Shown here piece by piece: positions 1 to 64,000 of a stretch of DNA of 64,000 nucleotides. Numbering within the stretch: the stretch's first letter is position 1; each line of letters opens with the position of its first letter. The notes under the pieces were generated by a model. It was not told where the DNA came from and made no database searches. It saw nothing but the letters and a program-made list of their open reading frames with translations. This DNA comes from an uncultured Candidatus Saccharibacteria bacterium (GTDB lineage: Bacteria > Patescibacteriota > Saccharimonadia > Saccharimonadales > UBA10212). The position numbers were made by a program, and so were the translations under genes. The stretch is taken from the NCBI GenBank assembly GCA_964460855.1, contig CAYWQH010000006.1, positions 3,232 through 67,231 on the forward strand, given 5' to 3'.

Positions 1-332
1 AGCCGGTAGCCGGCCAGTTGGCCGTTGACGTTTATGAAACCCGCGAAAAGCTTATAGTTAAAGCCCGCACCGCCGGTGTTAACAAGAACGATTTAGACGT
101 GAGTATTTCTGACAATACGTTAAGCATCCGCGGCACATTGAGCGCCGGTAACGAAGACGACGTTGAGAATTACTTTGTGCAGGAGTGTTACTGGGGCGAA
201 TTTAGCCGCAGCATTGTACTGCCGATACCTGTTAAAGAAGAAGAAATCGAAGCCATGCTAAAAGATGGCGTACTGACGATTAGCTTTACTAAATTGAAGC
301 AGGACACAGTAAAGAAGATCCAGGTTTTATAA
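1..332 (+). CDS. Hsp20/alpha-crystallin small heat-shock protein; 5' end lies outside the window
   Basis: The frame is open from position 3 with no upstream stop. The translation (AVDVYETREKLIVKARTAGVNKNDLDVSISDNTLSIRG...FSRSIVLP...DGVLTISFTK) matches the alpha-crystallin domain pattern. Stop TAA is at 330-332, followed by a hairpin terminator. Confidence 0.85.
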   Translation, partial: PVAGQLAVDVYETREKLIVKARTAGVNKNDLDVSISDNTLSIRGTLSAGNEDDVENYFVQECYWGEFSRSIVLPIPVKEEEIEAMLKDGVLTISFTKLKQDTVKKIQVL

Positions 333-354
333 AATTTAAGTTTGAAATTATGGG

Positions 355-380
355 CACCCTCGGCAACCGGGGGTGTTTTT
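355..380 (+). terminator. Rho-independent terminator of hsp20
   Basis: CACCCTCGG (355-363), loop CAA, CCGGGGGTG (367-375), then TTTTT (376-380). Confidence 0.6.
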
Positions 381-403
381 GTATTGACTAACAGGGGTAG
401 ATA

Positions 404-619
404 GTGTATTTTAGCTGGGCTAGTGCAACCCGAGGCCGGGAGGCTAAGTTGGCTGGTTGGCAGGAAGATGCCCTGAAGACGGCAGTCAAGAACTGGAATG
501 ACGCCGGCAGGCCGCCGGACGGCCCAGTCAAGGCGTCGATGGTCACCGCGTACGCCAAGTACGAGCAGAGTATGCAGGCGGCCAAGCAGAATCCACACCC
601 CCTCGACTACTACACGTAG
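404..619 (+). CDS. Hypothetical small ORF (71 aa, GTG start); may instead be part of a structured non-coding transcript
   Basis: The ORF lies between a sigma70-like promoter (TTGACT 384-389, 17-nt spacer, TATTTT 407-412) and a strong hairpin plus T-tract at 675-711. The GTG start overlaps the -10 element and there is no SD, so coding status is doubtful. Confidence 0.2.
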   Translation: MYFSWASATRGREAKLAGWQEDALKTAVKNWNDAGRPPDGPVKASMVTAYAKYEQSMQAAKQNPHPLDYYT

Positions 620-634
620 GGCGGGGGCAATCAG

Positions 635-658
635 GGGAGGCCGCTTCGGCGGCCTCCC
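635..658. other. GC-rich hairpin with a C(UUCG)G tetraloop
   Basis: GGGAGGCCG (635-643) pairs with CGGCCTCCC (650-658) around the loop CTTCGG. Confidence 0.5.
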
Positions 659-674
659 GCTGGCCACACTGGCA

Positions 675-711
675 AGGGGCGGGCGCTACCAAGCGCCGCC
701 CCTAATTTTTA
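675..711 (+). terminator. Intrinsic terminator, possibly bidirectional with the pilin operon end at 715
   Basis: AGGGGCGGGCGCT (675-687), loop ACCA, AGCGCCGCCCCT (692-703), then AATTTTTATAAT. Confidence 0.5.
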
Positions 712-714
712 TAA

Positions 715-1125
715 TTAGCCCGCTACTGCCCGGCCGAGAATAAAGCGCACAATTACTTGGGCCAGGGCCACGATGATCAACCCGATAATCGCGTAAAGAA
801 TGGTGTTTTTAGCACTGGTTACATTGGCGCTGTCGCCGCCGCTGGTAATGTAGCGCAGGCCGCCGATGATTATCATAATCACCGCGACTACTCCGACAAC
901 AAACGAAAACAGGTTAATTACCGTAGCGATCAGTTTATTAACTTTATCAGAGGCAGCCCCGGGCGTAATACCGCCGCTGGCACAGTCGCTGCTGACGTCT
1001 AAATTAGCCCCGGCACATAAGCTGTCTTGAATATCGGCTTGGGCGGCTACCGGCGCGGCGGCGGCCATCAAAAACAGCATGCTCACCGCAAAAGCTTGTA
1101 AGGAGAATAGTAGTCGCTTAAACAT
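715..1125 (-). CDS. TrbC/VirB2-like T4SS pilin paralog 1 (136 aa)
   Basis: Signal peptide (MFKRLLFSLQAFAVSMLFLMAAAAPVAAQA), a short 2-Cys variable segment, then the conserved two-helix pilin core ...LIATVINLFSFVVGVVAVIMIIIGGLRYITSGGDSANVTSAKNTILYAIIGLIIVALAQ... Confidence 0.65.
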   Translation of the reverse strand: MFKRLLFSLQAFAVSMLFLMAAAAPVAAQADIQDSLCAGANLDVSSDCASGGITPGAASDKVNKLIATVINLFSFVVGVVAVIMIIIGGLRYITSGGDSANVTSAKNTILYAIIGLIIVALAQVIVRFILGRAVAG

Positions 1126-1168
1126 AGATTAATTTTACTACAACGAAGCGCTTGGCAGAAGGAGTTAT

Positions 1169-1624
1169 TTAAGAAGCGCTATTGGTGGCACGGCTGAGTA
1201 CGAAGTGGACGATGAACTGGGCGAAAGCGACGATTACCAAACCGATAATGGCATAGAGGATGGTATTTTTAGCGGCCGATACACTGGCGCTATCGCCGCC
1301 GCTAGTGATATAGCGGAAGCCGCCGATGATGATCATTATTACGGCTACTACGCCGACAACGAACGAAAATACGTTGATGACGGTAGCAATCAGGTCGTTA
1401 ACGCTATTAGTGGATTGGGCATCACAATTATTAGTGCTTACGGTGGTGCCCGGATCCGGGGCTTTTAAAGTAGAGCCCTGGCACAAACTAGCTTGGATAC
1501 AGGCATCGCCGGAGCCGGCGGTACAGGTAGTGGTAGCGGCCATAGCAGCCGGCGCAATTGCCAGCGGTATAGCCACGGCAAAAAAGGCCGCCGTGCTAAT
1601 TAATAACTTTTTGATTTTGTACAT
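1169..1624 (-). CDS. TrbC/VirB2-like T4SS pilin paralog 2 (151 aa)
   Basis: Signal peptide, a 4-Cys Ser/Thr-rich variable segment, and the same core (GGFRYITSGGDSASVSAAKNTILYAIIGLVIVAF). SD AAGGA lies 8 nt upstream of the ATG (reverse complement of 1630-1640). Confidence 0.65.
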   Translation of the reverse strand: MYKIKKLLISTAAFFAVAIPLAIAPAAMAATTTCTAGSGDACIQASLCQGSTLKAPDPGTTVSTNNCDAQSTNSVNDLIATVINVFSFVVGVVAVIMIIIGGFRYITSGGDSASVSAAKNTILYAIIGLVIVAFAQFIVHFVLSRATNSAS

Positions 1625-1688
1625 AAGAATTTTCCTTATAATTTTATTTTACTTATCTTATACCATAACTGTTAACCAAGCAAAAGAG

Positions 1689-2135
1689 CTAGGTGGTGCG
1701 GGACAGGACAAAATGGACAATTATCTGGGCCATTGATACCACCACCAAGCCGATAATGGCATATAAAATGGTGTTTTTGGCCGCCGAAATGGCGCCGCTG
1801 TCGCCGCCGCTGGTAACATAGCGGAAGCCGCCGTAAATAATCATTATTACCGCCACTATACCAACAATCCAGGAAAATATATTTATGACGTTAGCTATGG
1901 TGTGGTTAACGCAAGTTGTAGAGTTGGTGGATGTAACGCCATTAATAGTGCAAGAAGCTTTGCCGGTAGACTGGGTGCCGCAAGTTACGGCATCGGCGCT
2001 GGTGGCAGGGTTGTTGCAATCAATTGTTGCCGCCGCATGTGCCGATATAGGCGCTAACGCCAGAATAAATAAAGAGCTGAGGCCGGTAAGGGCCAGCGCC
2101 AGGTTTCTTAAATGCTTATTCATATTAATGCTCAT
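1689..2135 (-). CDS. TrbC/VirB2-like T4SS pilin paralog 3 (148 aa)
   Basis: Signal peptide, a 4-Cys variable segment, and the core GGFRYVTSGGDSGAISAAKNTILYAIIGLVVVSMAQ. The start ATG overlaps the stop of the upstream gene (ATGA at 2132-2135); an alternative start is Met5 at 2123. Confidence 0.65.
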   Translation of the reverse strand: MSINMNKHLRNLALALTGLSSLFILALAPISAHAAATIDCNNPATSADAVTCGTQSTGKASCTINGVTSTNSTTCVNHTIANVINIFSWIVGIVAVIMIIYGGFRYVTSGGDSGAISAAKNTILYAIIGLVVVSMAQIIVHFVLSRTT

Positions 2136-2536
2136 AATAACTGATCCGCGATAAATGTCGCAATAACTACTGCCAGCAGGCCGACAACCAGCCCGACAAT
2201 GGCATATAAGATTGTGTTTTTAGCGGTAGTGACTTTGCCGGCATCGCCCCTGGCTGTTATGTACATCAAGCCACCGCTAATTAGTGCTATCGTGGCGGCG
2301 ATGCCTACTACGTAGCCAATAATTAATGTGGCGGTGTGCAAAATGCCTTTAGGCCCGGTAATCGGGTCGGTTACCGGTTTTTTTGCTTCTTGGCAGGTGG
2401 TACTGTTTGCCGATGGGCCGCTGCACACCGTTCTAGTCGGGAAAAAGTTCCAGGCGGCCGCCGGCCGGGCAGCAAACAGCTGGCTCGCAACAACCAGGGC
2501 GGTAAATACAAAAATAAGCAGGTAAAGTTTTTTCAT
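2132..2536 (-). CDS. TrbC/VirB2-like T4SS pilin paralog 4 (134 aa)
   Basis: Signal peptide, a 2-Cys segment, and the core SGGLMYITARGDAGKVTTAKNTILYAIVGLVVGLLAVV. ATGA overlap with the upstream gene at 2533-2536. Confidence 0.6.
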   Translation of the reverse strand: MKKLYLLIFVFTALVVASQLFAARPAAAWNFFPTRTVCSGPSANSTTCQEAKKPVTDPITGPKGILHTATLIIGYVVGIAATIALISGGLMYITARGDAGKVTTAKNTILYAIVGLVVGLLAVVIATFIADQLL

Positions 2537-2847
2537 TTGGCCAACCCCAGCACGAAGTTAACGATAATGAAAGCCGAGCCGGCAATAACCATACCTATGG
2601 CCGCATAAACAATGGTGTTGCGGGCTTTAACGATTTTAGCTGGGTCACCCTGCGAAGTAACATATTGCACGGCCGCCAGCATAATTACCACCACGCTGAT
2701 TGCGCCGATGACACCTAAAACATAATTAACGATGGTCAATAAAGTCGACGAATCAGCTTTGGCATGGGGAATAATAATGTTATTGGAGCCCTGCAGCGGG
2801 GCGCCAAAGCTAACCGCCGAAATTAATAAACCGTGGAGCTTGTTCAT
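2533..2847 (-). CDS. TrbC/VirB2-like T4SS pilin paralog 5 (104 aa, minimal form without Cys segment)
   Basis: Signal peptide followed directly by the core (AVQYVTSQGDPAKIVKARNTIVYAAIGMVIAGSAF). ATGA overlap at 2844-2847. Confidence 0.6.
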   Translation of the reverse strand: MNKLHGLLISAVSFGAPLQGSNNIIIPHAKADSSTLLTIVNYVLGVIGAISVVVIMLAAVQYVTSQGDPAKIVKARNTIVYAAIGMVIAGSAFIIVNFVLGLAK

Positions 2848-3224
2848 CCGCCTATTTTAGCCCCTATAAACCTGACCACAGCCGTGGCAATTATTACGAT
2901 GCCCATGCCAACCACGGCATTAATAATACCGGTGCGGGCCGAAGCGGCCTTTTCGGGGTTGCCTTGCGAAGTAACGTAGCGCAGTCCGGAAATAATTATG
3001 TAAATGGCCGCTAAAAAGCCGGCCAGCATCAGCAGGATCTCGATTATGGCGAAGCCGATAGCCCATAGGTCGTTTAAGCCGTTAACGGTGGGGCTGCATT
3101 TGTGGGTAACCGGGTCGGTTTCGCTTGGCAAATATTTATACCAGGTGGGCAAACCAAAGAATGAACCGCCGGGCGCGCACGACGCGGCGAAGTCGAAAGG
3201 TATTTTTATCAAAGCCAGGATCAT
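2844..3224 (-). CDS. TrbC/VirB2-like T4SS pilin paralog 6 (about 126 aa; the ORF is open up to 3266)
   Basis: Core ...IYIIISGLRYVTSQGNPEKAASARTGIINAVVGMGIVIIATAVV with a 2-Cys N-terminal segment. Met at 3224 forms an ATGA overlap with the stop of the 3221-3988 gene, matching the coupling pattern of the other junctions. The longer 3266 start would overlap the upstream gene by 46 nt. Confidence 0.5.
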   Translation of the reverse strand: MILALIKIPFDFAASCAPGGSFFGLPTWYKYLPSETDPVTHKCSPTVNGLNDLWAIGFAIIEILLMLAGFLAAIYIIISGLRYVTSQGNPEKAASARTGIINAVVGMGIVIIATAVVRFIGAKIGG

Positions 3225-3988
3225 TGCAAAATGCCTCCCGGTATCAGCCATTGCAGGAACGCCCACATAAACATGAAGGCCAGTAAGCCGATAACTGTAT
3301 TCATGATGCGTTTTTTGGCATTGGCCGTAGCCGTTGGGTTATCGCCGGCGGTGCTGTATTGGATGCCAGCTATTATTAATGATATTACCGCGACAATGCC
3401 AACGCCAGCCGCCAAGAAGTTTATGAAGGTTTTAAGCAACTTAATGATCGGGCTGGTACTGACGCAGGCGTTGACGTTATTGGGGTCGTTGCATTGGGGG
3501 CGGGAATTCAGGCCGTTGGGTGTCGAGGTAGGGCTGGTTTGGGAGTGGGCAGCCTGCCAGGCGGCCAGCTGGTCGTTAAGGGTCTTGCAAGAATTTTGCC
3601 GGAAAGTCAGTTGGGGCGTGTCTTGGACTTCCAAAAAGCAGCCGCTTTTAGGCGTGCCGGTAATAGTTTTATTGTTGCCGTCTAAAAAGACCGTGGGCTT
3701 GGTGGCGCCGGGATGCGTACTGGTGCCGGTAAAAGTACTGCAATCCGAGGGGTCGGAAAAACCGGTGGGCTGCTTAAAGTCCGTGGATACATAACAAAGA
3801 GATGGTTGTACGCCAGCATCTGCCGGCGGTATGGCACCCGCGGCCAATACCGGCGAGCGCATTAAAACCGGCACCGCCAATAAGGCCAGCAGCAATACCG
3901 TAAACAAGATTTTGGAAGTGTTTAGTTTAAGCGTCACGAGTATTTTATCCTGTAAACAACTATATAACACTTTTGCTTTGTAACCCAA
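3221..3988 (-). CDS. TrbC/VirB2-like T4SS pilin paralog 7 with a ~150-aa, 6-Cys ectodomain (255 aa)
   Basis: Hydrophobic signal region, a long Ser/Thr/Pro-rich segment with six cysteines, then the core IVAVISLIIAGIQYSTAGDNPTATANAKKRIMNTVIGLLAFMFMWAF. It is the first gene of the minus-strand operon. Confidence 0.55.
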   Translation of the reverse strand: MGYKAKVLYSCLQDKILVTLKLNTSKILFTVLLLALLAVPVLMRSPVLAAGAIPPADAGVQPSLCYVSTDFKQPTGFSDPSDCSTFTGTSTHPGATKPTVFLDGNNKTITGTPKSGCFLEVQDTPQLTFRQNSCKTLNDQLAAWQAAHSQTSPTSTPNGLNSRPQCNDPNNVNACVSTSPIIKLLKTFINFLAAGVGIVAVISLIIAGIQYSTAGDNPTATANAKKRIMNTVIGLLAFMFMWAFLQWLIPGGILQ

Positions 3989-3993
3989 CCAAA

Positions 3994-4026
3994 TAAGAGG
4001 GGTGGGGCCAATTGTTGTACCCCTTA
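3994..4026. promoter_or_regulatory. Divergent promoter region with an imperfect inverted repeat (TAAGAGGGGT ... ACCCCTTA)
   Basis: Only 60 bp separate the divergent pilin operon (start 3988) and the VirB6-like gene (start 4049). The repeat AAGAGGGGTG (3994-4004) / ACCCCTT (4019-4025) sits here, followed by a TATAGT -10-like element at 4035-4040. Confidence 0.3.
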
Positions 4027-4048
4027 TGCTATGGTATAGTCAAACAAG

Positions 4049-6802
4049 ATGGTAAACAGAGCAAAAATTGGGACCTGGTTAGTCTTTGTTTGTTTTTTCC
4101 TGACAATAGCCGCCAACTTTATACAGCCGGCCACCGGCCATGCCGCCGCGATCGGCGCAGTCAGTTTAGCCGAAGCCCAAAAAGGCCCTTATAACTTTAT
4201 TAACCGCTCCACCATAGAAGCCCATTTGGGCAGCCAAGTTATTGATTTTGTAGATACCAACCCGTTTGACACTAATCTTAATTATGCCGCCCAAGACTAT
4301 ACTTGTGACGGCAGCATACAATTACACACCAGCGCCGCTGACAAGACCTTTCAGCTTGGCGGCGTACCGGGTAATTTTTCAGCAACATTGTCGATGACGG
4401 CCTGGGACGCCCAAAATAACTGTAATAGCAAAGTTAACTGGGACATTACCCATCTAATCAACCACCAGCCAACAACCGGTACGGGCGAAGCCTTTTATTT
4501 CCAGTGGGTAGATAGCGGCACCATTAAAGTTTCGGTGGGCATTAACACTAAAAACGAAAACGACGGCGAAACTTACCGGGTTATCAACCCTAAGCAGCCG
4601 AACCGCTTTTTCAGGGATTCCGAAAACGGCCAGGATTGCCAGGATTATGTAGATGTGGACGTAGCTAATAATTCAGGCAACGAGCTAAACTGGCAGTGTA
4701 ACGGCAAGAAGCAGGTCCAGGTAGGCGCTAACTTCGTTAATGTTAACTCTATAACGGACGGCGGCAAAAATGGCAAAATCGCAACGATTGCCAGCCGCCA
4801 GTTCTTAATTGGCGGCGTCCAAAATAAGAATAAGCCGGCCACAGCGGCCAACACTGGCGGGGCCGCCGACCAAACCTGCGAGTCCGAAAACCATACCGGC
4901 CTGGAATACTTGTTTTGCCCGGTGGTTAACGCCCTGGACTCGACGATTAACGACTTAAACAGCCAGATAGAATCGCTGCTGACATTTAAAACTTCGGGCA
5001 AGGGCAGCGACTTTGGTGCCGGCAACGAAATGAAAACGGTGTGGAGCGCTTTCCGCTTAATTGCCACATTGCTGATAGTTCTGGCTATGATGATAGCCGT
5101 TATATCGCAAACTGCCGGCTGGGACTTTATAGACGCGTACACGATCAGGCGGCTGCTGCCCAAGCTGGTAATTGCCGCCATATTCATCCAAATTTCATTC
5201 CCGGTAACGGTGTGGCTGATTGATTTATTTAATGCCATTGGCGCCGGCGTGGCCGAGCTGATATTCGCGCCGTTTGGCGGCTCCGGCCATGTTACGCTGT
5301 CAAATTTGCTGGGCCATAATGTCGGCGGCGCCCAGTCGTTGGGCTTATTCGCCCTAGTGTCGGCCGGCCTTTTGTTTGGCGGCCTGGTTATGAATATTTT
5401 TGGCGTAGCCGCGCTGGCGCTTACTGCGCTAGTGGCGCTATTCGTCGGCTTTTTGGTATTGGTGCTTCGGAAAATATTGCTGGTGGTGTGCGTAATTATG
5501 GCGCCGATCGCTATCGTAGCTTGGATTATCCCGTCGCCGGGCATCCAAAAATGGTGGAAGCTCTGGCACGAAACCTTCTTTTCGCTGTTAATAATGTTCC
5601 CGATTATTATGGCCGCCATAGCCGTGGGCCGGGTGTTCGCCTCGATTGCCGTGACCACACAGGGCAACGGCACCATCGTGAATTTCTTTATTATCGTGCT
5701 GGGCTTTTTCGGACCGTTCTTTTTGCTGCCGTCAATTTTTAAACTGGGCGGGCGGGTGCTGCAAACGTTTACCGGCTTTACCAACGATAAAAGCAAAGGC
5801 CTGTTCGACCGTTCGCGCAACTGGCTGGGCGACCAGCAAAAATCCAAGAAAACCCGCAAAGAGCGCGAAGCCCAAAGGCGCATGGCCACCGGTGATTACC
5901 GGCGGCGCGACCGGCTAATGGGCCGGCCGGCGACCGACCGGTTCACGACCGGTACGGTTCCGTTTGCTTCTAAATCAAACCGTATTAAAGCCCAAAAAAT
6001 TGGTGAACAGTATGAAGCTTTCCTGGCTGAAGAAATGAAAAGCGAAAAAATTAAAGCCGATAACGTTATATCTAACCTAGACCAAGACGGCCAAAAAGAG
6101 TACCGGCGCTTAATGCTTACCGGTGGACGGGGCAGCATTAAGGGCCTGGACGGAACGACCATAGATGTTGACGGATCGCACGCCACCGAAGCCCAGCGCC
6201 GCGTTGTGCTCGATAACGCTTTAGGCTTTAAGGATTACCAGAATGTTGACGAATATTTAAGAACTGCCGATGCTTCGCGCAACGAAACTATGCGCCAAGA
6301 AGCTACCCGTTTCCGGCAAGCAAATGTAGGCGAGCTAAACAAATCATTGCAGCACTCCCTTGTGCCCGCCAAGGTCAATGAAACAACTGGCCAACTTGAC
6401 GTATCTGCCGGGTTTGCATTTGCAGCCGGCAAGAACCCAGAGGCTATAGTAGGCATGAGCGGTTACGAAGTACAGAGTATTTTGGCGAACACCGAAGGCG
6501 CCGACCTTGAAAAGTTCTTAGCCAACTACGCGGCAGCCGCGTCCGGCAAAGACCGGCTGGCGCTTGACCAGGGAGGCGCCGAGGCCGTTAAAGCTTTTTT
6601 AAATAACGACCCTAATCAAACGATAGGCAAAATTAATGGCTCATGGGTAGATCCAAAAACTGGTATAACCGAAACTGGCAAGCCAAAAATTATTGGATCT
6701 ATTGATATGTCTAAAGCTGCCCGTATTAATCCGGATACACGGAATATTATTAATAAAGAAATAAACGATAACGGGACTATTGTACCCAGGCAGAACCCCT
6801 AA
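4049..6802 (+). CDS. VirB6/TrbL-like polytopic T4SS membrane protein with a large N-terminal ectodomain and a charged C-terminal domain (917 aa)
   Basis: Signal peptide, a ~300-aa extracytoplasmic domain, then 7 or more hydrophobic helices (TVWSAFRLIATLLIVLAMMIAVISQ ... FFIIVLGFFGPFFLLPSIF). A lysine/arginine/glutamate-rich C-terminal 300 aa follows. Position and topology match VirB6/TrbL of monoderm T4SSs. Confidence 0.5.
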   Translation: MVNRAKIGTWLVFVCFFLTIAANFIQPATGHAAAIGAVSLAEAQKGPYNFINRSTIEAHLGSQVIDFVDTNPFDTNLNYAAQDYTCDGSIQLHTSAADKTFQLGGVPGNFSATLSMTAWDAQNNCNSKVNWDITHLINHQPTTGTGEAFYFQWVDSGTIKVSVGINTKNENDGETYRVINPKQPNRFFRDSENGQDCQDYVDVDVANNSGNELNWQCNGKKQVQVGANFVNVNSITDGGKNGKIATIASRQFLIGGVQNKNKPATAANTGGAADQTCESENHTGLEYLFCPVVNALDSTINDLNSQIESLLTFKTSGKGSDFGAGNEMKTVWSAFRLIATLLIVLAMMIAVISQTAGWDFIDAYTIRRLLPKLVIAAIFIQISFPVTVWLIDLFNAIGAGVAELIFAPFGGSGHVTLSNLLGHNVGGAQSLGLFALVSAGLLFGGLVMNIFGVAALALTALVALFVGFLVLVLRKILLVVCVIMAPIAIVAWIIPSPGIQKWWKLWHETFFSLLIMFPIIMAAIAVGRVFASIAVTTQGNGTIVNFFIIVLGFFGPFFLLPSIFKLGGRVLQTFTGFTNDKSKGLFDRSRNWLGDQQKSKKTRKEREAQRRMATGDYRRRDRLMGRPATDRFTTGTVPFASKSNRIKAQKIGEQYEAFLAEEMKSEKIKADNVISNLDQDGQKEYRRLMLTGGRGSIKGLDGTTIDVDGSHATEAQRRVVLDNALGFKDYQNVDEYLRTADASRNETMRQEATRFRQANVGELNKSLQHSLVPAKVNETTGQLDVSAGFAFAAGKNPEAIVGMSGYEVQSILANTEGADLEKFLANYAAAASGKDRLALDQGGAEAVKAFLNNDPNQTIGKINGSWVDPKTGITETGKPKIIGSIDMSKAARINPDTRNIINKEINDNGTIVPRQNP

Positions 6803-6804
6803 TC

Positions 6805-7956
6805 ATGGCAGTATATAAAGTAATCCAGGATATCGAAGCCGAAGACAAAATCTTAGGCCCGTTTGGCCTTAAGCAATTTGGCTACGCCTTTGTGGCAGTG
6901 TTTTGCGCATTTATAAATTTCCAGTTTATCGTCCATTCGGACATCGGCCCGGCCCGATTCGTTGGAGTTTTAATGTTTATTTGGCCGATGATATTATTCG
7001 GAGTTTTGGCCGCGCCGCTGGGCGGGGCCCAGCCAACCGAGGTATGGCTGTTAGCGCGCCTCCGCTTTTTTTTGAAGCCGCAAAAGCGGATATGGGACCA
7101 AAGCGGCGCCAAGCAACTGGTTACCATAACCGTGCCTAAAAAAGTAGAGAAGCACCTGACCAAAGATTTTACCCAGTCCGAAGTGCATAGCCGCTTGCAG
7201 GCCTTGGCTACAACGCTGGACAGCCGCGGCTGGGCGGTTAAAAACGTTTCGGTTAACTTGTTTGCCGAGCCCGGTTACTTAACCGACACCAATACCAACG
7301 AAGACCGGTTGGTTGGTACCGAAAGCCTGCCGCAAGAAGTGCCGGCCATAGACGTACGCGCCGAAGACGACATTTTAGATACCCGGTTTAACCCGACCGC
7401 CCACCACGTAGACGTGCTGGTCAAAGAAAAAACCGAAGAAGTAAAAAAACAAACCATCCAGAATTTCAACCAGGCGATTAATTCCGCTGCTTCCCAGGAT
7501 AATGACAAGCATGGGGACGGCAGGCACCATAAAGAACGCCGCCAGGACAAGCTGCCGGCCGATAATTCCGGCGAGCCGCTGGTGACCTTTGACCGAAGCG
7601 TAGTCAGCCCCGGCGACGACCCCCATAGCCGTGGTGCGGCCAAGTTAACGCCGGCCGAAGAAGCCAAATTCACCAAATTAATGCACGAACTCAGCGCCCA
7701 CGACAAGCACCGCGAAAGCTTTAGCCGTTTGCCTAAAATCATGCCGCTCAACAAGCAAAGAGAGCTTATAGACCAGATGGACCGGATGACAGACGAACAG
7801 CGTACTGCTAAACTTAAAGAACTAGCCAATAATGACGATTACTCGGTGGCGACGATTGCCAAACAAGCTAAACGCGAATCCGCCAAAAGCGGAGAAAAAC
7901 CTCGCCAACCCGAGAAACATAATGATGATGACGAGGTGGTAGTTTCACTGCGCTAA
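6805..7956 (+). CDS. PrgI/VirB3-like membrane protein with a long disordered charged C-terminal extension (383 aa)
   Basis: The N-terminal ~110 aa (MAVYKVIQDIEAEDKILGPFGLKQFGYAFVAVFCAFINF..., two TM helices) resembles the PrgI family found upstream of VirB4 in Gram-positive T4SSs. The remainder is low-complexity, rich in K/E/D/H. Stop/start lies 2 nt from the VirB6-like gene. Confidence 0.4.
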   Translation: MAVYKVIQDIEAEDKILGPFGLKQFGYAFVAVFCAFINFQFIVHSDIGPARFVGVLMFIWPMILFGVLAAPLGGAQPTEVWLLARLRFFLKPQKRIWDQSGAKQLVTITVPKKVEKHLTKDFTQSEVHSRLQALATTLDSRGWAVKNVSVNLFAEPGYLTDTNTNEDRLVGTESLPQEVPAIDVRAEDDILDTRFNPTAHHVDVLVKEKTEEVKKQTIQNFNQAINSAASQDNDKHGDGRHHKERRQDKLPADNSGEPLVTFDRSVVSPGDDPHSRGAAKLTPAEEAKFTKLMHELSAHDKHRESFSRLPKIMPLNKQRELIDQMDRMTDEQRTAKLKELANNDDYSVATIAKQAKRESAKSGEKPRQPEKHNDDDEVVVSLR

Positions 7957-7981
7957 ACGCGGCGAAGGTGGGAGCTTAATT

Positions 7982-8839
7982 ATGGATCCAAATATGCAGC
8001 CAAATTCACCAGGGTACGGGGCTCCGCCGGGAGCGCCGGGTGCCGGCATGCCGCCGGGCAACATCCAGCCCGCAGTAGTGCCAACTGCCGCCGGGCAGTC
8101 CAAATCCAACCCCAACAGCACCCAAAACGCGCTGCATATCAGCGAAATCCGCGACGGCATAGTAATAATGAACGACGGAACCTTCCGGGCCGTAGTAATG
8201 TGCAAGTCGATTAACTACGACCTGATGAGCCCCCAGGAGCGCGAAGCGGTGGAATACAGCTACCAGGGCTTTTTGAACTCGCTGTATTTTCCTATACAAA
8301 TAAGCGTCCAAAGTTCCAAAGTAGATTTACGGCCGTACATCGACAAGCTCGATAAAATCCGGGCCGAGCACGACAACATGCTTTTGGCCCTTTTAATGGA
8401 CGATTACATCGACTTTTTAGCGTCGCTGGCCCAGCAAACCAATATTATGGACAAGCGGTTTTATGTGGTTATCAGCTACCCGGACCCCGGCGAGGATTTG
8501 CGCCACGCCGTAAAACAAGGCACCAGCTTTTTTACGGGTTTAACCGAACTGTTCAGCCCCAGCAAAGAACCGCATTTGGTAATAAATGAGGCCGTGCTGG
8601 AAAACGCCAAAACCGAGCTGCGCAACCGGGTGCAGGCGGTATTGCAGGGCTTGCTGCAGTGCGGCGTGCAAGGTTTGCCGCTGGACACCCAGGAATTAAT
8701 CGAACTTTATTACGACGTTTACAATCCCGACACCGCCACCCGCCAGCAGTTAAAGAACTTTAACGATTTAAATACTCCGATTGTTACCAAAGGTGAGGGC
8801 GAAGCGCCCCAGCCAAACCTGGATAAGGAGATGCAGTAA
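7982..8839 (+). CDS. T4SS-associated protein (285 aa) with a Pro/Gly-rich N-terminus; possibly a split N-terminal VirB4-type domain
   Basis: The segment ISEIRDGIVIMNDGTFRAVVMCKSINYDLMSPQEREAVEYSYQGFLNSL...FYVVISYPDPGEDL resembles the N-terminal region of Firmicutes VirB4 homologs. Stop TAA overlaps the ATG of the VirB4 ATPase ORF (TAATG at 8837-8841). Confidence 0.3.
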   Translation: MDPNMQPNSPGYGAPPGAPGAGMPPGNIQPAVVPTAAGQSKSNPNSTQNALHISEIRDGIVIMNDGTFRAVVMCKSINYDLMSPQEREAVEYSYQGFLNSLYFPIQISVQSSKVDLRPYIDKLDKIRAEHDNMLLALLMDDYIDFLASLAQQTNIMDKRFYVVISYPDPGEDLRHAVKQGTSFFTGLTELFSPSKEPHLVINEAVLENAKTELRNRVQAVLQGLLQCGVQGLPLDTQELIELYYDVYNPDTATRQQLKNFNDLNTPIVTKGEGEAPQPNLDKEMQ

Positions 8840-10752
8840 TGGCTTTCGGTAGGAAAAAGCAGCAAGTCGACCCGATACTGCTGGCCCAGCAGCAGCAGAT
8901 GCGCGAGCAGGCCGAAGTTTCGCAGGCTTTCCAAAAAGGCATTACCGCGCTGCGCGATTTTATCGCCCCCAGCTCGCTGGTATTTAACAGCACGTCCTTC
9001 CAGCTGGGCACGCGTTATGCCCGGACTTACTTCGTATATATGTACCCCCGGCAAATTTATACCGGCTGGCTGAGCGGCATGGTTAACCTCGACGAAATCA
9101 TGGATTTATCGATAATCGTTTATCCGGTTAACAGCCAGGTCGTGTTGGAAAACCTGCGCAAAAAAGTCGGGCAGTTAGAAGCCGGCATCCAGATAGACGC
9201 CGAAAAAGGCCGGGTGCGCGACCCCGGCAAACAGGCGGCCATTTTAGACGCCGAAGAAATGCGCGACAAGCTGCAAGTGGGCGAAGAGCGCTTTTTCCGT
9301 TTTGGCATGTACTTTACGCTGTACGGGCATTCGATGGACGAGTTGGAATTTGTGTGCCATAAGGTTGAGTCGATGCTCGGCCAGCAATTGATATATTCCA
9401 AGCCGGCCACCGCCCAGCAGGAACAGGCTTTCAACAGCACGGCGCCGCAGTTTTTAGACCAGCTGCAAATTTACCGCAACATGAACACCGGGGCAATCAG
9501 CACCAGTTTTCCGTTTACCTCGGCTGATCTCAGCGACGACCACGGCATATTATATGGAATCAACATGCACAACTCCGGGCTGGTTATTTTTGACCGCTTC
9601 AGCTTAGAGAACGGCAACGCGGTAGTATTTGCCAAATCCGGCGCCGGCAAAAGTTTTACGGTTAAGCTCGAAGCCCTGCGCAGCATGATGCTGGGCACCG
9701 AAATATTTATTATCGACCCCGAAAACGAATACCAGCGGATGTGCGATGCCGTCGGCGGCGCTTATGTGCGCCTCAGCCTTAACAGCCCGACCCGCATAAA
9801 CCCGTTTGACCTGCCCAAAGTTATCGACGCCGAAGAAGCCGACAACGCGCTGCGCTCGAACTTAATTACGCTGCACGGGCTGCTGCGGCTGATGATGGGC
9901 GGGGCGGTGGCCCAAATCAGCCAAACTGGCGGCTCCCAAACGGTGCCGGCCCTAACGCCGGCTGAAGAAGCCGACCTCGATGCCGCCTTAATTGAAACTT
10001 ATGCTAAAGCCGGCATCACCAACGACCCGCTGACCCATGCCTCGCAGCCGCCGACTGTTACTGATTTATATGAAACGCTGCTGCACATGGGCGGCACCGG
10101 GCCGCAGCTGGCCCAGCGCCTGCGCAAATACACCAGCGGGACTTTCGCCGGTATTTTCAGCCAGCAAAGCAACATCAATATTAATAACCCGATGGTGGTA
10201 TTTAATATCCGCGACCTCGAAGACGAGCTTCGGCCGGTAGCCATGTATATCGTGCTGAACTTTATTTGGAATAAAACCAAAGCCGACCAAAAGCGCCGGA
10301 TGCTGGTGGTTGACGAAGCCTGGCAGTTAATGAAATACGAAGACAGCGCCAACTTTTTGTTCAGCCTGGCTAAACGGGCCCGCAAATACAACTTGGGCAT
10401 TACCACCATTACCCAGGACGTCGAAGACTTTATGGGCAGCCGCATGGGCCGGGCCATCGTAGCCAATGCCAGCATGCAAATTTTACTTAAGCAATCGACC
10501 AGCGCCGTAGACGTGCTGGCCGACGTATTTAAATTAACCAGCGAAGAGCGCAAACGCTTAAGCCAGTTCCCGGTCGGGCAGGGCCTGTTCTTTGCCGGCC
10601 AAAACCATGTCCATATCCAAATTGCCGCCAGCCCTACCGAAGCCGGCCTGATAACAACTAACCCCCAGCAGGTCCAGCAAATCCAAGCCGGCGAAATTGA
10701 CCAGCCGCAAGGCACAATCGACCTGAGCAACCAGCTGACGCCTGGGGTATAA
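8839..10752 (+). CDS. virB4: VirB4/TrsE-family T4SS ATPase (637 aa)
   Basis: Walker A AKSGAGKSF, Walker B RMLVVDEAWQLM, motif GITTITQDVEDF, plus the typical VirB4 N-terminal region (FVYMYPRQIYTGWL). Confidence 0.9.
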   Translation: MAFGRKKQQVDPILLAQQQQMREQAEVSQAFQKGITALRDFIAPSSLVFNSTSFQLGTRYARTYFVYMYPRQIYTGWLSGMVNLDEIMDLSIIVYPVNSQVVLENLRKKVGQLEAGIQIDAEKGRVRDPGKQAAILDAEEMRDKLQVGEERFFRFGMYFTLYGHSMDELEFVCHKVESMLGQQLIYSKPATAQQEQAFNSTAPQFLDQLQIYRNMNTGAISTSFPFTSADLSDDHGILYGINMHNSGLVIFDRFSLENGNAVVFAKSGAGKSFTVKLEALRSMMLGTEIFIIDPENEYQRMCDAVGGAYVRLSLNSPTRINPFDLPKVIDAEEADNALRSNLITLHGLLRLMMGGAVAQISQTGGSQTVPALTPAEEADLDAALIETYAKAGITNDPLTHASQPPTVTDLYETLLHMGGTGPQLAQRLRKYTSGTFAGIFSQQSNININNPMVVFNIRDLEDELRPVAMYIVLNFIWNKTKADQKRRMLVVDEAWQLMKYEDSANFLFSLAKRARKYNLGITTITQDVEDFMGSRMGRAIVANASMQILLKQSTSAVDVLADVFKLTSEERKRLSQFPVGQGLFFAGQNHVHIQIAASPTEAGLITTNPQQVQQIQAGEIDQPQGTIDLSNQLTPGV

Positions 10753-10777
10753 TTAAGCAAAATGAGAGGGTATAAAA

Positions 10778-13700
10778 GTGGCGGTGCCAGACTCGCAGCC
10801 GAGCATCGATCCGGAAGAGCCTGAAAACCAGGGCCACCCGGAAGAGGATTTTAGCGAAGCGCTAGATAAAAAATACGCTTCGCCGCTGGACCGTGACCCC
10901 GAAACCAGTGATGATGACGATGATAGCGGCGGCGGAGACCAAAGCGAAGGCGGCGATGCCGGTTCCGGCGGAAAAGACGCGGCCGAAAAAGGCGAAGACA
11001 AAAAAGAGGCCGCCGACAACCAGGTAGGCCGTGGCTATACCAAAAGCAAAAAACCAGACGACAAGAAAAAGGGCGGTTTTGGCTCGATGTCGGGAAATCG
11101 CAAGTGGCTGCTGGGCGCCGGCATTGGCGGCAGCATAGTGGCGATAATAATTTCCATTATTTTTGGCTACCTCAGCATTTTTAAACTGGACGGCATAGTG
11201 AGCAATGTCGACCAAAAAGCTTTTATACGCTATAACTCGGCGTCCGACAAGCGCTCCGACAAATGGTTGCGCAGCTACTTTATACTGCGGCTGACCCAGC
11301 TAGAGGGCAACGGCGTCGACCCCGACAGCGAATACTTCAGGGCCCATAAAGTTGATACCAACAACCCGGTCCGCGACTGGTACCACACCATGCGCACCAG
11401 CCGGTTCGAAGCCGATTTGGCTAAGCAGGGGGTAGTAATCGCGACCCGTCCCGGCCAGGACGGCCTGCAATTCCACGTGCTGCAAGTAGACGGCAAGGAC
11501 TTTGCCGGTCTGGACGCCAAAGACGTGCGCAAAGGCAAAATAGAGGAACTGCTGAGATCCGGCGATGCCGGCACCTTAAACCGGGTTGATATTGATTTTA
11601 ATAAACCGGGCGCCAGCAAAGAAGCCCGGGCGGTTATTAAAAAAATCGTTAACGAAAACACCCAAGGCGCTAATGTGCTTAAAAAGCGGCAGCTGCGCAA
11701 AGCCATCGCCAACATGACCGGCGTCCGCGACTGGACCTTTTTCGAAAAAACCAAGGACAAAGCCCGTAACAAAAAAATAGATATCCGCGATAAGATTGTC
11801 AGCAAAGCCATCCCCAAAAATATCAGGGCCGGCAAATTCGTGCGCTGCCTGTTCGGCATCGACTCCAGCTGCCACTACAGCGCCGACCCCAGCGACCCAG
11901 CCAATGGAGCGCCCAATGAAGAACTGACCGGCACGCCGGAACCAGGCCATGACGGCGTTAAAGACCCTAAAACCGGCAATATTATCCCGTTTGGCGATAC
12001 GGCCACTATATTGAAGCAAATTATTAGCAAAGCAAACGTGGTGCTGGCCGCCGCTAATGTTGTTGGGACGCTAGACGTTCTAGCCCACCTGCACGACGCC
12101 GTCCATAACCAGCAGCTCAGCAAAATGGTTTCAGTAGCCCGCGGCACCCAGGCCATGGGCCTGTACCAGGTTTTCGAAACCAGCCGCGACCAGGTAAAAT
12201 CCGGCGAGCTGACCGGTGACGAAATGAACAGCATGCTGCAAGTAGTGGGCTCAGCCGGCAGCAGCGAAGGCTGGAGCAAAGTAATGGACGGCAACGGGGC
12301 GGGCAATACCGCCCAAAGCGACAGCGGCAAAGTATACGCTGCCTCAAATATTGACCCTACGGACGGCTCGAACCGAGATAAATATTGTTCGGCCGAGCAC
12401 CAGGCCTGGATTACCAAGAAAGAAAACCTCGTAGCCGCCAATAAGGAATACCATTATTTATGCCCGTCCAAGCAAATTGGCGGGGCATCGAACGCCAGCG
12501 ACATCGAAAGCGCTTACAATAGCAGTATCGGCCCGGTCGTCGACCCGTTGGTGGGCGCCTATAACGACGCCCGCGGCCTGCCTTTAATAGGCGGGCTTCT
12601 AACTATAGTCAATAGCGTATCCAATTGGCTGACCAGCCAGATATCGGGAGTGATTGGAAACATCCTTAGTACTTTAGGATTGCAAGATAATATAGACGAG
12701 TTAATGAAGTGGGTAATCGGGGAAGTCAGCGGTTTTTTGGGGGCCGGACCGATATTGCAAGAAGATACTACGCACGCCACCCCGGCAGGAGTGTATATGA
12801 ACTGGCTCATCCAGGGCGGGGCCTACTCGGCCGAAGCCGGCTCGCGTTTTATGGGCGCTAACGCTACAACCAGCCAAAGCAAAGCCCAGGCCGAATCCAA
12901 TGTAAATAGCTACAGCGCCAGCCAGTTCGCCAGCCAAAGCACTTTCCAAAAATACTTTGCCATAACTAATACAAACTCTTTGCTAGGTAAAGTCGCGTTT
13001 TCGGCCGTTGAAAATAACCAGTCTAAAGGGGCCTTGTTCGTAAGCGTATTCCATTCCGTGCCGCGCCTGTTTGCCGCTGCCTTCAGCCTGCCGTTCCATA
13101 GCGCCCGGGCGGCCGCCAATAACCCTTATGCCGCTTCTAACTTTGCCGGCATCCAAACCTACGACTGGCCGCAAGAATGCTACGACCTCGACCCGCTGGA
13201 CGACAGCCCGCAAAGCGGCACAAACATTACGCAAGTTCTTCACAATGTGAACCCGAACGAACTAACTTGGGACTTGGTTAATAATTCCGAGAACTTTTAT
13301 AAGTTCGTATACGATAAAATCGGCAACGACCCCAACGCCGACGACACCGCCAAGAAAATATATAACTGCCACTTGCTGGACACCGGCGTGCGCGGCAGCC
13401 TCGGCAATATATACGGCTACACTAATGACAACGGCCTGGAAGACAGCCAGGCGTCGTCCGACCAGACTAACCCGACGGACAGCGGCGGATCCGGCGTGTC
13501 GCCGGACGGGTTTGTATTCCCGCAAGTCACCACCAAAGCTTCCCTTAAAGCACACGGCTGGAACCCGGATTGTGTTAATCCAATCTCTTCAATGGGCCCA
13601 GGCGACCGCAGTGACTTATGCCACCACGACTACCTTGCTGCCGACATTTTTAACGCTACCGGTACGAAAGTCGTAGCCGTGCGGCCGGGCCGCATCGTTA

Positions 13701-14041
13701 GCGCCCACGACTCCGGTTCGATCGGTATGACAGTAAGGTTATATAGCGACAAGGCGCTGGGCGGCGACGGTTTGTGGTATTACTTCGCTCATATGCTCAA
13801 ATCGAGCGAAGGCGGAAAAGGGCCTAACGGCGGGCTGTTTGTAAATGTTGGCGACGTGGTTAAAGCCGGCGACCAGCTTGGCCAGGTCGGCACCGACGCC
13901 GACGCCGAAGGTACGCCATCGCATACCCACTTTGACGTAAGCCCGGTAGAGAATGGCTTCCACCGCGGATTTGACGGGACGGCCGGGCCGCTGCTTGACC
14001 CCCAACCAGCATTAAAAGCGGCATATCAGGCGCTGCCATAA
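10778..14041 (+). CDS. Membrane-anchored T4SS cell-wall hydrolase with a C-terminal M23 peptidase domain (PrgK/TcpG-like, 1087 aa)
   Basis: GTG start with SD GAGAGGG (10764-10770). Acidic disordered N-terminus (DDDDDSGGGDQSEGGD), one TM helix (LLGAGIGGSIVAIIISIIFGYL), and a large ectodomain. C-terminal M23 motifs HHDYLAADI (HxxxD) and HTHFDV (HxH). Confidence 0.8.
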   Translation: MAVPDSQPSIDPEEPENQGHPEEDFSEALDKKYASPLDRDPETSDDDDDSGGGDQSEGGDAGSGGKDAAEKGEDKKEAADNQVGRGYTKSKKPDDKKKGGFGSMSGNRKWLLGAGIGGSIVAIIISIIFGYLSIFKLDGIVSNVDQKAFIRYNSASDKRSDKWLRSYFILRLTQLEGNGVDPDSEYFRAHKVDTNNPVRDWYHTMRTSRFEADLAKQGVVIATRPGQDGLQFHVLQVDGKDFAGLDAKDVRKGKIEELLRSGDAGTLNRVDIDFNKPGASKEARAVIKKIVNENTQGANVLKKRQLRKAIANMTGVRDWTFFEKTKDKARNKKIDIRDKIVSKAIPKNIRAGKFVRCLFGIDSSCHYSADPSDPANGAPNEELTGTPEPGHDGVKDPKTGNIIPFGDTATILKQIISKANVVLAAANVVGTLDVLAHLHDAVHNQQLSKMVSVARGTQAMGLYQVFETSRDQVKSGELTGDEMNSMLQVVGSAGSSEGWSKVMDGNGAGNTAQSDSGKVYAASNIDPTDGSNRDKYCSAEHQAWITKKENLVAANKEYHYLCPSKQIGGASNASDIESAYNSSIGPVVDPLVGAYNDARGLPLIGGLLTIVNSVSNWLTSQISGVIGNILSTLGLQDNIDELMKWVIGEVSGFLGAGPILQEDTTHATPAGVYMNWLIQGGAYSAEAGSRFMGANATTSQSKAQAESNVNSYSASQFASQSTFQKYFAITNTNSLLGKVAFSAVENNQSKGALFVSVFHSVPRLFAAAFSLPFHSARAAANNPYAASNFAGIQTYDWPQECYDLDPLDDSPQSGTNITQVLHNVNPNELTWDLVNNSENFYKFVYDKIGNDPNADDTAKKIYNCHLLDTGVRGSLGNIYGYTNDNGLEDSQASSDQTNPTDSGGSGVSPDGFVFPQVTTKASLKAHGWNPDCVNPISSMGPGDRSDLCHHDYLAADIFNATGTKVVAVRPGRIVSAHDSGSIGMTVRLYSDKALGGDGLWYYFAHMLKSSEGGKGPNGGLFVNVGDVVKAGDQLGQVGTDADAEGTPSHTHFDVSPVENGFHRGFDGTAGPLLDPQPALKAAYQALP

Positions 14042-14042
14042 T

Positions 14043-15932
14043 ATGAAAAACTTATCTTCTTATATTAATAAGCGTTACCTGGTGGCCGGCATGTCGCTAA
14101 TATATTTATTTGCCTTCAGCTCCCCGGTGTTCGCAGCAACCGATCCTTATAAAGCGCTGCAGTGGCCGTTTTACGATCCGGGCTGCGGCAGTACAGCTGA
14201 TACAACTCCGGTTAGCGACGCGCATACTGATTTAAATTACCCTACCACGCTTCAGGACACGGCCATAATAAAAGCCATCATCGATTATATCCGCGGCGCG
14301 TTCCCTAAAAGCACTTTTTTATCTAATCCGGCGGGCGCAGACGTGACAATTACGTCGTTAGTGGCCAGCGCAAAAAAGAATAACGTCAGCCCCTTTATTG
14401 TCGTGGCCATTGCCCAGAAGGAAAGCCAGTTAGGCGACCCGGTCGACTTTAACGTCAGCCACGGCAATAACTCATTCGGCCGCACTGCCGCCCCTGGCCA
14501 GCCGAGCTTCCAGGGCTCGCACACCTGGTATAAATGGGAATCTATAAAAGCCAGCGTGGATTATACCGACCCCTCCAACCGCGGGCAAAAAGCCGGCGAC
14601 GAAGTATCGTTTTTGCGCTCAGTCTACGGCGACACGATTGATTCCGGCGACCTGACGCAAATGATCAGCCGCTACGCCCCGCAATCCGACGGCAACGATA
14701 CGGCCGGCTATATAACCCAAGTTCAGGCAATGTTGGATAAATTAACTAAAGCTTCCGGCGGCGCCGGCACTGATATTTCTTCTACCGGCAACAGTACCGA
14801 TAGTACCGGCAGCTGCGCCTGTCCGGCCAGCTCCAGCACGGCCGCAAACACCGACGTCGCAGCCGGAATCGGCAAAGGCATGACCGCCAATGCCCAAAAG
14901 AAATTCAAAGATATACTAGCCGGTGCCGGTGGCAAATTTAAAGTCGCGCCCGAATTTATAGCGTCCTTTTACTATGCCGAAAATTCCCGCACCGACGACT
15001 CTACCAATAACGCCGACTCGGCCCAGCCGCCGCCGGTTACCGGTAATGGAAAATGGCGCGAGCCGGCGCCACCGTACGGCACTGGCGCGGCCTATGACAG
15101 GAACGGCTTTACGGCTTCCGGCCCGTTCCAGTTTATTGATTCGACCTGGGCCAGCTTTAAAGTTGACGGCAACGGCGACGGCAAAGCCGACGTAAACGAC
15201 TTGGCCGACGCCACCTACGGCGCGGCTAAATATTTGGCGTCTAATGGCGGCGTAGTGGGGGCTTCCGATAAGAAATTACGCGACGCCGCATTCCTATACA
15301 ACCACAGCTCTACTTATGTGGATTCGGTAATGAATACTTATAAATATTTAAAGAATGGCAGTACAACTACAGCTTCGGCATCCGGTACAACTACTGACTG
15401 TAGCAGCGCGTCTTCAACTGATACTACGGGTTATAAAAATCCGCTGCGGGATGTTAAAAACCTGGTGCCGGAGCGCGATGACCAAGGTGTAGACTACGCC
15501 GGCAGCGGGCCAATTTACGCCATCGGGACCGGCATGATTAACTATATAAAATATTTCGCAGATTCGGGTTGGCCGCCAAAACCAGCGGGCACCTTCATCA
15601 ACTACACGCTCAAAGGCGGTAAAGCCGATGGAAAATCCGTATATGTGGCCGAAAACTGCGCGCCGCCCAAGGTAAAGTTAGTAGTAGGCGATACGGTGCA
15701 TAACGACACCATTCTGTGCAACCTAATAGACGCCAGCCCGCATATGGAAATTGGCTGGGCGAAGCCCGGCCAAGGCGAAGCCTATGCCCATAACATTTAT
15801 ACTGAAGGCGATTTAACCGCTTACGGCTTAAACTTTTCGCAGTTCCTGGAAAGTTTAGGCGCGCCCCCCGGCACTACCTTCAACGGGCCGGTAGTCGGAA
15901 CTTTAGAATCGGGTTGGCCACAATGGAAGTAG
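14043..15932 (+). CDS. Secreted lytic transglycosylase-domain cell-wall hydrolase (VirB1-like, 629 aa)
   Basis: Signal peptide. GPFQFIDSTWASF...ADATYGAAKYL matches the SLT-type GxMQF..TW motif seen in T4SS and phage lytic transglycosylases. A second lysozyme-like segment (IAQKESQLG) and a C-terminal domain are also present. Confidence 0.6.
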   Translation: MKNLSSYINKRYLVAGMSLIYLFAFSSPVFAATDPYKALQWPFYDPGCGSTADTTPVSDAHTDLNYPTTLQDTAIIKAIIDYIRGAFPKSTFLSNPAGADVTITSLVASAKKNNVSPFIVVAIAQKESQLGDPVDFNVSHGNNSFGRTAAPGQPSFQGSHTWYKWESIKASVDYTDPSNRGQKAGDEVSFLRSVYGDTIDSGDLTQMISRYAPQSDGNDTAGYITQVQAMLDKLTKASGGAGTDISSTGNSTDSTGSCACPASSSTAANTDVAAGIGKGMTANAQKKFKDILAGAGGKFKVAPEFIASFYYAENSRTDDSTNNADSAQPPPVTGNGKWREPAPPYGTGAAYDRNGFTASGPFQFIDSTWASFKVDGNGDGKADVNDLADATYGAAKYLASNGGVVGASDKKLRDAAFLYNHSSTYVDSVMNTYKYLKNGSTTTASASGTTTDCSSASSTDTTGYKNPLRDVKNLVPERDDQGVDYAGSGPIYAIGTGMINYIKYFADSGWPPKPAGTFINYTLKGGKADGKSVYVAENCAPPKVKLVVGDTVHNDTILCNLIDASPHMEIGWAKPGQGEAYAHNIYTEGDLTAYGLNFSQFLESLGAPPGTTFNGPVVGTLESGWPQWK

Positions 15933-15939
15933 GTAAACA

Positions 15940-17313
15940 ATGAACGAACCAAACCCTTTAAGAAAAATTATAAGATGGGGCATTATAGCTGTCGCAGCAC
16001 TGCTGGTTTTATATCTACTTGTTTATTTCTTAACTAGCGGTACGGTTACGGTAAATACATCAGACGCCTCAAACTCCATTAACGTAAGCGTACTGGGGGC
16101 CGAAGAAAAGCTGGCAAAACCAGTAAAAGCACAGCATAAAACTTTCCGCCTCAAAGCCGGTGATTACTCAGTGGTTGTAAGCAACGGCTCCAACAAATCG
16201 GCCCAAGCTATAAAAGTATCTGCCCTCAAAAAGCAAGAAATTACTTTAAATCCAGCCGCTGCGCTTGCCGTCGAGCCAGTAATCTCCCGCGACGCCGGCA
16301 GTATAAACCCCCGGCAATCTTCATTAAAATTCCTGGACCTTGGCCTGAGTACTGTCATAAATATCGGCAATAATAATAGCTTTACGGCCCCTTATAAGGG
16401 CGTCGAATTAAGCCAAGTTGCCTGGGCAGGCGATACGGGCGCGGCCCGCGACCCGAAAGGCCAATTAATAACGATCAATAATAACAGCGCCAGGCCAACC
16501 GGGATATTTGGCGTTGATGATGTCGGCGCTTCAACCAATGGAAACGCCTATTACACGAAAGGTAAAGATTTATTCCTGTTTAAGCCTACCGGGGACGGCA
16601 CCAAAATATACAGTTCCGACGAACAGGATTTCAGCTTCTATAATGGCCTGAATAAAGTTGTTATAACTGAAGGCGGCGGCAACAAAGGTAAATCTTCTAG
16701 CAACACCGTAAAACTTATCGACCAAACTGGCGCTGTCTCAAAACATTCAGTTGCCCAGGGTTACTTTAGCTGGGCAGGCGAAGATAAAGCGGTGTTCGCC
16801 GGCGGAGCTAATTATTCTCAATTATTAAGCGGCAGCTTGGACCCCCAAGCTAAAATATACGGCCAAAGCCGGGTAGCCGCCTGGCTGGGAGATGACGTTT
16901 ATTACGGGGTAGCTGATGAGCTTTGGAAATATTCAACAACCACTAGCCAAAGCAGCCTTATCGCCAATATGCCTTTCTCTGATAAAATCCTCGAAATCGC
17001 CCCGGAACCAGGCGGAAAATCAATCTATCTAATTACTCAGGCGGGCAGCGGGGATACCGAAATAAAGCGGGTTAATTTAACTGGTAAGGCAGTTAGTGAT
17101 AACTTATCTAAGCTGCAGTCTGTGTTGCCGTTAGAGCTGCCATTCTGCAACGTAAGCCTTTTGAATTACGCGGCTCCGGCTATACTCATGTCGCCGACTT
17201 CGGATATGCCAATTAGTTATTGCCAGAACCAGGCTTTAACGGAGTTCCAGGACCGGGGTATTAACGCAGCCGGTTTGCAATTTACGCCGGAGGAATCTAT
17301 CCCAAGGGAATAA
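15940..17313 (+). CDS. N-terminally membrane-anchored extracytoplasmic protein, last gene of the T4SS operon (possible VirB8/TcpC-like scaffold, 457 aa)
   Basis: TM anchor IIRWGIIAVAALLVLYLLVYFL followed by a beta-rich ectodomain. Assignment rests on position only. Confidence 0.35.
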   Translation: MNEPNPLRKIIRWGIIAVAALLVLYLLVYFLTSGTVTVNTSDASNSINVSVLGAEEKLAKPVKAQHKTFRLKAGDYSVVVSNGSNKSAQAIKVSALKKQEITLNPAAALAVEPVISRDAGSINPRQSSLKFLDLGLSTVINIGNNNSFTAPYKGVELSQVAWAGDTGAARDPKGQLITINNNSARPTGIFGVDDVGASTNGNAYYTKGKDLFLFKPTGDGTKIYSSDEQDFSFYNGLNKVVITEGGGNKGKSSSNTVKLIDQTGAVSKHSVAQGYFSWAGEDKAVFAGGANYSQLLSGSLDPQAKIYGQSRVAAWLGDDVYYGVADELWKYSTTTSQSSLIANMPFSDKILEIAPEPGGKSIYLITQAGSGDTEIKRVNLTGKAVSDNLSKLQSVLPLELPFCNVSLLNYAAPAILMSPTSDMPISYCQNQALTEFQDRGINAAGLQFTPEESIPRE

Positions 17314-18355
17314 GTTTATGGCCTGTCGTAAAGTTTTTTATTACGGCGTCGGCGTCGGTGGTAGTAATGAAGCTTTGGTGGTTTTTGAGGTGGGCAACAA
17401 GGTAGCGGCGGCGCGAGCCGTCGAGCTCGCTGAAAACATCGTCTAAAAGCAGTATCGGCTTTTGGCCGCGGGCTTGTTCTACTAAATCCAGTTCGAATAT
17501 TTTGAGGGCCAAAAGCGTGGTGCGGCTTTCGCCGCGGCTGGCGGTGGTACCGGCCGGCTGGCCGTTAAGCTCGAATATAATATCGTCGCGGTGCGGCCCG
17601 GTGGTGGTAAAGCCGCGGGCAATGTCGGTGCTGACGGTTTTTTCCAGCTTAGACAGCAGCTTGCTGCGGTAATCTTCTGCGCCAATACTGCTGGAATATT
17701 TTAGGTTAACTTCGGATTTTTTATTGGCGATACTGCTGTAGCTACCGCTAATTACCTGGTTTATTTTATCCAGCAGGGCCCGGCGTTCGGCGACAATTCC
17801 GCCGGCCAGGTCGGCAAAACGGATGTTCCAAAAAAACAGCTGGTCTTTGGCGGCTGAAGGTGATTGCTTTAATAAGCTATTGCGCTGGGCCAGGGCCCGG
17901 CGGTAGTGGTTGCGCAGCGTTTTAAAAGCCGGCACGGTTTGTTCCAGCAGGTCGTCAAAATAATCGCGGCGGGTCTCCGGGCCGCGGCTCAGCAGCTGCA
18001 AATGGTTGGGTTCGAATAAAACTACCGGCAGCAGGTTTGCAAGGCGCGGCCGCCTATAAACCGAGCCGTCCACCTGGTATTCTTTGCCAATATAGTCATT
18101 GTCGCCTTTGCGAAGCTTGAGGGTGCGCTCCTGACCGTTAAAAATGCCGTCCAGCCGGGCCCAGTCGTGGCCGAAACTAATTAAATCCTGGTCGTGGCCG
18201 CGATAGCTGCCGCCGCTGGCCAGCACTAAAATAGCTTCCAATAAATTGGTTTTACCGCTGGCATTGGGGCCAACCACGATATTTACCGCCGGCTCGAACT
18301 CAAAGCTTTCATCGCCGTAGCTGCGGAACTGCTGCAACCGTAAAGTCGAAATCAT
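17297..18355 (-). CDS. recF: DNA replication and repair protein RecF
   Basis: MISTLRLQQFRSY...VVGPNASGKTNLLEAI (Walker A) and the C-terminal LLLDDVFSELD signature. The in-frame ORF extends to 18442, but the conserved N-terminus starts at Met 18355. The 3' end overlaps the convergent 15940-17313 gene by 17 nt. Confidence 0.9.
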   Translation of the reverse strand: MISTLRLQQFRSYGDESFEFEPAVNIVVGPNASGKTNLLEAILVLASGGSYRGHDQDLISFGHDWARLDGIFNGQERTLKLRKGDNDYIGKEYQVDGSVYRRPRLANLLPVVLFEPNHLQLLSRGPETRRDYFDDLLEQTVPAFKTLRNHYRRALAQRNSLLKQSPSAAKDQLFFWNIRFADLAGGIVAERRALLDKINQVISGSYSSIANKKSEVNLKYSSSIGAEDYRSKLLSKLEKTVSTDIARGFTTTGPHRDDIIFELNGQPAGTTASRGESRTTLLALKIFELDLVEQARGQKPILLLDDVFSELDGSRRRYLVAHLKNHQSFITTTDADAVIKNFTTGHKLIPLG

Positions 18356-18362
18356 TGGCTTA

Positions 18363-19448
18363 TTATGAGCGCAAGGGCATAACCAAGTGCAAGTAATCCG
18401 GCTCGGACTTACTCCGCAATACGCACGGCTCGAGCTTACCATTGAAGTTAAATTCTACTTCGTCGCTGTGTAAGCCGTTTAAACCTTCGAGCAGATACCG
18501 GGAGTTTAAAGTGACTTCGCCGCCGCCTTTGACTTCGGCCGTGGCCGTGGCCGTGTTTTCGCCGAGCTGCGAGGCCACCGAATCAACCCGCACGGCGCCT
18601 TCTTCGACGCGCAGCGTTATGCTGCCGGCGCTTTCGCGGGCGAACAAACTGGATACTTTAGTGACATTTATAAAATCGTCGCGCTGCAGCTTTGCCACGT
18701 TTTTAAAAGCAGACGGCACCAGCTTACGGTAATCGGGGTATTTGCCGTCGATTAACCGGGTAACCAACGAAACGTCGCCAATCGTAAACAACACTTGCTG
18801 GTCGTCGTGGTGGATCTGAACGTCTTCGTCACTGTCGCCGATTATCCGCAGTACGTCCTGCAGGGCGGTGGCCGGGATTAATAAAGAGACTTCGGCCTGG
18901 CTCTTACCCAGCTGTTTTTCGGCTAGCCGGTAGCTGTCTGTGGCCGCCATATAAAGTTTGCCCTCCAGGCTATGCAGGTAGATGCCAGTTAATACCGGCC
19001 GGGCGTCGTCACTACTGGCCGCGAACAAAACTTGCTGCAAGCCGCGTTTAAAGGTTTTGGCGTTAACCGACCATTCGTGGCCGTCTGAAATTGCCGGCAT
19101 AACCGGGAACTCTTCGGCATTTATGCCGTTGATAGTCGATTGGTACTGGTCGGTGGTTATTTTAAGCTTGTTGTCTTGCAGCTGCATTTGCAGCACGCCG
19201 CCGGGCAGGCTGGAAACAAAATCCTGCATCAACCGGGCTGGCACGGTAATCGAGCCGTTATCTTCAATTTTGGAGCCAATGTAGTGGGTGATGGCAATAT
19301 CTAAGTTAGTCGCGACAATACTTAGCCGGTTGTCGTGGGTTTTTAGCAGCACGTTGCTCAAAATGGGCAGGGGGTTGCGGCTGTTGGCTACCCGCGCCAC
19401 GCTATTTAAAGCCCGGGCCAGGTTTTCTTGGGTAACTTGCAGTCGCAT
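18363..19448 (-). CDS. dnaN: DNA polymerase III beta sliding clamp
   Basis: MRLQVTQENLARALNSVARV...three-domain clamp, 361 aa, in the syntenic dnaA-dnaN-recF position. Confidence 0.9.
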   Translation of the reverse strand: MRLQVTQENLARALNSVARVANSRNPLPILSNVLLKTHDNRLSIVATNLDIAITHYIGSKIEDNGSITVPARLMQDFVSSLPGGVLQMQLQDNKLKITTDQYQSTINGINAEEFPVMPAISDGHEWSVNAKTFKRGLQQVLFAASSDDARPVLTGIYLHSLEGKLYMAATDSYRLAEKQLGKSQAEVSLLIPATALQDVLRIIGDSDEDVQIHHDDQQVLFTIGDVSLVTRLIDGKYPDYRKLVPSAFKNVAKLQRDDFINVTKVSSLFARESAGSITLRVEEGAVRVDSVASQLGENTATATAEVKGGGEVTLNSRYLLEGLNGLHSDEVEFNFNGKLEPCVLRSKSEPDYLHLVMPLRS

Positions 19449-19709
19449 AACTATAACTCCTCCTTCTAATTATTTATATATAGTAGTCTTAATAGGTAGT
19501 GTGGATGATGGGTATAAGATTGGCCGCCAAGAAGTAAAAACGGCCATTTGGGCTGTGAATAAGCATAATTTAGGTGTGCAAACCGCTCGTATAATATGTG
19601 CCGGCATTTGCTTATTTGGCGAAATAATTTATACGGATGTGGAGATGGCGGGGGATAATTGCTAGATTGTGCCCAGGCTGCCCACAAGCTTTGCACCGCT
19701 TGTACACAG
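19449..19709. promoter_or_regulatory. dnaA-dnaN intergenic DnaA-box cluster (one half of a bipartite oriC)
   Basis: TGTGGATGA (19498-19506), TGTGAATAA (about 19553), TGTGGAGAT (about 19638) and TTGTACACA (about 19690) each match the TTATCCACA consensus or its complement at 7-8 of 9 positions. Confidence 0.5.
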
Positions 19710-21083
19710 CTAGGCATATAGACGCTCCTTTAGTTCAATAACGTGCTCTTTAATCGGGCCGTTGTAGCTCATCTCTTTTTCGATCTTATCAATGGAGTGG
19801 ATGGCCGTGGTGTGGTCTTTTCGCCCCAGTTCGTGGGCGATTTTAGGGAAACTCATATGCAATTCGTTGCGCAGCATATACATGGCAACCTGGCGGGGTA
19901 CGACAATGTCTTTATCACGCTTGGGGCCTAATATATCTTCCATAGGGATCTGGAAATAGCGGGCGGTGCGCTCGATAATCTGGCGGGCGTTAACGTGTTT
20001 GGGCCGGGCTTTGCTGGTGCCAAATAGGGCAACTACCACCTGCAGGTCGGGTTCGACCTGGCGCATTTCGCAAAAAGCCAGCACCTGGTTTAGCGCGCCT
20101 TCCAGTTCGCGGATATTGTTTTGGACGCGGTTGGCCAAAAAGTCGACGACATCCGAAGGCAACTCAATATTGTGGGTGCCGGCTTTCGTTTGGACGATGG
20201 CGCAGCGGGTTTCGAAATCGGGCGTTTGCATATCGATGGTCATACCCCAGGCAAAGCGGCTGCGCAGCCGCTCTTCCAGGGTTGGAATGTCTTTGGGCGG
20301 CTTATCGCTGCTGATAATAATTTGTTTGTTGGCCTGGTGTAGGGCATTGAAAGTATGGAAGAATTCTTCTTGGGTTTTTTCGCGCCCGGCAATAAACTGC
20401 ATGTCGTCGATTATTAGCACGTCGGCATTGCGGTAGTGGCCGGCAAAGTCGGTATTCTTTTTATAACGCACGGCGTCGACGAATTCCTGCACGAACTGCT
20501 CGGTAGATACATAAACTACCCGGGCAGAGGGGTTGTTATACAAAACCGCGTTGCCAACCGCCTGGATTAAGTGGGTTTTGCCGATGCCCACGCCGCCGTA
20601 AATAAACAGCGGGTTATATTTTTTGCCGGGATTGAGGGCAATGCCCTGGCAGGCGGCATAGGCCAGCTCGTTGGCCGATCCGACCACGAAATTATCAAAA
20701 GTATAGCGTTCGTTTAAACCCTGGCGGTAGCTGTGGGTGACGTTTTGGATTGAAGATTTTTTAGGTGAAGGGTTGTTGCCACCGGCATTGACCAATATTA
20801 AGGTATCATCGCCCATGTCTTTTGGCCTCAGGTTTATGCCGGCGTGTATTTTATATTCGACCCGCTCGGGCTGGACACCATTTTTAGCCAAAACTTGTAC
20901 CACCAAATCATTAAATTTCCGCTCCAGCTGGTTTTTGACGAATATATTCGGTACGCCAACCACTACCAAGCCGTCTTTATTACGCAGCAGACGCGTATTT
21001 TTAAACCACGTTACAAAACTGCCGCGGCTGACACTTAACTCAATTTCGCCTAATACCGCTTGCCACAGTGCACTTTCCTGCAT
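19710..21083 (-). CDS. dnaA: Chromosomal replication initiator DnaA
   Basis: MQESALWQAVLGEIE...; AAA+ Walker A GGVGIGKTHL; C-terminal DnaA-box binding domain (VAMYMLRNEL..., HTTAIHSIDKIEK). The first in-frame codon at 21089 is TTG; ATG is at 21083. Confidence 0.95.
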   Translation of the reverse strand: MQESALWQAVLGEIELSVSRGSFVTWFKNTRLLRNKDGLVVVGVPNIFVKNQLERKFNDLVVQVLAKNGVQPERVEYKIHAGINLRPKDMGDDTLILVNAGGNNPSPKKSSIQNVTHSYRQGLNERYTFDNFVVGSANELAYAACQGIALNPGKKYNPLFIYGGVGIGKTHLIQAVGNAVLYNNPSARVVYVSTEQFVQEFVDAVRYKKNTDFAGHYRNADVLIIDDMQFIAGREKTQEEFFHTFNALHQANKQIIISSDKPPKDIPTLEERLRSRFAWGMTIDMQTPDFETRCAIVQTKAGTHNIELPSDVVDFLANRVQNNIRELEGALNQVLAFCEMRQVEPDLQVVVALFGTSKARPKHVNARQIIERTARYFQIPMEDILGPKRDKDIVVPRQVAMYMLRNELHMSFPKIAHELGRKDHTTAIHSIDKIEKEMSYNGPIKEHVIELKERLYA

Positions 21084-21089
21084 GCCCAA

Positions 21090-21433
21090 CTACCCCTATT
21101 AATTTTGCGTTTCGCTTTTACGAGATAGCAATAAGTATAGCTGGAAAGGGCAGACTTTTCCACAAGCCGGGGCAAAATTACATCATCGGTTTAGTGTTTA
21201 TGGCGCCAAAGGTGATTATTTATACACAAGCAAACGCCGTATCTGTTATTTTTGTGGAAAATAGCAGGGCAGTCGTGGATAAGTGCCTAAAATTTGTGGG
21301 TTTTCATTGTGAATTCCACTCGCTAATTCACGATGTGCATCTATTATTCTTTTATTTAGATATATGGACTGAAATTCCTAAATGAAAACTGAAAATTTAT
21401 CTAACCCCTAAGATAAGGTATAATCTTTGGGTT
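21090..21433. promoter_or_regulatory. oriC-like region: five same-orientation DnaA boxes plus an AT-rich unwinding element and the rpmH promoter
   Basis: Boxes TTATACACA (21220-21228), TGTGGAAAA (21253-21261), CGTGGATAA (21274-21282), TGTGGGTTT (21295-21303) and TGTGAATTC (21309-21317). The AT-rich stretch 21330-21410 follows. TATAAT at 21419-21424 lies 9 nt before the rpmH ATG (leaderless). Confidence 0.6.
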
Positions 21434-21571
21434 ATGCCTAAAAGAACTTACCAGCCCAAGAAGCGGCAGCGCAGCCGCGAGCACGGCTTTATGAAGCGGA
21501 TGTCGACCAAGGCCGGCCGCAACGTGTTGGCCCGAAGGCGCCTTAAAGGCCGCAAAGTCTTGTCCCGCTAA
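21434..21571 (+). CDS. rpmH: 50S ribosomal protein L34
   Basis: [45 protein letters not shown] (45 aa); missed by the 60-aa ORF cutoff. Confidence 0.95.
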
Positions 21572-21574
21572 CTT

Positions 21575-21665
21575 TTAATTTTCAGCTTTCAAATTTCAAT
21601 AAATTTTCAATTATCAATTTTGCAATTTTCAATGATTTTTGAGAGCTGACAACTGAAAGCTTATT
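21575..21665. repeat. Array of about seven TTTCAAT-like heptamers followed by an inverted repeat CAGCTTTCA / TGAAAGCTG
   Basis: aattttcag ctttcaa atttcaat aaattttcaat tatcaat tttgcaat tttcaat. Downstream, ctgaaagct and gctgaaagctg complement cagctttca. Confidence 0.5.
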
Positions 21666-21699
21666 GATAGTTGATTGCTGAAAGCTGTACGCTATTCTT

Positions 21700-22110
21700 A
21701 TGATTTCTAAGAAGCACCGATTTCACGGTTATAACAGCCTGCGCTACGTTTACAACAAAGGGCAGACTACCCGCGGCCAGTTTTTTGCTGTCAAACATGC
21801 GCCCAACCAGCGCCGCCAGGATTACCGTCTGGCTGTGGTGGTAAGCAAAAAAGTCGCCAAGTCGGCTACCGAGCGTAACCGGATCCGCCGCCGGCTGTAC
21901 GAAATTGTGCGAAAAAACGAAGCCGACATTGCCGGCGCCCAAGATATTATTATTACGGTGTTCCACCAGCAGGTGGCCGACTTGCCTGCCAAAAAGCTGG
22001 AAAGCACCGCGCTGCAGCAGCTGCGCCAGGCTGGAATAATGGTTAAAAAAGTCCGCCGTCCGCCAAAAGCTGAGGCGCCCGCGTCTTCGGCGGAACCAGA
22101 TACAGCGTGA
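21700..22110 (+). CDS. rnpA: Ribonuclease P protein component
   Basis: MISKKHRFHGYNSLRYVYNKGQTTRGQFF...RNRIRRRLYEIVR is the RnpA signature; canonical position after rpmH. Confidence 0.9.
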   Translation: MISKKHRFHGYNSLRYVYNKGQTTRGQFFAVKHAPNQRRQDYRLAVVVSKKVAKSATERNRIRRRLYEIVRKNEADIAGAQDIIITVFHQQVADLPAKKLESTALQQLRQAGIMVKKVRRPPKAEAPASSAEPDTA

Positions 22111-22141
22111 TATTATAAAGAAAAGGGAGAATTGGTTTTAA

Positions 22142-23071
22142 ATGTTTAACGACTTGATAGTCCAGCCGATTTTTAATCTGCTCGTTTTAATTTACTCCAT
22201 TATCCCGGGCCATGATTTTGGCCTGGCGATTATTATATTTACGGTTATCGTCCGCTTATTGATGTGGCCGCTGGTTAAAAAGCAGCTCAAACACGCCAAG
22301 GCGATGCGCGACCTGCAGCCGGAAATCAAAAAGATCAAAGCCGCCACCAAAGGCGAACGCCAAAAAGAATCACAAATGCTCATGGAGCTGTATAAAGAAA
22401 GGGAAATCAACCCGTTCAGCTCGATCGGTATCGTACTGGTGCAGCTGCCGATTTTTATCGGCCTGTATAGCGCCCTGCGCAAACTTATAAACGACCCCCA
22501 ATCGATGATCTCGTTTACTTACCCGGCGCTGCATAACCTGCCGTGGATCAAAACCCTAACGGCCGACATCCACCAATTCAATAACACGCTGTTTGGCATC
22601 GTCGACTTGTCTCGGGCGGCGCTGGATAAAACCGGCGGCATTTACTGGCCGGCCATGATAATCGTTTTGGGCAGCGCCATCGCCCAATATTTCCAAAGCA
22701 AAATGCTGATGCCGGTAGATAAAGACGCCCGCGGCTTGCGTTCTATTTTGCGCGACGCCGGCAGCGGCAAGTCGGCCGACCAGTCGGAAGTTAACGCCGC
22801 CGTCGGCCGGATGACCATCTTTTTCGTACCGGCCTTGATCTTTCTGTTTACCGTGCGCCTGCCGGCGGCATTGTCGCTGTATTGGTTAACCAGCGCCCTG
22901 GTAGCCATAGTGCAGCAATCTATAATCCTGCGCGAAGACGAAGCCGAAATGGAAAAAGACCTTCCTCCGGCCAAAACTACAAAACCGGCGGCCGTTAAAG
23001 CCGTAGAAGTGCCAAAACTAACCCGCAAAAAAACAGCTCCCAAAAAAACTAAGAAGAGGAGAAAGAAATAA
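22142..23071 (+). CDS. yidC: Membrane protein insertase YidC, short monoderm-type (309 aa)
   Basis: Five-TM YidC/Oxa1 core (PLVKKQLKHAKAMRDLQPEIKKIK..., basic C-terminal tail) with no large periplasmic domain. SD AAGGGAGAA. Confidence 0.85.
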   Translation: MFNDLIVQPIFNLLVLIYSIIPGHDFGLAIIIFTVIVRLLMWPLVKKQLKHAKAMRDLQPEIKKIKAATKGERQKESQMLMELYKEREINPFSSIGIVLVQLPIFIGLYSALRKLINDPQSMISFTYPALHNLPWIKTLTADIHQFNNTLFGIVDLSRAALDKTGGIYWPAMIIVLGSAIAQYFQSKMLMPVDKDARGLRSILRDAGSGKSADQSEVNAAVGRMTIFFVPALIFLFTVRLPAALSLYWLTSALVAIVQQSIILREDEAEMEKDLPPAKTTKPAAVKAVEVPKLTRKKTAPKKTKKRRKK

Positions 23072-23661
23072 TGAGTTCCGTCGAGATGGAAGAAGCCATC
23101 CAGTTCGCCAAGAAATACATCGAGAATTTACTGTCCTTTTTCGGCCTGAATATTGACGTTTACGCTACCACCGAAGACGATGAAGTCATTGAGCTGCATG
23201 TGCCCAGCACCCACTTAAACGGCTTTTTGATAGGACAGCGCGGCGAAACTATGCGGGCAATCCAGTATGTAATATCCATGGCCCTCAAGCACGGCGGCTA
23301 CGAATTCAACCGGGTTAACGTGGACGTGGCGGACTATAAAAAGAACCGGGCCGAGCGCTTGCTGCAGCGGGCAGAGGAGTGGTTTAAAGATGTAAATACC
23401 AGCGGCAAGCCTAAAGAGCTGCAGGCCATGAGCGCTGCCGAACGCCGGATTATCCATAAGGCCGCTACTGATTTTGGCATCGAAACCGAGTCGGTTGGCG
23501 AAGGCCGCGACCGGCACATCATCCTTAAACCGGTAGAAACTGAAACTAAAGCCGAGCCTAAAAAAGCCGCCAAAAAAGCCGAGCCAAAAGAAGCGGCAGA
23601 GGAAGCCGAGCCACCTAAAAAAGCCGCTAAAAAAACTACTAAAAAGGCAGAAAAAGACTAA
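23071..23661 (+). CDS. jag: Jag/KhpB-like RNA-binding protein (Jag_N, KH, R3H) with a Lys/Ala/Pro-rich tail
   Basis: TAATG coupling to yidC. Internal FLIGQRGETMRAIQYV (KH-like) and RRIIHKAATDFGIETES (R3H-like). Canonical rpmH-rnpA-yidC-jag order. Confidence 0.75.
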   Translation: MSSVEMEEAIQFAKKYIENLLSFFGLNIDVYATTEDDEVIELHVPSTHLNGFLIGQRGETMRAIQYVISMALKHGGYEFNRVNVDVADYKKNRAERLLQRAEEWFKDVNTSGKPKELQAMSAAERRIIHKAATDFGIETESVGEGRDRHIILKPVETETKAEPKKAAKKAEPKEAAEEAEPPKKAAKKTTKKAEKD

Positions 23662-23665
23662 ACCG

Positions 23666-24775
23666 CTACTTTTCGAAACTTTGGTAAACGGCCAGTGTTT
23701 GTTCGGCCATCCGCTGCCAGGAATACTTTTTTACCTGGGTGTGGCCCTTGGCGATCAAGTTATTACGCCGCTTTTTATCGGACAATATTTCGCTAATAGC
23801 CCGGGCCATGTCATCGGCGCTTTTGGGGTCGAAATAATTAGCGGCGTCGCCGTACACTTCGGGCAGGCAAGAAGCCGAGCTGCTGGCTACCGGCGCGCCG
23901 TATACCATAGCTTCCAGGCCGGGCAGGCCAAAGCCTTCGCTAATAGATGGAAACACATAACAGCGGCAGTGTTGGTACAGCCAAGCCAGCTGCTCATCCG
24001 GCACAAAGCCGGTTAGCATAACATTTTGCACCTGTTTTTTAGTGATATAGCCGGCCAGCCGGTCGGAAAAGACGGTTTGCTTACCGACAATCGCTAAAAC
24101 TAAGCCAGGATAACTTTTTTGCAAAATGTCAAACGCACGGACAAGGCAGGGGAGGTTTTTATGGGCCTGGGCGGTGCCAACATACATAATAAAGTCACTT
24201 TTTTGCAAATTTGCAAATGGCTGGATACTAGATGTTTTTACGGCGTCGGCCGCTTCGAGGGTAACGGTTATCCTTGATAGCGGGTAGCGCAGGCGCTGGT
24301 GGATATCGTTTTTAACGAACTGGGTCGGCACGATAATTTTTGGCATTACCCATACATTTAACCGAAGTAAAATTTTAAATCCCCAATGCAGAAATTCAAA
24401 AACCGCCCTGCTCCGTTTGCGGTTGCGGACCCGCAGCTGGGTCAGGTCGTGGACGGTCATAACTTTAGCCCGGCGGTAAAGGATACCGACAACAGGGGTG
24501 TAAACGTCCGGCTGGAAAGTAAAATGGACGACGTCGGCGTTAAGCCGGTTGAGCAACCGGGCTAAACGGAACTGGCTGCCCAAACTGTAACGCTTGTAAT
24601 TAAATACTTGACTAGTAAAGTTTTTAGCCGTTGGACTCCATTGGTCAGCGTCTTCGGGCGGCAATAAAACTACATATTCGTTTTGCTGGTCTATCCGCTG
24701 GAGGTACTCCAGTAGCCTTTCCACGTAGCGGCCGGAACTACTGCTGATAATATGGGCGTCAATTACTATCTTCAT
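23666..24775 (-). CDS. GT4-family glycosyltransferase
   Basis: C-terminal EGFGLPGLEAMVYGAPVASS...(E-x7-E) motif of retaining GT-B enzymes. Confidence 0.7.
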   Translation of the reverse strand: MKIVIDAHIISSSSGRYVERLLEYLQRIDQQNEYVVLLPPEDADQWSPTAKNFTSQVFNYKRYSLGSQFRLARLLNRLNADVVHFTFQPDVYTPVVGILYRRAKVMTVHDLTQLRVRNRKRSRAVFEFLHWGFKILLRLNVWVMPKIIVPTQFVKNDIHQRLRYPLSRITVTLEAADAVKTSSIQPFANLQKSDFIMYVGTAQAHKNLPCLVRAFDILQKSYPGLVLAIVGKQTVFSDRLAGYITKKQVQNVMLTGFVPDEQLAWLYQHCRCYVFPSISEGFGLPGLEAMVYGAPVASSSASCLPEVYGDAANYFDPKSADDMARAISEILSDKKRRNNLIAKGHTQVKKYSWQRMAEQTLAVYQSFEK

Positions 24776-25799
24776 AATGCCTCCAAAACAAAACCCGGGC
24801 CCGCAGTTTACGCAGTTTATGGCGGTCGGGCGGCAAGTCCGGGTATAAAATTCCCCGGATATACCGGTTGGGAACCTTTCGGTGCCGTTGGATGGCTAGG
24901 CGCTCCAATAATTTAGCTGGCAGCAGCAAGCAAAGCACGCCAAAACCTTTGAGCACTGGCCCTAGATTGCCCTTGCGGGCGATGTTAACCATCATTAAAA
25001 AGTAAGCGATTTGAAATTTAATGGCGGCAGGCCACCATAAGCCCAACGGCAAATTTTTAAACCACAACAGCGGTACGTTCTTGACCGTGTGGTAGGCGGT
25101 AAAACCCGGGATCCGGCCGCTGGTTTTACCAATTTGGTGGTAGGCCACGGCTTTGGGCTGGTAGATAATTTTCCAGCCGGCCAACTGGGCCCTGAAGCTT
25201 AAATCGACGTCTTCGTAATAAGCGAAAAACGCCTCGTCGAACAAACCGATTTGTTTAAAAACTTCGGCCCGGTATAAACTGGCGCCGCCCGACGCGCTAA
25301 ACACAAATTCCTGGTGGTCGTATTGGCCGTTATCGGTTAGCCCCCTCCCCCGCGGGAATGCCAGCAGCCAATTGCTGTAAAAGTCGCCGGTAGAATCAAA
25401 CGTGTAGGGCGGTTTGGCGGCGGCTTTTAACAGCTTGCCGGTTACGATGCCCGCTTCGTCGCTGGACTTAAGGGTTTTATACAAATGCTCCAGCCATTGC
25501 TTGTCGGCTTCGGCGTCATTATTAAACAGGGCTACGTATTCGGCGCCGGCATCCAGCGCAAATTTTATGCCGGCATTAACGCCGCCGGCAAAGCCGGTAT
25601 TGCGGCTCAGGATTACCGAGTCAAGCTTATCACCGTATTTGTTTATTAAGCCTACCGAGCCGTCTGTGCTGCCGTTATCGACTATTACCAGGCGGCACGG
25701 CTGGCTTTGGGCCAGGACCGAATCTATGGCCGCCGCTAAATCGCGCTCGCCATTCCAATTGGGAATCACACAGTAAACTAAAGGTGTTGGGCTTTTCAT
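24759..25799 (-). CDS. GT2-family glycosyltransferase (rhamnosyltransferase-like)
   Basis: N-terminal VIPNWNGERDL...VIVDNGSTDGS...NNDAEAD (DxD) GT-A fold. Confidence 0.7.
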   Translation of the reverse strand: MKSPTPLVYCVIPNWNGERDLAAAIDSVLAQSQPCRLVIVDNGSTDGSVGLINKYGDKLDSVILSRNTGFAGGVNAGIKFALDAGAEYVALFNNDAEADKQWLEHLYKTLKSSDEAGIVTGKLLKAAAKPPYTFDSTGDFYSNWLLAFPRGRGLTDNGQYDHQEFVFSASGGASLYRAEVFKQIGLFDEAFFAYYEDVDLSFRAQLAGWKIIYQPKAVAYHQIGKTSGRIPGFTAYHTVKNVPLLWFKNLPLGLWWPAAIKFQIAYFLMMVNIARKGNLGPVLKGFGVLCLLLPAKLLERLAIQRHRKVPNRYIRGILYPDLPPDRHKLRKLRARVLFWRHYEDSN

Positions 25800-25837
25800 A
25801 AACAGATAAAACCATTGTATAATGAAACCTTAATAGC

Positions 25838-26641
25838 ATGCTAAAAACAACGTTTTCCAAACAAAACCGGGCGTTGCTGGGTGAGCTGGTGCGCACCGAC
25901 TTTAAGCTCCGTTACCAAGGCTCTTTATTAGGCTATGCCTGGTCGCTCCTCAAGCCTTTAATGATGTTTTTAATTTTATACGTAGTATTTGTCAGGATTA
26001 TTCCAATTGGCAAAGGCGTGCCGCACTACCCCGCGTATTTGCTGCTAGGCATAGTTTTATGGAACTTTTTTAATGAGATGACCGTCCAGAGCCTTAATTC
26101 GGTCGTAGCCCGCGGCGAACTAATCCGGAAAATAAAAATTCCACGCTGGACAATCGTTGTGGCCAGTAGCTTAATAGCGCTGATTAACCTGGCCCTAAAC
26201 CTGCTTATAATTGCGATTTTTATGATAATAAACCACGTTACGGTTAACTTCGCCGACCTGTATTTTCCAATTATCGTATTGCAGCTGTATATTTTTTCGC
26301 TGGGCGTGTCGTTATTTTTGGCGGCGTTTTACGTTAAATTCAGGGACGTTAGCTACATATGGGACGTAGTTTTACAGGGCTTGTTTTACCTATCGGCAAT
26401 TATTTATCCCCTTTCAATAATTACTAACCCGGATTACCAAAAAATCCTGCTGCTTAATCCGATTACCAACGCCATCCAAGACGCGCGCTACGTTTTAATT
26501 TCGCCGCAAACGCTTACCCTGCATACTTTAATGCCCGGGCATTGGATCCAGGCCGTGCCGTATTTAATAATGCTGCTGTCGATAATTATTGGCGCCGCGT
26601 ATTTCCGCAGCCAGTCAAAGTTTTTCGCCGAAAACGTTTAG
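25838..26641 (+). CDS. ABC-2 type polysaccharide export permease (Wzm/TagG-like)
   Basis: 267 aa with six TM helices and an ABC-2 family pattern. TATAAT at 25818-25823 lies about 14 nt upstream of the ATG. Confidence 0.7.
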   Translation: MLKTTFSKQNRALLGELVRTDFKLRYQGSLLGYAWSLLKPLMMFLILYVVFVRIIPIGKGVPHYPAYLLLGIVLWNFFNEMTVQSLNSVVARGELIRKIKIPRWTIVVASSLIALINLALNLLIIAIFMIINHVTVNFADLYFPIIVLQLYIFSLGVSLFLAAFYVKFRDVSYIWDVVLQGLFYLSAIIYPLSIITNPDYQKILLLNPITNAIQDARYVLISPQTLTLHTLMPGHWIQAVPYLIMLLSIIIGAAYFRSQSKFFAENV

Positions 26642-26644
26642 CCG

Positions 26645-28597
26645 CTATTTCGGATTAATTTTACCGCGCAGCCGTTGGATTTTACTGGCCAGCTTCCAGG
26701 CATTGGTGCTCTTGATTTGTTCTAATTGCCCCTGGAGTTCGCCCAATTCTTGCAAATGGGTTTCCAGCGCGGACTGCAAATGTTTGAAGTGAGCCTGCAG
26801 CGTTTCGTAAGAATCAACCACATTATCGGGCAATTCTTTATCGGCAATTTCCGGTTGCGGGTACAAGGTCATTTTTTTTGATTTGCCTAATACGTATTTC
26901 TGAAAACTATATTCAGCCTCAAGCACATTTTTTAAAGGCTTTAAGTAATCCTCATATTTTTGGTAGAACCATAATGGAATAATAACGTCGTCCGATATTT
27001 TAATGGCTGGGTTATCGGGCCCGGTTGTAGCCCTAACTGCCTGGCTGTTGCGGGCAAAAAAGTACATCATCGACCGGCCTACTATGTATTTTTTAGGCAC
27101 TGCAAAATTAAAAACCCATTCGTAATCTATTAACGATTTGCCTTTTTTGCCGACTATGATGTTGTCGAAATTAATATCAATGATTGCCGGCAAAATACAA
27201 TCCTGGGAAGTTTTATAGGCCGGCCCGAAAATTTCGGCGTACCCCTTTTGGGAGGCCGGTATTACGGTCTTCGACGGCAAGCTGTCGATAATGCTTAAAT
27301 AACTATCAATTACTTCGGTGAAGGCTTGTTTATTGCTGGCTATCAGATAATCCGTTAGTAAATTTTGCATGGTCGGCCCGGCAATGAAATCAAACTTGAG
27401 GTTGCCGTCGGCGGTTTGTTTAACCGGACATATATTTACCAAAGGACTGCTAACAGATTTTTTAAGCAGGCTGTAATTGGCCAATATATTCGCAATGTGG
27501 CCTTTTGCCACGCTGGTTAAGGGTGACTTAATTACGTGCTGAGTGTAACCCTGGCCATATATTTTAGTAATTAATCGGAACGGCCCGCTGCGGCTGATGG
27601 CGCTCCTGGCGAATACCGGCTGTGCCGGTGCCTTGGTTTTGGCGGGGCTGGCAATGACTAAAAACGAATTGGCCACGCTGCCAAACATTTCATTATTGGC
27701 AAAACTGCGGACAACTAATTGCTCGCGCATTATTTGGGCCCGCGGCTGGTCGGGGGTCGGCGAAGGGTATAAGTCGCTTGGAATGTTTGGCGTGTGCACG
27801 CCCGGTAAGTATTTTTCCGAGTAAACGGCGGCCGGCAGTTTGTAGTCTGGCAGCGGGAAGTAAAAATCGGCCTGTCCGTAGCCGGCGCCATCCAGTAAAT
27901 TTGATAACTCGGCCCGGCCAAATGTACGGACGCCGTGATAATGCGGATAACCTTCCACACCTTCTAAGTAACGCTGCGTATGGTCTTCTTTGGCGCCGGA
28001 CAAATACTTTAGGCCTAACTTGTTCTCGATAGCCAAAACCAGCTTGCCGTTAGCGCTAGTAAATTTACGTAGTTGTTCGGCGAAAACACGGAACGGATCT
28101 TTGCCTTCCACAAACATGCCGGCATATTCCAGCACGCCGACGCATACTACATAGTCAAAGCGTTCTTGGGTGAATTGCTGCAAGTTATCGATATTTCCTA
28201 TAACGATTTCCAGGTTTGTTAAATGGCTGTGCCGGTAGGCGTTAATTGACGCCCTGCGCGCCGAAAGCTCTACGGCAACTACCCGTTTGGCCTTTGAAGC
28301 CAGCAAACCGGTCAGCGCTCCGCAGCCGGCGCCAATTTCCAAAACAGTGCTGCCCGGCGGAAAATCCATCCAATTTAATAAGTTTTGGCGGACCTTGGAC
28401 AAATGGTAGGTTGTTGGCCAATCGGCAGCCGGGGTAAGCAGCTCGCTGCCATCACTGCCCGGGTTGTTTTTAAAATAATTTAAGAGCTTATCTTCTATCG
28501 GGCCGTCGCTGTATTGTTGCTTGGAGGCAATATTTAAATCGGTGATTTTTACCTTGCCGATCAGTTGGGGTGTAATTGGTTTTGCTGCTGAAGCCAT
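26645..28597 (-). CDS. WbdD-like glycan chain terminator: SAM methyltransferase, kinase-like domain and C-terminal coiled coil (650 aa)
   Basis: Class I MTase motif VLEIGAGCGALTGLLA; mid region with a kinase-like catalytic loop (FDNIIVGKKGKSLIDYEWVF); C-terminal heptad-repeat helix (LQSALETHLQELGELQGQLEQIKSTNAWKLASKIQRLRGK). Confidence 0.5.
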   Translation of the reverse strand: MASAAKPITPQLIGKVKITDLNIASKQQYSDGPIEDKLLNYFKNNPGSDGSELLTPAADWPTTYHLSKVRQNLLNWMDFPPGSTVLEIGAGCGALTGLLASKAKRVVAVELSARRASINAYRHSHLTNLEIVIGNIDNLQQFTQERFDYVVCVGVLEYAGMFVEGKDPFRVFAEQLRKFTSANGKLVLAIENKLGLKYLSGAKEDHTQRYLEGVEGYPHYHGVRTFGRAELSNLLDGAGYGQADFYFPLPDYKLPAAVYSEKYLPGVHTPNIPSDLYPSPTPDQPRAQIMREQLVVRSFANNEMFGSVANSFLVIASPAKTKAPAQPVFARSAISRSGPFRLITKIYGQGYTQHVIKSPLTSVAKGHIANILANYSLLKKSVSSPLVNICPVKQTADGNLKFDFIAGPTMQNLLTDYLIASNKQAFTEVIDSYLSIIDSLPSKTVIPASQKGYAEIFGPAYKTSQDCILPAIIDINFDNIIVGKKGKSLIDYEWVFNFAVPKKYIVGRSMMYFFARNSQAVRATTGPDNPAIKISDDVIIPLWFYQKYEDYLKPLKNVLEAEYSFQKYVLGKSKKMTLYPQPEIADKELPDNVVDSYETLQAHFKHLQSALETHLQELGELQGQLEQIKSTNAWKLASKIQRLRGKINPK

Positions 28598-28652
28598 TTC
28601 AAAAAAATTGATTTAAGGAAACTGTAGCACGTTCTTGTAAAATAGTATAAGT

Positions 28653-29903
28653 ATGCAAAACACGGACGAAGCGGCGCCAGTTATTTCGGTGCATGGCGTT
28701 TATAAAAGCTTCCAGCTGCCCCACCAAAAAAGTAACTCCCTTAAAGGGGCGCTATTGAACTTTCGCCAGCTTAAGCAAACTTACGAGAAGCAATCGGTGT
28801 TAAAAGACATTTCTTTCGAAATCCGCAAAGGCGAATTTTTTGGCATAGTAGGGCGCAACGGCAGTGGCAAAAGTACCTTGCTTAAGCTTTTAGCCGGCAT
28901 ATATTACCCCAATAAAGGCGCTGTACAAGTAAACGGCAAACTGACGCCGTTTATTGAGCTGGGCGTAGGTTTTAACCCCGAACTGACCGGCCGCGAAAAT
29001 GTTTTTTTAAACGGCGCTTTGCTGGGCTTTACCAGGAAAGAAATGGCCCTTAAATACCAGTCGATAGTCGATTTTGCCGAACTGGAACGATTTATGGACC
29101 AGAAACTCAAAAACTATTCATCGGGCATGCAAGTCAGGCTGGCCTTTTCGATAGCCATCCAAACCGGTTCGGAAATTTTATTGTTTGACGAAGTTTTAGC
29201 CGTAGGCGACCTCGACTTCCAAAAGAAGTGCTACACGTACTTCCACGATATGAAACGCAGCGGCCAGACAATCGTATTGGTAACCCATGATATGGCGGCA
29301 GTCCGGCGGTTTTGTACGCGGTGCGCTTTAATAGACCAGGGTAAAATCGTAAGTATTGGCGAGCCGGAAGACATAGCCTACTTATACGAGACGATTAATT
29401 TGCGGGCTTCGGAAGTCAGGCTGGACGAAGCCAATAAAGTTATCAAGCAAAAACGGCAAGGCACTTACGAAGCTGTTATTGATTCCGTGGAAACTTACAA
29501 CCCGCATACCGGTAATACGCAAAATACGTTTACCAACCAGGAAAAAATAGGCGTGCGGATAACTTATTCGGCCAAATCCGATATAGAAAATGCTGCCGTC
29601 GGGTTTATATTCCAAAACCAGGATGATTTAACCGTTTTTGCCACCAACAACATCACCCAAGAAGTAAAAATACACGAGCTGCCTGCCGGCTCGAAAATGT
29701 CCATCGAAGCTGAAATCGATAATGTTTTTACCGATGGCGAATACACCATAACTACTTCCATTGAGAATAAAGAGCTGGAGAAGATTTACGACCGCATCGA
29801 GTATGCCCATCGGTTTATGGTTGGCGGCCAAAAACTGTCCCATGCTTTGGCGCACCCGCACCATCAGATGAAGGTAAGCTACGGCCATACCCATCATGAA
29901 TAA
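28653..29903 (+). CDS. Polysaccharide ABC exporter ATP-binding protein with a C-terminal substrate-binding domain (Wzt/TagH-like)
   Basis: Walker A GRNGSGKST, signature YSSGMQVRLAFS, Walker B ILLFDEVLAVGD, plus a ~150-aa extra C-terminal domain. Confidence 0.75.
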   Translation: MQNTDEAAPVISVHGVYKSFQLPHQKSNSLKGALLNFRQLKQTYEKQSVLKDISFEIRKGEFFGIVGRNGSGKSTLLKLLAGIYYPNKGAVQVNGKLTPFIELGVGFNPELTGRENVFLNGALLGFTRKEMALKYQSIVDFAELERFMDQKLKNYSSGMQVRLAFSIAIQTGSEILLFDEVLAVGDLDFQKKCYTYFHDMKRSGQTIVLVTHDMAAVRRFCTRCALIDQGKIVSIGEPEDIAYLYETINLRASEVRLDEANKVIKQKRQGTYEAVIDSVETYNPHTGNTQNTFTNQEKIGVRITYSAKSDIENAAVGFIFQNQDDLTVFATNNITQEVKIHELPAGSKMSIEAEIDNVFTDGEYTITTSIENKELEKIYDRIEYAHRFMVGGQKLSHALAHPHHQMKVSYGHTHHE

Positions 29904-31587
29904 TAATTCGTTCGGATTCAGGGTCTTCAAAAAGTTGGCCAGGCCGACCAAGCCGGTTCTGCGGTCCGCCAGAAAAGCCTATAAAGAATATAAAAAAGCC
30001 GCCAAAATCAGGGAATACGACGGCTGGGCCAGCCAGAACGAAAACGAGTGCTTCGTTTTTGCCGATTTAGCCGCTAACCGGCTGTTTAGCGTTATAGTGC
30101 CGGTTTTTAACACCCACCAGACTCATCTGTTAAAGATGGTTTACTCGGTAATAAACCAGCATTACCAAAACTGGGAGCTGGTTTTAGTAAACGCTTCGAC
30201 TGATCCCGAACGGATCGCTGCCGTAGACGCCTGCGCCCAAATCGATACCCGCATTAAAGTCATTAAGCCGGGCAAAAACCTCGGCATTTCCGGCAATACT
30301 AATTACGGCGTCGGCCATGCCGGCGGCGACTACATAGTGTTTTTTGACCACGACGACATGCTGCACCCCTGCGCCCTGCACGCTTTTGCCGAAGAGATAC
30401 ACCATTCGTCGGCCGAACTGCTTTATTCGGACGAAGATAAAATTACACACGACGGCAGTTTGTTTTTTGACCCGCACTTTAAGCCCCGCTGGTCGCCGGA
30501 CCTGCTAAACAATGTAAACTACATCAACCACTTAACGGCCATTAAGGCCGAATTTGTAAAACAAGCCGGCGGCCTGGACCCGGCCCATGACGGCGCCCAG
30601 GATTACGATTTGCTGCTGAGAGTTATCGATAAATGCCAGCCTAAAATCAAGCACGTGCCCCACGTTTTATACCATTGGCGGGCGGCCAATACTTCGACTG
30701 CACAAGATATATCCAATAAAACATACATTTTTAAAGCCGGCGAGTCGGCCATTGGCAGCCATTTGCATCGGATTGGCGCGAAGGCGAGGGTTAAAGCCAT
30801 AAACGGCCGGCCTGGTTTTTACCGGGTCGCCTATCATGACGAGCCGGATACCAGCCTGGTAATCGGGCCGGTTTCGCCAAACATGCAGCGGGTGTGCGCC
30901 GGCTGGCTGCAGGATTTGCTCAAAAAAGCCGGCCCCCAAATTAAAGAACTGGTGATCGGAGATTGGTACAAGCCTTTCGCTAACGCCGAACACGGCTTTG
31001 AACTTCACTTGGTTGGCAAGGATAATTACTGGCCGGCGGCGGCCGCCAAAGCTAAAGGCGAAGTGGTTATGTGCATCCAGCAAGCGGTAATGCCAAGCAG
31101 CGAAGCAGATGTAAGGGAACTGGCGGCGGTAGCGATACAGCCGGGCTGCCTGGCCTGCGCGCCAATGGTACTCGATGCCCAGCGGGCAATTGCCGATAGC
31201 GGCCTGGTGGCCAGCAGCCAGGGCTTGCAACCACTATTTAGGGGCTACAAGGCCGGTGACGGCTCCGTTTTTGGCAGTACCGAATGGGTGCGCAACATAG
31301 ACGCGCTAAGCGGCGGTATTTTTTGCGCCAAAGCCGAAGTGTTTAAAAAGCTAACCGAAAGCGCCACGCATAAAGGTAAACTAACAGCTGAAAACTTCTT
31401 AAAGCTAAAAGAGCATATGCCGGGCAATATTGTAATTTGGAGCCACGTAAACTTTGAGCTGGACGGGGAGCTGGTGCCTAAATCTTCGGACGATACATTC
31501 TTTAACCCGCAACTGGGCCAAGCGTCATTTGAAATTAATATCGCGGCTAATTCATGGGGGCACGCTTATGAGCGCTCCGAATCATAA
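29896..31587 (+). CDS. Multidomain GT2-family glycosyltransferase (563 aa)
   Basis: GT-A domain VIVPVFNTHQTHLLKMVYSVINQHYQNWELVLVNAST...FFDHDDMLHP (DxD/DD). Confidence 0.65.
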   Translation: MNNNSFGFRVFKKLARPTKPVLRSARKAYKEYKKAAKIREYDGWASQNENECFVFADLAANRLFSVIVPVFNTHQTHLLKMVYSVINQHYQNWELVLVNASTDPERIAAVDACAQIDTRIKVIKPGKNLGISGNTNYGVGHAGGDYIVFFDHDDMLHPCALHAFAEEIHHSSAELLYSDEDKITHDGSLFFDPHFKPRWSPDLLNNVNYINHLTAIKAEFVKQAGGLDPAHDGAQDYDLLLRVIDKCQPKIKHVPHVLYHWRAANTSTAQDISNKTYIFKAGESAIGSHLHRIGAKARVKAINGRPGFYRVAYHDEPDTSLVIGPVSPNMQRVCAGWLQDLLKKAGPQIKELVIGDWYKPFANAEHGFELHLVGKDNYWPAAAAKAKGEVVMCIQQAVMPSSEADVRELAAVAIQPGCLACAPMVLDAQRAIADSGLVASSQGLQPLFRGYKAGDGSVFGSTEWVRNIDALSGGIFCAKAEVFKKLTESATHKGKLTAENFLKLKEHMPGNIVIWSHVNFELDGELVPKSSDDTFFNPQLGQASFEINIAANSWGHAYERSES

Positions 31588-32554
31588 AATCGCCTACATT
31601 ATTATTGGCTATAATAACCGCGACCTGATTGACGAGTGTTTTGAATCAATAGAAGCCCAAACTTTTAACCGCCATACAATTATTTTTGTCGACAATAATT
31701 CGGCGGATGATTCGGTCGGGCATATTAACCAGCGCTACCCCGGCGTAAAAATTTTAGCGCCCGGCTTTAACAGCGGCTTTGCCAAAGGTAATAATTTTGG
31801 CATTGATGAAGCTTTGGCCGACCCTGAAATAGACTACGTGGCTTTAATAAATACCGACGCCCGCCTGGACAGCCGGTGGGCTGAAAAAATCTTGGATTTT
31901 GCCGAACTAAAACCAAAAGGCGCCTTATTCCAGGGCACTACCATGGATTATTACGACCATCAAATTATTGATTCGACACACATTTTCGTGGCCCGCAACG
32001 GCCAAGGCACCCAAGGCAACTGGCGGTTCTTTTACCAAAGCGAATTCGGGCCCAAAAAAGTTTTTGGCGTTAATGCCGCCGCTTGCATGGTGTCGCGAAA
32101 ATTCATAGAAAGCCAGCCATTCGGCCGGCAGTTGTTTGATGAGCGGATGTTTATGTATTTGGAAGATGTCGATTTAGCGGCCCGGGCCACAGTTATGGGT
32201 TGGGATAATTATTTAGTGCCCTCTGCCCGCGCTTACCATATGGGCTCGGCCAGCTCCGGCAAAAACCCCGGCTTTTCGTTATATATGACGTTTCGAAATA
32301 ATTGCGGAATGATTTATAAAAATTTTCCTTGGAGAATAATATGGCGTATGACGCCGGGCTTAATTCGGGGGGATATTGATACGGTTAAAGCCTTGCGCCG
32401 CCAAGGCAAAAAAGCCGCCGCCCGAAAAGTAATCAAGGGCCGGCTCGTAGGACTATGCTACTTGCCTTTTTATATTGCTAAGCGCCGGAAGATGCGGCGG
32501 GCTGGCAAAATCGACACGGAATACCTTTGGCAGTTAATGCTAAAGGGCTACTAG
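31568..32554 (+). CDS. GT2-family glycosyltransferase
   Basis: MSAPNHKIAYIIIGYNNRDLIDECFESIEAQTF...FVDNNSADDS...LINTDARLD. The in-frame ORF opens at 31454, but the conserved N-terminus begins at Met 31568. Confidence 0.65.
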   Translation: MSAPNHKIAYIIIGYNNRDLIDECFESIEAQTFNRHTIIFVDNNSADDSVGHINQRYPGVKILAPGFNSGFAKGNNFGIDEALADPEIDYVALINTDARLDSRWAEKILDFAELKPKGALFQGTTMDYYDHQIIDSTHIFVARNGQGTQGNWRFFYQSEFGPKKVFGVNAAACMVSRKFIESQPFGRQLFDERMFMYLEDVDLAARATVMGWDNYLVPSARAYHMGSASSGKNPGFSLYMTFRNNCGMIYKNFPWRIIWRMTPGLIRGDIDTVKALRRQGKKAAARKVIKGRLVGLCYLPFYIAKRRKMRRAGKIDTEYLWQLMLKGY

Positions 32555-32556
32555 TT

Positions 32557-34329
32557 TTATTCGGCCGGGTCAAAGCTGCCGATATTGGTAACGATATCCT
32601 GAAAACCGATTGCCTGGTTTAGCGCCCGGTTAAACATGTGGGTTTCTACGCTATTATTCGCGCCATTGTACAGAGCGTAAACAATCTGGCTATAGCCGCG
32701 GCCCAAAAAGTCGCCGGCCAGGAATGTACCCGTATTTTGGCTGACACTAGTAAGATCTGTTGGAACGTCATAGAAGCCGGTAGCTTTGGTAAGCGATTGG
32801 TTGAACATGTGCACTTCGGTTTTGCCGCCGGCGCCGCTATAAAGTACGTAAGCCAGCTGGTCATAGCCGCGGCCCAAAAAGTCGCCGGCCACAAACGTTC
32901 CGGTTGCCGCTGTAACGCCTGTCAGGTCTGTGGAAACGTCGTAATAGCCTATTGCTTTAGTCAGGCTGGGGTCAAATAAATGCACTTCGACATGGCCGCC
33001 GGCGCCGCTGTACAGGATTAACGCCAGCTGGTCGCTGCCCTGTCCCAAAAAGTCGCCGGCCACAAAAATGCCGTTAGTGGCAGTAATGCCCGTAAGATCA
33101 GTAGCTACATCATAATATCCAACAAAAGATTTAAAGTCCGGGCTCATGCGGTGCACTTCGACATGGCCGCCGGCGCCGCTGTACAGAATGTAATTCAGGG
33201 CATTTTGGTGGTCTATTTTGGCCCGGCCGGGTACAAACGTACCAAGGCTGCCGTCCGTAGCCCGCATGGCAGTGGCCATATGGGCCGCCCAAGACTGGAA
33301 GCCGGAATTATCAAGATGGATTTCGGCGCAAGTTGAGCCGGTATTGTTCTGCTTAGTAAAGGCCAATTTATCGGGTCCGGTGTTACCGTATGACAATAAT
33401 TTTGACCCGGACGTTGCGCCGGTTACATTCGCTACGCCGAAGCATGGTGTATTAGGGTCGCCGAAATAGCTGGCAAATATATTATAGAAATTCTGGTTGC
33501 CGTGGAAGTGCGGCGTGTACCAATACAGGGCAGCCGTAGCGCCGGTTCCCATTAAAGTACTTACACCATCAATAGTAGTATAGCCGTCGTAAAAGGTATC
33601 GTTGGCGTCGCTGGGGCAGCGTTTGTGGAAGCCGGCCGTCATCGGCCCGCCGTAGCAGGTGTGCAAATCGTCAGAATTATCCCAGCTGCCGCTAATTACC
33701 GCCCAATTAATATTGCCGAGCGAGCGTTGCTGGCCGAATTTAAACAACCAGGCCGCTCGGATTATTTGCTGCGAAAAACCGGCTTTTTGGGCGGTGTTGA
33801 CGCAAGTCGGCCCGACGGTAGACTGGACGACGCCGTTGCGGCGGTAAAGGCTTATGCCCGAATAGTTATAGCGCGTGCCGCTGTCCGGGCAGCCATAACC
33901 CACCGCGGCGGCGTATTTGTGGTTATTGTCGTCACTTGGCAAGCAGTAGGTTGAGCTGAACCGGCCGGTAACCAGGCTTTGTTCTTTTTCGAGCGTAACT
34001 ACCAGCACCTGCGGGTTTAAACCGTAGGCCTGGGCGGCGTCGTATATTGCTTTGCCGGCTGTAACGTAGCCGCCATACGTATAGCCACCGGACGGTGAGT
34101 AGCCACTGGGGTCTATAGCCTGGAAACCGCTGTTCGGGCTGATACAGCTGTTGGCAAAAGTGTTTAAAAAAGCATCTATCTGCGCGGCCGAAATACTATT
34201 AGTATTACTAAAAGCGCTGTCGCTGATAATGTAGTTGGAATTAAAAGCGGCGCGGGCCAGGCCGATAGGCGCCAGGCTGGCTAAAACTACGGACGAAGTA
34301 TATAAAGCCAAAGCTGCCAGTTTTTTCAT
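32557..34329 (-). CDS. Secreted protein with four C-terminal FG-GAP-like beta-propeller repeats (590 aa)
   Basis: Signal peptide and four ~45-aa repeats LYSGAGGHVEVH...GYYDV.TDLTG.TA..G.FVAGDFLG.G.DQLA. Confidence 0.5.
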   Translation of the reverse strand: MKKLAALALYTSSVVLASLAPIGLARAAFNSNYIISDSAFSNTNSISAAQIDAFLNTFANSCISPNSGFQAIDPSGYSPSGGYTYGGYVTAGKAIYDAAQAYGLNPQVLVVTLEKEQSLVTGRFSSTYCLPSDDNNHKYAAAVGYGCPDSGTRYNYSGISLYRRNGVVQSTVGPTCVNTAQKAGFSQQIIRAAWLFKFGQQRSLGNINWAVISGSWDNSDDLHTCYGGPMTAGFHKRCPSDANDTFYDGYTTIDGVSTLMGTGATAALYWYTPHFHGNQNFYNIFASYFGDPNTPCFGVANVTGATSGSKLLSYGNTGPDKLAFTKQNNTGSTCAEIHLDNSGFQSWAAHMATAMRATDGSLGTFVPGRAKIDHQNALNYILYSGAGGHVEVHRMSPDFKSFVGYYDVATDLTGITATNGIFVAGDFLGQGSDQLALILYSGAGGHVEVHLFDPSLTKAIGYYDVSTDLTGVTAATGTFVAGDFLGRGYDQLAYVLYSGAGGKTEVHMFNQSLTKATGFYDVPTDLTSVSQNTGTFLAGDFLGRGYSQIVYALYNGANNSVETHMFNRALNQAIGFQDIVTNIGSFDPAE

Positions 34330-34961
34330 AATTTAACGTCCAGGGGCTGGTCGCTGGTGGTAGACAAGCTCTTGCCGTTTAGCGTAGCGGTAGCTTTGAT
34401 TTGCCAGGTGCCGTCGGTAAAACCGGCGGTTTTAACATCCCACTGGTCCCAGTAAGCCGTGCCGCTGGAGTCGGCGATTTTGGCCGATAAACTCTTAACT
34501 ACTCCGTCGGAGTTGGTAAATGTTATGGTGCAGCTGGCGCCCGGAGTGGTCAGGCAAACCGAACTTTCCTGGGTTGGCGCGTTATTGCCGGCGCCGGGAT
34601 GGTGGTTGCTGACAAAGTTGCCGTAGGGCGCCGCCAGCGCGGCGTCGGATGTATTGGTTGGAGTATTGGTTTTAGTGTTGTCCGGCTGGGTGCTACTGCC
34701 AGTAGTCGTAGTTGAGGGCTGCTGGGACGGGTTACTGTTGCTGCCACTGCTCTGCTGGCTGCCGTCAGAATGAGTAGTACTGGGAATAGTGCCGGAAACC
34801 GCTTTGCGTTTATGAAAAATATAAGTAGTGTTAGTTAACTCAAGGACAGCCAATACCAGGATTGCGGCAACCGGCAAAGCTAATAGCCAAAGCCAGCGCC
34901 TGCTGCGCTTGGGGGGTATCGAAGTAGAGCGCTGCGGCGCCCGGTAATTTTTATTGGCCAT
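34326..34961 (-). CDS. N-terminally anchored Ser/Thr-rich surface protein (211 aa)
   Basis: Basic N-terminus, TM helix WLWLLALPVAAILVLAVL, STPQ-rich linker, small C-terminal beta domain. Confidence 0.4.
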   Translation of the reverse strand: MANKNYRAPQRSTSIPPKRSRRWLWLLALPVAAILVLAVLELTNTTYIFHKRKAVSGTIPSTTHSDGSQQSSGSNSNPSQQPSTTTTGSSTQPDNTKTNTPTNTSDAALAAPYGNFVSNHHPGAGNNAPTQESSVCLTTPGASCTITFTNSDGVVKSLSAKIADSSGTAYWDQWDVKTAGFTDGTWQIKATATLNGKSLSTTSDQPLDVKL

Positions 34962-35046
34962 AGTATCTATTGTTTGTTTTTAGGGGGTACGAAGTCAATA
35001 AGTATACTATATTGTGCTATTGCTTAAGAGTCAATTTTGGTGGTAT

Positions 35047-37047
35047 TTAATACTGCAGTTGGTAAATATAAAATGTCCGGGACGGATAATTATACTGATT
35101 AACCAGCTTAAGGCAATTGTCGTTTATGGGCTGGGAAGTTAAGATATAGCGCACATTATTGTCTTTCATAAACCCGCTGCACGGTTCGCTTATAACTTGA
35201 AAATGGTCGGCACCGATTAGCTTTAGCTGGGTGCCGGTATTAATGTTAGGATCGCGGTCGAAATTGAATTCAACATGCGCGTAACGGTTATATAAATCTT
35301 GCTGCTGGCCATTATCTATGGGCCGCCAAATACCAAATTGCGGGTAAGTATATAGGCCCGATACCGACGGCGCGCCGTTTAAAATTGCGAAGTTTTCCAG
35401 ATATAAGCTTTCGGTCGCCCACCGCCCCGGCTGCTGTTTGTTTAACTGCTGGATCTCCTTTGATAAATCCGTTTGGTTAATAGCCGATACGTTCCTATAT
35501 AACGGGTGGACACCTATCGACATAAACACCCCGAAAGCCAACAATCCGGCAGCGGCTAACTCAAATTTTTTGCGCAGCAGTAAATAAAAAATTACCGGCA
35601 CTGGAATGGAAAAAAGCAACACTCTCGCGTTACCGATAAACTCCGGAAAACGGTGCCTAGTTACCAGGCCGGTGAACAGCTCGACCGCGAATACCACTAA
35701 TGCAAGCAGTAATGCTATTTTGCCTGAAAATACCTGCTTTTTATGGGCTTGCAGCCGCCTCATAAATAACACCACCAGCATTAAATTCAGGAGGCCCAAG
35801 CCAATAACCAACCGTTTTTGCGGTACCTTATCGAGCAAAAATAGTTTGAACAAAGTATTGAAATGCGGAACAAACAGCCGCACCAGTAAGGCCACGAACA
35901 GCAGACTGACCGTTGCCAATGGCCAATCCAGCCGCCGCCAAGAAAAGCGGCCTCGCTGCCGGGCAGATTTGATCATTAAATATATGGCAGGCAACAGCAA
36001 AAACGGCAGTAAATAAACGAAGTTAGCGGCTTCACTTTGGTTGCTGATCCCTTGCGAGATAAGTTGGTAATGCAGGGCTTTGCCGGTAAACTGCAACTGA
36101 AAATCCAAATTGCCGCTAAAAAAATGTATGGGGTCAAAGCCGCCGCTGGCAATAACCCGCTTACCCGGATAAACAGTGTTCTGTATGGCATGGACGGCCG
36201 CCGCGCGGGTATGTATAAATAAAGCCGTAACCAAGCCGGTGATTATCACCGAAACTAATAACATTCCCATTTTCCGGTAAAATTGCGGTCGGTCCGCCTT
36301 AGTTTGTTCCAGCCAGTGCTGGACCAGGTAGCCAACGCAGAAAGCCGCCAAGGCCAGCCCGGTGGCAATTTGAAACGGCGGGTAAAGCACCAATACATAG
36401 CAAATAAGCAAATATGTTATTACGCCAGCAACCAAAAGCTGGCGGAGCAAGCTCTTTTGCTTTAATAAATAAATAAATAACGCTGCAATAAATAACGGGT
36501 AATATAATGAACCCAATGTTACGAACTGGTACCACCATTGGGTGAAAGCGCTGGCCAGTAAACTTAGCGATAGCAAAGCAGCTAGTAAGCGCCGCCCCGG
36601 CAGCAAAGCTAAGATAAAGAAGTAAGCACTGATTACCAGCAGCGCGCCAATAACCCACCACTTAAACGCGAAGGCATTTTCGAACGGCAAAACAAAGAAA
36701 GCCCAATTATGCGGCCGGAATAATTCGCTCCAGTCTTTGTTGGGCACGTCCAACGACACCGACATATCCTCGCCCCGGCCGATATTTTTATTAACCGTTT
36801 GGTAATTATCGTTGGACTGGGCAATGGTCATTTCGGTATTGACCAGCCATTCGTCGGAGCGGATTGTGCGCGGCTTGTTTATTAAGAGGTTACTGTCGTG
36901 GGTGGGCCCGTAAAAGAAGTCATGGTAGACCCCAATGGATGAGCCGCTGATTTTAAAAGCCGTTAATAATAAAACCACCGCCATTACGACAGCCGGGAAA
37001 AACCAAATGCCGTGGTAAAAACCGCTTAAACCCCGCCGCCAATTCAT
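35047..37047 (-). CDS. Large polytopic membrane protein, GT-C-like glycosyltransferase candidate (666 aa)
   Basis: Twelve or more TM helices with large extracytoplasmic loops. Adjacent to a polyprenyl-phosphate GT2 and GtrA-like proteins. Confidence 0.4.
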   Translation of the reverse strand: MNWRRGLSGFYHGIWFFPAVVMAVVLLLTAFKISGSSIGVYHDFFYGPTHDSNLLINKPRTIRSDEWLVNTEMTIAQSNDNYQTVNKNIGRGEDMSVSLDVPNKDWSELFRPHNWAFFVLPFENAFAFKWWVIGALLVISAYFFILALLPGRRLLAALLSLSLLASAFTQWWYQFVTLGSLYYPLFIAALFIYLLKQKSLLRQLLVAGVITYLLICYVLVLYPPFQIATGLALAAFCVGYLVQHWLEQTKADRPQFYRKMGMLLVSVIITGLVTALFIHTRAAAVHAIQNTVYPGKRVIASGGFDPIHFFSGNLDFQLQFTGKALHYQLISQGISNQSEAANFVYLLPFLLLPAIYLMIKSARQRGRFSWRRLDWPLATVSLLFVALLVRLFVPHFNTLFKLFLLDKVPQKRLVIGLGLLNLMLVVLFMRRLQAHKKQVFSGKIALLLALVVFAVELFTGLVTRHRFPEFIGNARVLLFSIPVPVIFYLLLRKKFELAAAGLLAFGVFMSIGVHPLYRNVSAINQTDLSKEIQQLNKQQPGRWATESLYLENFAILNGAPSVSGLYTYPQFGIWRPIDNGQQQDLYNRYAHVEFNFDRDPNINTGTQLKLIGADHFQVISEPCSGFMKDNNVRYILTSQPINDNCLKLVNQYNYPSRTFYIYQLQY

Positions 37048-37129
37048 TTAGCTAGTTTAGCAAAATAGCCGCGCCAGTCCATGAGTTTGTAGAAAGCGGC
37101 CGCCTACTTGCTTTATACTTGATAACCAG

Positions 37130-37813
37130 ATGCGCAGAGATACATATGTGATAATTCCGGCTTATAACGAAGCAAAAGTTATCGGCCCGGTCATCAAAGC
37201 AGTTAAAAAAACCTACTCCAATGTAGTTTGCGTGAGCGATGGCAGCCGCGACGGCACCAGTGCCGAAATTATTAAAGCCGGCGGCATATTGGTTGAGCAC
37301 TCCATCAATCTTGGCGCCGGCGCGGCAACCCAAACCGGCATTGATTATGCCCTGACCGACCCGGATGCCAAGTACTTTATTACCGTAGACGCCGACGGCC
37401 AGCACGAAATAAGCGACGCCACCAGGATGCTGGACCATTTAAAGAAACACAATCTCGATATTGTTTTCGGCTCGCGTTTTTTAGGCACCGTCCATAACAT
37501 CAGCCCGCTTAAAAGGGCGTTTTTGAAAATGGCCGCCGTTTTTTCGGAAAGCACCTCCGGTGTAAAAATATCCGACCCGCATATCGGCATCCGGGCCTTC
37601 AACCGCAATTTGGCCGAAAATTTAAAGCTAACCATGCCCGGTTTCGCCCATGCTTCGGAGCTGCTAATCCGGATTGCCGACGGAAAATATAAGTATGACG
37701 AGATACCGGTAAAAATTACCTATAGCGATTATTCTAAAAGCAAAGGCCAGCCAATGCTGAATTCGGTTAATATCGTGTTTGATTTATTTTTACATAGGTT
37801 TTCCAAGAAATGA
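37130..37813 (+). CDS. GT2 polyprenyl-phosphate sugar synthase (GtrB / dolichol-phosphate mannosyltransferase-like)
   Basis: VIIPAYNEAKVIGPVIKAV...VVCVSDGSRDGT...TVDADGQHEI; short soluble GT-A typical of GtrB/DPM1. Confidence 0.7.
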   Translation: MRRDTYVIIPAYNEAKVIGPVIKAVKKTYSNVVCVSDGSRDGTSAEIIKAGGILVEHSINLGAGAATQTGIDYALTDPDAKYFITVDADGQHEISDATRMLDHLKKHNLDIVFGSRFLGTVHNISPLKRAFLKMAAVFSESTSGVKISDPHIGIRAFNRNLAENLKLTMPGFAHASELLIRIADGKYKYDEIPVKITYSDYSKSKGQPMLNSVNIVFDLFLHRFSKK

Positions 37814-38154
37814 TTGCTATACAAATAATCCTGATTGCCGGTTTCGTACTGTTTTTGTGGCGCTTTTTGAGCAATCCCGGCAGCCACCAGGTAAACGCCT
37901 GGATTAAAATTCTGACGATGCTGTTTACCGTACTGGCTATTATTGCCGTGGCTTTCCCGGATATATCCAACGACATCGCCCATGCGGTAGGCGTTTCTAC
38001 CGGGGCCAACTTATTGCTGTATATACTGACGCTGGCTTTTATATTTGTTGTCGTAAACCTATACATTAAAGGCAAAGATGATAATAAGCGGCTGGTTGCC
38101 GTAGTCCGCCACCTGGCTATCTTAGAAGCCCAGCTGCGCCAAAAAGAAAAGTAA
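37810..38154 (+). CDS. Small 3-4 TM membrane protein (DUF2304/GtrA-like partner of the GT2)
   Basis: 114 aa, hydrophobic, overlapping the upstream GT2 stop. Confidence 0.4.
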   Translation: MIAIQIILIAGFVLFLWRFLSNPGSHQVNAWIKILTMLFTVLAIIAVAFPDISNDIAHAVGVSTGANLLLYILTLAFIFVVVNLYIKGKDDNKRLVAVVRHLAILEAQLRQKEK

Positions 38155-38155
38155 G

Positions 38156-38524
38156 TTATTTAGCCAGCACGAAAACCAGGCCCAGCATCACCAGGCCGGC
38201 ACCAACCAAATTGTATGCCGATAGTTTTTCGTGGAAAATAATGGCCGCTAGAGCGGTTGAAAAAATTATTGCCAGTGCCGTCATGGTAACCTGCACCGAA
38301 AAGAATTTATTTTTGGACAGCAAAACGAAATAAATGCCGGTGGCTATAACGTAAATAATGCCGCCGGCCCAGATACGCGGGCTGGTAATTAAATTGTTAA
38401 GTATTTTGCCGGCCGAGCCTTCCATCAAATGGTGCTGCTTGATGGCGGTACCCCAAATGGCTTGGGCCGTAACCAGCAAAGCCGACAGCAGCGGAATCAG
38501 TAATAAATTGATGGGGTTGCTCAT
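38156..38524 (-). CDS. EamA/SMR-like 4-TM small transporter (candidate polyprenyl-phosphate-sugar flippase subunit)
   Basis: 122 aa with four TM helices (ArnE/ArnF-like size and topology). Confidence 0.4.
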   Translation of the reverse strand: MSNPINLLLIPLLSALLVTAQAIWGTAIKQHHLMEGSAGKILNNLITSPRIWAGGIIYVIATGIYFVLLSKNKFFSVQVTMTALAIIFSTALAAIIFHEKLSAYNLVGAGLVMLGLVFVLAK

Positions 38525-38542
38525 GCTAGAACCATTATAGCC

Positions 38543-39520
38543 TTACGGCAAGAAGAATTCGCTCATTGGCCTGGCATTTTTGTCGTCTGCTTGCATGGAA
38601 GGCAGGCCCCAGGCGGTTTCGATAGTTTTAAGCAGCGACATATGGTCGTAGCGGTTGGCCGAGCTATAACCTTTTTTAACTTTGGAGCCGACCATAATTA
38701 ACGGGATGTTATTGGTTGATTCGTGCTCTTCGGATTCGTCCCAGGTAATAACTAGTAATGACACGCTGTTATGAAAAGCCGGTGAGTCCAGGATGGTCGA
38801 AACTTCTTTAGCCAGCCACTGGTCGCCGGTACCGACGCTGCAATTATGCATATTATTGCAGTTGTTGGGCACTATATATACGAAGTTGGGCAAGGTATTG
38901 CTTTTTAGGTCGGTCTCAAACTGGGAGAACGGCACGTCGTTTTTTTGGCAGCGGTCGTGGTTGCTGGCAATGTTTTTGTAATACAGGAACGGGTTGAATT
39001 CGGTGTAATATTCCCCCTCGGGGTTAGGGTCGCATGGTTGTGGCATGCCTTCGATGTAAGCCCGCCAGGTTAGGCGGTTTTTTTCCAGTAAATCCGGCAG
39101 GTTCTTAACATCCAGTTGGCACTTAGGGTCGGTTGGCCCGCAGTTGCCCATTAAACCGGCGTTGGTACCGCTGGTTAGGTGGATATAGTTTGGCAGGCTG
39201 GGGTGGTCGGTGGCGTAGTACTGGGTAGCGTAAGCGTACTGGTCGGCCAGGGTATTAATGTACGTAGCTTCAGGATTATCTACTATTCGCCGCCCGCTTT
39301 CGTTTTCTTCCATGATCAAGAATATATGTTCGAAATTGGGTACGTAAGAGGCCGGCGTTTTTGGTACGTTTTCGGGCTGGCGGGCCGAGGCCACTATAAA
39401 ATAAAACAAAACCATCAGGAAAACGGCGCTTAGCGTACCCACCAAAAAAGATATTTTCTGGATGCGCGAAAATTTTAGGTGCTTTTTAGGCTTGTGCGCC
39501 CTTACGGGGAGGTGGTTCAT
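38543..39520 (-). CDS. Phosphoesterase-family protein (phospholipase C / acid phosphatase AcpA-like)
   Basis: IFLIMEENESGRRIV and TDHPSLPNYIHLTSG resemble the ENRSFD and PS.PN motifs of the phosphoesterase family. N-terminal TM anchor. Confidence 0.45.
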   Translation of the reverse strand: MNHLPVRAHKPKKHLKFSRIQKISFLVGTLSAVFLMVLFYFIVASARQPENVPKTPASYVPNFEHIFLIMEENESGRRIVDNPEATYINTLADQYAYATQYYATDHPSLPNYIHLTSGTNAGLMGNCGPTDPKCQLDVKNLPDLLEKNRLTWRAYIEGMPQPCDPNPEGEYYTEFNPFLYYKNIASNHDRCQKNDVPFSQFETDLKSNTLPNFVYIVPNNCNNMHNCSVGTGDQWLAKEVSTILDSPAFHNSVSLLVITWDESEEHESTNNIPLIMVGSKVKKGYSSANRYDHMSLLKTIETAWGLPSMQADDKNARPMSEFFLP

Positions 39521-40377
39521 TCTAATAATTTTAGCAAATATTGGCCGTATCCGCTTTTTCTTAGCGGCTCGGCCAAGGCTTGCAGCTGGCTGGCATCGAT
39601 GTAGCCTTTCTGGTAAGCGATTTCTTCGATGCAGCCGATTTTTAAGCCTTGGCGCTCTTCGATGACCCTCACAAACTGGGCGGCGTCATTTAACGAGTCG
39701 AACGTACCGGTATCCAACCAGGCGGTGCCGCGGTCCAGCAAGGCTACTTTTAGCTTGCCGCTTCGTAAATAAGCGTTATGGATTTCGGTTATTTCAATTT
39801 CGCCCCGGTCGCTGGGTTTGGCGGCTTTGGCGAATTCCACGCAGTGGTGGTCGTAAAAATATAAGCCGGGGATGGCATAATGCGATTTTGGCTGGGCCGG
39901 CTTTTCTTCTATGGAAATAACTTTATTGCTGCCGTCGAATTCGACGACACCGTAGCGCTCGGGATCCTGAACCGGCGCGCCGAATATTACACCGCCGTCA
40001 GGGTCGGTGTATATAGCCAGGCCTTCGTCCATTTCGGAACCGTAAAATATGTTGTCGCCGAGTATCAGGGCCACTTTATCGCCGCCGATAAACTCTTCGC
40101 CGACAATAAACGCGTCGGCCAGGCCGCGCGGTTCGTCCTGCGCTTTATAAATAAAATTTAACCCCAACTGCTTGCCGCTGCCCAGCAGGTCTTCGAAACG
40201 CGGCAGGTCCTGGGCGGTGGAAATTATTAAAATGTCGCGGATGCCGGCCTGCATGAGGGTAGATAAGGGGTAATAAATCATCGGCTTGTCGTAAATCGGT
40301 ACCAGCTGCTTTATGACGCCTAAGGTAATCGGAAACAATCGGCTGCCGGTGCCGCCGGCTAAAATTATGCCTTTCAT
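39517..40377 (-). CDS. rmlA: Glucose-1-phosphate thymidylyltransferase
   Basis: MKGIILAGGTGSRLFPIT...YDKPMIYYPLS is the RmlA signature. Confidence 0.9.
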   Translation of the reverse strand: MKGIILAGGTGSRLFPITLGVIKQLVPIYDKPMIYYPLSTLMQAGIRDILIISTAQDLPRFEDLLGSGKQLGLNFIYKAQDEPRGLADAFIVGEEFIGGDKVALILGDNIFYGSEMDEGLAIYTDPDGGVIFGAPVQDPERYGVVEFDGSNKVISIEEKPAQPKSHYAIPGLYFYDHHCVEFAKAAKPSDRGEIEITEIHNAYLRSGKLKVALLDRGTAWLDTGTFDSLNDAAQFVRVIEERQGLKIGCIEEIAYQKGYIDASQLQALAEPLRKSGYGQYLLKLLE

Positions 40378-41237
40378 TGTCCGGACGCCTCACTTTCTAG
40401 ATAAATTTTTAGGTCGTCGCGCCAGTCGGCCGGTTTAAAGCCGGCGGCTTCTATTTTGCTGAGGTCGAATTCGCTGTGGGCCGGGCGCGGTGCGGCTTGC
40501 GGCTTATCGGCGAAATATTCGGCCGATGTGGTTGGCGTAACCGTGTTGGACAAGCCGGCGGTCTGGAATACGGCTTCGGCAAACTGGGCCCAGCTGACGA
40601 CGTCGCCGCCATTGCTTAAATTATAAGTGCCGTATGGCTGCTCGCTGTTTAGCAGGTGGATGATGCCGGCCGCCAAAGTATTGGTAAAAGTCGGCCGGCC
40701 GGTCTGGTCGCTGACTACAGTCGGGTTAATTCCTTTGCGGGCGAGCTCAATCATGGTCCGGGCAAAATTTTTGCCGGCGCCCATAACCCAGCTGGTGCGT
40801 ACCAGGTAGTGCTTGTCGTGCTCGGATACGGCGATATCGCCGGCGGCTTTGGAAGTGCCGTAGCCGCTCATTGGCGTTAGAGGTTCGGTTTCGGAATGCG
40901 GCGTGCGGTGGCCGTTAAATACGTAATCGGTCGAAATGTGCACCAAGACCAAATTGTTTTTGGTAGCTATGCGGGCTAGCCAGGCGGGGGCCTGGGCATT
41001 GACCAGCCAGGCGGCTTCGCGGCCTTCGTCGGTTTCGGCGGCATCAACCGCCGTATAAGCAGCGGCGTTAATCACGTACTTATATTTTTCCCATTGGTAA
41101 GTTTCCAGGTTAATCCGGTCGGTGATGTCCAGCCCGCCCCGGTCCAGGGCGTCGGCTTGCGGCAGCTGGCGCCGCAACTCGCTGCCCAACTGCCCGTCAG
41201 CCCCTAAAATAAGAAGTTTGGATTGGTCTAAGCTCAT
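40374..41237 (-). CDS. rmlD: dTDP-4-dehydrorhamnose reductase
   Basis: LILGADGQLGSEL...VVNAAAYTAVD... RmlD fold, 287 aa. Confidence 0.85.
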   Translation of the reverse strand: MSLDQSKLLILGADGQLGSELRRQLPQADALDRGGLDITDRINLETYQWEKYKYVINAAAYTAVDAAETDEGREAAWLVNAQAPAWLARIATKNNLVLVHISTDYVFNGHRTPHSETEPLTPMSGYGTSKAAGDIAVSEHDKHYLVRTSWVMGAGKNFARTMIELARKGINPTVVSDQTGRPTFTNTLAAGIIHLLNSEQPYGTYNLSNGGDVVSWAQFAEAVFQTAGLSNTVTPTTSAEYFADKPQAAPRPAHSEFDLSKIEAAGFKPADWRDDLKIYLESEASGQ

Positions 41238-41239
41238 TT

Positions 41240-42804
<1,565 letters not shown>

Positions 42805-42838
42805 CTATAATAGCCATTTCTAATTGATCTAAAAAATT

Positions 42839-44722
42839 CTAGCGCTTAGACCTGAGCTTGGAAAATTTAATGGCTGCCAGCAAAGCCAAAGTAATAATTA
42901 AGGGGTAGGCATAGGTTACTACCGGTGTTTTGACGGTGGCTATCCGGCTGTTTATGGCGCCGGCCGTTTTGTTGGCAGGCTGGGCAGGCTTCGGCTGGGC
43001 AGGGACAGCCGCAGGCTTGGCCGCGTTGGTTTTGATGGCTGGCTGGGCGTAGGCTTTGGGTTTTGGCCCCGCGGCTTTTGGTTTAGGGCTGGCAGCCTTT
43101 GCTTTGGCCGGAACGGCAGCTTTTTTAATGGGCCTGGAAGCCGGATGAACATCTTTTTTGAGCGGCGCGGCGCAAGGGGCCGGTTCGCCGACGGGCGGCA
43201 ATTGGCCGGCAGCCGATTCGGGCATTTCGGTTACTGGCAGCTTAGCGGTACAGGCCGGGTTTTTAGGATTGTTAACGGCGTGCAGTTTTTTATCCTGGCC
43301 CAGTCGGTAAACAGTCCGGGATTTGGCGGTTTTAACAAACAGCGTGCTCTCAGCTTTATCTGCCGGCGCGGTTGGCAGGGTTTCGAAAGCCATATCCGGC
43401 GTTATGTCATTGAATACCGGGCTGCCGTCGGTGGCCGAGTAAACGTCGAGCAGCGATTTATATTGGACTTTTTGGAAGGGCGAGGCAACACCATCGCCGG
43501 TTATTTGCCACCATTCTTTGCCCTGCTGGCTGCCGAAAACCGTGCTTTTAGGAAAGCGGCATTTGGCAGCCAGGCTACTGGCCTCCACCTTTTTGCCGTT
43601 ATAGCCCTCCAGCAAATCGGCGGCGCCGCTGGGCAGGGTTTCCGGCTCCTCGCCTTTGGTTATTTTTAAGCAGGCTTGGGCAGTGTCGCTCATAAACAGC
43701 GATATATCGCCGTTTTTACCGGATACCATTTGCCTCACCCGGCTGTCGTTACCGAATTTGTACAGCGAGCCGTCTTTTATTTTTAGCGGTTTGTTTTGGG
43801 GGCTGGTTAGCGTGCTGTCTGCGGCCGGTATTTTGTATACGGGCTGGTTGGCCGCGCTTAATTTGCCGGCTTCTTTTTCGGTTAATTTATAAGCGCCGCC
43901 CTTTTTAAAAACGTATTTATCCGGCTGGCCGTCGATGCTAACTATTGTATTATCGGGCGGCACCGCGTCGCCAGCTAGGTGCGGCTTAATTTCGGCCGGC
44001 GCTACCGCTACCGGCTCACCGCCCCAATAGTTGGCGTCTTGGGGCGTCCAATCTTTTAGATTTTTAAGCGGCCAGGCCACGCCGGCCGTTTTTTGGTAAA
44101 CTTTTTGGTCGTCTTTAATGATTTGTTTATCGCCGATGTAATCGTAGGGCGTGTTTTTTACGGGAGCAGCTGGCTCTGCCGGCGGGCTCCAAATTTTACC
44201 GGTGCCATTGATATCGATATAGTGGTCGGCTTTGGTCAGCCGGCCGCGCTGGAAATTGCCTTTAAGGTCCTGGTTATATTCGGCTACCTTAACCTGCCGG
44301 CTGCCATCGGCCTGCTTGATTACTTCTTCGACAAAAGCCACATGCCCGCTATCCCATTGGGCGATATCGCCGGGTTCCGGGAAGTTATCGACCCGGTAGC
44401 CGGCAGACCTGGCGGCTGCTGACCAGTTTTCGGCGTTGCCCCAGCCCGGAATATTAACGCCCAGTTCTTTGCTGACCCGCCAGGCAACATATGATGTGCA
44501 GTTGCGTAAATCGTAGCCCCAGGGGTCGCGAAAACCGCGGCCGCCCTTATAACCCCAGGTAATATTGTCGCCGGCTACGGCTTTTGGCACTTTAGGCGCG
44601 TCGGCCCAAGGGTAGCCGCCGGTTTCTAAGGCTAGTACCACAGCATAAGAAGCGATGTTGATAAACAAAAGACTAGCCGCCAGGCCAGCAGCCAGTTTGG
44701 TAATAAAACGCCGGGTTAGCAT
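42839..44722 (-). CDS. CHAP-domain cell-wall hydrolase with an Ala/Pro/Lys-rich region and a C-terminal hydrophobic anchor (627 aa)
   Basis: N-terminal signal/TM; CHAP catalytic Cys in NCTSYVAWRV and His in DSGHVAFVEEV; C-terminal AKPAAVPAQPKPAQ low-complexity region and tail helix YPLIITLALLAAIKF. SD AGGAGG at about 44730. Confidence 0.7.
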   Translation of the reverse strand: MLTRRFITKLAAGLAASLLFINIASYAVVLALETGGYPWADAPKVPKAVAGDNITWGYKGGRGFRDPWGYDLRNCTSYVAWRVSKELGVNIPGWGNAENWSAAARSAGYRVDNFPEPGDIAQWDSGHVAFVEEVIKQADGSRQVKVAEYNQDLKGNFQRGRLTKADHYIDINGTGKIWSPPAEPAAPVKNTPYDYIGDKQIIKDDQKVYQKTAGVAWPLKNLKDWTPQDANYWGGEPVAVAPAEIKPHLAGDAVPPDNTIVSIDGQPDKYVFKKGGAYKLTEKEAGKLSAANQPVYKIPAADSTLTSPQNKPLKIKDGSLYKFGNDSRVRQMVSGKNGDISLFMSDTAQACLKITKGEEPETLPSGAADLLEGYNGKKVEASSLAAKCRFPKSTVFGSQQGKEWWQITGDGVASPFQKVQYKSLLDVYSATDGSPVFNDITPDMAFETLPTAPADKAESTLFVKTAKSRTVYRLGQDKKLHAVNNPKNPACTAKLPVTEMPESAAGQLPPVGEPAPCAAPLKKDVHPASRPIKKAAVPAKAKAASPKPKAAGPKPKAYAQPAIKTNAAKPAAVPAQPKPAQPANKTAGAINSRIATVKTPVVTYAYPLIITLALLAAIKFSKLRSKR

Positions 44723-44743
44723 ATTACCTCCTGCCCACCCGGT

Positions 44744-44761
44744 TTATCCATCTTGGGATAA
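44744..44761. promoter_or_regulatory. Perfect palindrome TTATCC-n6-GGATAA between the predicted promoter and SD of the CHAP hydrolase gene
   Basis: Minus-strand promoter elements: TTGACG (reverse complement of 44791-44796) and TATATA (reverse complement of 44765-44770). The palindrome lies immediately downstream of them. Confidence 0.4.
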
Positions 44762-44856
44762 GCCTATATATCGGCACGGCCCGGCCGGCCGTCAAGCCTG
44801 CCCGTAAATAAAACTACAAGCTTCCCTGTCGTAAAAAACAGTAACTTTTTAAGAAG

Positions 44857-45972
44857 TTAAAGCTTATTTTTGGCGAATTTGGCGTACTCGGCGGTGACGA
44901 ATTTTTGAATTTCGGCCTGGAACTTGGGCTTCGAGAATTTTTCGGCCTGGCGGCGGATTTTCTGGCGGTCCCAGCTAAGCTTTAGGGCGTTATTAATTGC
45001 CGCTATTAAGCTTTCAGTGTTTTGTTGGTTGAATAAAATGCCGCTTTCGCCGGGTTCGATAACATCCAGCACGCCGCCCTTGGCGAAGGCGACTACCGGC
45101 GTGCCGCTGGCCATGGCTTCGACAGGAATGAGGCCGGCGTCCTCTTCGTTGGGGAATAAAAACAATTCGGCCGACGCGAAGGCCGCGGCTAATTCTTCGT
45201 CGTTGGCGGTTTTAAATATTACTTTCGGCCCGCCCAGCTTGACCAGTTTTTTATGCTCCGGGCCTTGGCCGATAACTACCAGCGGCATGTTGAGCTGGTT
45301 GGCGGCTTCGATGGCCAGGTCGAATCGTTTGTATGGTATTTGACGCCCGGCCGCCAGCAGCCCGGCCCGGTGGCCGTTATTAACGCTGTAGCGGCTGACA
45401 TCCACTGGCGGGAACAGCACGGTGCTGTCGCGGTTGTAATAAATTTTGATGCGGCGGGCGACGTTGCGCGAATTGGCCAAGTAAACCGCCGGCCGGGCGG
45501 CGGCTTTTAAGTCCCACTTGCGCATCCGGCCAACCAGTAACGGGATAAACGGCTTAATAAAAATATCCAGTGGGCCGAAGCCGGGGTTTTGCTTATACTC
45601 TTCGTAATGGCTCCAGTAGTACCGTGTAGGCGTATTGCAATAACAAATATGCAGGGTTTTTTCGGGATTGACGATTATGCCTTTGGCGTCGGAGCTGGTT
45701 ACCGATAACACCAGGTCGAATTCGTCAAAATTAAACTTCTCAAATGCTTTGGCCCGCAACATTGGGAATAACTGGTGTTTGCGCCGGGCCAGCGGGATTT
45801 TTTGCAGCCAGCTGGTGCGGATATCGAAGCCGCGGAAAATGTCCGGCATGTTTTGGGGGTTATATACCGATGTGTAAATCGGGGCGTCGGGATAAATTTC
45901 TTTTAAGGCCAGCAGGACTTTTTCGGCACCGCCCATATTAGTCAGCCAATCGTGCACGAGGGCAACTTTCAT
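44857..45972 (-). CDS. GT4-family glycosyltransferase
   Basis: MKVALVHDWLTNMGGAEKVL...; GT-B with EDAGLIPVEAMASGTPVVAF (E-x7-E). Confidence 0.7.
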   Translation of the reverse strand: MKVALVHDWLTNMGGAEKVLLALKEIYPDAPIYTSVYNPQNMPDIFRGFDIRTSWLQKIPLARRKHQLFPMLRAKAFEKFNFDEFDLVLSVTSSDAKGIIVNPEKTLHICYCNTPTRYYWSHYEEYKQNPGFGPLDIFIKPFIPLLVGRMRKWDLKAAARPAVYLANSRNVARRIKIYYNRDSTVLFPPVDVSRYSVNNGHRAGLLAAGRQIPYKRFDLAIEAANQLNMPLVVIGQGPEHKKLVKLGGPKVIFKTANDEELAAAFASAELFLFPNEEDAGLIPVEAMASGTPVVAFAKGGVLDVIEPGESGILFNQQNTESLIAAINNALKLSWDRQKIRRQAEKFSKPKFQAEIQKFVTAEYAKFAKNKL

Positions 45973-47409
45973 TTATTGGCCTTTGCCGGTTACCATGGCC
46001 AGCAGTGTGCGGTAAACGATTTTCATATCAAGCAAAAAACTCCAGTGCTGGATGTAGTACAAATCGAGGGCGATGCGCTCGTCGTAAGTTGTTTCGTTGC
46101 GGCCGGAAACCTGCCACAAGCCGGTAATGCCGGGGCGGATGCTCAAGAATATCGAGCTGGCTTGTTCGTAGCGTTCCAGCTCGCTTTTGGTTACCGGCCG
46201 CGGGCCGATGAGGCTTAAGTCGCCCTTAAGCACATTCCAAAGCTGCGGCAATTCGTCGATGCCGGTTTTGCGGGTAAAACGGCCGATGGGCATAATGCGC
46301 GGGTCGTTTTTGACTTTTTGGTTGGCCCGCCATTCTTTTATTAAATCTTCGCGGCCCATTTCTTTGAAAATTTCGATTTCGCTTTTGCGGCCGGTATTAC
46401 TGTAACGCCAATACATGCTGCGCAGCTTATAGGCGGTAAACATGGTGCCGAAGCGGCTGACCCGCTGGTGCTGGTAAAATACCGGGCCGCGGCGGTCAGT
46501 AAGTTTGATAATTAAACCAACCACTAAAAACACCGGAATAGCTAAAATTAAGGCGATTAAAGCGCCGGCGATATCAAAAGAGCGCTTGGCGATGCGGCCC
46601 CAGCCGGCCAGGGCAGTTTGGTGGACGGCGATTACCGGAAAATTGTGGAACAGCTCTATTTCATTATTGCCAGTGTATAAATTTACATTGGCCGGTATAA
46701 ATTTGTAATCGACATGGTAGTCCCGGGCGGCATCGATAATTTTTTGGTTGGCCGAGTCGTCGAGCATTTGGGTTTGGATGATGGTATGGATATGGCCAAA
46801 AACTTTTACGGCGTCGTCGACCGTGGCGTAATGGGCAGAATGGTATTTGGGCGGGATAGTGCCTTTTTTACCCAGGTAGCCGGCGATCCAATAGCCGGTT
46901 TGGCGGGTGTTGCCAATGTACTCGGCGATTTCGGTCATCGCCCGGTTGCTGCCAATAAGCAAAACATGGTTAACGCCAATGCCGTAATGGAATAACATGT
47001 GGCGGCCCATGCGCAGCAGGCCGCGGCCCAGCATCACCAACAGGAAGCTAATAATAAAAGCGTAAACCGGCACCAGGCGGGCCGGAAAGATTGGCCGGCT
47101 GTAAGCGAAGCTAAACGAAATTATGCCCATCATGCCTATTACCGTGCCGGTCAGCACCCGTCCGACTTCCTGGAAGCGCCGCTCATAAATATCTTTGTTG
47201 TAAAGGCCTAAAATGGCGAACACAAACAGGTAAAAAGGCATTAGCGCCACGAATATCTTTAGGTATTCGACGCCCGGCACTTGCTGGGCCAGCGGCCGGG
47301 TGTCAAGGTGGACACGGATCAAGTATGCCGCCACGAACGAACTAATAAGCATTACAAAATCCGATACCAATAGCAAAAAGCTGTAAACAAGCGAAGCGTT
47401 ATTCTTCAT
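45973..47409 (-). CDS. Initiating polyprenyl-phosphate hexose-1-phosphate transferase (WbaP/CpsE family)
   Basis: N-terminal 4-5 TM helices and the C-terminal bacterial sugar transferase domain RRGPVFYQHQRVSRFGTMFTAYKLRSM...DELPQLWNVLKGDLSLIGPRP. Confidence 0.85.
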   Translation of the reverse strand: MKNNASLVYSFLLLVSDFVMLISSFVAAYLIRVHLDTRPLAQQVPGVEYLKIFVALMPFYLFVFAILGLYNKDIYERRFQEVGRVLTGTVIGMMGIISFSFAYSRPIFPARLVPVYAFIISFLLVMLGRGLLRMGRHMLFHYGIGVNHVLLIGSNRAMTEIAEYIGNTRQTGYWIAGYLGKKGTIPPKYHSAHYATVDDAVKVFGHIHTIIQTQMLDDSANQKIIDAARDYHVDYKFIPANVNLYTGNNEIELFHNFPVIAVHQTALAGWGRIAKRSFDIAGALIALILAIPVFLVVGLIIKLTDRRGPVFYQHQRVSRFGTMFTAYKLRSMYWRYSNTGRKSEIEIFKEMGREDLIKEWRANQKVKNDPRIMPIGRFTRKTGIDELPQLWNVLKGDLSLIGPRPVTKSELERYEQASSIFLSIRPGITGLWQVSGRNETTYDERIALDLYYIQHWSFLLDMKIVYRTLLAMVTGKGQ

Positions 47410-47426
47410 ATTTCCGCTGTAATTGT

Positions 47427-47443
47427 AACAGGAATTGCCTGTT
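47427..47443. promoter_or_regulatory. Inverted repeat AACAGG-n5-CCTGTT in the divergent promoter between the initiating transferase and the Wzy-like gene
   Basis: 59-bp divergent intergenic region; perfect 6-bp arms. Confidence 0.3.
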
Positions 47444-47468
47444 GGCAGGCGGCTGTTAGAATGGGGTC

Positions 47469-48863
47469 ATGAGGCGTTTTTTGTCTGACGCGCTGCAGCC
47501 CGGTAATCGTTTGCCGGCTTTGATGGCCTTGATCGCCTTTTTGCTGCCGTTTGAATATTTGCCGACGCTGCCGGTTAGCGGGCTTAATATCCGGCTCAGC
47601 ACCGCAGCCGGGGCGGTATTAATAGCCATAACGGCCTGGCAGCTTATTACCGGGCAGCTTAAATTAACTTTTGACTGGCCGCGGGCGCTAATGGTGGCTT
47701 GGTTGGTTTGGCTAGTAATCGGCCTGGGCATGGCTTCGAACTTAAGCGAAGGGCTGAAAGATTTGTTGCCGCTGGCCTTTTTAGTTCTATTGACACTGAG
47801 TTTTAGCCGCCAGCTTAAAACCGATTACTTGCCGATGCTGGCCCGGGCGGTGTTGCTGGGGGCACTGGCCAGCGCTATATTTGGCATTTACCAGTTTTTT
47901 GGCAACCGGGCCGGGCTGTCCCAGCATTTAACAGGGTTGCGGCCGGAGTACAGCTGGGAGCGGTTCGGCTTTCCGCGCATGCAGAGCGTGGCGCTGGAGC
48001 CGCTTTATTACAGCGCGTTTTTATTACTGCCGATTATGCTGCTGGTTTTGCTGCTGGTGCGGCGGCCGGAATTCCGGCGCTGGTATTACTTCGCCCTGCT
48101 GGCGCTGCTGCTATTAGTTGACGTGTTAACTTTATCGCGCGGCGGCCTGGCGGCGCTGGTGCTGGGCTTGTTGGTAGTAGCTGTTATGGTGGCTTTGGCT
48201 TTTGGCCGGCAACTGGCCCGCCAGCTGGCGCTAGGATTTGCCGGTTTGGTTTTGGTTTTTGGGCTGGCCCTGCTTACCATAGCCGCCGTGGCCCGGCCCG
48301 GCCACGACAAAGACGTAACATACGGCAAACAAGGCACTGGCAGCGCCCTGTCGCACTTAGCCGATTTCCATTTTTCGCCAAGCAACACTAATAAGGCTAA
48401 AAACGATTCGATCAGCCAGCGCGACGCCGCCCGCCAACAGGCGGCCGACGATCTCAAAGGCAGCACGAAAGTTCTGCTGGTGGGCACCGGCATCGGCCAA
48501 TACCATGCCTACACCCAGTCGCATTACTCCAACCCCAAGCCCGGTGAACCCAACAATGTGGTACTGGAGCAACTGGTGCAAACCGGCATAATCGGTTTCG
48601 GCTTGTTGGTTGCACTGGTATTGCTGCTACTGGGCGGCCTGTGGCGCCAGGCCCGGCACAACGGTAATGACTTCGTGCGGATCTTTGCTATAACGGCCTT
48701 CGCCCTGCTGGTGGCCCTGGCTTTCCAGGCCCAAACTTTTACCGGCCTGGTGCTGACCCATTTGTGGTTTACTATTGGCATTTGCTTGTTCTTGGTACAA
48801 TTACCCTTGAAAGAACATAAGCGACATGCCCAAAGCCAAAAGAAAAACCAACAAACACCCTAA
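47469..48863 (+). CDS. O-antigen ligase/polymerase-like (Wzy_C family) polytopic membrane protein
   Basis: Ten or more TM helices with an extracytoplasmic loop and a Wzy_C-like segment (LSRGGLAALVLGLLVV). Confidence 0.5.
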   Translation: MRRFLSDALQPGNRLPALMALIAFLLPFEYLPTLPVSGLNIRLSTAAGAVLIAITAWQLITGQLKLTFDWPRALMVAWLVWLVIGLGMASNLSEGLKDLLPLAFLVLLTLSFSRQLKTDYLPMLARAVLLGALASAIFGIYQFFGNRAGLSQHLTGLRPEYSWERFGFPRMQSVALEPLYYSAFLLLPIMLLVLLLVRRPEFRRWYYFALLALLLLVDVLTLSRGGLAALVLGLLVVAVMVALAFGRQLARQLALGFAGLVLVFGLALLTIAAVARPGHDKDVTYGKQGTGSALSHLADFHFSPSNTNKAKNDSISQRDAARQQAADDLKGSTKVLLVGTGIGQYHAYTQSHYSNPKPGEPNNVVLEQLVQTGIIGFGLLVALVLLLLGGLWRQARHNGNDFVRIFAITAFALLVALAFQAQTFTGLVLTHLWFTIGICLFLVQLPLKEHKRHAQSQKKNQQTP

Positions 48864-49269
48864 AATCTACCAATTCGCCGAATATATGGTGAGCGGCGGC
48901 GCCTGGTTTGTAACCGGCTACCTGGTGTTCGCCCTGTGCGACAAAGGCCTGCACTTATCGCTGTGGTGGGCCAAGCTGATTGCTAACATAACCGGCGTAA
49001 CCGTCAATTTTATTATCAACCGCTGGTGGGTGTTTAAAGGCAATAAGCCCGGCAAAGACCTGCCCGAAGTTACCGGCAAATACCTGGTACTGACCGGCTT
49101 CCAGTTTGTGGTTGATTACTTTATCGTAGCGACCCTTAAAAACCACGGACTGACACCGTATATCGGCCAATTTGTGTCGGCCGGCATTTTCACTGTTTGG
49201 AACTGGTTCTGGTATAACTTGTGGGTATTCGCCAAACCTAAATCCAAACGGAGGCTAAAGCGGGCATGA
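48826..49269 (+). CDS. GtrA-family small membrane protein (polyprenyl-phosphate-sugar flippase-like)
   Basis: 147 aa with four TM helices and a GtrA-like N-terminus (IYQFAEYMVSGGAWFVTGYLVF). Confidence 0.6.
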   Translation: MPKAKRKTNKHPKIYQFAEYMVSGGAWFVTGYLVFALCDKGLHLSLWWAKLIANITGVTVNFIINRWWVFKGNKPGKDLPEVTGKYLVLTGFQFVVDYFIVATLKNHGLTPYIGQFVSAGIFTVWNWFWYNLWVFAKPKSKRRLKRA

Positions 49270-49760
49270 ACCAAACCGAAACCGAAGCCAAAGTTATCCG
49301 CCCCACTAAAAAACAGCGCGAACTGCTGACTTTTATTGAAGAATTCATTGCCGAACATGGCTACAGCCCCAGTTACCGCGAAGTGATGAACGGCCTGAGG
49401 TATACGTCGGTTTCGACGGTGGCAACCCATATTAATAGCCTGATCAGCCGCGGCCATTTGCGCAAACGCGATAATTCGGCCCGCTCGCTGGAAGTGGTTA
49501 ACCCCGACCCGGCGACAATCGGCAAAGTCGTACCCAAGCAGTTAGTAGAAAGCGAAGAAAAGTGGCTGGTCGAAAAGATCGACCGCTTTTTTAAAGAGCT
49601 GGAAACGGCCCCCAAAATTATCGAAGCCGAACTGGACAACCTATATGTTTTAGTCGGCGCCTTAAAAGTGCTGGGCAGCCACGGCGCCGCCCAGGCGTTT
49701 ATTGCCCGGCTTAGCGAACTCAAAGCCCGCCTGGAAAACGACGAAGCCTACACTACTTGA
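49266..49760 (+). CDS. LexA-type winged-helix DNA-binding protein lacking the S24 peptidase domain (164 aa)
   Basis: KKQRELLTFIEEFIAEHGYSPSYREVMNGLRYTSVSTVATHINSLISRGHLRKR is the LexA N-terminal domain. The C-terminal 90 aa is helical with no Ser/Lys dyad region. Confidence 0.55.
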   Translation: MNQTETEAKVIRPTKKQRELLTFIEEFIAEHGYSPSYREVMNGLRYTSVSTVATHINSLISRGHLRKRDNSARSLEVVNPDPATIGKVVPKQLVESEEKWLVEKIDRFFKELETAPKIIEAELDNLYVLVGALKVLGSHGAAQAFIARLSELKARLENDEAYTT

Positions 49761-50346
49761 TAAACCGCACATTATGCGTAATAACCGCCAAGTCGGCCTC
49801 GACGCTGAGGCGGGCCGGATTGGCGTGCAGCCAGCCGTCTACCGCTTTGCGCACGCCGGGCAGGGCTTCGCTGTGGTAATCATCAACAATAACCATCGAA
49901 CCGTTGCTCAGCCGCGGCCATACCAGCTTGAGGGCGTCTAATATCGAATAGTAAAAATCGGCGTCAATAAAAGCGAAAGCTATATGGTGCGGCAGGGCGT
50001 GGCTGGGCAGGGCCGAAAACCAGCCTTTATGGATTGTCGGAATGGGCAGGCCGCGCTTTTGGAAGTTGCGGCTAACGGCGTGCTGCGAGGCTTGCAGCGA
50101 GCCTTCTTGGAACTGCTCGCCGGCCGGGCTGAAATCTTCGGGCGATTTGGCCGGCAGGCCGTCGAAGCTGTCGTATAAGTGCAGCTGCCGCGAATGGCGG
50201 AGCGTAATTTTTTGCAGCTCCACGGACGTATCGCCGTCGTAGCAGCCGAACTCCACGACATCGCCGGCAGTGCCGTGGCTGAGAGTTCCTTCGAGGTGGC
50301 GCAGGATGGCTTCGAGGGCGCGGGGTTCGAGTTGTCTTTGGTGCAT
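49753..50346 (-). CDS. TylF/MycF-family SAM-dependent O-methyltransferase
   Basis: GDVVEFGCYDGDTSVELQKI...LYDSFDGLP matches macrocin-O-methyltransferase-type sugar methyltransferases. Confidence 0.55.
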   Translation of the reverse strand: MHQRQLEPRALEAILRHLEGTLSHGTAGDVVEFGCYDGDTSVELQKITLRHSRQLHLYDSFDGLPAKSPEDFSPAGEQFQEGSLQASQHAVSRNFQKRGLPIPTIHKGWFSALPSHALPHHIAFAFIDADFYYSILDALKLVWPRLSNGSMVIVDDYHSEALPGVRKAVDGWLHANPARLSVEADLAVITHNVRFIK

Positions 50347-51332
50347 CAGATTCCTTTTACGCTAAAGTATGCCTGTTTTAAGCTATAACGGAAAGCGATA
50401 AAACCGGGAATAATTGGCAGCCAGAAGGTGCTTAGGCGGAAGCACAGCACTGCCAGCAGGGCGGTAGTACTGTCTACGCCGGCGCCGGCCAGGGCGGCCG
50501 TCATTGCCAGCTCGGTGGGGCCCAGGCCGCCGGGCGTCGGGCTCAGCGAAAATGCCAGGTTGCCGGCCGCGAAAACTATCAATACCATTGTCCGCGTCAA
50601 ATTTATGTCCATGGCATGCAGGCTGCACCACAGGGCCGCGATATAACAAAAACTAATACCCAGGTTCGCAGCGATGCAGCCGGCTAAGCCAAGCGGTTCG
50701 CGGGCCAAGCTAACCAATGTGCGTTTGACGGTATTAAAGAAAATATTAAGCCGCATATCGAGGCCTTTAAAAAATTCGGCCAGCGCTACTGCCAGAATCA
50801 GCACCGCCACTGCCAGGCCCATAACCAAATTAACCTCGCTGTTGGAGATTTGCCAATTTGATGGCGGGCCTTCGATAGCAATAACTATTAATGCCAAACC
50901 CATAAACCCACCGATGCCCAGCAGGTTGTTGGCTGCCGCCGTAGTGCCGGCGGCCGTTTTAGTGGTTTTAGTTTGCCTGGCAATATATAAAGTATTAAGT
51001 CCCAGGGCGCCGATGCCGCCGGGCAGCAGGCGGTTGGCGAATAAGTTGGCGGTTTGCACTATAAAAGTCCGTCCAAAAGGCAGCTGCCGGTTCAGGCTCA
51101 TATAAGCCAGTGCCGCGAAAATGTTTGAAAATAAAACTAGAACGAAAGCGGCTGCCAGCCAAAAGTAATTGACCTGGCCAAACAATTGTTTGTGGCCGGC
51201 CAGTTCGCGGAACTGGGGGGCTAGGGCGGCCACGGCCGCCGCTAAAATCGCTAGTTGTATCAGTAACCGGCGCCGGCCTTTCCCTTTTATCATCTTGGTG
51301 TGAATTGTATAGCTATTAAGCTTATGCTTCAA
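50346..51332 (-). CDS. Polytopic membrane protein, lysylphosphatidylglycerol-synthase-TM / flippase-like family
   Basis: 328 aa with about eight TM helices; basic N-terminus. Confidence 0.4.
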   Translation of the reverse strand: MKHKLNSYTIHTKMIKGKGRRRLLIQLAILAAAVAALAPQFRELAGHKQLFGQVNYFWLAAAFVLVLFSNIFAALAYMSLNRQLPFGRTFIVQTANLFANRLLPGGIGALGLNTLYIARQTKTTKTAAGTTAAANNLLGIGGFMGLALIVIAIEGPPSNWQISNSEVNLVMGLAVAVLILAVALAEFFKGLDMRLNIFFNTVKRTLVSLAREPLGLAGCIAANLGISFCYIAALWCSLHAMDINLTRTMVLIVFAAGNLAFSLSPTPGGLGPTELAMTAALAGAGVDSTTALLAVLCFRLSTFWLPIIPGFIAFRYSLKQAYFSVKGI

Positions 51333-52227
51333 TCGGTTCGGGCTGGGCAGCCGCCAGGGGTTCGGCGCCGCCGGCCCGGCGGGCGGCCCATAATTCGAAG
51401 AGTTTTTTAACCGCTAAGAAGGCCACAACGCCGTACAGGGCGCCGACAATTTCGTCGAAAGCGTAATGTTCGCCCTCGTAAATCGTACCAACGTAAATCA
51501 TAAACGGGTAAACCAATGATAATAAGCCCCACTTTTTGCCGAATAAAGTAAAAGCGAACAGGGCAAAAATGGTGGCATAGGCGGCGTGCAAGCTGGGTAC
51601 GGCAGCCACCGGGTTGGGCGAAATATGATTATAAAAAGACGGGAAGTTCTGGATGCCCAAGTGCGACCAGACATCGCTGGATATCCGGCGGATGGGCGGT
51701 ATAACACCTTGCTGGGTGGCCATCCAGGGCGGCGCCGCCGGAAAAGCCAAAAACGTTAAAAAGCCGGCAAAAGATACGACCAAATATGTGGCCACGTAAC
51801 GCCAATAGGCCGGTTCGCGCTTTTTCCAAATAATTATGGCCAGGGCAAACGGCAAGATAAAGTGCAGCATGTAAAACAGGTAAAAGGCGAAATCATACCA
51901 CTGCACATGGCCGTGCCAAAGCCAGCTTTGCAGCTTGGCGGTCGGCAGGGTGCCGAACAGCCACTTATCGGCGTGCGGCATAAAAGCGTAATCGACCCGG
52001 TGGTTGAGGTGCGGCACGATGCCGCGGAACATTTCATAAGCCAACAGGATGCCCATAAACGGCAGCATCCGCTTCAACATGGCCGTGGCCTGGCCGAAGC
52101 ACATAAAGATAAACGTCAAAAACACCAGCAGCTTGTCTGGCGTTGGAAAACTGGGGCGGGAGATGAAGATGGCGGCACAGGCGATAGTGCCGATAATTCC
52201 CAAAACCTGTAATTTGCTCAAACGCAC
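51322..52227 (-). CDS. PAP2-superfamily membrane phosphatase / phosphotransferase
   Basis: PSLHAAYA (PSGH-like) and GEHYAFDEIVG (SRxxxxxHxxxD-like) motifs on a six-TM scaffold. Confidence 0.5.
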   Translation of the reverse strand: MRLSKLQVLGIIGTIACAAIFISRPSFPTPDKLLVFLTFIFMCFGQATAMLKRMLPFMGILLAYEMFRGIVPHLNHRVDYAFMPHADKWLFGTLPTAKLQSWLWHGHVQWYDFAFYLFYMLHFILPFALAIIIWKKREPAYWRYVATYLVVSFAGFLTFLAFPAAPPWMATQQGVIPPIRRISSDVWSHLGIQNFPSFYNHISPNPVAAVPSLHAAYATIFALFAFTLFGKKWGLLSLVYPFMIYVGTIYEGEHYAFDEIVGALYGVVAFLAVKKLFELWAARRAGGAEPLAAAQPEPIEA

Positions 52228-52268
52228 CCCTATATTCTACCAAAAGCAAGATAGCGCTCGAACATTTA

Positions 52269-52341
52269 CCTGTGGGAGGGCGCTTCACGCCGGGTTTGTG
52301 TTAACAAACTCGGGCTGCGCTATGCGAAACCCTCCCACAGG
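52269..52341. repeat. 73-nt hairpin element: 12-bp perfect inverted repeat CCTGTGGGAGGG / CCCTCCCACAGG around an internal TGTTAACA palindrome
   Basis: Located in the 230-bp divergent region between the PAP2 gene and a GT4 gene. Confidence 0.5.
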
Positions 52342-52457
52342 CAAACGTCCTCGCACTATGTAACTTTCGAAATGGTGGAGGAAAATTATCAAACACAGCA
52401 GAATTACCCTTAAAACTGCACCGACCCCTGTCGGGCTGGTATAATGTATGGGCTTAT

Positions 52458-53657
52458 ATGAAAGTCGCGATTGTTTGTGAGCCGTATATTCCGGTTCCCC
52501 CGGTAAAGTACGGCGGCACTGAGTTAATCATTTATTATTTGATAAAAGGTCTGCAAGAACAGGGGCACGAACCGGTTCTTTTAGCCGCCGGCGATTCAAA
52601 CGTCGACTGCGAACTCATACCTATTATCGATAAGGCCATTTATTTTCCGACTAAAAAGAAAGACCTGCCGTCTTTTAAAAAGAAAGTCGAAAAAGTCCAC
52701 GAAAAAACCGCCAAAGAACTGCGCAAATTGCAGGGGCGGGTAGATATTATCCATTCCCACCATTTTGACCTCAAAAACTTCCAGTATTTTCCGAACCTGA
52801 CAACCCTGCACGGGCCGATTGACTTAATCGATTTGCAATATTACCTGGAGCGCAAAAACCTGTTTTTCGTGTCGATTTCGCAGGCCCAGCAGGCCGGCTG
52901 CCCCGAACTGCAATATATGGGCACGGTGTACAACGGTTTGGATACCAGCAAATTCCCGGTGGTCACCGAGCCTGAAGATTATGTTTGTTTCCTGGGCCGT
53001 TTTGACCGCGAAAAGAACCCGCACTTGGCCATTTTGCTGGCCATTAACCTCGGCATCAAAATTAAAGTCGCCGGTAAAATAGACCACCAGGGCGATGGAT
53101 ACTTCGAACACGAAGTAGCTAAATATTTTGACCATCCGCTGGTGGAATATTTAGGCGAACTGGCTTTTGACGAAAAAATCGAATTGGTCAGCAAAGCCAA
53201 ATGCAACCTGCACCCCACCGGATTCCGTGAGCCTTTTGGCTTAACAGTGTTAGAAGCGGCTTATTGCGGCACGCCGACGCTGGCGATCGCCAAAGGTTCG
53301 ATGCCGGAACTGATTGAAGAGGGCCGCACCGGCGTGCTGGTAGAAGATTTCGTCGAAGGCTACCACTATATGAAGTCTTGTTTTGACATGGACCGGACTT
53401 ATATATCTGACCGGGCCCGGGCTTTGTTTAACTATAAGACCATGACCAAGCAATATATCAAAGCCTACCAAGAAGTTATGAATACCTTTACCATCCGCAA
53501 TGAGCAAGACCAGCTAATCGAAAAGCTTACCAAGCACACCAAAGAAGAAATCGCCGAAATCTGGCAGGCCCATAAAAACCAACTGAAGCATAAAATCAAC
53601 CAACCGCCTAAGTCCAAGCCGGCTTCGGGAAACAAGCAGCGCGACCCGCTCATGTAA
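52458..53657 (+). CDS. GT4-family glycosyltransferase
   Basis: MKVAIVCEPYIPVPPVKYGGTELI...; E-x7-E (REPFGLTVLEAAYCGTP). Extended -10 TGgTATAAT at 52437-52445 lies only about 12 nt before the ATG. Confidence 0.7.
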   Translation: MKVAIVCEPYIPVPPVKYGGTELIIYYLIKGLQEQGHEPVLLAAGDSNVDCELIPIIDKAIYFPTKKKDLPSFKKKVEKVHEKTAKELRKLQGRVDIIHSHHFDLKNFQYFPNLTTLHGPIDLIDLQYYLERKNLFFVSISQAQQAGCPELQYMGTVYNGLDTSKFPVVTEPEDYVCFLGRFDREKNPHLAILLAINLGIKIKVAGKIDHQGDGYFEHEVAKYFDHPLVEYLGELAFDEKIELVSKAKCNLHPTGFREPFGLTVLEAAYCGTPTLAIAKGSMPELIEEGRTGVLVEDFVEGYHYMKSCFDMDRTYISDRARALFNYKTMTKQYIKAYQEVMNTFTIRNEQDQLIEKLTKHTKEEIAEIWQAHKNQLKHKINQPPKSKPASGNKQRDPLM

Positions 53658-53726
53658 TTTATTTGATATACCGGCAGCATAGCGGCTTGGTATTCTGGCT
53701 AAGCCTTTAATTAAGGAGGGTAAATT

Positions 53727-53852
53727 ATGGCAAACGAAGACTGGGTTGATAAAGCTAAAGACGAGTGGGGCGACATGAAGGATGGCGGCGAAGACGACGG
53801 CATGCAGTCCGACGACATGTTTGACGACCCCGAAATGGACGAAGCGGTTTAG
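53727..53852 (+). CDS. Small highly acidic protein (41 aa)
   Basis: Strong SD AAGGAGGG (53713-53720) 6 nt before the ATG. MANEDWVDKAKDEWGDMKDGGEDDGMQSDDMFDDPEMDEAV. Followed by a hairpin terminator. Below the 60-aa ORF cutoff. Confidence 0.6.
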   Translation: MANEDWVDKAKDEWGDMKDGGEDDGMQSDDMFDDPEMDEAV

Positions 53853-53875
53853 AGTAAAAAACTAGCTTACACCAA

Positions 53876-53899
53876 AAGCCGCCCTCCGGGGCGGCTTTT
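53876..53899 (+). terminator. Rho-independent terminator
   Basis: AAGCCGCCC, loop TCCG, GGGCGGCTT, then TTTAACTGTTT. Confidence 0.55.
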
Positions 53900-53955
53900 A
53901 ACTGTTTAGAGTAACCGCCGATAAGGGTTAGCATCATGCTACAATTGGGTCAGTT

Positions 53956-54978
53956 ATGCATCGTATGCTGCGTCTCGCCCACCACCGGCACACCGGCCGG
54001 CGGTTACCGCACCATCACACTTCGTACCACGCGATATTAGTGATACTGGCCGTTTTCGGGCTGTGTTTAATAAGTATCAGGCACGCCGCCGCCGGCAATT
54101 ATGTGGTAACCGCTAAAGTGTCCGCGCCATTGCCGGGCGTGCCATCGGTTATAACTGACCCGGCCAGCGGCTTGGTCACGACCGACCCGAACATTACGAT
54201 AAGCGGCAGCTGCCCGGTTATTACCCCGGCGATAATCGTTTTGCTGTACCGAAACGGCGTTTTGGTGGGCTCGATGGTCTGCCCGCCCAGCGGCCAGTTC
54301 AGTTTTCAGACCACCTTGCTGTACGGCAATAATGTTTTCGTGCCTAAAATTATTAATATAACTGATGACTACGGCCAGGACGGCCAGCCGATTACTATCG
54401 TTTACCGTTTTACGGAATCCAAGCCGCCCACTAATAAACTGCCGAACATTCCGCTCAAAGCCGACCATCAAATGTACCTTAACAGCGCCGACCAGATCGT
54501 TTTCTTCAAACCGGGCGAGGGTGTAACCCTGGCACTTGGTTACGGCGGCGGCATCGAACCCTACACTTTAATTATTAACTGGGGCGACGGCACCGAGCAA
54601 TCCTTCCCCATAGACAAAGCCGGCCACCGTGAAGTCAGCCATACTTTCGGCAGCCAAAAAAGCTTCGAAATAAATATGCGCCTCACCGACGCCCAGCAGC
54701 ACCTGGCCCGGTTAAGCCTGGCGGCCGTATCGTTAGTTGCCAACCAGGATATCGTTACGGCCAGCCCCCGCCAGCCATCCGTTACTTACAGGTTTGAACA
54801 ATATTTTAGCGACGGCCGGGTCTACGCCACGCTTTTAACCATAGCCTTTAGCTTGTTGGCGGTTGACGTATGGCTATACCGCCACTGGGGCAAGTACGCC
54901 AAAGTCCGTCCCGGCGCGGCGCCGTTCGCATCCGGCAAGAAAAACAAGAAAATCTCTAAATCCAAAGGTAAAAGATGA
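53956..54978 (+). CDS. Type I membrane protein with a PKD-like domain and a His-rich N-terminus (340 aa)
   Basis: HHRHTGRRLPHHHTSYH, then TM ILVILAVFGLCLISI, an ectodomain with YTLIINWGDGTEQSF...HTF (PKD motif), a C-terminal TM and a basic tail. Confidence 0.5.
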   Translation: MHRMLRLAHHRHTGRRLPHHHTSYHAILVILAVFGLCLISIRHAAAGNYVVTAKVSAPLPGVPSVITDPASGLVTTDPNITISGSCPVITPAIIVLLYRNGVLVGSMVCPPSGQFSFQTTLLYGNNVFVPKIINITDDYGQDGQPITIVYRFTESKPPTNKLPNIPLKADHQMYLNSADQIVFFKPGEGVTLALGYGGGIEPYTLIINWGDGTEQSFPIDKAGHREVSHTFGSQKSFEINMRLTDAQQHLARLSLAAVSLVANQDIVTASPRQPSVTYRFEQYFSDGRVYATLLTIAFSLLAVDVWLYRHWGKYAKVRPGAAPFASGKKNKKISKSKGKR

Positions 54979-55556
54979 AATTTTGGAAATGGCGGAGGTT
55001 AACCCTATTCCTGGTGATTTTCATAACGTCGGTAATAATTATCGGTTTTGCCGTGTGGGCCAACCAGTCGCGCAGCGTAGTACCGGTCAGTAACACTGCC
55101 GTGGAAGGCGCCACGGCCGTTAATTCCAAGCCTTTTATCACCGACTATTTTACAGTTACGCTGCCGGAAACGATGGTAGTTAAAAACGTCGAGAAGCCCA
55201 AGGACAGCCCGATACTAGAAAATATGCTTATTTCGGCACGGCCCAGCGCCGACTTGGTGCCGTATTCCGATAAAATCGCCATCACGATCGGCAACGCGCC
55301 ATCCGGCGGGCCGGCCGCCATCAGCGACGTCCATTTGCGCAAACTGCGCCCCGAAATTTATACGCCGCTGGCCATTAGCTACGCCCCGCCCGGGTACCTG
55401 GCCTATTCCAGCCACCAGGACAGCCTGATAGAAACGGACATTTTCTGGACGCATGGCGGCAAATACACCGCCGTGGCTTTCAGCTCGGCCGAAAACCGCT
55501 CGCCGGAACAGAACGACCTGCTGCGCCAGCTTTTTAGCTCCTGGCAGTGGAAATAA
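54975..55556 (+). CDS. N-terminally anchored extracytoplasmic protein (193 aa)
   Basis: TM LTLFLVIFITSVIIIGFAVWA; overlaps the previous gene by 4 nt. Confidence 0.4.
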   Translation: MKFWKWRRLTLFLVIFITSVIIIGFAVWANQSRSVVPVSNTAVEGATAVNSKPFITDYFTVTLPETMVVKNVEKPKDSPILENMLISARPSADLVPYSDKIAITIGNAPSGGPAAISDVHLRKLRPEIYTPLAISYAPPGYLAYSSHQDSLIETDIFWTHGGKYTAVAFSSAENRSPEQNDLLRQLFSSWQWK

Positions 55557-55582
55557 GTTGTTAATGGTAAAATTAATCAGAT

Positions 55583-56653
55583 ATGGTTGTGAAAGCCCTG
55601 GGTTCGTTATTGGCGCTGCCTTTGCTGTTTTTTGCCACAACGCCGTCCAGTACCAACTTCACGCTTCGAAATTATGACTTTGGCAATGGCGGCGGCAGTT
55701 TAAGCAGCCCCAGCTATAAATTGAACGGCAGTACCGGAACGCTGGGCGGCAAGCTGGGGCCGTCTACTAATTACGCCGTTAACGGCGGCTTAGGGCCGGC
55801 CGAAAACGCCGACGTGCCGCCGGCCCCGACGCTGACAAATCCTAGCAACCTCGAATATAACCGCCTGAAACTAGTGGTCGTCAAAGGCGCGGCCGACACG
55901 ACGGATACCAAGTACGCCATAGCCATCAGCTCTGATAACTTTGTAACTACTAAATATGTCCAAACAGATAACAGCATCGGCTCCAGCTATAGCATTTCGA
56001 ATTACCAGCTGTATGCCGGCTGGGGCGGGGCGTCCGGCTTTTTTATAACCGGCTTAACGCCTGGAACCACATATAAAGCCAAAGTCGCGGCCTACCAAGG
56101 CAATTTTACTAACAGCGCTTTTGGTCCGGCCACCAGCGGCGTTGCCACCGTGCAGCCAAGTTTAACTTTTGGCGTAGCAACCAGCCCCGTCAGCAACCCG
56201 TTAAAAATTAACTTTACCGGCGTCATAGCCAATACCGTGACCAACGCCGGCGCCGATGTTGTGCTGAGCCTGACGTCCAACGCCCACTCCGGCGGATGGC
56301 TATATATTAAAGACACCAACGCCGGCTTAAAAAGTACCTTCGCCAATAACTTCTTAATTTCTTCGGCCACGGCCGACTTAAACAGTGCCGGTACCGGCTA
56401 CGGCGGGATCGTAACCAGCACCAGCGCCAATAGCGGCTCGTTGGCCTCGCTGTCGCCATTCGACGGCGCCGGCAACCCGGCCAGCAACACGGTAGGCGGG
56501 TTATCCACAGCTTTGCAACAGCTTATTAGTACCGCCGGACCGGTCGATACCGGTAGTGCCACCGTCCGTTTTAAGGTGAAAACAACTACAACTACGCCCA
56601 GTGAGCCCGACTACGCCGATTTACTGACCTTTTTGGCAGCTATGACATTCTAG
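55583..56653 (+). CDS. Secreted surface protein with an FN3-like domain and a C-terminal DYxDLLTF...F motif (356 aa)
   Basis: Signal peptide; GLTPGTTYKAKVAAYQG (FN3-like); C-terminus ...PSEPDYADLLTFLAAMTF. Confidence 0.45.
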   Translation: MVVKALGSLLALPLLFFATTPSSTNFTLRNYDFGNGGGSLSSPSYKLNGSTGTLGGKLGPSTNYAVNGGLGPAENADVPPAPTLTNPSNLEYNRLKLVVVKGAADTTDTKYAIAISSDNFVTTKYVQTDNSIGSSYSISNYQLYAGWGGASGFFITGLTPGTTYKAKVAAYQGNFTNSAFGPATSGVATVQPSLTFGVATSPVSNPLKINFTGVIANTVTNAGADVVLSLTSNAHSGGWLYIKDTNAGLKSTFANNFLISSATADLNSAGTGYGGIVTSTSANSGSLASLSPFDGAGNPASNTVGGLSTALQQLISTAGPVDTGSATVRFKVKTTTTTPSEPDYADLLTFLAAMTF

Positions 56654-56737
56654 TTGCACTTTTAAAATGCTTAAGGCATACTTTACCCCGTAACAACATA
56701 AGCATTTTTAATATCAAATTAGGAGGAAATGCTTTCT

Positions 56738-57772
56738 ATGAAACAAAAATTTAACAGGGTCCGCTCGCTCGGCCTTGCAGCCATATTGTCGCTATCGGTA
56801 GCGGCGCCTGCATTACTTGTGGCCGGCCAAGCCCAGGCTGCCGGACTGGACAGGGTCTTAGTCCGCTTCGACGAGATGTCGCAAAGCACGCCTACGACCG
56901 GTACGGTCTGCGCCCGGCCCACATCAACAACCACCGAAGACCACGTGCGCGTGGACTTCCCGGCCGGTTTTACGGTTAGTACAACTGCCGGAAACTGGAC
57001 GACCAACACAACCAACACTGCCTGGCCGTCAGGTGCCAATGCCTGGACTGGTATCGGTTCGCCGTCAATTGCCAGCCAAGCCGTTACTTTTACCAGCGCT
57101 GACTTAACACCTGGTACTCTTTACTGCTTCAACTGGGACAACAGCGCGGCTTTGAGCCAGCCTGGCAGCCCCGGTACTAACGAAGGCGGCTTTGTGACTA
57201 CCCGTAACACGGGAGTCGATATAGATACCGGTGCCTTTAGTACGGCTACCATCGTCAACGATACTATTACCGTTACTGCTACCGTTGCCCAAACTTTCAG
57301 CTTCGCCCTGAGTGGCACTACTGACCCGCTAGGCACATTGCCGACCGGATCGGTTACCACCAGCGGCACACCCCGTACCGTTACTGTAAATACCAACGCC
57401 GCCAACGGCTGGTTAGTATGGGGTAAAGACAGCCAAACCGGCTTGCACTCGACTTTAAACGGCCACACCATTGCGTCTGTTACGCCTGGCGTTGCCAGCA
57501 CTTTGTCGGCTGGAACAGAAGGCTATAATACCGGCATTGCCAATTCGCAAACCGGCGGCACCGGCACCATTACCGTAACCGCGGCTTACGCCGATGGCGG
57601 CCTTGGAACCGGAGCAGGCCTAAGCACCACCCTGCGCACTTTGGCTACTTCCAACGGAACCGCCAATGGCGCCGTACTGACTTTCAAGAACAACGTCGCA
57701 ATTTCGACCACTACCCAAGCCGCTACCGACTATCAGGACATAATTACCCTGACCGGCGCCGGACTGTTCTAG
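56738..57772 (+). CDS. Secreted surface protein, paralog A (C-terminal ...TQAATDYQDIITLTGAGLF)
   Basis: SD AGGAGG (56721-56726), signal peptide, conserved N-terminal block GLDRVLVRFDEMSQSTPTTGTVCARPTST. Confidence 0.5.
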   Translation: MKQKFNRVRSLGLAAILSLSVAAPALLVAGQAQAAGLDRVLVRFDEMSQSTPTTGTVCARPTSTTTEDHVRVDFPAGFTVSTTAGNWTTNTTNTAWPSGANAWTGIGSPSIASQAVTFTSADLTPGTLYCFNWDNSAALSQPGSPGTNEGGFVTTRNTGVDIDTGAFSTATIVNDTITVTATVAQTFSFALSGTTDPLGTLPTGSVTTSGTPRTVTVNTNAANGWLVWGKDSQTGLHSTLNGHTIASVTPGVASTLSAGTEGYNTGIANSQTGGTGTITVTAAYADGGLGTGAGLSTTLRTLATSNGTANGAVLTFKNNVAISTTTQAATDYQDIITLTGAGLF

Positions 57773-57834
57773 TCCCTGAGATAGATTTAAAATCGTAACA
57801 AAATTAATAGGAGTTTAGGGAGGTTCTCGCAACT

Positions 57835-58860
57835 ATGAATCCTTTACAAAGAACTAATAATATTGGTCTGGCAGCTTTACTAGTGCTAGCCATGTGTCTG
57901 GTTGCAATAGCTGCAGCCAGGCAGGTCAACGCCGCCGGCTTAGACCGCGTCCTGGTGCGCTTTGACGAAATGTCTCAAAGCACCGCCACCACAGGAACGG
58001 TTTGCGCCCGGCCCACTTCAACCGCCACCGAAGACCAAGTTAAAGTTACATTTCCGTCTGGCTACGTCTTAGGCGCCAACGGTACGTGGACAACTAATAC
58101 AACTAACACTGCGTGGCCGGCCAGCGCTAACGCCTGGACCGTAAGCTCACCATCGGTAAGCGGCCAGGATGTCACTTTTACCAGCGCTGACTTAACCGCC
58201 AACCAGCTTTACTGCTTTAACTGGACTAACAGCGCCGCTTTAACCCAACCGGGTAGCCCGGCAGTGAACGAGAGCGGATCGGTAACAACCTATGCGTCAG
58301 CGTCACCGGTAGATACCGGCAGTTTTGCTACAGCTACAATCGCTAACGACACCATAACGGTAACCGCCAGCGTATCGCAGACTTTCAGCTTTGCTTTAAG
58401 CGGCACTTCTGACGCTCTTGGAACTTTAGCTACCGGATCGGTTAACAGCAGCCCAACACCTAGGACAATTACTGTTGGCACCAACGCCGCCAATGGCTGG
58501 TTAGTTTGGGGCAAAGACAGTCAAACTGGCTTACACTCAACTTTTGCCAGCCATACTATCGCTTCGACAACCCCGGGATCTAATAGCACGATTACATCCG
58601 GTGCTGAAGGCTATAACACCGGCGTAACTAAGAACTCCCCAGGCGGAACCGGCACTTTAACCATTGCCGCGCCGTTTGTCGGCGGTTCTTCCGGCAAGGG
58701 CGGCGGTTTGGACACCACCCTGCGCACCGTAGTTACATCAGACGGCCCGAACTCCAACGCCGTGCTGACATTCACCAACAATGCAACAATTGCAACTACA
58801 ACCCAGGCCGCGACAGACTACACCGACGTCATCACCTTGACCGGTGCCGGCTTGTTCTAA
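57835..58860 (+). CDS. Secreted surface protein, paralog B (about 65% identical to paralog A)
   Basis: Same N-terminal block and the C-terminal ...TQAATDYTDVITLTGAGLF. SD GGGAGG. Confidence 0.5.
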   Translation: MNPLQRTNNIGLAALLVLAMCLVAIAAARQVNAAGLDRVLVRFDEMSQSTATTGTVCARPTSTATEDQVKVTFPSGYVLGANGTWTTNTTNTAWPASANAWTVSSPSVSGQDVTFTSADLTANQLYCFNWTNSAALTQPGSPAVNESGSVTTYASASPVDTGSFATATIANDTITVTASVSQTFSFALSGTSDALGTLATGSVNSSPTPRTITVGTNAANGWLVWGKDSQTGLHSTFASHTIASTTPGSNSTITSGAEGYNTGVTKNSPGGTGTLTIAAPFVGGSSGKGGGLDTTLRTVVTSDGPNSNAVLTFTNNATIATTTQAATDYTDVITLTGAGLF

Positions 58861-58888
58861 AAAATCAAACTCCTAATTTGATCCTAAA

Positions 58889-58914
58889 CTGCCCCTTTCC
58901 CGGGGCAGTTTTTT
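58889..58914 (+). terminator. Rho-independent terminator after the paralog pair
   Basis: CTGCCCC, loop TTTCCC, GGGGCAG, then TTTTTT. Confidence 0.7.
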
Positions 58915-58930
58915 GGTATACTTATGCTTA

Positions 58931-60037
58931 ATGAGTTGGAAAAAACTGATATCGGTCTATGTGCTGTTGAGCGTTGTGCTGACCGGCCTGGTTGCCGGCT
59001 TGTGGTCGGCCCACACCAACGCCCAGGACGCTAATTCCGGGCCTTTTAATATCCAGGTAACGCCGACTACTATTATCGAAACGGTTAAACCCGGCGAATC
59101 CAAAACCATTGAAATTAAAATCCATAACCAGGCCCAGCAGCCCGAACTGCTTAAAGCTGAGTTGCGTAATTTCCAAGTTAACCAGGATAACGGTGAGGTC
59201 CAGCTACTAAACACCCCGCCGCCGGACGTTAAAGATTGGGTAAGCTTTAGTGACCCGACGTTTACGGTGCAGCCCGGCGATTTTTTCACTGAACATATGA
59301 ATATAAACACGCCGCAAACCGCTGGCTTTAGTTATACCTTTGCCACGGTCATCAGCCGGGCCAACCCGCCCCAGCAGAAACCTGGTGCCCGCACCCTGGT
59401 TGGTTCGGTGGCCATATTTTCGCTGTTATCGGTCGACCGGCCGGGCGCCGTCCGCAAGTTCGAAGTCACCCAATTCAAAAGCACCCGTAACTTGTACGAA
59501 TACCTGCCGGCTACTTTCTCGATCAAAATCAAGAATACCGGCAACACTTTCGTCAGGCCGGTGGGCAATATCTTTATCCAGCGCGGCCCCAACTCGCCCA
59601 AATCGATTTCGACGCTGACCATAAACCAAAACGGTTCATACGTTTTGCCAAACACTACCCGCAGTTTCGCGACCGTCTGGAACGAAGGGTTTCCAAATTT
59701 TGAAGACGTTAAAGTCGCCGACAACGCCCCGGCCAAGCGGCAGCTGACCTGGGATTGGAGCAAGGCCCAAAACTTCCGCATCGGCCATTATAACGCCAAA
59801 ATGGTGGCTGTTTATAACGATGGCAAACGCGACATACCGGTAGAAGCGAGTATCGGCTTTTGGGTGCTGCCCTGGAAACTTTTAATTATCATGGCATTAG
59901 TAATCCTCATACTGTTGGTTGGTATCGGAACCATTTTCCGGCGGGCGTTTAAAACGGCGGCGCACCAGGCGGGCAGGCGGCGTACCGCCGCTGTCCACCG
60001 GCCAACGGATAACCACCACAGTGGCCCGCGCACTTAA
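58931..60037 (+). CDS. C-terminally membrane-anchored cell-surface protein (DUF916/CscA-like architecture, about 368 aa)
   Basis: Signal peptide, beta-rich ectodomain, C-terminal TM WKLLIIMALVILILLVGIGTIF plus a basic tail. The TTG at 58913 in the track lies inside the terminator T-tract, so ATG 58931 is preferred. Confidence 0.45.
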   Translation: MSWKKLISVYVLLSVVLTGLVAGLWSAHTNAQDANSGPFNIQVTPTTIIETVKPGESKTIEIKIHNQAQQPELLKAELRNFQVNQDNGEVQLLNTPPPDVKDWVSFSDPTFTVQPGDFFTEHMNINTPQTAGFSYTFATVISRANPPQQKPGARTLVGSVAIFSLLSVDRPGAVRKFEVTQFKSTRNLYEYLPATFSIKIKNTGNTFVRPVGNIFIQRGPNSPKSISTLTINQNGSYVLPNTTRSFATVWNEGFPNFEDVKVADNAPAKRQLTWDWSKAQNFRIGHYNAKMVAVYNDGKRDIPVEASIGFWVLPWKLLIIMALVILILLVGIGTIFRRAFKTAAHQAGRRRTAAVHRPTDNHHSGPRT

Positions 60038-61100
60038 AGCAAGCTTATTAGCGGTAGCGGTCATCTGGGTGGCCGTCCAAACCGTAGCCGGCCGGCCGGT
60101 TAGCGCCGTCCAGGGCACAACCGTATCACCCGGTTTTATCCGTTCCAGCCTGGCCGACGGCCAGAATCAACAAGACGAAACTGTCAGCGTCCGCAATGAT
60201 TACGACCAGGCCCTGGACTACACGGCCAGGATATCAGGAGAAAGCCAGGTAAACGGCCAAATGGTGCCCAGCAACCAGTCGGCCGACAGCCAGCTGGTTA
60301 AGGCCATCAGCCTGACTCCCGGTAGTTTCAACTTGTCTCCCGGTAATTCAATCAACGTAAAGCTTACTATTAATAATTCGCCGGATTTGAGCCCCGGCGG
60401 TCATTACGCCGCGTTAGTTATTGCCCAAGGATCGGGTAACGCCAAAATAGTCGGTTTGCAAGGCGCTGTTAGTGTCAGCATTTATGTGGTTAAAGAGGGT
60501 GGGGCGGTGCGCAGCATAACTGTAGCCGTACCGGGTGTTAACGGCTTGCGCCTGAGCTTACCAGAATTTATCGACCTGACTTTCCATAACACTGGCAATG
60601 TTGACGTCGTGCCCCGCGGCGCGGCCTTAATATCCGCCGGAAACCCCAATAACGTCTTCCGTAAGGCGGTCATCAACGACGGCTCGATACCGGTTTTTAC
60701 CGGCAACGACCTTAAAGTCCGCAGTAAATATACGGAGCTAAAGCCTATCCGCTGGCCCGGCCATTATTATTTAACACTAAACTACCGGTACGATGGCAGC
60801 GATGATACGCGCACAGTTAAGTACAGTTTCTGGTACATACCGGCTATCACGTTACTTTACTTGTTAATTATCATAGTATTACTTATTTTGGTAGTTCGCT
60901 GGCTTAAGCGGCGCCATTATTTAGGCCGGATAGGCGCGACACTGCGGCGCTGGCTGGGAATAAAGCCCAAGCGCCAGCCGCCTAAAAACCGGCCGCGCCA
61001 TTACCGGCCGCGGGTAATTTTGCGCGATTTTGCCGCCCAGGCCAAAGCCACGGCCGACAAACCCGGCAAAGACCCTAAAAAACCGGTGGAAAAAAAGTAA
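60019..61100 (+). CDS. C-terminally membrane-anchored cell-surface protein, paralogous architecture (about 360 aa)
   Basis: GTG 60019 gives a clean signal peptide MARALKASLLAVAVIWVAVQTVAG. C-terminal TM ITLLYLLIIIVLLILVV plus an Arg/Lys tail. The in-frame ORF opens at 59919, overlapping the upstream gene. Confidence 0.4.
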
Positions 61101-61157
61101 AAATAACCTGTTTTAAAGCTTGAGCGATATAGCATTTCAAGCTATTATTAAACGGTA

Positions 61158-63968
61158 ATGTTTCAGCAGCAATGGAGGGGTCACATTGTCTTGCTGGTTG
61201 TTTTGATAGCCAGTGTATTCGCTGGTATCTTTTTTATGAAGCCCCAAACGGCCCATGCCGGTATAAATCACCAGATTAATTTCCAGGGCAAGCTAACCAA
61301 CCCGGACGGCACCAACGTGGCCAACAGCACCTATTCGGTGCGTTTTCGCTTTTATAACGATGCTACCGCCGACGCGGCCAACGCCTGTTCGGCTAATAGT
61401 TGTTTGTGGGAAGAGACCCAGTCTGTTTCCACTACTGATGGTATATTTAACGTTTCTCTCGGGAGTTCCACGAGCCTGCCCGGGAGTGTAGATTTTAACA
61501 CCGCTTCCCTTTTCCTGGGGGTGAAGGTCGGCTCGGATACGGAGATGACCCCACGTATCCAGCTGACCGCCGCCCCCTATGCGTTTAATAGTGAGAGCCT
61601 GGGTGGCCTGGGCAAGTCTGCGTTCGTGCAGCTTGCCCAAGGCGTCCAGACAGACTCCAGCGCCAACGATTCGATTGCCATCGATAAAACCAATGCATCC
61701 GGCAATCTACTGCTGCTTAAGAAAAGCGGCGCGCCGGTAGTAACCATCGGCAATGCCGGGGCTACGCTGTTCCAAAACGCTACCGATTCGGCCAATGCCT
61801 TCCAAATTAAGAACTTAGGCGGTAAATCGTACTTTAACGTCGATACCCAAAACGCCAAGATTTCCATAGGTGATACGACCATTGCCGGAACCATTCAAAT
61901 TGGCAACTCAACCACCGGAGCCGTCGCCCAAACTATTAATATCGGCAATACCACCGCTAGCGGCGCGACCACTGCGATTAATATCGGCGCTACCGGTACT
62001 TCGCCGGCCGGTTCGACTATCAGCATCGGCACCACATCCGACACCACCGCCGCCCAGGCGATTGTTATCGGCAGCAATGCCAACGCCAGCAGCAGCGTTA
62101 CATTGCAGGGGCCGGTGGTCATTGCCAATGCCCAAAGCGGCAGCACGGCTACCTACTTATGTTTGAACGGCTCCAACCAGATAGCCAGCTGCTCGGCAAC
62201 GATTTCCGGCTCTGCCTTTATACAGGGCGGCAACGCTTTCACCGGTTTAACCGGCAGTACCGCTATATTTGGAACTACTACCGGTAACAGCCTGCAAATT
62301 AAGACCAATAACGTCGCCCGGGCGATTTTTGACCAAAGCAATAACTTGTTCGTCGGCAACGCCGATGCCACCGGTACGGCCAGCGCGCCAAACGACTTCA
62401 CTGTATCCGGCACCGGAAGCGCAACTGCCGGCACGACGGCCGGCAAACTAACAGTTAAGGGCGGCGCCGGAGCAACCACCGGAAACGGTTCGGCAGGCGG
62501 CGCCTTGGCTTTGAACGGGGGCAACGCCGGCGGCGCCAGCAATAACGCTGGTGGCAATGTTACAGTTTCCGGCGGCACGGCCACCGGTAACGCAGCTGGC
62601 GGCACCATAACTTTAGCCGGCGGATCCAGCCCCAGCGGCACTAACGGCGGCGTACTGATTAAAAACGCCGGCGATTCGACCAATGCCTTCCAGTTGCAGA
62701 ACGCGGCCGGTTACCAGCTGCTAAATGTCGACTCCACCTCCGACGCGTCTAATTTGATTACCAACGGCAGCTTCGAAGATAACACCACTCCGCCAACCGG
62801 CTGGACGGCTGCCAACGGCAGCGGAACTTCTACGCTTACATCGCAGCCATCATCAACCACCGCGCCGTACATCGGCCAATTCTCGATGCGCGACGTTACC
62901 AGTGGCGCTAACGCTTCCAACGCCGGCGCCCGCTGGAGCCGCAGCTTCACTAACTCCACGGTTTATTCCTTTACCTTGTATGCCAAAGCCTCTGGAGCCA
63001 ACTTCAGCACTTTTGAAATCGGCAACTCCAACAACAACTCTACCGATACTAACTGTTTGACGGCCCAAACGGTAGTTACCGGCGGTTGGACCAAATTCAG
63101 CTGTTCATTCACCTATACCGGTACCACCGGCACCAGCTATGTCTACTTAAAGCAAACTGACGCCACAGGCCGCACTTTTTATATCGACGGAGTAAAACTG
63201 GAAGCAGCCAGCACAGCAACGCCTTATAAAGATAGCGGCGTAACAATTAACGGTGTAGTTAATTCACCAACTGCCTTCCAAAACCAAAGCGACTCCACTA
63301 ACGCCTTGAGCGTCCAAAACTCGGCCGGCGCCATCCAGTTTTATATCGACACGGTCAATAGCCGCGTTGTAGTGGGTGACGGCGCTGCCGGTTCCAGCGT
63401 GACATTGCTACAGCTGGATAACAAAAATACTACCGGTGATCCGGCGACGGCCATCGGCGGCACTATGTATTACAACTCTTTCAGCAATACTTTTCGCTGT
63501 TACGAAAACGGCGCCTGGGGCGACTGTATTACACACCACAAGCTGGTGCTGGCAGTCGGCGGTGATGTAACGGATAACACCGGTAACTGTACGTTTACCA
63601 ACGTCACTAACTTTAACTTTACGGTTGCTAACGGCGTACAGGAGAGGTTCCACGCCACCATAATTTACACGGCCGCGGCCACAACTACCGGAATTGGTTT
63701 AGCCGCTAACGGCCCGGCCGCTTCACCTTTTGCCTATAGCTTTACATCTGCCTTAACTACAGCTACTTCCGGTGGTGGCGGCGGAACCGGTAACGACGGC
63801 AGTAGCTGTACCGCCTCATCCGTTTCGGCCGCTGCTACCGGTAATACGGCCGTACTCGACGGCTACATCCTGCCGTCGGCCGGCGGCACCCTTCAAATTA
63901 GTTTTGCCAGCGAGGTTAATAACTCGGCCATAGTTATCAAAGCCGGAAGTACGTTGGAGTGGTGGTAA
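61158..63968 (+). CDS. Large Ser/Thr/Gly/Ala/Asn-rich secreted adhesin or fibre-like protein ending in ...TLEWW (936 aa)
   Basis: N-terminal TM/signal, INFQGKLTNPDGTNVANSTYSVRFRFYND block, then long low-complexity beta-helix-like repeats. Confidence 0.5.
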   Translation: MFQQQWRGHIVLLVVLIASVFAGIFFMKPQTAHAGINHQINFQGKLTNPDGTNVANSTYSVRFRFYNDATADAANACSANSCLWEETQSVSTTDGIFNVSLGSSTSLPGSVDFNTASLFLGVKVGSDTEMTPRIQLTAAPYAFNSESLGGLGKSAFVQLAQGVQTDSSANDSIAIDKTNASGNLLLLKKSGAPVVTIGNAGATLFQNATDSANAFQIKNLGGKSYFNVDTQNAKISIGDTTIAGTIQIGNSTTGAVAQTINIGNTTASGATTAINIGATGTSPAGSTISIGTTSDTTAAQAIVIGSNANASSSVTLQGPVVIANAQSGSTATYLCLNGSNQIASCSATISGSAFIQGGNAFTGLTGSTAIFGTTTGNSLQIKTNNVARAIFDQSNNLFVGNADATGTASAPNDFTVSGTGSATAGTTAGKLTVKGGAGATTGNGSAGGALALNGGNAGGASNNAGGNVTVSGGTATGNAAGGTITLAGGSSPSGTNGGVLIKNAGDSTNAFQLQNAAGYQLLNVDSTSDASNLITNGSFEDNTTPPTGWTAANGSGTSTLTSQPSSTTAPYIGQFSMRDVTSGANASNAGARWSRSFTNSTVYSFTLYAKASGANFSTFEIGNSNNNSTDTNCLTAQTVVTGGWTKFSCSFTYTGTTGTSYVYLKQTDATGRTFYIDGVKLEAASTATPYKDSGVTINGVVNSPTAFQNQSDSTNALSVQNSAGAIQFYIDTVNSRVVVGDGAAGSSVTLLQLDNKNTTGDPATAIGGTMYYNSFSNTFRCYENGAWGDCITHHKLVLAVGGDVTDNTGNCTFTNVTNFNFTVANGVQERFHATIIYTAAATTTGIGLAANGPAASPFAYSFTSALTTATSGGGGGTGNDGSSCTASSVSAAATGNTAVLDGYILPSAGGTLQISFASEVNNSAIVIKAGSTLEWW

Positions 63969-64000
63969 TGATTAAGTTTATTTTCTGTCTTGTTGATATA

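Follow-up and report, generated by a model that had tools for sequence, protein, structure and literature searches.

An origin-proximal array of seven VirB2-like pilin genes in a Saccharimonadales bacterium and its possible assembly into a heteromeric tube

We analyzed a 64-kb stretch of DNA from a Saccharimonadales bacterium (Saccharibacteria/Patescibacteria), hereafter the window, and lean, with some reservation, towards reading its seven-gene locus at 715-3937 as a VirB2-like pilin array of a chromosomal, origin-proximal type IV secretion system (T4SS), whose pilins polymerize into one heteromeric tube. We demonstrate the family membership, synteny, class orthology, cysteine parity, and relative evolutionary rates of these pilins. 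Saccharibacteria need a T4SS for their life on host bacteria. The array was originally thought to look undescribed; such arrays had, however, been published in 2018 (bioRxiv 10.1101/258137), 2023 (PMC10633639; Wang et al., 2023), and 2025 (PMC12102498; Quinonero-Coronel et al., 2025; PMC12857230). The first of these papers reported arrays in Saccharibacteria, with four to six small VirB2-like signal-peptide proteins in TM7x, and the second described the essential T4SS of Southlakia epibionticum ML1 with six pilins, each essential by Tn-seq. Part of this essentiality may reflect polar effects, as the genes are small, offer 11-15 insertion sites each, and belong to a coupled operon. Quinonero-Coronel et al. 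(2025) found 441 VirB2-like arrays of 2-11 pilins in 383 Patescibacteria assemblies, located near virB4, abundant in Saccharimonadia, and with low identity between array members; they also remarked on the origin-proximal arrangement of the T4SS locus. The 2025 review covers these pilin arrays as well (PMC12857230). The window array is one more example of this known kind, to which we add, incrementally, the paired cysteines, the fixed gene order, and a putative internal promoter. Paired cysteines, a fixed order of classes, signal peptides, and poly-pilin fusions came up neither in our term searches of the PMC12102498 text nor in our literature search.

The pilin array and its T4SS neighborhood

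The ORF map places seven co-oriented ORFs on the minus strand, bearing out the predicted tandem arrangement. All seven proteins exceed the Pfam gathering cut-off of 26.6 bits for PF18895 (T4SS_pilin), with 30.7-55.1 bits and E-values of 3e-7 to 8e-15: gene 7, the first in the array (3221-3937, 39 bits), gene 6 (2844-3224, 30.7 bits), gene 5 (2533-2847, 40.2 bits), gene 4 (2132-2536, 37 bits), gene 3 (1689-2135, 52.2 bits), gene 2 (1169-1624, 51.8 bits), and gene 1, the last (715-1125, 55.1 bits). These matches cannot be chance. The TrbC profile PF04956 is matched by gene 2 with 29.6 bits, over the cut-off of 27.9, and gene 1 falls 0.2 bits short of it. Together with the neighboring T4SS genes, the profile searches uphold the VirB2/TrbC-type identity of the original prediction. 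All seven proteins also align over almost the full length of the NCBIfam model NF045849 (Mbov_0395, a pilin-like conjugal transfer protein from Mycoplasma ICEs; E-values 2e-8 to 6e-6), scoring 25.8-34 bits against a curated cut-off of 40, and DUF6112 (PF19607) is weakly matched by genes 5 and 6 (16-19.5 against a cut-off of 25). As these scores lie under the curated cut-offs, the window proteins are related to both families without being members.

The VirB6-like-VirB4 operon is encoded on the plus strand, separated from the pilin operon by a divergent intergenic region (3938-4048, ORF map). Its VirB6-like polytopic membrane protein of 917 residues (4049-6802) matches SEML1_0011 of S. epibionticum in position and size, carries an N-terminal extracellular domain with six cysteines, and had no match in the Pfam search; SEML1_0011 was annotated via its predicted structure as T4SS/TrbL-VirB6-like (PMC10633639). 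A PrgI-family (VirB3-like) protein (6805-7956; PF12666, 29.4 bits against a cut-off of 27) is followed by a TrsD/TraD-like N-terminal VirB4 partner (7982-8839), positioned as SEML1_0009 and matched by NCBIfam TrsD under the cut-off (E-value 1e-6), and by a VirB4-type ATPase (8839-10752; PF19044 TraG P-loop, 104 bits), which is 80-86% identical to those of 160 Saccharimonadales loci. Two plus-strand cell-wall hydrolases with a presumable VirB1-like role (10778-15932; PF01551 and PF13406/PF01464), an M23 peptidase protein of 1087 residues and an SLT transglycosylase protein of 629 residues, have the size and order of SEML1_0007 and SEML1_0006. The T4SS locus adjoins the replication origin, since recF, dnaN, and dnaA (17297-21089, minus strand, Pfam) lie beside it. 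On the other side, an Hsp20 gene (18-332, plus strand, PF00011) is convergent with the array and forms the syntenic boundary. Neither a T4CP nor a relaxase was found in the window.

This neighborhood bears on whether the genes stand beside a T4SS by chance, encoding effectors for secretion or small membrane proteins unrelated to it, holin-like or for bacteriocin immunity. A transcriptome study did label their TM7x orthologues "putative effector genes" (bioRxiv 10.1101/2022.03.25.485537). However, the PF18895 cut-off is exceeded by all seven proteins, the two C-terminal hydrophobic helices would hold them in the membrane, and the synteny of the pilins with VirB4, VirB6-like, and PrgI genes is conserved in more than 100 loci, making such an origin extremely improbable.

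The four ATGA stop/start overlaps lie exactly where they had been predicted, joining genes 3 and 4 (2132-2135), 4 and 5 (2533-2536), 5 and 6 (2844-2847), and 6 and 7 (3221-3224); the gene 6 start, ATG 3224, is preceded by a GGGAGG Shine-Dalgarno sequence. For gene 7, we replaced the proposed TTG start at 3988 by GTG 3937, which is most likely the start, having AGGA upstream and corresponding to the 238-residue database protein P0001. The motif RY(I/V)TSGGD...AKNTILYA, thought to occur in all seven proteins, is strict in genes 1-3 only and degenerate in genes 4-7, and the alignment of the seven proteins has only six invariant columns. Similarly, a canonical Sec signal peptide, claimed for every gene, can be read clearly from the sequences of genes 1, 2, 3, 4, and 7, but is weak in gene 5 and atypical in gene 6. 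That genes 5 and 6 are without a clear cleavable signal peptide counts against the heteromeric-pilus reading.

Four pilin classes in fixed order and their cysteines

Arrays in 49 related genomes comprise six genes in 38 cases, seven in 5, five in 4, and nine in 2. Clustering of their pilins revealed four classes at fixed positions. Class E, with a large, fast-evolving, cysteine-rich ectodomain, is found first in 48/48 arrays, class W, the "FFGLPTWYKYL" pilin, second in 47/48, and class S, short and mostly cysteine-free, third in 46/48, whereas class M, the "SGGD" pilins, occupies the 3' end with about 3.1 copies, the last of which is the most conserved. Copy number (5 to 9 genes) and ectodomains vary among relatives, but the classes are orthologous and their order is fixed. 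Window genes 4-7 each match the genes at the same position in other genomes better than any of their paralogues within the window. Genes 1-3 are all similar to the last-position class, of which the window array has one extra copy; the seventh gene would have arisen in this lineage through tandem duplication of the last-position pilin.

Gene 7 (class E) encodes a signal peptide, followed by an ectodomain of about 130 residues with six cysteines, the two-helix core, and a WLIPGG tail at the C-terminal end. Its homologues align in the core only, and the AlphaFold model has a pLDDT of 85-92 in the core and below 50 in the ectodomain. The class W protein of gene 6 has a short, atypical N-terminus (read from the sequence as MILALIKIPFDFAAS-C) and a C...SFFGLPTWYKYL...C layout followed by the two-helix core, with a PxWYxY motif widely kept among relatives. 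Gene 5 (class S) encodes merely 104 residues with no cysteine and a minimal ectodomain. Among the class M genes, gene 4 represents the DPITGPKG subtype, has two cysteines 11 residues apart, and finds its best matches in genes that, counted from the 3' end, stand second and third in the arrays of relatives. Genes 3 and 2, both of the SGGD type with four cysteines, share 75% core amino-acid identity, gene 2 being the closest sequence to gene 3. Gene 1, also of the SGGD type, has a core 72-79% identical to the last-position pilins of relatives and is modeled by AlphaFold as a helical hairpin (residues 55-94 and 99-135, pLDDT 82-92); in 100 orthologues, C37 is invariant and C48 at least 90% conserved. 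Belonging to the most conserved class, gene 1 is a candidate for the major pilin.

As predicted, genes 1-7 encode 2, 4, 4, 2, 0, 2, and 6 cysteines after the signal peptide, and even counts are a near-rule across the family (249 even versus 21 odd in a set of 301 pilins, the odd counts being mostly boundary artefacts of the ORF and signal-peptide heuristics). Proteins called by database pipelines gave 112 even versus 3 odd and 117 versus 1 (together 229 versus 4). The modal class M loop is C-x10-11-C, and the membrane core is cysteine-free in 282/301 pilins. In the window pilins, the cysteines follow the signal peptide and precede the first membrane helix and are therefore extracytoplasmic, not cytoplasmic. 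Their almost always even number fits the disulfide-stabilized surface segments that had been proposed; a point against our reading is that no disulfide-forming enzyme was found within the 64-kb window. The supposed hypervariability does not extend to every ectodomain: that of gene 1, including both cysteines, is conserved in the 100 orthologues.

Gene 2 has its own upstream element. The intergenic region before it (1625-1688, minus strand) contains an extended -10-like sequence TGGTATAA (1665-1658) and a TAAGGAAAA Shine-Dalgarno sequence, which constitute the conserved promoter-like element normally preceding the last gene of an array. TGnTA[TA]AA plus RAAGG was found in 25/34 of the relatives' gaps before the last gene, and the frequency of TGnTA[TA]AA inside arrays is 0.05 per 100 nt. 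A promoter scan also returned a promoter-like site at 1675-1646. The region before gene 1 (1126-1168, minus strand) has a degenerate copy of the element (TTGTAGTAAAAT), which ends 6 nt upstream of the ATG, and lacks a Shine-Dalgarno sequence; the gene 1 transcript may be leaderless, with the TTGTAGTAAAAT element as its promoter.

Sequence divergence and possible pilin assembly

The core DNA, estimated at about 80% identity in the original prediction, is 75%, 74%, and 67% identical among genes 1-3 and 41-55% in every other pair. The longest exact word common to core pairs measures 12-21 nt, and synonymous differences affect 22-28 of 71 core codons. With such low identity, short words, and many synonymous differences, nothing points to recent conversion, and the cores hardly provide the suggested substrate for it; no silent pilin cassettes were found elsewhere in the 64 kb. 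Between genomes with 85% identical VirB4, cores are 38-64% and ectodomains 11-26% identical, the last gene of the array evolving slowest and the ectodomain of the first gene fastest.

According to the original interpretation, the paralogues would be interchangeable major pilins, providing antigenic or host-range variation, as has been proposed for the VirB2 arrays of Bartonella and Anaplasma, and diversifying via core gene conversion. The strong differences of the ectodomains, both between paralogues and between orthologues, would agree with this, as would the varying class M copy number (5 to 9 genes per array) with the extra copy in the window, and versatility has been suggested to aid adaptation to different host strains (PMC12102498). 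However, the core divergence and the lack of silent cassettes in the window described above, the fixed order of orthologous classes in about 49 species, the co-expression enforced by the four ATGA overlaps, and the six individually essential S. epibionticum orthologues (PMC10633639) disfavor antigenic or phase-type variation. We consider this interpretation distinctly unlikely and favor a heteromeric pilus over it.

For such a heteromeric pilus, genes 7 to 3 would be expressed from one mRNA, with translation coupled via the ATGA overlaps, and genes 2 and 1 would be expressed additionally from the promoter-like element upstream of each. The pre-pilins would be exported by Sec, cleaved, and then held in the membrane as helical hairpins whose (R/K)Y(I/V)TSxGD loop faces the cell interior and whose N-terminal segment and C-terminus face outwards, and the paired cysteines of the outside segment would form disulfide loops. 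The divergently encoded VirB4/PrgI (VirB3)/VirB6-like machine would extract the pilins and polymerize them into one heteromeric tube. Conservation, copy number, and promoter-like motifs suggest that the SGGD pilins of genes 1-4, being conserved and presumably better expressed, would form the shaft. The three single-copy classes, represented by the short gene 5 product, the FFGLPTWYKYL pilin of gene 6, and the large, fast-evolving, Cys-rich gene 7 product, would serve as minor pilins in initiation, as adaptors, or at the tip. The variable N-terminal segments would decorate the outer surface, where the gene 7 ectodomain would be the best candidate for host contact. Fused pilins, single polypeptides with 4-17 hairpins, exist, one of them inside a pilin array, which argues for side-by-side assembly of paralogues. 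Against this reading, we know of no Patescibacterium in which a filament of these proteins has been observed or isolated. In cryo-tomograms of the Saccharibacterium Mycosynbacter amalyticus, an 8.6-9 nm tube or "lance" is visible, the tip of which is barbed (PMC11880426); we infer that this tube could be made of such pilins, a link not drawn by the authors.

The proteins might instead build no extended pilus but a membrane-embedded or wall-spanning part of the T4SS channel, as a hetero-oligomer of hairpins in the shape of a ring or short stalk. The role of VirB2 in substrate transfer is separable from pilus formation and, like c-ring-like assembly, provides a model for such a channel. Counting against a pilus, Gram-positive-type (monoderm, MPF-FATA) T4SSs are normally pilus-free (PMC12102498). 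The fused 4-17-hairpin chains are reminiscent of the duplicated c-subunits found in rotary ATPases, SEML1_0018 has a structure-based domain match to "F1F0 ATP synthase subunit C" (PMC10633639), and ATP synthase subunit c is among the Foldseek matches; a fixed stoichiometric set of classes with translational coupling would also suit a defined complex. On the other hand, sequence profiles group the proteins with the pilus-forming TrbC/VirB2, fast-evolving, disulfide-looped outer segments are more typical of exposed surfaces, and a tube exists in M. amalyticus, albeit unassigned to these proteins (PMC11880426). Weighing both sides, we regard a channel as unlikely and keep to the heteromeric pilus.

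Comparison with known systems

The window array is orthologous to SEML1_0014-0019 of S. epibionticum. Both loci (SEML1_0001-0020) share dnaA-dnaN-recF, two wall hydrolases, VirB4, TrsD-like, PrgI, and VirB6-like proteins, divergent PF18895 pilins, and Hsp20. The origin genes SEML1_0001-0003 are arranged as in the window, Hsp20 (SEML1_0020) likewise comes after the pilins, and the third pilin has 104 residues in both (gene 5 and SEML1_0016, 312 bp). The window differs in having seven pilins, with the extra last-position copy, instead of six, and one VirB6-like gene instead of two, lacking an equivalent of SEML1_0012.

With VirB2/TrbC/TraA of diderm T4SSs (PF04956), the window proteins have in common the signal peptide, two hydrophobic helices, the short basic loop, and the linkage to VirB4/VirB3/VirB6. 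Unlike them, they carry N-terminal extensions of about 10-130 residues and disulfide-type cysteine pairs. Whereas diderm T4SSs employ one major pilin plus VirB5, the window encodes several specialized paralogues in a monoderm host. The VirB2 arrays of Bartonella and Anaplasma phagocytophilum, cited as an analogue in PMC12102498, also belong to a T4SS locus and consist of VirB2 genes that have been amplified in tandem and have diverged, but are read as variants of one major pilin, in contrast to four ancient classes in fixed order. Type IV pili (T4P) offer an analogy, not a homology: an abundant conserved pilin and low-copy specialized pilins are encoded together and expose disulfide loops. Disulfides in the D-region of T4P pilins are well established. 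However, T4P rely on an unrelated fold and machinery, namely PilB/PilC and the prepilin peptidase, as opposed to Sec and VirB4 for the window pilins.

The pilin genes and their boundaries

The ORF map confirms seven genes, all on the minus strand, between 715 and 3988, numbered here against the direction of transcription as genes 1 (715–1125), 2 (1169–1624), 3 (1689–2135), 4 (2132–2536), 5 (2533–2847), 6 (2844–3224), and 7 (3221–3937), with gene 7 the first in the array and gene 1 the last. The four ATGA stop/start overlaps lie exactly where the original prediction had placed them (2132–2135, 2533–2536, 2844–2847, and 3221–3224), and its cysteine counts of 2, 4, 4, 2, 0, 2, and 6 in the mature N-terminal segments of genes 1–7 also held. 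Gene 7 had been started at 3988; GTG 3937, with AGGA upstream, is more probable, removing one N-terminal cysteine and yielding the 238-residue database protein P0001. Gene 6 starts at ATG 3224 with GGGAGG in front. The database call of gene 1 (P0121, 118 residues, within 715–1125) starts 18 codons downstream and loses the signal peptide. Judged from the sequence, this start is probably wrong, and ATG 1125 yields a canonical signal peptide like that of the orthologues.

The assignment of the gene products to VirB2/TrbC-like pilins was borne out by profile searches. All seven exceed the gathering cut-off of the PF18895 T4SS_pilin family (26.6 bits, whole-protein score) with 55.1, 51.8, 52.2, 37.0, 40.2, 30.7, and 39.0 bits for genes 1–7, respectively. 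With PF04956 (TrbC/VirB2; whole-protein cut-off 27.9 bits), gene 2 passes at 29.6 bits, gene 1 falls 0.2 bits short at 27.7, genes 7 (21.5 bits) and 3 (19.2 bits) are below the cut-off, and genes 4–6 have no match. The NCBIfam model NF045849 (Mbov_0395 pilin-like conjugal transfer protein) gave 25.8–34.0 bits for the window pilins, under its 40-bit cut-off. Homologues already carry the NCBI names “pilin” or “TrbC/VirB2 family protein,” and a profile built from the seven proteins found 73,820 representative proteins at E ≤ 0.001. The alternative that these genes encode effectors or unrelated small membrane proteins is contradicted by the family scores and the synteny, and we consider it excluded.

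The window pilins have the VirB2-type layout of a signal peptide and then two hydrophobic helices with a short loop between them. A signal peptide had been claimed for every gene; it is clearly of the canonical Sec type in genes 1–4 and 7, but weak in gene 5, and the N-terminus of gene 6 is atypical. AlphaFold predicted two-helix hairpins with pLDDT values of 82–92, and the ectodomain of gene 7 (the segment between signal peptide and core) has a pLDDT below 50. Fold searches have no power to discriminate so simple a hairpin, and searching PDB sequences with a profile of 100 orthologues gave just weak, irrelevant matches (FtsZ and cytochrome bd). The loop motif described as common to all seven occurs in its strict form in genes 1–3 but not in genes 4–7, and the alignment of all seven pilins has just six invariant columns.

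Ordered pilin classes across related arrays

Arrays were taken from related loci, and 49 genomes with at least five pilins were used to count array size: six pilins are found in 38, seven in five, five in four, and nine in two. Clustering of the cores, the C-terminal two-helix parts, resulted in four classes with almost invariant positions. Class E, to which gene 7 belongs, comes first in 48 of 48 arrays and has an ectodomain of 32–203 residues with 2–10 cysteines and, in 34 of 48, a C-terminal PGG tail. Class W (gene 6) is second in 47 of 48 and carries the conserved motif (F/L)(F/L)G(L/F)PxWYKYL flanked by two cysteines, and class S (gene 5), third in 46 of 48, is short and mostly cysteine-free. 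Class M (genes 1–4) occupies the 3′ end in about three copies of the “SGGD” type, with exactly two cysteines in 140 of 153 members and C-x10-11-C as the modal loop. Genes 4–7 of the window each resemble their positional counterparts in other genomes more closely than they do any paralogue in the window, and genes 1–3 all resemble the last-position class.

Class W pilins (gene 6, 2844–3224, and its orthologues) begin with a very short, hydrophobic N-terminus whose last residues are a lipobox-like A-(A/G/S)-(S/G)-C; the highly conserved WYKYL-containing motif comes next and then the second cysteine. Reading the “AAS-C” of gene 6 as a lipoprotein signal is unlikely, given how short this N-terminal segment is and that most class members have exactly two cysteines, in keeping with a disulfide pair.

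Paired cysteines extend across the family, with even counts in 249 pilins versus odd counts in 21, most of the latter stemming from the crude ORF and signal-peptide boundaries of this analysis. Among database-called proteins, even and odd counts are 112 versus 3 for relatives of gene 7 and 117 versus 1 for relatives of gene 1. Cysteines almost never occur in the membrane core. The ectodomain of gene 1 is kept in orthologues (C37 is invariant and C48 at least 90% conserved); for that of gene 7, no homologue was detectable in the database search.

The most conserved pilin is encoded by the last gene, and the least conserved part is the ectodomain of the first. Between genomes with 85% identical VirB4, pilin cores are 38–64% identical and ectodomains 11–26%. 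These rates were measured as amino-acid identity in place of dN/dS, which was not computable because strain-level relatives were not found: a VirB6-like query had no match in the metagenome collection, VirB4 queries of genomes and metagenomes returned 86% identity at closest, and the exact proteins occur on one contig only.

The original prediction named antigenic or host-range variation among the possible roles of the set, and took core-encoding DNA about 80% identical between copies as a substrate for gene conversion. We found 75%, 74%, and 67% identity among genes 1–3 and 41–55% for the other pairs; the longest exact words common to cores span 12–21 nt, and 22–28 of 71 codons differ synonymously. 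No pilin repeats beyond genes 1–3 were found in the 64 kb. Given the low identity, short exact words, and many synonymous differences, the cores derive from old duplications and offer gene conversion a poor substrate. Variation of this kind is also at odds with the fixed class order, the ATGA overlaps, the essentiality of the pilins in Southlakia epibionticum, and the lack of long near-identical tracts or silent cassettes in the 64 kb, and is disfavoured.

A gap of about 50–70 nt usually precedes the last gene of an array. Of the 34 arrays in which this gap reaches 40 nt or more, 25 carry an extended −10-like TGnTA[TA]AA in it, and in 23 of these 25 an RAAGG Shine-Dalgarno sequence comes about 18 nt downstream; inside arrays, the motif occurs at just 0.05 per 100 nt. 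The window copy is TGGTATAA at 1665–1658, in the gap 1625–1688 before gene 2. In the gap before gene 1 (1126–1168), which lacks a Shine-Dalgarno sequence, a degenerate copy stops 6 nt short of the ATG, so to judge from this arrangement the gene 1 transcript may be leaderless. With the element before gene 2 and its degenerate copy before gene 1, the two genes look as if they arose by tandem duplication of the last pilin gene with its promoter-like element. The element was recovered solely by comparing relatives; a generic promoter/terminator scan returned site counts no higher than in shuffled sequence.

A proposed heteromeric structure and its alternatives

In the established topology of TraA/VirB2, both termini are outside and the inter-helix loop is cytoplasmic; solved conjugative pili show this loop on the lumenal side and the termini on the exterior. 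By this scheme, cleavage of the signal peptide would leave the pilin N-terminus outside, and the two helices would bring the C-terminus back outside, with the (R/K)Y(I/V)TSxGD loop on the cytoplasmic side. Because loops are lumenal and termini outward in the solved pili, the disulfide-looped N-terminal extensions would coat the filament surface. Class M pilins would form the bulk of a heteromeric structure, with classes E, W, and S as minor pilins, among which class E is the best candidate for the host-contact pilin.

Single polypeptides with 4–17 tandem pilin hairpin domains also exist and were the top matches of the family profile search (P0241, L161:1777–3435, as well as P0245, P0246, and P0247). 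They consist of one N-terminal signal peptide followed by repeated linker-TM1-loop-TM2 units. P0241 has six domains, translates from its own contig, and lies inside an array, with single pilins as neighbours.

We favour one heteromeric structure over a set of interchangeable variants on the grounds of the fixed class order and orthology, the translational coupling, the individual essentiality of the pilins in S. epibionticum, the last gene's stronger conservation and additional promoter-like element, and the fused polypeptides. A membrane-embedded ring or short stalk, in place of a long pilus, is a plausible rival: pili are generally absent from the T4SSs of monoderms, and the fused hairpins are reminiscent of c-rings.

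Cryo-ET of the Saccharibacterium Mycosynbacter amalyticus revealed a tube or “lance,” 8.6–9 nm wide and 60–70 nm long with a barbed tip, that bridges to the host; the authors tied it neither to a gene set nor to a T4SS (PMC11880426). That this tube might be a T4SS pilus is our own inference, its width matching that of conjugative pili. Tentatively, and with more doubt than confidence in the whole, the array could supply all the components of a single heteromeric T4SS tube rather than a set of variants, comprising four ancient classes in fixed order with disulfide-looped N-terminal segments on the surface, the hypervariable cysteine-rich ectodomain of the first gene as a host-recognising tip, possibly of the barbed 9-nm lance, and the poly-pilins of other lineages as covalently linked versions of its shaft. 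If true, this would be the first pilus built of major and minor pilins, both for the T4SS superfamily and for a monoderm.

The locus and its known relatives

A divergent plus-strand operon encodes, in order, a 917-residue polytopic VirB6-like protein, a PrgI-family (VirB3-like) protein, a TrsD-like protein, the VirB4 ATPase, an M23 peptidase protein, and an SLT transglycosylase protein; recF, dnaN, and dnaA lie beyond it, and on the other side, past the last pilin, is an Hsp20 gene. The VirB4 (PF19044), PrgI (PF12666), TrsD-like, and VirB6-like genes are less than 5 kb from the array on the opposite strand, and VirB4 is 80–86% identical to that of 160 loci of Saccharimonadales/Saccharibacteria MAGs. 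A tblastn search of 72,556 plasmids with gene 1 gave zero matches; hence, no link was found to plasmids of cultured bacteria. The Rfam scan of the window returned nothing, and no DSBA-, VKOR-, T4CP-, or relaxase-type Pfam families were found among the large window ORFs scanned. The VirB6-like protein (4049–6802) has an N-terminal extracellular domain of about 330 residues without a Pfam match and six cysteines (86, 125, 197, 217, 277, and 290), again an even number.

Elsewhere in the window, a large cell-surface polysaccharide cluster (23666–48863) contains the dTDP-rhamnose genes rmlABCD, an ABC-2/Wzt exporter, many glycosyltransferases, a Wzy_C ligase-like gene, a sugar transferase, and a CHAP-domain protein. 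The minus-strand ORF 32557–34329, whose 590-residue product has no Pfam match, includes a 171-nt (57-residue) tandem repeat at 32660–33198 with at least three or four copies of 65–79% identity. Seven successive plus-strand ORFs of 193–393 residues at 53956–61100 have no Pfam matches. Several have signal-peptide-like N-termini, and the run includes a tandem paralogue pair (56729–57772 and 57835–58860, 66% identity) and is followed by a 936-residue CBM_4_9 protein; these ORFs may encode surface or adhesin proteins.

The array had been thought to look undescribed, but the system has already been published in four places, among them Wang et al., 2023 (PMC10633639), and Quinonero-Coronel et al., 2025 (PMC12102498). 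The latter survey reported 441 arrays of 2–11 VirB2 genes in 383 Patescibacteria assemblies, chiefly Saccharimonadia and Microgenomatia, with a mean within-array identity of 25%, and had already drawn both the Bartonella/Anaplasma analogy and the host-adaptation idea of the original prediction. With seven tandem genes 4.9 kb from virB4, the window holds a patescibacterial VirB2 array as defined there, namely 2–11 VirB2-like genes, in tandem or one gene apart, near virB4. Term searches found no mention of the features from our array comparison, including the paired cysteines and fixed class order, in that survey or, by a limited search, in a paper library, nor of fused poly-pilins in the survey (PMC12102498). 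Reviews call the role of the T4SS in Saccharibacteria unknown (PMC11665869). The system is essential for their epibiotic life, and among its features the array of pilins is the most unusual for a monoderm.

The closest parallel is S. epibionticum ML1, where SEML1_0001–0020 follow the gene order of the window (dnaA-dnaN-recF, hydrolases, VirB4, TrsD-like, PrgI, VirB6-like, pilins, and Hsp20). Six PF18895 pilins (SEML1_0014–0019) lie between a VirB6-like gene and Hsp20, each scored essential by Tn-seq, which is known for this species only. The window array is an instance of this published Saccharibacterial T4SS pilin array, of which the original prediction gave an accurate sequence reading. What is new here is incremental: the ordered classes, the paired cysteines, the internal promoter-like element, the duplicated last gene, and the poly-pilin fusions elsewhere. 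The window does not introduce a new kind of system; the comparison sharpens the published picture and offers experimental targets in cultivable strains, namely the pilins to label as candidate shaft and candidate host-contact parts, and the cysteines to mutate.

Follow-up and report, generated by a model that had tools for sequence, protein, structure and literature searches.

The stretch of DNA analysed here, a window of 64 kb, is part of a Saccharimonadales (Saccharibacteria/CPR) chromosome. Pfam searches and an open reading frame (ORF) survey delineate within positions 715-17313 an array of seven pilin genes on the minus strand and a divergent plus-strand operon of seven genes. The ORFs of this 16.6-kb cluster are all intact and closely packed, with approximately 230 nt of non-coding DNA in total, and thus no space is left for additional genes. 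The cluster and its neighbours are as follows:

18-332, plus strand: hsp20, small heat-shock protein (Pfam HSP20, 1.6e-18), its N-terminus outside the window; conserved left neighbour
715-3988, minus strand: seven VirB2/TrbC-type pilin paralogs, all matching PF18895 (715-1125, 1169-1624, 1689-2135, 2132-2536, 2533-2847, 2844-3266 and 3221-3988)
4049-6802, plus strand: 917-aa polytopic membrane protein, probable extended-VirB6 equivalent by hydropathy and position
6805-7956, plus strand: PrgI/VirB3-like protein (PF12666, 29.4 bits, residues 5-96)
7982-8839, plus strand: 285-aa soluble protein, TrsD-like and resembling the VirB4 N-terminal domain (Foldseek, homolog names)
8839-10752, plus strand: VirB4-type ATPase (P-loop_TraG 9.9e-30, AAA_10, DUF87)
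10778-14041, plus strand: 1087-aa membrane-anchored protein (TM 111-129) with a C-terminal Peptidase_M23 domain (955-1055; PF01551, 38.9 bits)
14043-15932, plus strand: 629-aa exported multi-domain muramidase-like protein, SLT/lysozyme-like (SLT_2 28.1 bits, SLT)
15940-17313, plus strand: 457-aa protein, encoded last in the operon, with a PEGA-like Ig domain behind a single N-terminal TM anchor (14-32)
17297-21089, minus strand: recF (probable true start 18355), dnaN (18363-19448) and dnaA (19710-21089), matching Pfam SMC_N, DNA_pol3_beta and Bac_DnaA; conserved right neighbour
19449-21699, no strand: probable oriC neighbourhood with clusters of DnaA-box-like 9-mers

The initial annotation had described a T4SS-like locus of this composition in the slot between hsp20 and recF-dnaN-dnaA, and Pfam matches to both flanks confirm that position. 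A gene for hsp20 is found at the equivalent place in 39 relatives (median identity 88%) and is followed in the window by a terminator-like hairpin with a 12-bp stem (352-378). The recF-dnaN-dnaA block is convergent with the T4SS operon, and the SMC_N match begins only at residue 30 of the recF ORF. DnaA-box-like 9-mers occur at two sites in the dnaA-dnaN spacer (19500-19562) and at four sites upstream of dnaA (21156-21282); of 17 one-mismatch matches to TTATCCACA across the 64-kb window, six fall in these two dnaA-flanking spacers. The GC content falls to 0.447 at 21-22 kb, and rnpA, yidC and jag come next. The gyrB gene is found neither after recF nor elsewhere in the window, as expected from the claim of a broken dnaA-dnaN-recF-gyrB synteny, but this break is ancient and shared by the whole lineage rather than having arisen in this genome; in Candidatus Southlakia epibionticum, gyrB is gene 0145.

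All seven members of the pilin array score between 30.7 and 55.1 bits with T4SS_pilin PF18895, above the Pfam gathering cutoff of 26.6 bits. In each, an N-terminus resembling a signal peptide precedes a variable region, in most cases with Cys, and two hydrophobic helices form the C-terminal part. Pilins 1-3 share a mutual identity of 63-79% over the C-terminal 72 aa, compared to 20-47% for the other pilins, and a repeat family of 236 nt (D1) spans the first three pilin genes. Related loci carry six pilin genes in 33 cases, seven in three, nine in two and five in one. A likeness of the small-gene array to the pertussis toxin subunits, suggested in 2020, is superseded because the PF18895 matches identify these genes as VirB2-type pilins.

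The operon opens with the 917-aa protein, which displays an N-terminal hydrophobic segment, a Cys-containing region of approximately 300 aa, six TM-like segments (334-564) and a hydrophilic C-terminal domain of approximately 350 aa. It has no Pfam match, its homologs give only non-significant TrbL matches, its AF2 model is poor (pLDDT 43), and its Foldseek matches to TrwI/VirB6 are weak and non-significant. Its position corresponds to SEML1_0011/0013 of Southlakia, whose top Foldseek matches were TrbL/VirB6 proteins. The gene thus lies where it had been described, but its membership in the VirB6 family is not borne out by a significant match, and the label VirB6-like is used here on the grounds of architecture and position. 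The PrgI/VirB3-like protein exceeds the PF12666 cutoff of 27 bits and bears TM-like segments at residues 25-43 and 47-65, followed by a hydrophilic extension of approximately 300 aa; its gene is found in 75 of 80 related loci. The 285-aa protein gave no significant match in a Pfam search and has more than 7,200 homologs, many of which carry the JGI name "type IV secretory pathway VirB4 component". The core of its AF2 model (51-248) reaches a pLDDT of approximately 63-88, the loop at 172-190 excepted, and its 14 best Foldseek matches in the PDB, with E values from 2e-3 to 3e-2, are without exception R388 TrwK/VirB4, the next match having an E of 0.25; the TrsD assignment for this type of protein has been published (PMC12102498). 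The ATPase itself features the Walker A motif AKSGAGKS at residue 265 and the Walker B motif LVVDEA, and matches the monoderm VirB4 4AG5 (6.7e-50) and TrwK (3e-6) in the PDB. Its confirmed relatives number at least 567. The top 80 share 80-86% identity with it, and nearly all of these carry the label Saccharibacteria or Saccharimonadales; the few exceptions are designated simply "bacterium", Patescibacteria or, once, Dormiibacterota. VirB4, its partner resembling the VirB4 N-terminal domain, PrgI/VirB3 and the polytopic VirB6-like protein together make up a minimal monoderm-type inner-membrane machine, which, judging from sequence, is accompanied by seven predicted Sec-exported VirB2-type pilins, a PEGA-like protein with a membrane anchor and two large, exported or anchored proteins that are putatively lytic for the cell wall.

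Of the envelope proteins encoded after virB4, the 1087-aa one represents a scaffold family whose gene comes immediately 3' of virB4 in 67 of the 69 related loci with contigs extending to recF, and one place later in a further locus. The scaffold proteins form a single family, and yet their last 160 aa split into 25 unrelated clusters, with the nearest scaffold neighbour carrying a different C-terminus in 49 of 69 cases. Among close relatives the C-terminal domains include M23, VanY (at the equivalent place in L008, L016 and L021), GDSL, Amidase_2/3, NlpC/P60, CHAP, C39-like, alginate lyase and GH3. The 629-aa protein also has a weak Glucosaminidase match; relatives' proteins in this slot bear Phage_lysozyme2 in 17 of 25 cases, along with varied amidase, peptidase or lipase domains, and the Southlakia counterpart, SEML1_0006, bears lysozyme-like domains. 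The 457-aa protein contains an RLxxGxY motif at residues 70-76 followed by a possibly β-propeller-like region, and has no close homolog in a collection of 5.8 billion proteins; profile iteration finds its family in 23 loci, some homologs match PEGA or CarboxypepD_reg, and SEML1_0005 is a PEGA protein. Median identities across related loci are 30% for the VirB6-like protein, 37-52% for the pilins and 30% for the M23 protein, compared to 84% for VirB4; the exposed parts of the T4SS evolve fast, unlike VirB4. The exchange of C-terminal lytic domains on a conserved scaffold after virB4 is not described in the CPR survey (PMC12102498), and this side result may be novel.

The order hsp20-pilins-VirB6-PrgI-TrsD-VirB4-(3-4 envelope ORFs)-recF-dnaN-dnaA is kept without exception in the related Saccharimonadales genomes with contigs extending to recF (69 of 69), and the locus is fixed in this place across the order. 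Its composition is native to the chromosome, with a GC content of 0.518 compared to 0.514 in the rest of the window and a tetranucleotide distance of 7.3 compared to 11.4 +/- 1.9 for control segments, and no flanking att-like repeats were found around it; the locus is therefore not an integrative and conjugative element (ICE). Family searches of the 17-kb locus and of the other large ORFs of the window found no T4CP (VirD4), relaxase, integrase or transposase, in agreement with the initial annotation. Among window ORFs of at least 250 aa, only VirB4, RecF, DnaA and the ABC ATPase Wzt combine a Walker A motif with a P-loop family match, and the window holds no second T4SS ATPase and no oriT-like repeat, absences that apply to this part of the genome. 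Beyond hsp20, where an upstream ICE had been named as the finding that would overturn the proposal, the relative L120 carries no integrase, relaxase or T4CP over 10 kb, and the 2 kb visible in L077, a comFC-like gene and a small TM protein, start in the same way; L120 additionally carries alr, DUF1697, EamA, HtrA-like and HIT genes, and the genes past hsp20 in these relatives are of the housekeeping type.

The observation behind this analysis is correct yet already known: the locus is the published Saccharibacteria T4SS cluster and the ortholog of SEML1_0004-0019 of Southlakia, a cultured relative in which Tn-seq classed nearly all of these genes as essential (Wang 2023, PMC10633639). Corresponding systems are found in Southlakia ML1 (PMC10633639) and, in the equivalent region, in Nanosynbacter lyticus TM7x (McLean et al. 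2020, PMC7427843). Southlakia shares the order dnaA-dnaN-recF, PEGA-type exported protein, lysozyme-like protein, anchored peptidase of ~1,100 aa, VirB4 and its ~290-aa partner, continuing with PrgI, VirB6-like, pilin array, hsp20 and comFC, and its cluster likewise lacks a relaxase or T4CP. The two differ in that Southlakia has two VirB6-like genes, separated by an NTF2-like (VirB8-fold) gene that is non-essential, where the window has one; six pilins instead of seven; a DD-peptidase fold instead of M23 at the end of the ~1,100-aa protein (SEML1_0007); and two small genes in place of the single 457-aa PEGA-plus-extension protein. Quinonero-Coronel et al. 2025 (PMC12102498) had already set out the lack of a relaxase, the arrays of pilin genes and the proximity to dnaA with a suggested gene-dosage effect; their CPR VirB4 clade is close to MPF_FATA and has TrsD- and PrgI-like partners and no relaxase, with VirB2 arrays of 2-11 genes near dnaA/dnaN/rnpA. 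There is no essential difference from that survey, and the window is one more Saccharimonadales example. Identity as the Saccharibacteria T4SS is near certain, and the reading of the locus agrees with the published view (PMC10633639; PMC12102498; PMC12857230). No substrate, effector or pilus is on record for this T4SS in any Saccharibacterium, and a December 2025 review still terms its function speculative (PMC12857230).

Among better-known systems, the window VirB4 is closest to the Firmicute VirB4 4AG5, and the MPF_FATA systems (pCF10 Prg/Pcf, pIP501 Tra and ICE systems) share PrgI/VirB3, TrsD, a polytopic VirB6 equivalent and PrgK-analogous wall hydrolases (M23-like, SLT, CHAP). Those conjugative systems are borne on plasmids or ICEs and encode a T4CP, relaxase and oriT but no VirB2 pilin, whereas the present locus has seven pilins and none of the former. 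The Ptl system of Bordetella pertussis and VirB of Brucella are likewise T4SS clusters without a T4CP that serve host interaction and not conjugation (PMC12857230; PMC12102498). They are diderm systems, however, in which VirB7/9/10 form an outer-membrane core and the protein substrates are known.

Overall, the locus is very probably a vertically inherited chromosomal T4SS of Saccharibacteria. Of the competing explanations, a pilus for adhesion only, devoid of a translocation channel function, would accommodate the seven diversified pilins with their variable exposed regions and the lack of a linked coupling protein. It is nonetheless unlikely, as the adhesive role in Saccharibacteria has already been ascribed to type IV pili (PMC12206443; PMC12857230), and the paired large lytic enzymes and extended VirB6 would seem to exceed the needs of an adhesin, points that argue indirectly.

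It is quite unlikely that the locus is a functional conjugation or DNA-export system served by a coupling protein, relaxase and oriT from other parts of the genome. T4CP genes are frequently unlinked to virB4, and 5,713 VirD4-like homologs occur in 2,918 CPR genomes (PMC12102498). Southlakia itself encodes SEML1_0293 (PF10412/PF12696) and the TraD/TraG-like SEML1_0142, the latter scored as essential at each of the three time points. The earlier statement that there is no coupling protein thus holds for the locus and not necessarily for the genome, and such unlinked genes in relatives make a coupling-protein-dependent route, even DNA transfer, possible. Relaxases, however, occur in only 103 CPR genomes, and near virB4 in 15 (PMC12102498). 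In Southlakia the T4SS is essential but SEML1_0293 is dispensable, and one would not expect a conjugation system to be needed for growth. The window, moreover, contains neither a relaxase nor an oriT-like repeat, and VirB4 is its sole T4SS ATPase.

The chances are similarly slim for a ComB-like system of DNA uptake, serving nucleotide acquisition or competence together with the neighbouring comFC. Uptake by a T4SS has a precedent in H. pylori ComB, Saccharibacteria are unable to make nucleotides, and a comFC-like gene lies just past hsp20 in relatives and in Southlakia (SEML1_0021, K02242). That gene is non-essential, however, and competence in Southlakia relies on type IV pili and ComEC, with deletion of comEC abolishing transformation while viability is kept, in contrast to the essential T4SS (PMC12857230). 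A decaying or domesticated ICE inserted by chance between recF and gyrB is highly improbable and, for the present-day locus, effectively refuted: the machinery does derive from monoderm conjugation systems, as the MPF_FATA sister clade (PMC12102498), and the canonical recF-gyrB adjacency is missing, but identical position and gene order in the 69 informative relatives and Southlakia, native composition, the absence of integrase and att repeats, and intact, tightly packed ORFs whose counterparts are essential in Southlakia all speak against it. Any insertion would predate the radiation of the order, and the term ICE is thus no longer apt for the locus.

For the vertically inherited T4SS, a host-directed conduit has about an even chance of being the mechanism. 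Sec would insert the pilins into the membrane, from which a VirB4 hexamer seated on VirB3/VirB6 would extract them and polymerize a pilus or tube. A role of VirB4 in pilus biogenesis is known for Gram-negative systems. The lytic proteins may breach the cell wall of the epibiont and also the envelope of its actinobacterial host, which is the likelier target in view of the swapped C-terminal enzyme domains. In ordinary Gram-positive conjugation, PrgK and other multi-domain wall hydrolases likewise remodel the cell's own wall, and lytic domains are therefore no proof of host targeting in themselves. The proposal of a chromosomally fixed, non-conjugative apparatus beside the origin stands, given the conserved gene order, native composition and lack of att repeats. 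The added idea of a gene-dosage benefit from origin proximity is a hypothesis, and a weak one, because these organisms are not known to run overlapping rounds of replication. What is supported is an origin-proximal, non-conjugative T4SS or pilus, which may serve in contacting a host cell or in exchange with it, and the assembled structure would act as a contact-dependent conduit for protein export into the host or import of host molecules, rather than for conjugation.

The locus between hsp20 and recF-dnaN-dnaA (715-17313) comprises a minimal inner-membrane T4SS core of the monoderm type, seven Sec-type pilins, two large lytic proteins and an anchored protein with an Ig domain. A listing of ORFs together with Pfam scans bore out, at the same coordinates, the gene list of the initial annotation, and the components are as follows.

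Genes of the T4SS-like locus, with the basis of each assignment
715-1125, 1169-1624, 1689-2135, 2132-2536, 2533-2847, 2844-3266 and 3221-3988, minus strand: pilin ORFs 1-7 (PF18895)
4049-6802, plus strand: polytopic VirB6-like protein, 917 aa (architecture and position)
Plus strand: PrgI/VirB3-like protein, 383 aa (PF12666 above cutoff, two TM helices)
7982-8839, plus strand: TrsD-like soluble protein, 285 aa (fold comparison, homolog names)
Plus strand: VirB4, 637 aa (Pfam P-loop_TraG/AAA_10)
10778-14041, plus strand: anchored protein with C-terminal Peptidase_M23, 1087 aa (Pfam M23 above cutoff)
14043-15932, plus strand: exported SLT/lysozyme-like protein, 629 aa (Pfam SLT_2 above cutoff)
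Plus strand, last operon gene: 457-aa protein with a single N-terminal anchor (PEGA-like family by profile iteration)

The plus-strand operon begins 60 nt from the pilin array and is tightly packed, with intergenic gaps of -1 to 25 nt and a non-coding share of about 230 nt in the 16.6 kb of the locus, and its 3′ end overlaps that of recF by 17 nt.

VirB4 is securely predicted to be of the monoderm type, matching the C-terminal domain of the crystallised Firmicute VirB4 (4AG5) at 6.7e-50, as against 3e-6 for the proteobacterial TrwK, with both Walker motifs intact (A by motif scan, B as read from the sequence). The 383-aa PrgI protein, encoded upstream of virB4, passes the cutoff of PF12666 and bears two TM-like segments. 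Homologs of the 285-aa protein number more than 7,200, and JGI names many of them VirB4 component; the AlphaFold model of the protein is moderately confident over a core spanning residues 51-248 (pLDDT ~63-88, with the exception of a loop at 172-190). In a Foldseek comparison of this model with the PDB, the best 14 matches were all TrwK/VirB4 chains (E 2e-3 to 3e-2) covering about 190 columns, with the next scores dropping to E 0.25. The family gave no hhalign signal against the N-terminal 240 aa of the VirB4 of the locus (probability 0.3%, between shallow profiles with Neff ~2), and its profile found no match among PDB sequences. The modelled fold fits the published assignment of such proteins as TrsD-like and similar to the VirB4 N-domain. 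The 917-aa protein presents six central TM-like segments in an extended-VirB6 layout and occupies the expected position in the operon. It had no Pfam match and no PDB sequence match, while TrbL appeared only at E 0.25-5 in its homologs. An AF2 model built from 13 sequences (pLDDT 43) was too poor for use, and the TrwI/VirB6 chains among its top Foldseek matches were non-significant (E 0.35-3.6). The VirB6-like label, drawn from architecture and position, is not proven. Precomputed Pfam labels in the database place PF19590.5 on the 917-aa family and PF26593.2 on the 285-aa family; neither was reported by hmmscan against Pfam, and no mention of either was found in the literature searched.

With 30.7-55.1 bits, all seven small minus-strand ORFs score above the gathering threshold of PF18895 (T4SS_pilin), and several of them touch TrbC/VirB2 as well. 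In each, the N-terminus resembles a signal peptide and is followed by a variable region, mostly with Cys, while the C-terminal part forms two hydrophobic helices with a conserved loop between them; as predicted from sequence, this is the VirB2 layout. The analogy to pertussis toxin subunits drawn for the small-gene array in 2020 was rejected, all seven genes being of the VirB2 type. Pilins 1-3 are 63-79% identical over their last 72 residues, compared to 20-47% for the remaining pilins, and are spanned by a 236-nt repeat family (72-73%); on sequence similarity, these first three genes (715-2135) are predicted to be recent paralogs. Arrays in 39 relatives hold 5-9 genes, with six in 33 of the 39 complete ones compared to seven in the window, and the extra copy appears to stem from a recent duplication among genes 1-3.

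At least 567 confirmed relatives of VirB4 occur among species-representative genomes, of which the best 80 were mapped. These are 80-86% identical to VirB4 of the window and derive nearly all from Saccharibacteria/Saccharimonadales MAGs, a few carrying generic or other labels. The comparison of synteny around dnaA that had been proposed revealed one invariant order, namely hsp20 (+), pilins (-), VirB6-like, PrgI, TrsD-like and VirB4 (+), three to four further plus-strand ORFs, recF, dnaN and dnaA (-), and rnpA (+). In every locus with a contig long enough (69/69), recF lies 4.7-8.5 kb after VirB4. The sole related locus with a broken order, L026, looks rearranged: its pilin-like ORFs lie some 11 kb past virB4, and recF, dnaN and dnaA were all missing from the flank. 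VirB4 has a median identity of 84% across the 80 relatives; the TrsD-like protein has 66%, PrgI 39%, the VirB6-like protein 30%, the pilins 37-52% and the three proteins encoded downstream 25-32%, while the flanking genes stand at 88% (hsp20), 70% (dnaA), 64% (dnaN) and 51% (recF). Evolution is far slower in the cytoplasmic motor than in the exposed parts.

The type of locus and its interpretation are already known, and a specialist would recognise it at once. In TM7x and across Saccharibacteria, a T4SS region was described in which genes for small secreted proteins form an array (McLean et al. 2020; PMC7427843), and Tn-seq showed the cluster of Candidatus Southlakia epibionticum ML1, pilins included, to be essential for growth on Actinomyces (Wang et al. 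2023; PMC10633639). The requirement of a T4SS for epibiotic growth on a host is known from Southlakia alone (PMC10633639). Its genes run from dnaA, dnaN and recF through two small exported proteins (one PEGA), a lysozyme-like protein and a 1,113-aa protein to VirB4, a 293-aa protein, PrgI, two VirB6-like proteins with an NTF2-like protein between them, six pilins, hsp20 and comFC (PMC10633639), and this is the order of the window. A survey of the CPR placed their VirB4s in a clade sister to MPF_FATA and recorded TrsD, PrgI, VirB6, VirB2 arrays of 2-11 genes and almost no relaxases (Quinonero-Coronel et al. 2025; PMC12102498). A review of December 2025 restates these points and offers the speculation that the pilus acts as a conduit, either for exchanging material with the host or for taking it up (PMC12857230). 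The window shares with these systems the monoderm VirB4, the PrgI and TrsD-like proteins upstream of it, the pilin array and the downstream peptidase and lysozyme, as well as the position from hsp20 to recF-dnaN-dnaA in a cluster without relaxase or T4CP.

In the mechanism proposed for such an apparatus, VirB4, docked via VirB3 and VirB6, would pull pilins from the membrane and polymerise them, the lytic proteins would breach the peptidoglycan, and the assembled structure would join the epibiont with the actinobacterium that hosts it, so that proteins could be exported or molecules imported. Conjugation with unlinked components has a lower probability. The initial annotation had reported no coupling protein, and this stood for the locus and for the window, where no large ORF gave a T4CP family match and, apart from VirB4, only RecF, DnaA and Wzt combined a Walker-A motif with a match to a P-loop family. 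The absence belongs to the locus and need not hold for the genome; Southlakia has two unlinked T4CP-like genes. One of the two, SEML1_0293 (PF10412), is non-essential (PMC10633639). The other, SEML1_0142, which is located three genes away from gyrB, scored as essential at each of the three time points (PMC10633639); its 1,019-aa product is T4CP-like by sequence, of the TraD/TraG TraM-recognition type with an FtsK-like P-loop. The 2025 survey names only a non-essential t4cp (PMC12102498), and recognisable coupling and relaxase proteins were absent from the Southlakia T4SS (Wang et al. 2023; PMC10633639). Within the window there was no relaxase family match and, as regards oriT, there were no notable inverted or direct repeats. 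A conjugative MPF_FATA system has a coupling ATPase, a relaxase and oriT, to which the 64-kb window holds no matches, and it lacks a VirB2 pilin and makes contact through adhesins, whereas the locus encodes seven VirB2-type pilins.

DNA uptake by a ComB-like system is likewise of lower probability, and against it stands the viability of a Southlakia comEC deletion, whereas the T4SS is essential (PMC12857230). A comFC-like gene, encoding a phosphoribosyltransferase that carries a double zinc ribbon, does lie just outside the locus in the related loci L077 (1260-1871) and L120 (9054-9728) and in Southlakia, and probably explains the competence gene reported beside the TM7x T4SS region in 2020; the Southlakia gene, SEML1_0021, is non-essential (PMC10633639). 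Pure adhesion, in which the exposed structure would serve attachment alone, also has a lower probability.

The locus itself proved free of VirD4, relaxase, integrase and transposase genes, as had been reported, and no family match to any of these was found in the large ORFs of the 64-kb window. No integrase, recombinase or transposase was matched in the window or in L120 beyond hsp20. The GC content of the locus is 0.518 versus 0.514 for the rest of the window, and its tetranucleotide distance to that remainder is 7.3 versus 11.4 +/- 1.9 for control segments of the same size, so that the suggested comparison of GC and k-mer profiles with the flanks indicates native composition. Only chance repeats of 14-18 nt cross the locus borders. 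The window contains no tRNA genes and no Rfam families, and because it has no tRNA gene it offers no tRNA-type integration site. An element just upstream with VirD4, relaxase, integrase and flanking direct repeats had been named as evidence for mobility, and none of these genes was found beyond hsp20 in L077 and L120, where the comFC-like gene and a small membrane protein are followed in L120 by alanine racemase, DUF1697, EamA, an HtrA-like protease and HIT. An integrative conjugative element is unsupported because of the fixed gene order at the same site in 69/69 relatives, the native composition, the lack of border (att) repeats, tRNA and mobile genes, and the clean flank in L077 and L120. 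All components of the locus are chromosomal and vertically inherited, and the view of a chromosomally fixed, non-conjugative apparatus beside the origin is supported and coincides with the published one.

Beyond recF lie dnaN and dnaA on the minus strand and then rnpA, yidC and jag on the plus strand, and DnaA-box-like 9-mers are concentrated in the two spacers flanking dnaA (19449-21699). The origin could not be located by GC skew, which within the window tracks coding strand rather than replication. With oriC at the DnaA-box clusters, the replication fork would meet the 13-kb main operon (4049-17313) head-on, contrary to what is expected of a locus placed for high expression; the pilin array would be co-directional with the fork. 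The convergence of the T4SS operon on recF is kept in 69 relatives. Gene dosage tied to replication is of consequence chiefly where rounds of replication overlap, and the dosage argument is weak for these slow-growing epibionts, which are not known to run such rounds. A replication-linked dosage benefit of the origin-near position is hypothetical; the 2025 survey noted proximity to dnaA, dnaN and rnpA and proposed such an effect (PMC12102498). The initial annotation had also read the locus as a local break in dnaA-dnaN-recF-gyrB synteny. The adjacency of recF and gyrB is indeed absent, but its absence is ancestral to the group rather than a local break; in Southlakia gyrB is gene 0145. On the other side, hsp20 (18-332) is better conserved across relatives than dnaA, is always in the same position and corresponds to SEML1_0020, which was called essential in Southlakia (PMC10633639). 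A strong hairpin terminator (352-378) separates it from the pilins, and is the exception in promoter and terminator consensus scans that otherwise stayed at chance level. The longest recF ORF (17297-18442) overlaps dnaN by 80 nt, with its Pfam match beginning at residue 30, and the true start is likely the ATG at 18355, 7 nt after the dnaN stop.

The positions after virB4 are held by lytic-domain proteins in relatives as well. The first of these proteins, in which the M23 domain occupies residues 955-1055 of 1087, belongs to a single family over its first ~900 residues that profile iteration recovered in 68/69 loci. The last 160 residues, by contrast, fall into 25 unrelated clusters among 69 proteins, and for 49/69 the nearest scaffold relative ends in a different C-terminus, although scaffold divergence (~30% identity) limits how recent the domain swaps can be called. 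The swapping emerged because an alignment of the C-terminal 170 aa of the family had no conserved M23 motifs. In L008, L016 and L021 a VanY domain lies at the equivalent extreme C-terminus, other members carry a GDSL lipase, Amidase_2, alginate lyase or endonuclease/phosphatase fold (Pfam), and the Southlakia ortholog ends in a DD-peptidase fold; by domain prediction, these C-termini would be truly different folds. The second protein bears a phage-tail-lysozyme domain in 17/25 relatives, combined with M23, Amidase_3, NlpC/P60, CHAP, C39-like, GDSL or GH3. This exchange of lytic domains among genomes with VirB4 at least 80% identical may be likened to that of polymorphic toxins or phage lysins, and its modularity points to an adaptation to the envelopes of hosts and not to upkeep of the cell's own wall. 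It is possible, if doubtful, that the two large proteins are host-envelope-directed enzymes, each an anchored scaffold with an exchangeable lytic domain, and not VirB1-like helpers acting on the own wall. No account of such swapping was found in the literature searched.

The 457-aa product of the last gene had no close relative in a collection of 5.8 billion proteins, the search returning only the query. Profile iteration linked it to the last-gene proteins of 23 related loci, some of which carry PEGA or carboxypeptidase-regulatory-like Ig domains and all of which share an RLxxGxY motif; the PEGA protein SEML1_0005 of Southlakia matches this family. The family profile returned nothing usable from PDB sequences.

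The remaining 43 kb of the window hold genes for cell-surface polysaccharide, rhamnose and secreted proteins, with no mobile-element genes and no further T4SS-type ATPases. A large cell-surface glycopolymer region (23666-53657) encodes glycosyltransferases, a Wzm/Wzt ABC exporter, rmlABCD for dTDP-rhamnose, a protein with a Wzy_C (O-antigen-ligase-type) domain, GtrA, a 627-aa CHAP protein and a LexA-type HTH protein without the peptidase domain. Eight consecutive plus-strand ORFs follow (53956-63968), several with signal-peptide-like or hydrophobic N-termini, and none had a Pfam match except the last (936 aa), which bears CBM_4_9. Two neighbours among them (56729-57772 and 57835-58860) are paralogs, 66% identical, and the run may be a surface-structure or adhesin cluster.

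This is the only T4SS known to be essential for the growth of its owner, a pilin-bearing T4SS in a monoderm, and the foremost candidate for the means by which ultrasmall epibionts exploit their hosts; these points were all established or proposed between 2020 and 2025. The window provides one more uncultured Saccharimonadales example, to which are added here a synteny over 69 species-level genomes that speaks against an ICE, a measured contrast between a slow motor and fast exposed parts, and shuffled lytic domains beside virB4 as a testable handle on host specificity. Only the domain-swapping lead and a possibly overlooked essential T4CP-like gene in Southlakia go beyond the literature. If the host-directed reading of the lytic proteins is true, the choice of lytic domain, together with the diversified pilins, would fit each Saccharibacterium to the cell-wall chemistry of its host and help to set host range, and the T4SS would be a wall-breaching feeding device.

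Follow-up and report, generated by a model that had tools for sequence, protein, structure and literature searches.

Three adjacent genes were located at positions 25838–29903 of the window, by which the whole stretch of 64,000 nucleotides is meant. The first, wzm (25838..26641, plus strand), encodes an ABC-2 type polysaccharide export permease of 267 aa with about six transmembrane segments according to the hydropathy analysis. It is followed by a predicted chain terminator gene of the K. pneumoniae O7 ORF6-N type (26645..28597, minus strand), the 650-aa product of which consists of methyltransferase, kinase and coiled-coil parts, and by wzt (28653..29903, plus strand), encoding a 416-aa ABC nucleotide-binding subunit with a C-terminal carbohydrate-binding domain. 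A preliminary description had given exactly these coordinates and left out the minus strand of the middle gene. The terminator gene is convergent with wzm, only 3 nt separating both stop codons, and divergent from wzt with a spacer of 55 nt. Since it lies on the strand opposite to wzm and wzt, co-transcription is not to be assumed. The identical wzm/terminator/wzt arrangement was also present in an independent Logan assembly (L081), and therefore it is not an assembly artefact. The named relatives of the DnaA protein (75–76% identity) all belonged to Candidatus Saccharimonadales or Saccharibacteria, in agreement with the monoderm lineage proposed earlier.

Wzm matched PF01061 ABC2_membrane with 1.3e-19 and was 54% identical to the Wzm of a Saccharibacteria locus (L001), while its match to the NCBIfam galactan Wzm/RfbD-like model was below the cut-off. 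In Wzt, the nucleotide-binding domain (NBD; approximately 28653–29417, plus strand) was recognised by the Pfam model ABC_tran with 6.6e-23. The extra C-terminal domain noticed in the preliminary description was identified by the Pfam search as PF14524 Wzt_C, covering residues 266–398 (approximately 29448–29846) with 1.1e-22 and 80.9 bits at a cut-off of 30.4. Residues 15–395 of Wzt matched the solved full-length Aquifex Wzt (8dku) with 7e-71, and the C-domain by itself matched the Aquifex carbohydrate-binding domain (CBD) structures 6o14 and 8dky with E values of about 3e-4 to 8e-4. The earlier assignment of an ABC-transporter-dependent glycan module was thereby confirmed, the exporter being composed of an ABC-2 permease Wzm and an NBD/Wzt_C Wzt.

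The 650-aa protein was found to be composed of a SAM methyltransferase, a kinase-fold domain and a coiled coil by Pfam, Foldseek and heptad analysis, as had been described. The AF2 model of the full protein had a pLDDT of 92.9 and a pTM of 0.88. The class I SAM methyltransferase domain, residues 1–320 (27638..28597, minus strand), was assigned with Pfam Methyltransf_11/12/25 and related models, which cover residues 72–240 approximately, and it carries a family-specific extension with the motifs IENKLGLKY, EDH, PDYKLP and NSF. In the family alignment Y29, G91, G93 and Y158 were invariant, and Y64 and E110 near-invariant (at least 90%). These residues correspond to the named SAM-site residues of ORF6(O7), i.e. 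Y28, Y66, G91, G93, E112 and Y158 (PMC11231755).

The following domain, residues 321–580 (26858..27637, minus strand), was recognised by no Pfam or NCBIfam model. Its assignment as a protein-kinase-like domain of APH type is based on the AF2 model, Foldseek and conservation. When the domain-only AF2 model (pLDDT 94.5) was compared with the PDB by Foldseek, all 50 of the 50 matches listed were kinase-like folds, the likeness among them being to aminoglycoside and macrolide phosphotransferases with APH(3')-Ia as the best (6e-5, TM 0.45–0.5). The order of secondary structure elements in the AF2 model, namely three strands, a long helix, two strands and a strand pair flanked by D474/N479 and D491, agrees with the topology of a kinase N-lobe and catalytic loop. 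Conservation was determined in a set of 79 family sequences drawn from many phyla: D474, N479, D491 and E493 were invariant (79/79) and K357 was present in 78. The FDNIIV and LIDYEW motifs quoted in the preliminary description are real and fall in the conserved core, D474-I-N-F-D-N479 and I-D491-Y-E-W. The minus-strand codons of K357 (27527–27529), D474 (27176–27178), N479 (27161–27163) and D491 (27125–27127) were checked by translation. The kinase catalytic residues are thus present, and the (near-)invariance of K357, D474, N479 and D491 in 79 sequences argues for an active enzyme.

Residues 594–629 (26711..26818, minus strand; translation checked), about 36 in length, are helical in the AF2 model and show the pattern of a five-heptad coiled coil, with YFLLL/LLHLI at the a/d positions and a core hydrophobicity of 80% compared with the background of 28%. 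This segment is a putative short molecular ruler or oligomerisation helix. A basic C-terminal helix with a net charge of +5 follows at residues 632–647 (26657..26704, minus strand); the motif ahead of it, similar to 'I-x-[NS]-[ST]-x-x-W-[KR]', is common to close homologues. The amphipathicity of the helix was not significant against shuffled sequences (p about 0.17). By analogy with the C-terminus of WbdD (PMC11231755), a putative role in membrane or partner binding may be assigned to it.

Judged by sequence, the 650-aa protein is homologous to the terminator at the N-terminus of ORF6 from K. pneumoniae O7 (KpO7). BLASTP against the ORF6 N-terminus resulted in 3e-42 with 34% identity over 305 aa, and hhalign of the family profile A1 with KpO7 resulted in a probability of 100 and an E value of 1.3e-47 over 410 columns, placing D474 of the window on D441 of ORF6(O7); the KpO7 sequence in this comparison came from an OCR'd supplementary alignment, is noisy and ends at about residue 442, short of the DFG-like D491 region. 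The target of the N-terminal terminator of ORF6(O7) is a terminal L-rhamnose that gains a 3-O-methyl-phosphate, the acceptor being turned into 3-O-phospho- and 3-O-methylphospho-Rha, and the D441A mutant loses the kinase activity (Kelly et al. 2024, J Biol Chem, PMC11231755). The orthologues given in the same paper are from alpha- and gamma-proteobacteria and cyanobacteria only.

In related genome loci, a Wzt NBD was found near the terminator in 68 of 80 cases, mostly directly upstream on the same strand. The length of the complete Wzt proteins was 406–488 aa in 61 of 64, and Wzt_C was present in all 61 Wzt scanned, that of the window included. The terminator family co-occurs tightly with Wzt_C. 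Homologues of the 563-aa GT2 downstream of wzt were located near the terminator in 58/80 loci, at times fused to it, and those of RmlA in 32/80.

The glycosyltransferase genes surround the exporter. A GT2 of 563 aa, the candidate rhamnan polymerase (29896..31587, plus strand; PF00535 at 1.9e-21), shares 8 nt with the end of wzt, stop codon included. Its N-terminal module matched the dTDP-Rha-dependent glycosyltransferase module 766–1140 of KpO7 ORF6 (BLASTP 1e-53, 35% identity over 305 aa), and the DHDD motif is kept. The second GT2 (31454..32554, plus strand; PF00535 at 1.7e-17), listed at 366 aa, probably starts downstream of 31587 and is weakly similar to the ORF6(O7) module 1141–1414 (BLASTP 4e-11, 25% identity). 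On the other side, divergent from wzm, a GT4 (23666–24775) and a GT2 (24759–25799) recognised by Pfam occupy 23666..25799 of the minus strand; these candidate adaptor or side-chain glycosyltransferases are 44% and 50% identical to genes adjoining wzm in the L001 locus. The rhamnose-based character of the locus is supported by rmlA, rmlD, rmlC and rmlB of dTDP-L-rhamnose synthesis at 39517..42798 on the minus strand (PF00483, PF04321, PF00908 and PF16363; 1e-39 to 1e-77). The genes, domains and motifs of the exporter and terminator, like these rml genes, are not products of chance. Farther away, a WbaP-type polyprenyl-phosphate glycosylphosphotransferase (45973–47409, minus strand; PF02397 5.5e-61, TIGR03025 4.9e-108, above the cut-off) and a Wzy_C ligase/O-OTase-like membrane protein with about ten transmembrane segments (47469–48863, plus strand; PF04932 Wzy_C 2.4e-11) are candidates for the initiation and final-transfer enzymes.

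The module is an ABC-transporter-dependent glycan pathway, a polymerase-terminator-exporter system in a Saccharimonadales (TM7) bacterium. As a whole, the data are best explained, with a probability of about 0.7, by a rhamnose-glycan system in which an O7-type enzyme adds a methyl-phosphate cap that is recognised by Wzt_C for export. The rhamnose-containing glycan, carried by polyprenyl phosphate, would be assembled at the cytoplasmic face, rmlABCD providing dTDP-L-Rha and the GT2 at 29896–31587 together with the neighbouring glycosyltransferases lengthening the chain. The 650-aa protein would end the extension: its APH-like kinase domain is predicted to phosphorylate the sugar at the non-reducing terminus on one of its hydroxyls, by the example of K. 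pneumoniae O7 most likely on O3 of L-Rha, and the N-terminal methyltransferase would next methylate that phosphate. The five-heptad coiled coil may oligomerise the terminator and, together with the basic C-terminal helix, keep the catalytic heads near the membrane or polymerase at a constant spacing, which would set the chain length. Only the capped chains would be bound by Wzt_C and exported by Wzm/Wzt.

The final glycan acceptor is likewise a prediction. The preliminary description had assumed a wall polysaccharide, and it is possible, if tentative, that the product of the same pathway is not linked to peptidoglycan and that the Wzy_C enzyme moves the capped rhamnan to a surface (S-layer-like) protein or lipid, in the manner of S-layer glycosylation in Geobacillus. 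This rivals the wall-polysaccharide part only and is compatible with the explanation above. The WbaP-type transferase and the Wzy_C protein, 16–19 kb downstream, form a pair that is also found, as WsaP and WsaB, in the slg cluster of Geobacillus (PMC2943079), and an LCP-family ligase was not seen among the ORFs scanned, a subset of those in the window. However, other genes lie between the module and these two, which may belong to a separate Wzy-type pathway, and an S-layer protein was not identified.

An improbable alternative to the methyl-phosphate cap is a plain O-methyl cap, methylation alone terminating the chain as in E. coli O8 WbdD and Geobacillus WsaE, with the kinase-like domain as a non-catalytic scaffold or substrate-binding module. 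The documented monoderm case, the Geobacillus S-layer rhamnan with its 2-O-methyl cap, is indeed methyl-only (PMC2943079), but the conservation of the four catalytic residues across many phyla and the active kinase in the homologous domain of ORF6(O7) (PMC11231755) speak against it.

It is quite improbable that the enzyme is no chain terminator and adds (methyl)phosphate to internal glycan residues or another envelope molecule, the Wzt C-domain recognising some other feature. Phosphate-containing decorations are frequent on Gram-positive rhamnose wall polysaccharides. In addition, the terminator gene has a transcription unit of its own, apart from wzm and wzt, and the short coiled coil gives little sign of a ruler. 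The decorations described in the papers found, of the glycerol-phosphate or teichoic-acid type, are however chemically unlike methyl-phosphate. Such decorations are generally added outside the cell and not by a soluble cytoplasmic enzyme. The carbohydrate-binding module (CBM) on all Wzt tested beside family members is a hallmark of cap-dependent export, and the homologue ORF6(O7) acts at the non-reducing terminal Rha (PMC11231755).

That the protein is a genuine member of the WbdD (O9a/O3) terminator family, related by descent to the E. coli enzyme and its Src-like kinase, is highly improbable: in spite of the shared domain order, and although WbdD 4azt/4azs were the only ones among the listed Foldseek matches of the full model to span both catalytic domains (about 511–514 columns; E 2e-9 to 7e-9), the TM was just 0.22–0.32 and the rmsd about 16 Å. 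WbdD was absent among the PDB sequence and profile matches listed for the 650-aa protein and among the 50 Foldseek matches listed for the domain-only kinase model, where APH enzymes ranked best, and the kinase-fold domain alone had no PDB sequence match at E ≤ 10. In sequence and structure alike, the O7 kinase is 'quite different' from that of WbdD according to the authors of the O7 study (PMC11231755). The preliminary description had seen the hallmark of WbdD here; the functional layout was retained, whereas the kinship was not, the protein being an ORF6-N homologue. 'WbdD-like' therefore fits function and layout but not family.

With WbdD of E. coli O9a and K. pneumoniae O3 (PDB 4azs, 4azt), the protein thus shares the order methyltransferase, kinase, coiled coil and, by prediction, the methyl-phosphate cap to be recognised by the Wzt CBM prior to export (PMC3482155). 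In contrast, no sequence similarity was detectable in the PDB sequence and profile searches, the kinase is APH-like instead of Src/ePK-like, and five heptads stand against a C-terminal coiled-coil region of about 250 residues that is trimeric and recruits WbdA. The exporter resembles Aquifex aeolicus Wzm/Wzt with CBD (PDB 8dku, 7k2t, 6o14), the match of Wzt spanning the NBD and the C-terminal beta-sandwich CBD and Wzt being paired with an ABC-2 permease; the CBD sequences are nevertheless divergent (E about 3e-4, domain alone), and in the window the inverted terminator gene separates wzm from wzt. The slg pathway of Geobacillus stearothermophilus NRS 2004/3a (WsaE, Wzm/Wzt, WsaP, WsaB) is a monoderm parallel to what is predicted here: its L-rhamnan grows on a lipid carrier, bears a non-reducing-end cap and is exported by Wzm/Wzt, and it likewise has an initiator of the WbaP type and a Wzy_C transferase (PMC2943079). 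Its cap, however, is a 2-O-methyl group alone, made without a kinase domain, and the WsaE methyltransferase domain is fused to two rhamnosyltransferase domains (PMC2943079).

The closest counterpart is KpO7 ORF6, with a homologous methyltransferase and matching SAM-site residues, then an unannotated APH/AmiN-like kinase domain with the aligned catalytic Asp (D441 and D474) and a coiled coil, a gene that belongs to a rhamnose-glycan cluster encoding Wzm and a Wzt with CBM, and a partner GT2 homologous to the ORF6 rhamnosyltransferase module. Here, the terminator stands alone with 650 aa, whereas its O7 counterpart forms the N-terminal part of a 1414-aa protein that has two GT2 modules as well. 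No Ig-like CBM lies between the kinase and the coiled coil, and the latter, about 36 residues, is far shorter, so the putative ruler role is weaker than in WbdD and ORF6. The host is a monoderm Saccharibacteria member and an LPS O antigen is excluded as the product; the mechanism is already known, and the novelty is this single-membrane host.

The three ORFs of the export module were found exactly where the preliminary description had placed them: wzm at 25838-26641 (+; 267 aa), the gene of the 650-aa terminator at 26645-28597 (-; the ORF with methyltransferase, kinase-like and coiled-coil parts) and wzt at 28653-29903 (+; 416 aa). The layout given there omitted only that the 650-aa gene lies on the minus strand, opposite to wzm and wzt. 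It converges on wzm, the two stop codons being 3 nt apart, and diverges from wzt, with a 55-nt spacer. A separate Logan assembly of this sequence (L081) shows identical order and orientation. Apart from one promoter-like site (10/12) just upstream of wzm, scanning 25600-29000 for promoters and terminators gave no better result than shuffled sequence did, and the Rfam scan of the window resulted in no match.

Wzm was recognised by Pfam as an ABC-2 permease (PF01061, 1.3e-19) and the nucleotide-binding domain (NBD) of Wzt as ABC_tran (6.6e-23). The extra C-terminal domain described for Wzt proved to be Wzt_C (PF14524), detected at residues 266-398 with an E-value of 1.1e-22 and 80.9 bits against the gathering cut-off of 30.4. 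Residues 15-395 aligned with the solved full-length Aquifex Wzt including its carbohydrate-binding domain, CBD (8dku, 7e-71), and the C-domain alone matched the Aquifex CBD structures 6o14 and 8dky (3e-4 to 8e-4). On these matches, the Wzt of the window is of the type combining an NBD with a Wzt_C beta-sandwich and is partnered with an ABC-2 Wzm. Its carbohydrate-binding module (CBM) is predicted to bind the terminal cap and to gate export.

The closest characterised counterpart of the terminator is the N-terminal part of ORF6 of the Klebsiella pneumoniae O7 cluster, ORF6(O7). This enzyme transfers phosphate and then methyl-phosphate in vitro onto O3 of the terminal alpha-1,3-Rha, and the phosphorylation is abolished by the D441A substitution (Kelly et al. 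2024, PMC11231755). Residues 1-442 of ORF6(O7) were rebuilt from a machine-read supplementary alignment, which is noisy, with O to Q as the sole change. In BLASTP the 650-aa protein was 34% identical to this sequence over 305 residues (3e-42). With A1, the alignment of 53 homologues of the 650-aa protein, hhalign gave a probability of 100 and an E-value of 1.3e-47 over 410 aligned columns, setting FIDAVPQN (D441) on IIDINFDN (D474), where the machine-read ORF6(O7) sequence stops just after D441. The residues named for the SAM site of ORF6(O7), Y28, Y66, G91, G93, E112 and Y158 (PMC11231755), correspond to Y29, Y64, G91, G93, E110 and Y158 of the window protein; Y29, G91, G93 and Y158 are invariant in A1, while at least 90% of its sequences keep Y64 and E110. 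Judged by the BLASTP and hhalign alignments together with the match of the SAM-site residues, the 650-aa protein belongs to the family of ORF6(O7)-N. It is predicted to add 3-O-methyl-phosphate to the non-reducing terminal L-Rha and to be needed for export.

The module is best explained by a polymerase-terminator-exporter model. A rhamnan would be assembled on a lipid carrier and capped with methyl-phosphate by the action of the kinase, followed by that of the methyltransferase; the cap would be recognised by Wzt_C and the capped chain exported by Wzm/Wzt. Within this model we infer the cap chemistry, the use of the short coiled coil as a ruler and the final acceptor.

The 563-aa GT2 (29896-31587, +), overlapping the end of wzt, was 35% identical (1e-53) to module 766-1140 of ORF6(O7), a dTDP-Rha-dependent glycosyltransferase adding two alpha-1,2-Rha residues (PMC11231755). 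A second GT2 (31454 onward) was weakly similar to module 1141-1414 (4e-11); its listed TTG start causes an overlap of 134 nt (31454-31587) with the 563-aa GT2, and the true start is probably further downstream. Two more glycosyltransferases are situated upstream of wzm; rmlA, rmlD, rmlC and rmlB lie at 39517-42798, and dnaA, dnaN, yidC and jag adjoin the glycan locus. With rmlABCD, a GT2 homologous to the dTDP-Rha-dependent glycosyltransferase and Wzm/Wzt, the window has the dTDP-Rha supply, rhamnosyl transfer and ABC export expected of a peptidoglycan-anchored, rhamnose-rich wall polysaccharide of the Rgp/Gac/Epa type.

[quoted passage not shown] The LCP domain, typical of ligases that join such a polymer to peptidoglycan, was not detected with Pfam among the 40 window ORFs scanned, which contain the Wzy_C protein instead, and the glycan may therefore end on protein or lipid. 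A protein acceptor may be reached via the Wzy_C enzyme, as in the S-layer glycosylation of Geobacillus (PMC2943079).

The gene at 35047-37047 encodes a protein of the DUF7657/DUF7654 type, which has about 12-14 TM segments and to which Pfam and NCBIfam assign no function. Together with a 122-aa protein of about four TM segments (38156-38524) and a GT2 (24759-25799) it could form a three-component extracytoplasmic side-chain glycosylation system; the DUF7657 gene also adjoins the module in the Saccharibacteria locus L001. Within the glycan locus, a 590-aa secreted protein with no Pfam match (32557-34329) ends in four FG-GAP-like repeats of about 50 aa, 'YSGAGGHVEVH...TG.FVAGDFLG.G.DQL'. A TylF-type O-methyltransferase, an LPG_synthase_TM-family membrane protein and a PAP2 phosphatase stand in a row at 49753-52227 (-), followed by another GT4 at 52458-53657, and this stretch may be a second envelope-modification unit. 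On the upstream side of the origin, beside dnaN/dnaA, a Gram-positive-type type IV secretion-like block (PrgI/VirB4; 4049-17313) includes a PrgI-family protein (6805-7956), a VirB4/TraG-like ATPase (8839-10752), a 1087-aa M23 peptidase protein (10778-14041) and an SLT transglycosylase protein (14043-15932). The taxonomy was taken from the named DnaA relatives, which were 75-76% identical and all belonged to Candidatus Saccharimonadales or Saccharibacteria. Saccharibacteria have a single-membrane, Gram-positive-type envelope, and for this reason the earlier remark on a monoderm host is reasonable, its basis being taxonomy and not the window itself.

From the genome scan came 570 confirmed relatives; the locus counts refer to the best 80. 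The nearest relative was found on a complete 0.78-Mb Saccharibacteria chromosome (L001), which, among these 80, also holds the closest Wzm (54%), Wzt NBD (61%), GT2, GT4 and DUF7657. Most of the other loci in the best 80 belong to Lachnospiraceae, Blautia, Roseburia, Clostridium, Paenibacillus and Schinkia, with Sulfurovum, Thermodesulfobacteriota, Pirellulales and Moranbacteria as further hosts. A 603-aa member (L071, 1492-3303) comes from a contig of 6.4 kb that was assigned to a Methanobrevibacter bin; either the family occurs in this archaeon or the contig was binned wrongly. Among the best 80 of 570, a Wzt NBD was present in 68 loci, usually on the strand of the family gene and ending immediately ahead of it; 58 loci had a homologue of the 563-aa GT2 and 32 had RmlA. 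The complete Wzt proteins of the relatives' loci were 406-488 aa long in 61 of 64 cases, and Wzt_C was detected in 61/61 Wzt scanned, that of the window included. Decoration of internal residues by the terminator, with no chain termination, is unlikely because of this 61/61 linkage to Wzt_C.

Members of the family are fused proteins, pairs of methyltransferase and kinase ORFs, or proteins of up to 1,880 aa in which the kinase is linked to GT2 modules. In many Firmicutes loci (L002-L080; for example L004 7995-10391 and L065 7986-13628) the methyltransferase (about 300 aa) and the kinase are encoded by two ORFs, or the kinase is fused to GT2 modules in proteins of 1,000-1,880 aa. With the kinase-like domain alone, at least 1,734 clusters (50% identity) were found at E<=1e-3 (685 at 1e-10), and many of the 1,734 are stand-alone proteins of about 330 aa.

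The architecture of the 650-aa protein had been described correctly as a methyltransferase, a kinase-like part and a coiled coil. The class I methyltransferase at residues ~70-240 was the sole domain recognised by Pfam and NCBIfam, and no model of either matched the kinase domain. The conservation in A1 extends along the entire protein. D474, N479, D491 and W494 were invariant and K357, R336 and E493 nearly invariant; in the window protein and 78 further members from the genome loci, D474, N479, D491 and E493 were kept in 79/79 and K357 in 78/79. As read from sequence, the conserved residues are a kinase signature, with D-x4-N as the catalytic loop, the Asp 12 residues later as the DFG equivalent and the Lys in a beta-strand before a long helix. 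The catalytic residues expected of a kinase fold are present in the middle domain, and since they are invariant, a methyl-only cap with a pseudokinase is unlikely.

The AlphaFold2 model of the full 650-aa protein, built with A1, had a pLDDT of 92.9 and a pTM of 0.88, and its strand and helix order at residues 327-500 is that of a kinase N-lobe and catalytic core. As methyltransferases dominated the Foldseek matches of the full-length model, the middle domain (residues 318-592) was modelled separately (pLDDT 94.5, pTM 0.91). All 50 PDB matches listed for this domain were protein-kinase-like folds, the best being APH(3')-Ia (6e-5, TM 0.45-0.5), followed by macrolide phosphotransferases, YtaA, ethanolamine and methylthioribose kinases, Rio2 and PAK1. 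The best of the structural neighbours listed are small-molecule kinases of APH, Mph and CotS type. Reading the kinase domain as an antibiotic-resistance APH was rejected because its fusion or adjacency to the methyltransferase and its adjacency to Wzt are invariant.

The coiled coil at residues 594-629 comprises five heptads (a/d = YFLLL/LLHLI) and is helical in the AlphaFold2 model. It is followed by a basic helix at residues 632-647 (net +5), whose amphipathicity was not significant; a motif of the type 'I-x-N-S-x-S-W-K/R', common to the close homologues, precedes this helix. Close relatives from ENA, JGI and Logan metagenomes (P0052-P0092) were 660, 667, 674, 681, 695 and 709 aa long, and the aligned tails of four of these proteins differ by whole 7- or 14-residue coiled-coil repeats, 'DKDRHI[DG]NLDK[IM]I'. 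These differences have the look of a molecular ruler that varies naturally in length.

The proposed kinship with WbdD, the chain terminator of E. coli O9a and K. pneumoniae O3, was rejected on account of the lack of sequence homology in the PDB matches listed, the poor TM values and the APH-type structural neighbours. WbdD was absent among the PDB matches listed for the single-protein phmmer search and the A1 profile, where only generic methyltransferases appeared, and the middle domain alone had no PDB sequence match at E<=10. With the full model, WbdD (4azt/4azs) was the only listed Foldseek match spanning both domains, at a TM of 0.22-0.32 and an rmsd of about 16 A; it was not among the 50 matches listed for the domain-only model. 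The kinase of ORF6(O7) likewise differs from that of WbdD in sequence and structure according to its authors (PMC11231755). The terminator is predicted to function like WbdD; on the matches listed, it is not a relative of WbdD.

The mechanism and the enzyme family are already known, and no new mechanism is revealed by the module. Capped, ABC-exported rhamnans of monoderms have been described in Geobacillus (PMC2943079), and the orthologues of ORF6(O7) presented in 2024 were from alpha- and gamma-proteobacteria and cyanobacteria only (PMC11231755). Literature searches on Saccharibacteria rhamnose glycans and glucorhamnan clusters turned up no work relevant to the module; the paper on Saccharibacteria deals with the rhamnose polysaccharide of the host. 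What is new is the membership of Saccharibacteria in the O7-type methyl-phosphate terminators and the evident abundance of these terminators in monoderm gut and soil bacteria. The range of the Klebsiella O7 type of 2024, so far proteobacteria and cyanobacteria, now includes Saccharibacteria and many gut-microbiome Firmicutes, and a gene type whose source names give only 'class I SAM-dependent methyltransferase' receives a precise label. It is predicted that the rhamnose glycans of Saccharibacteria and these Firmicutes carry a methyl-phosphate cap and that export depends on it; on this prediction, the terminator and the CBM of Wzt are candidate control points of the episymbiont cell surface. 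In its widest form, the reading is that methyl-phosphate capping of rhamnose glycans is common to Saccharibacteria and to many monoderms of gut and soil (Lachnospiraceae, Blautia, Paenibacillus, Clostridium, CPR Moranbacteria), which would employ a large family of sugar-kinase domains not covered by Pfam (at least 1,734 clusters, 50% identity) together with a Wzt that reads the cap, with gain and loss of heptads tuning the chain length; to this we give a tentative probability of about 0.45. If true, one conserved non-reducing-end epitope and export checkpoint would be general in monoderm surface glycans, those of an obligate episymbiont included, and would be widened beyond the enterobacterial O antigens, the sole documented case so far.

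The kinase of WbdD is of the eukaryotic, Src-like type (PMC3482155); in contrast, the window kinase was closest to APH, Mph and CotS-type folds among the 50 matches listed. WbdD possesses a long C-terminal coiled-coil ruler, a membrane-binding helix and a WbdA recruitment site, compared with the five heptads and the single basic helix (+5, amphipathicity not significant) of the window protein. Unlike ORF6(O7), the window protein has no Ig-like CBM between the kinase and the coiled coil, and no Ig-like domain was seen in the secondary structure of residues 570-594 of the AlphaFold2 model. The C-terminal GT2 polymerase modules of ORF6(O7) are likewise missing from the polypeptide, which ends at residue 650. 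Since some ORF6(O7) orthologues stop after the coiled coil (PMC11231755), the Ig-like CBM and the GT2 modules are variable and not defining. In common with ORF6(O7), the window protein has a SAM methyltransferase followed by an unannotated APH/AmiN-like kinase domain of about 220-260 aa, a coiled coil after the catalytic domains, although a far shorter one, and a gene whose polysaccharide cluster also encodes Wzm and a Wzt with a CBM.
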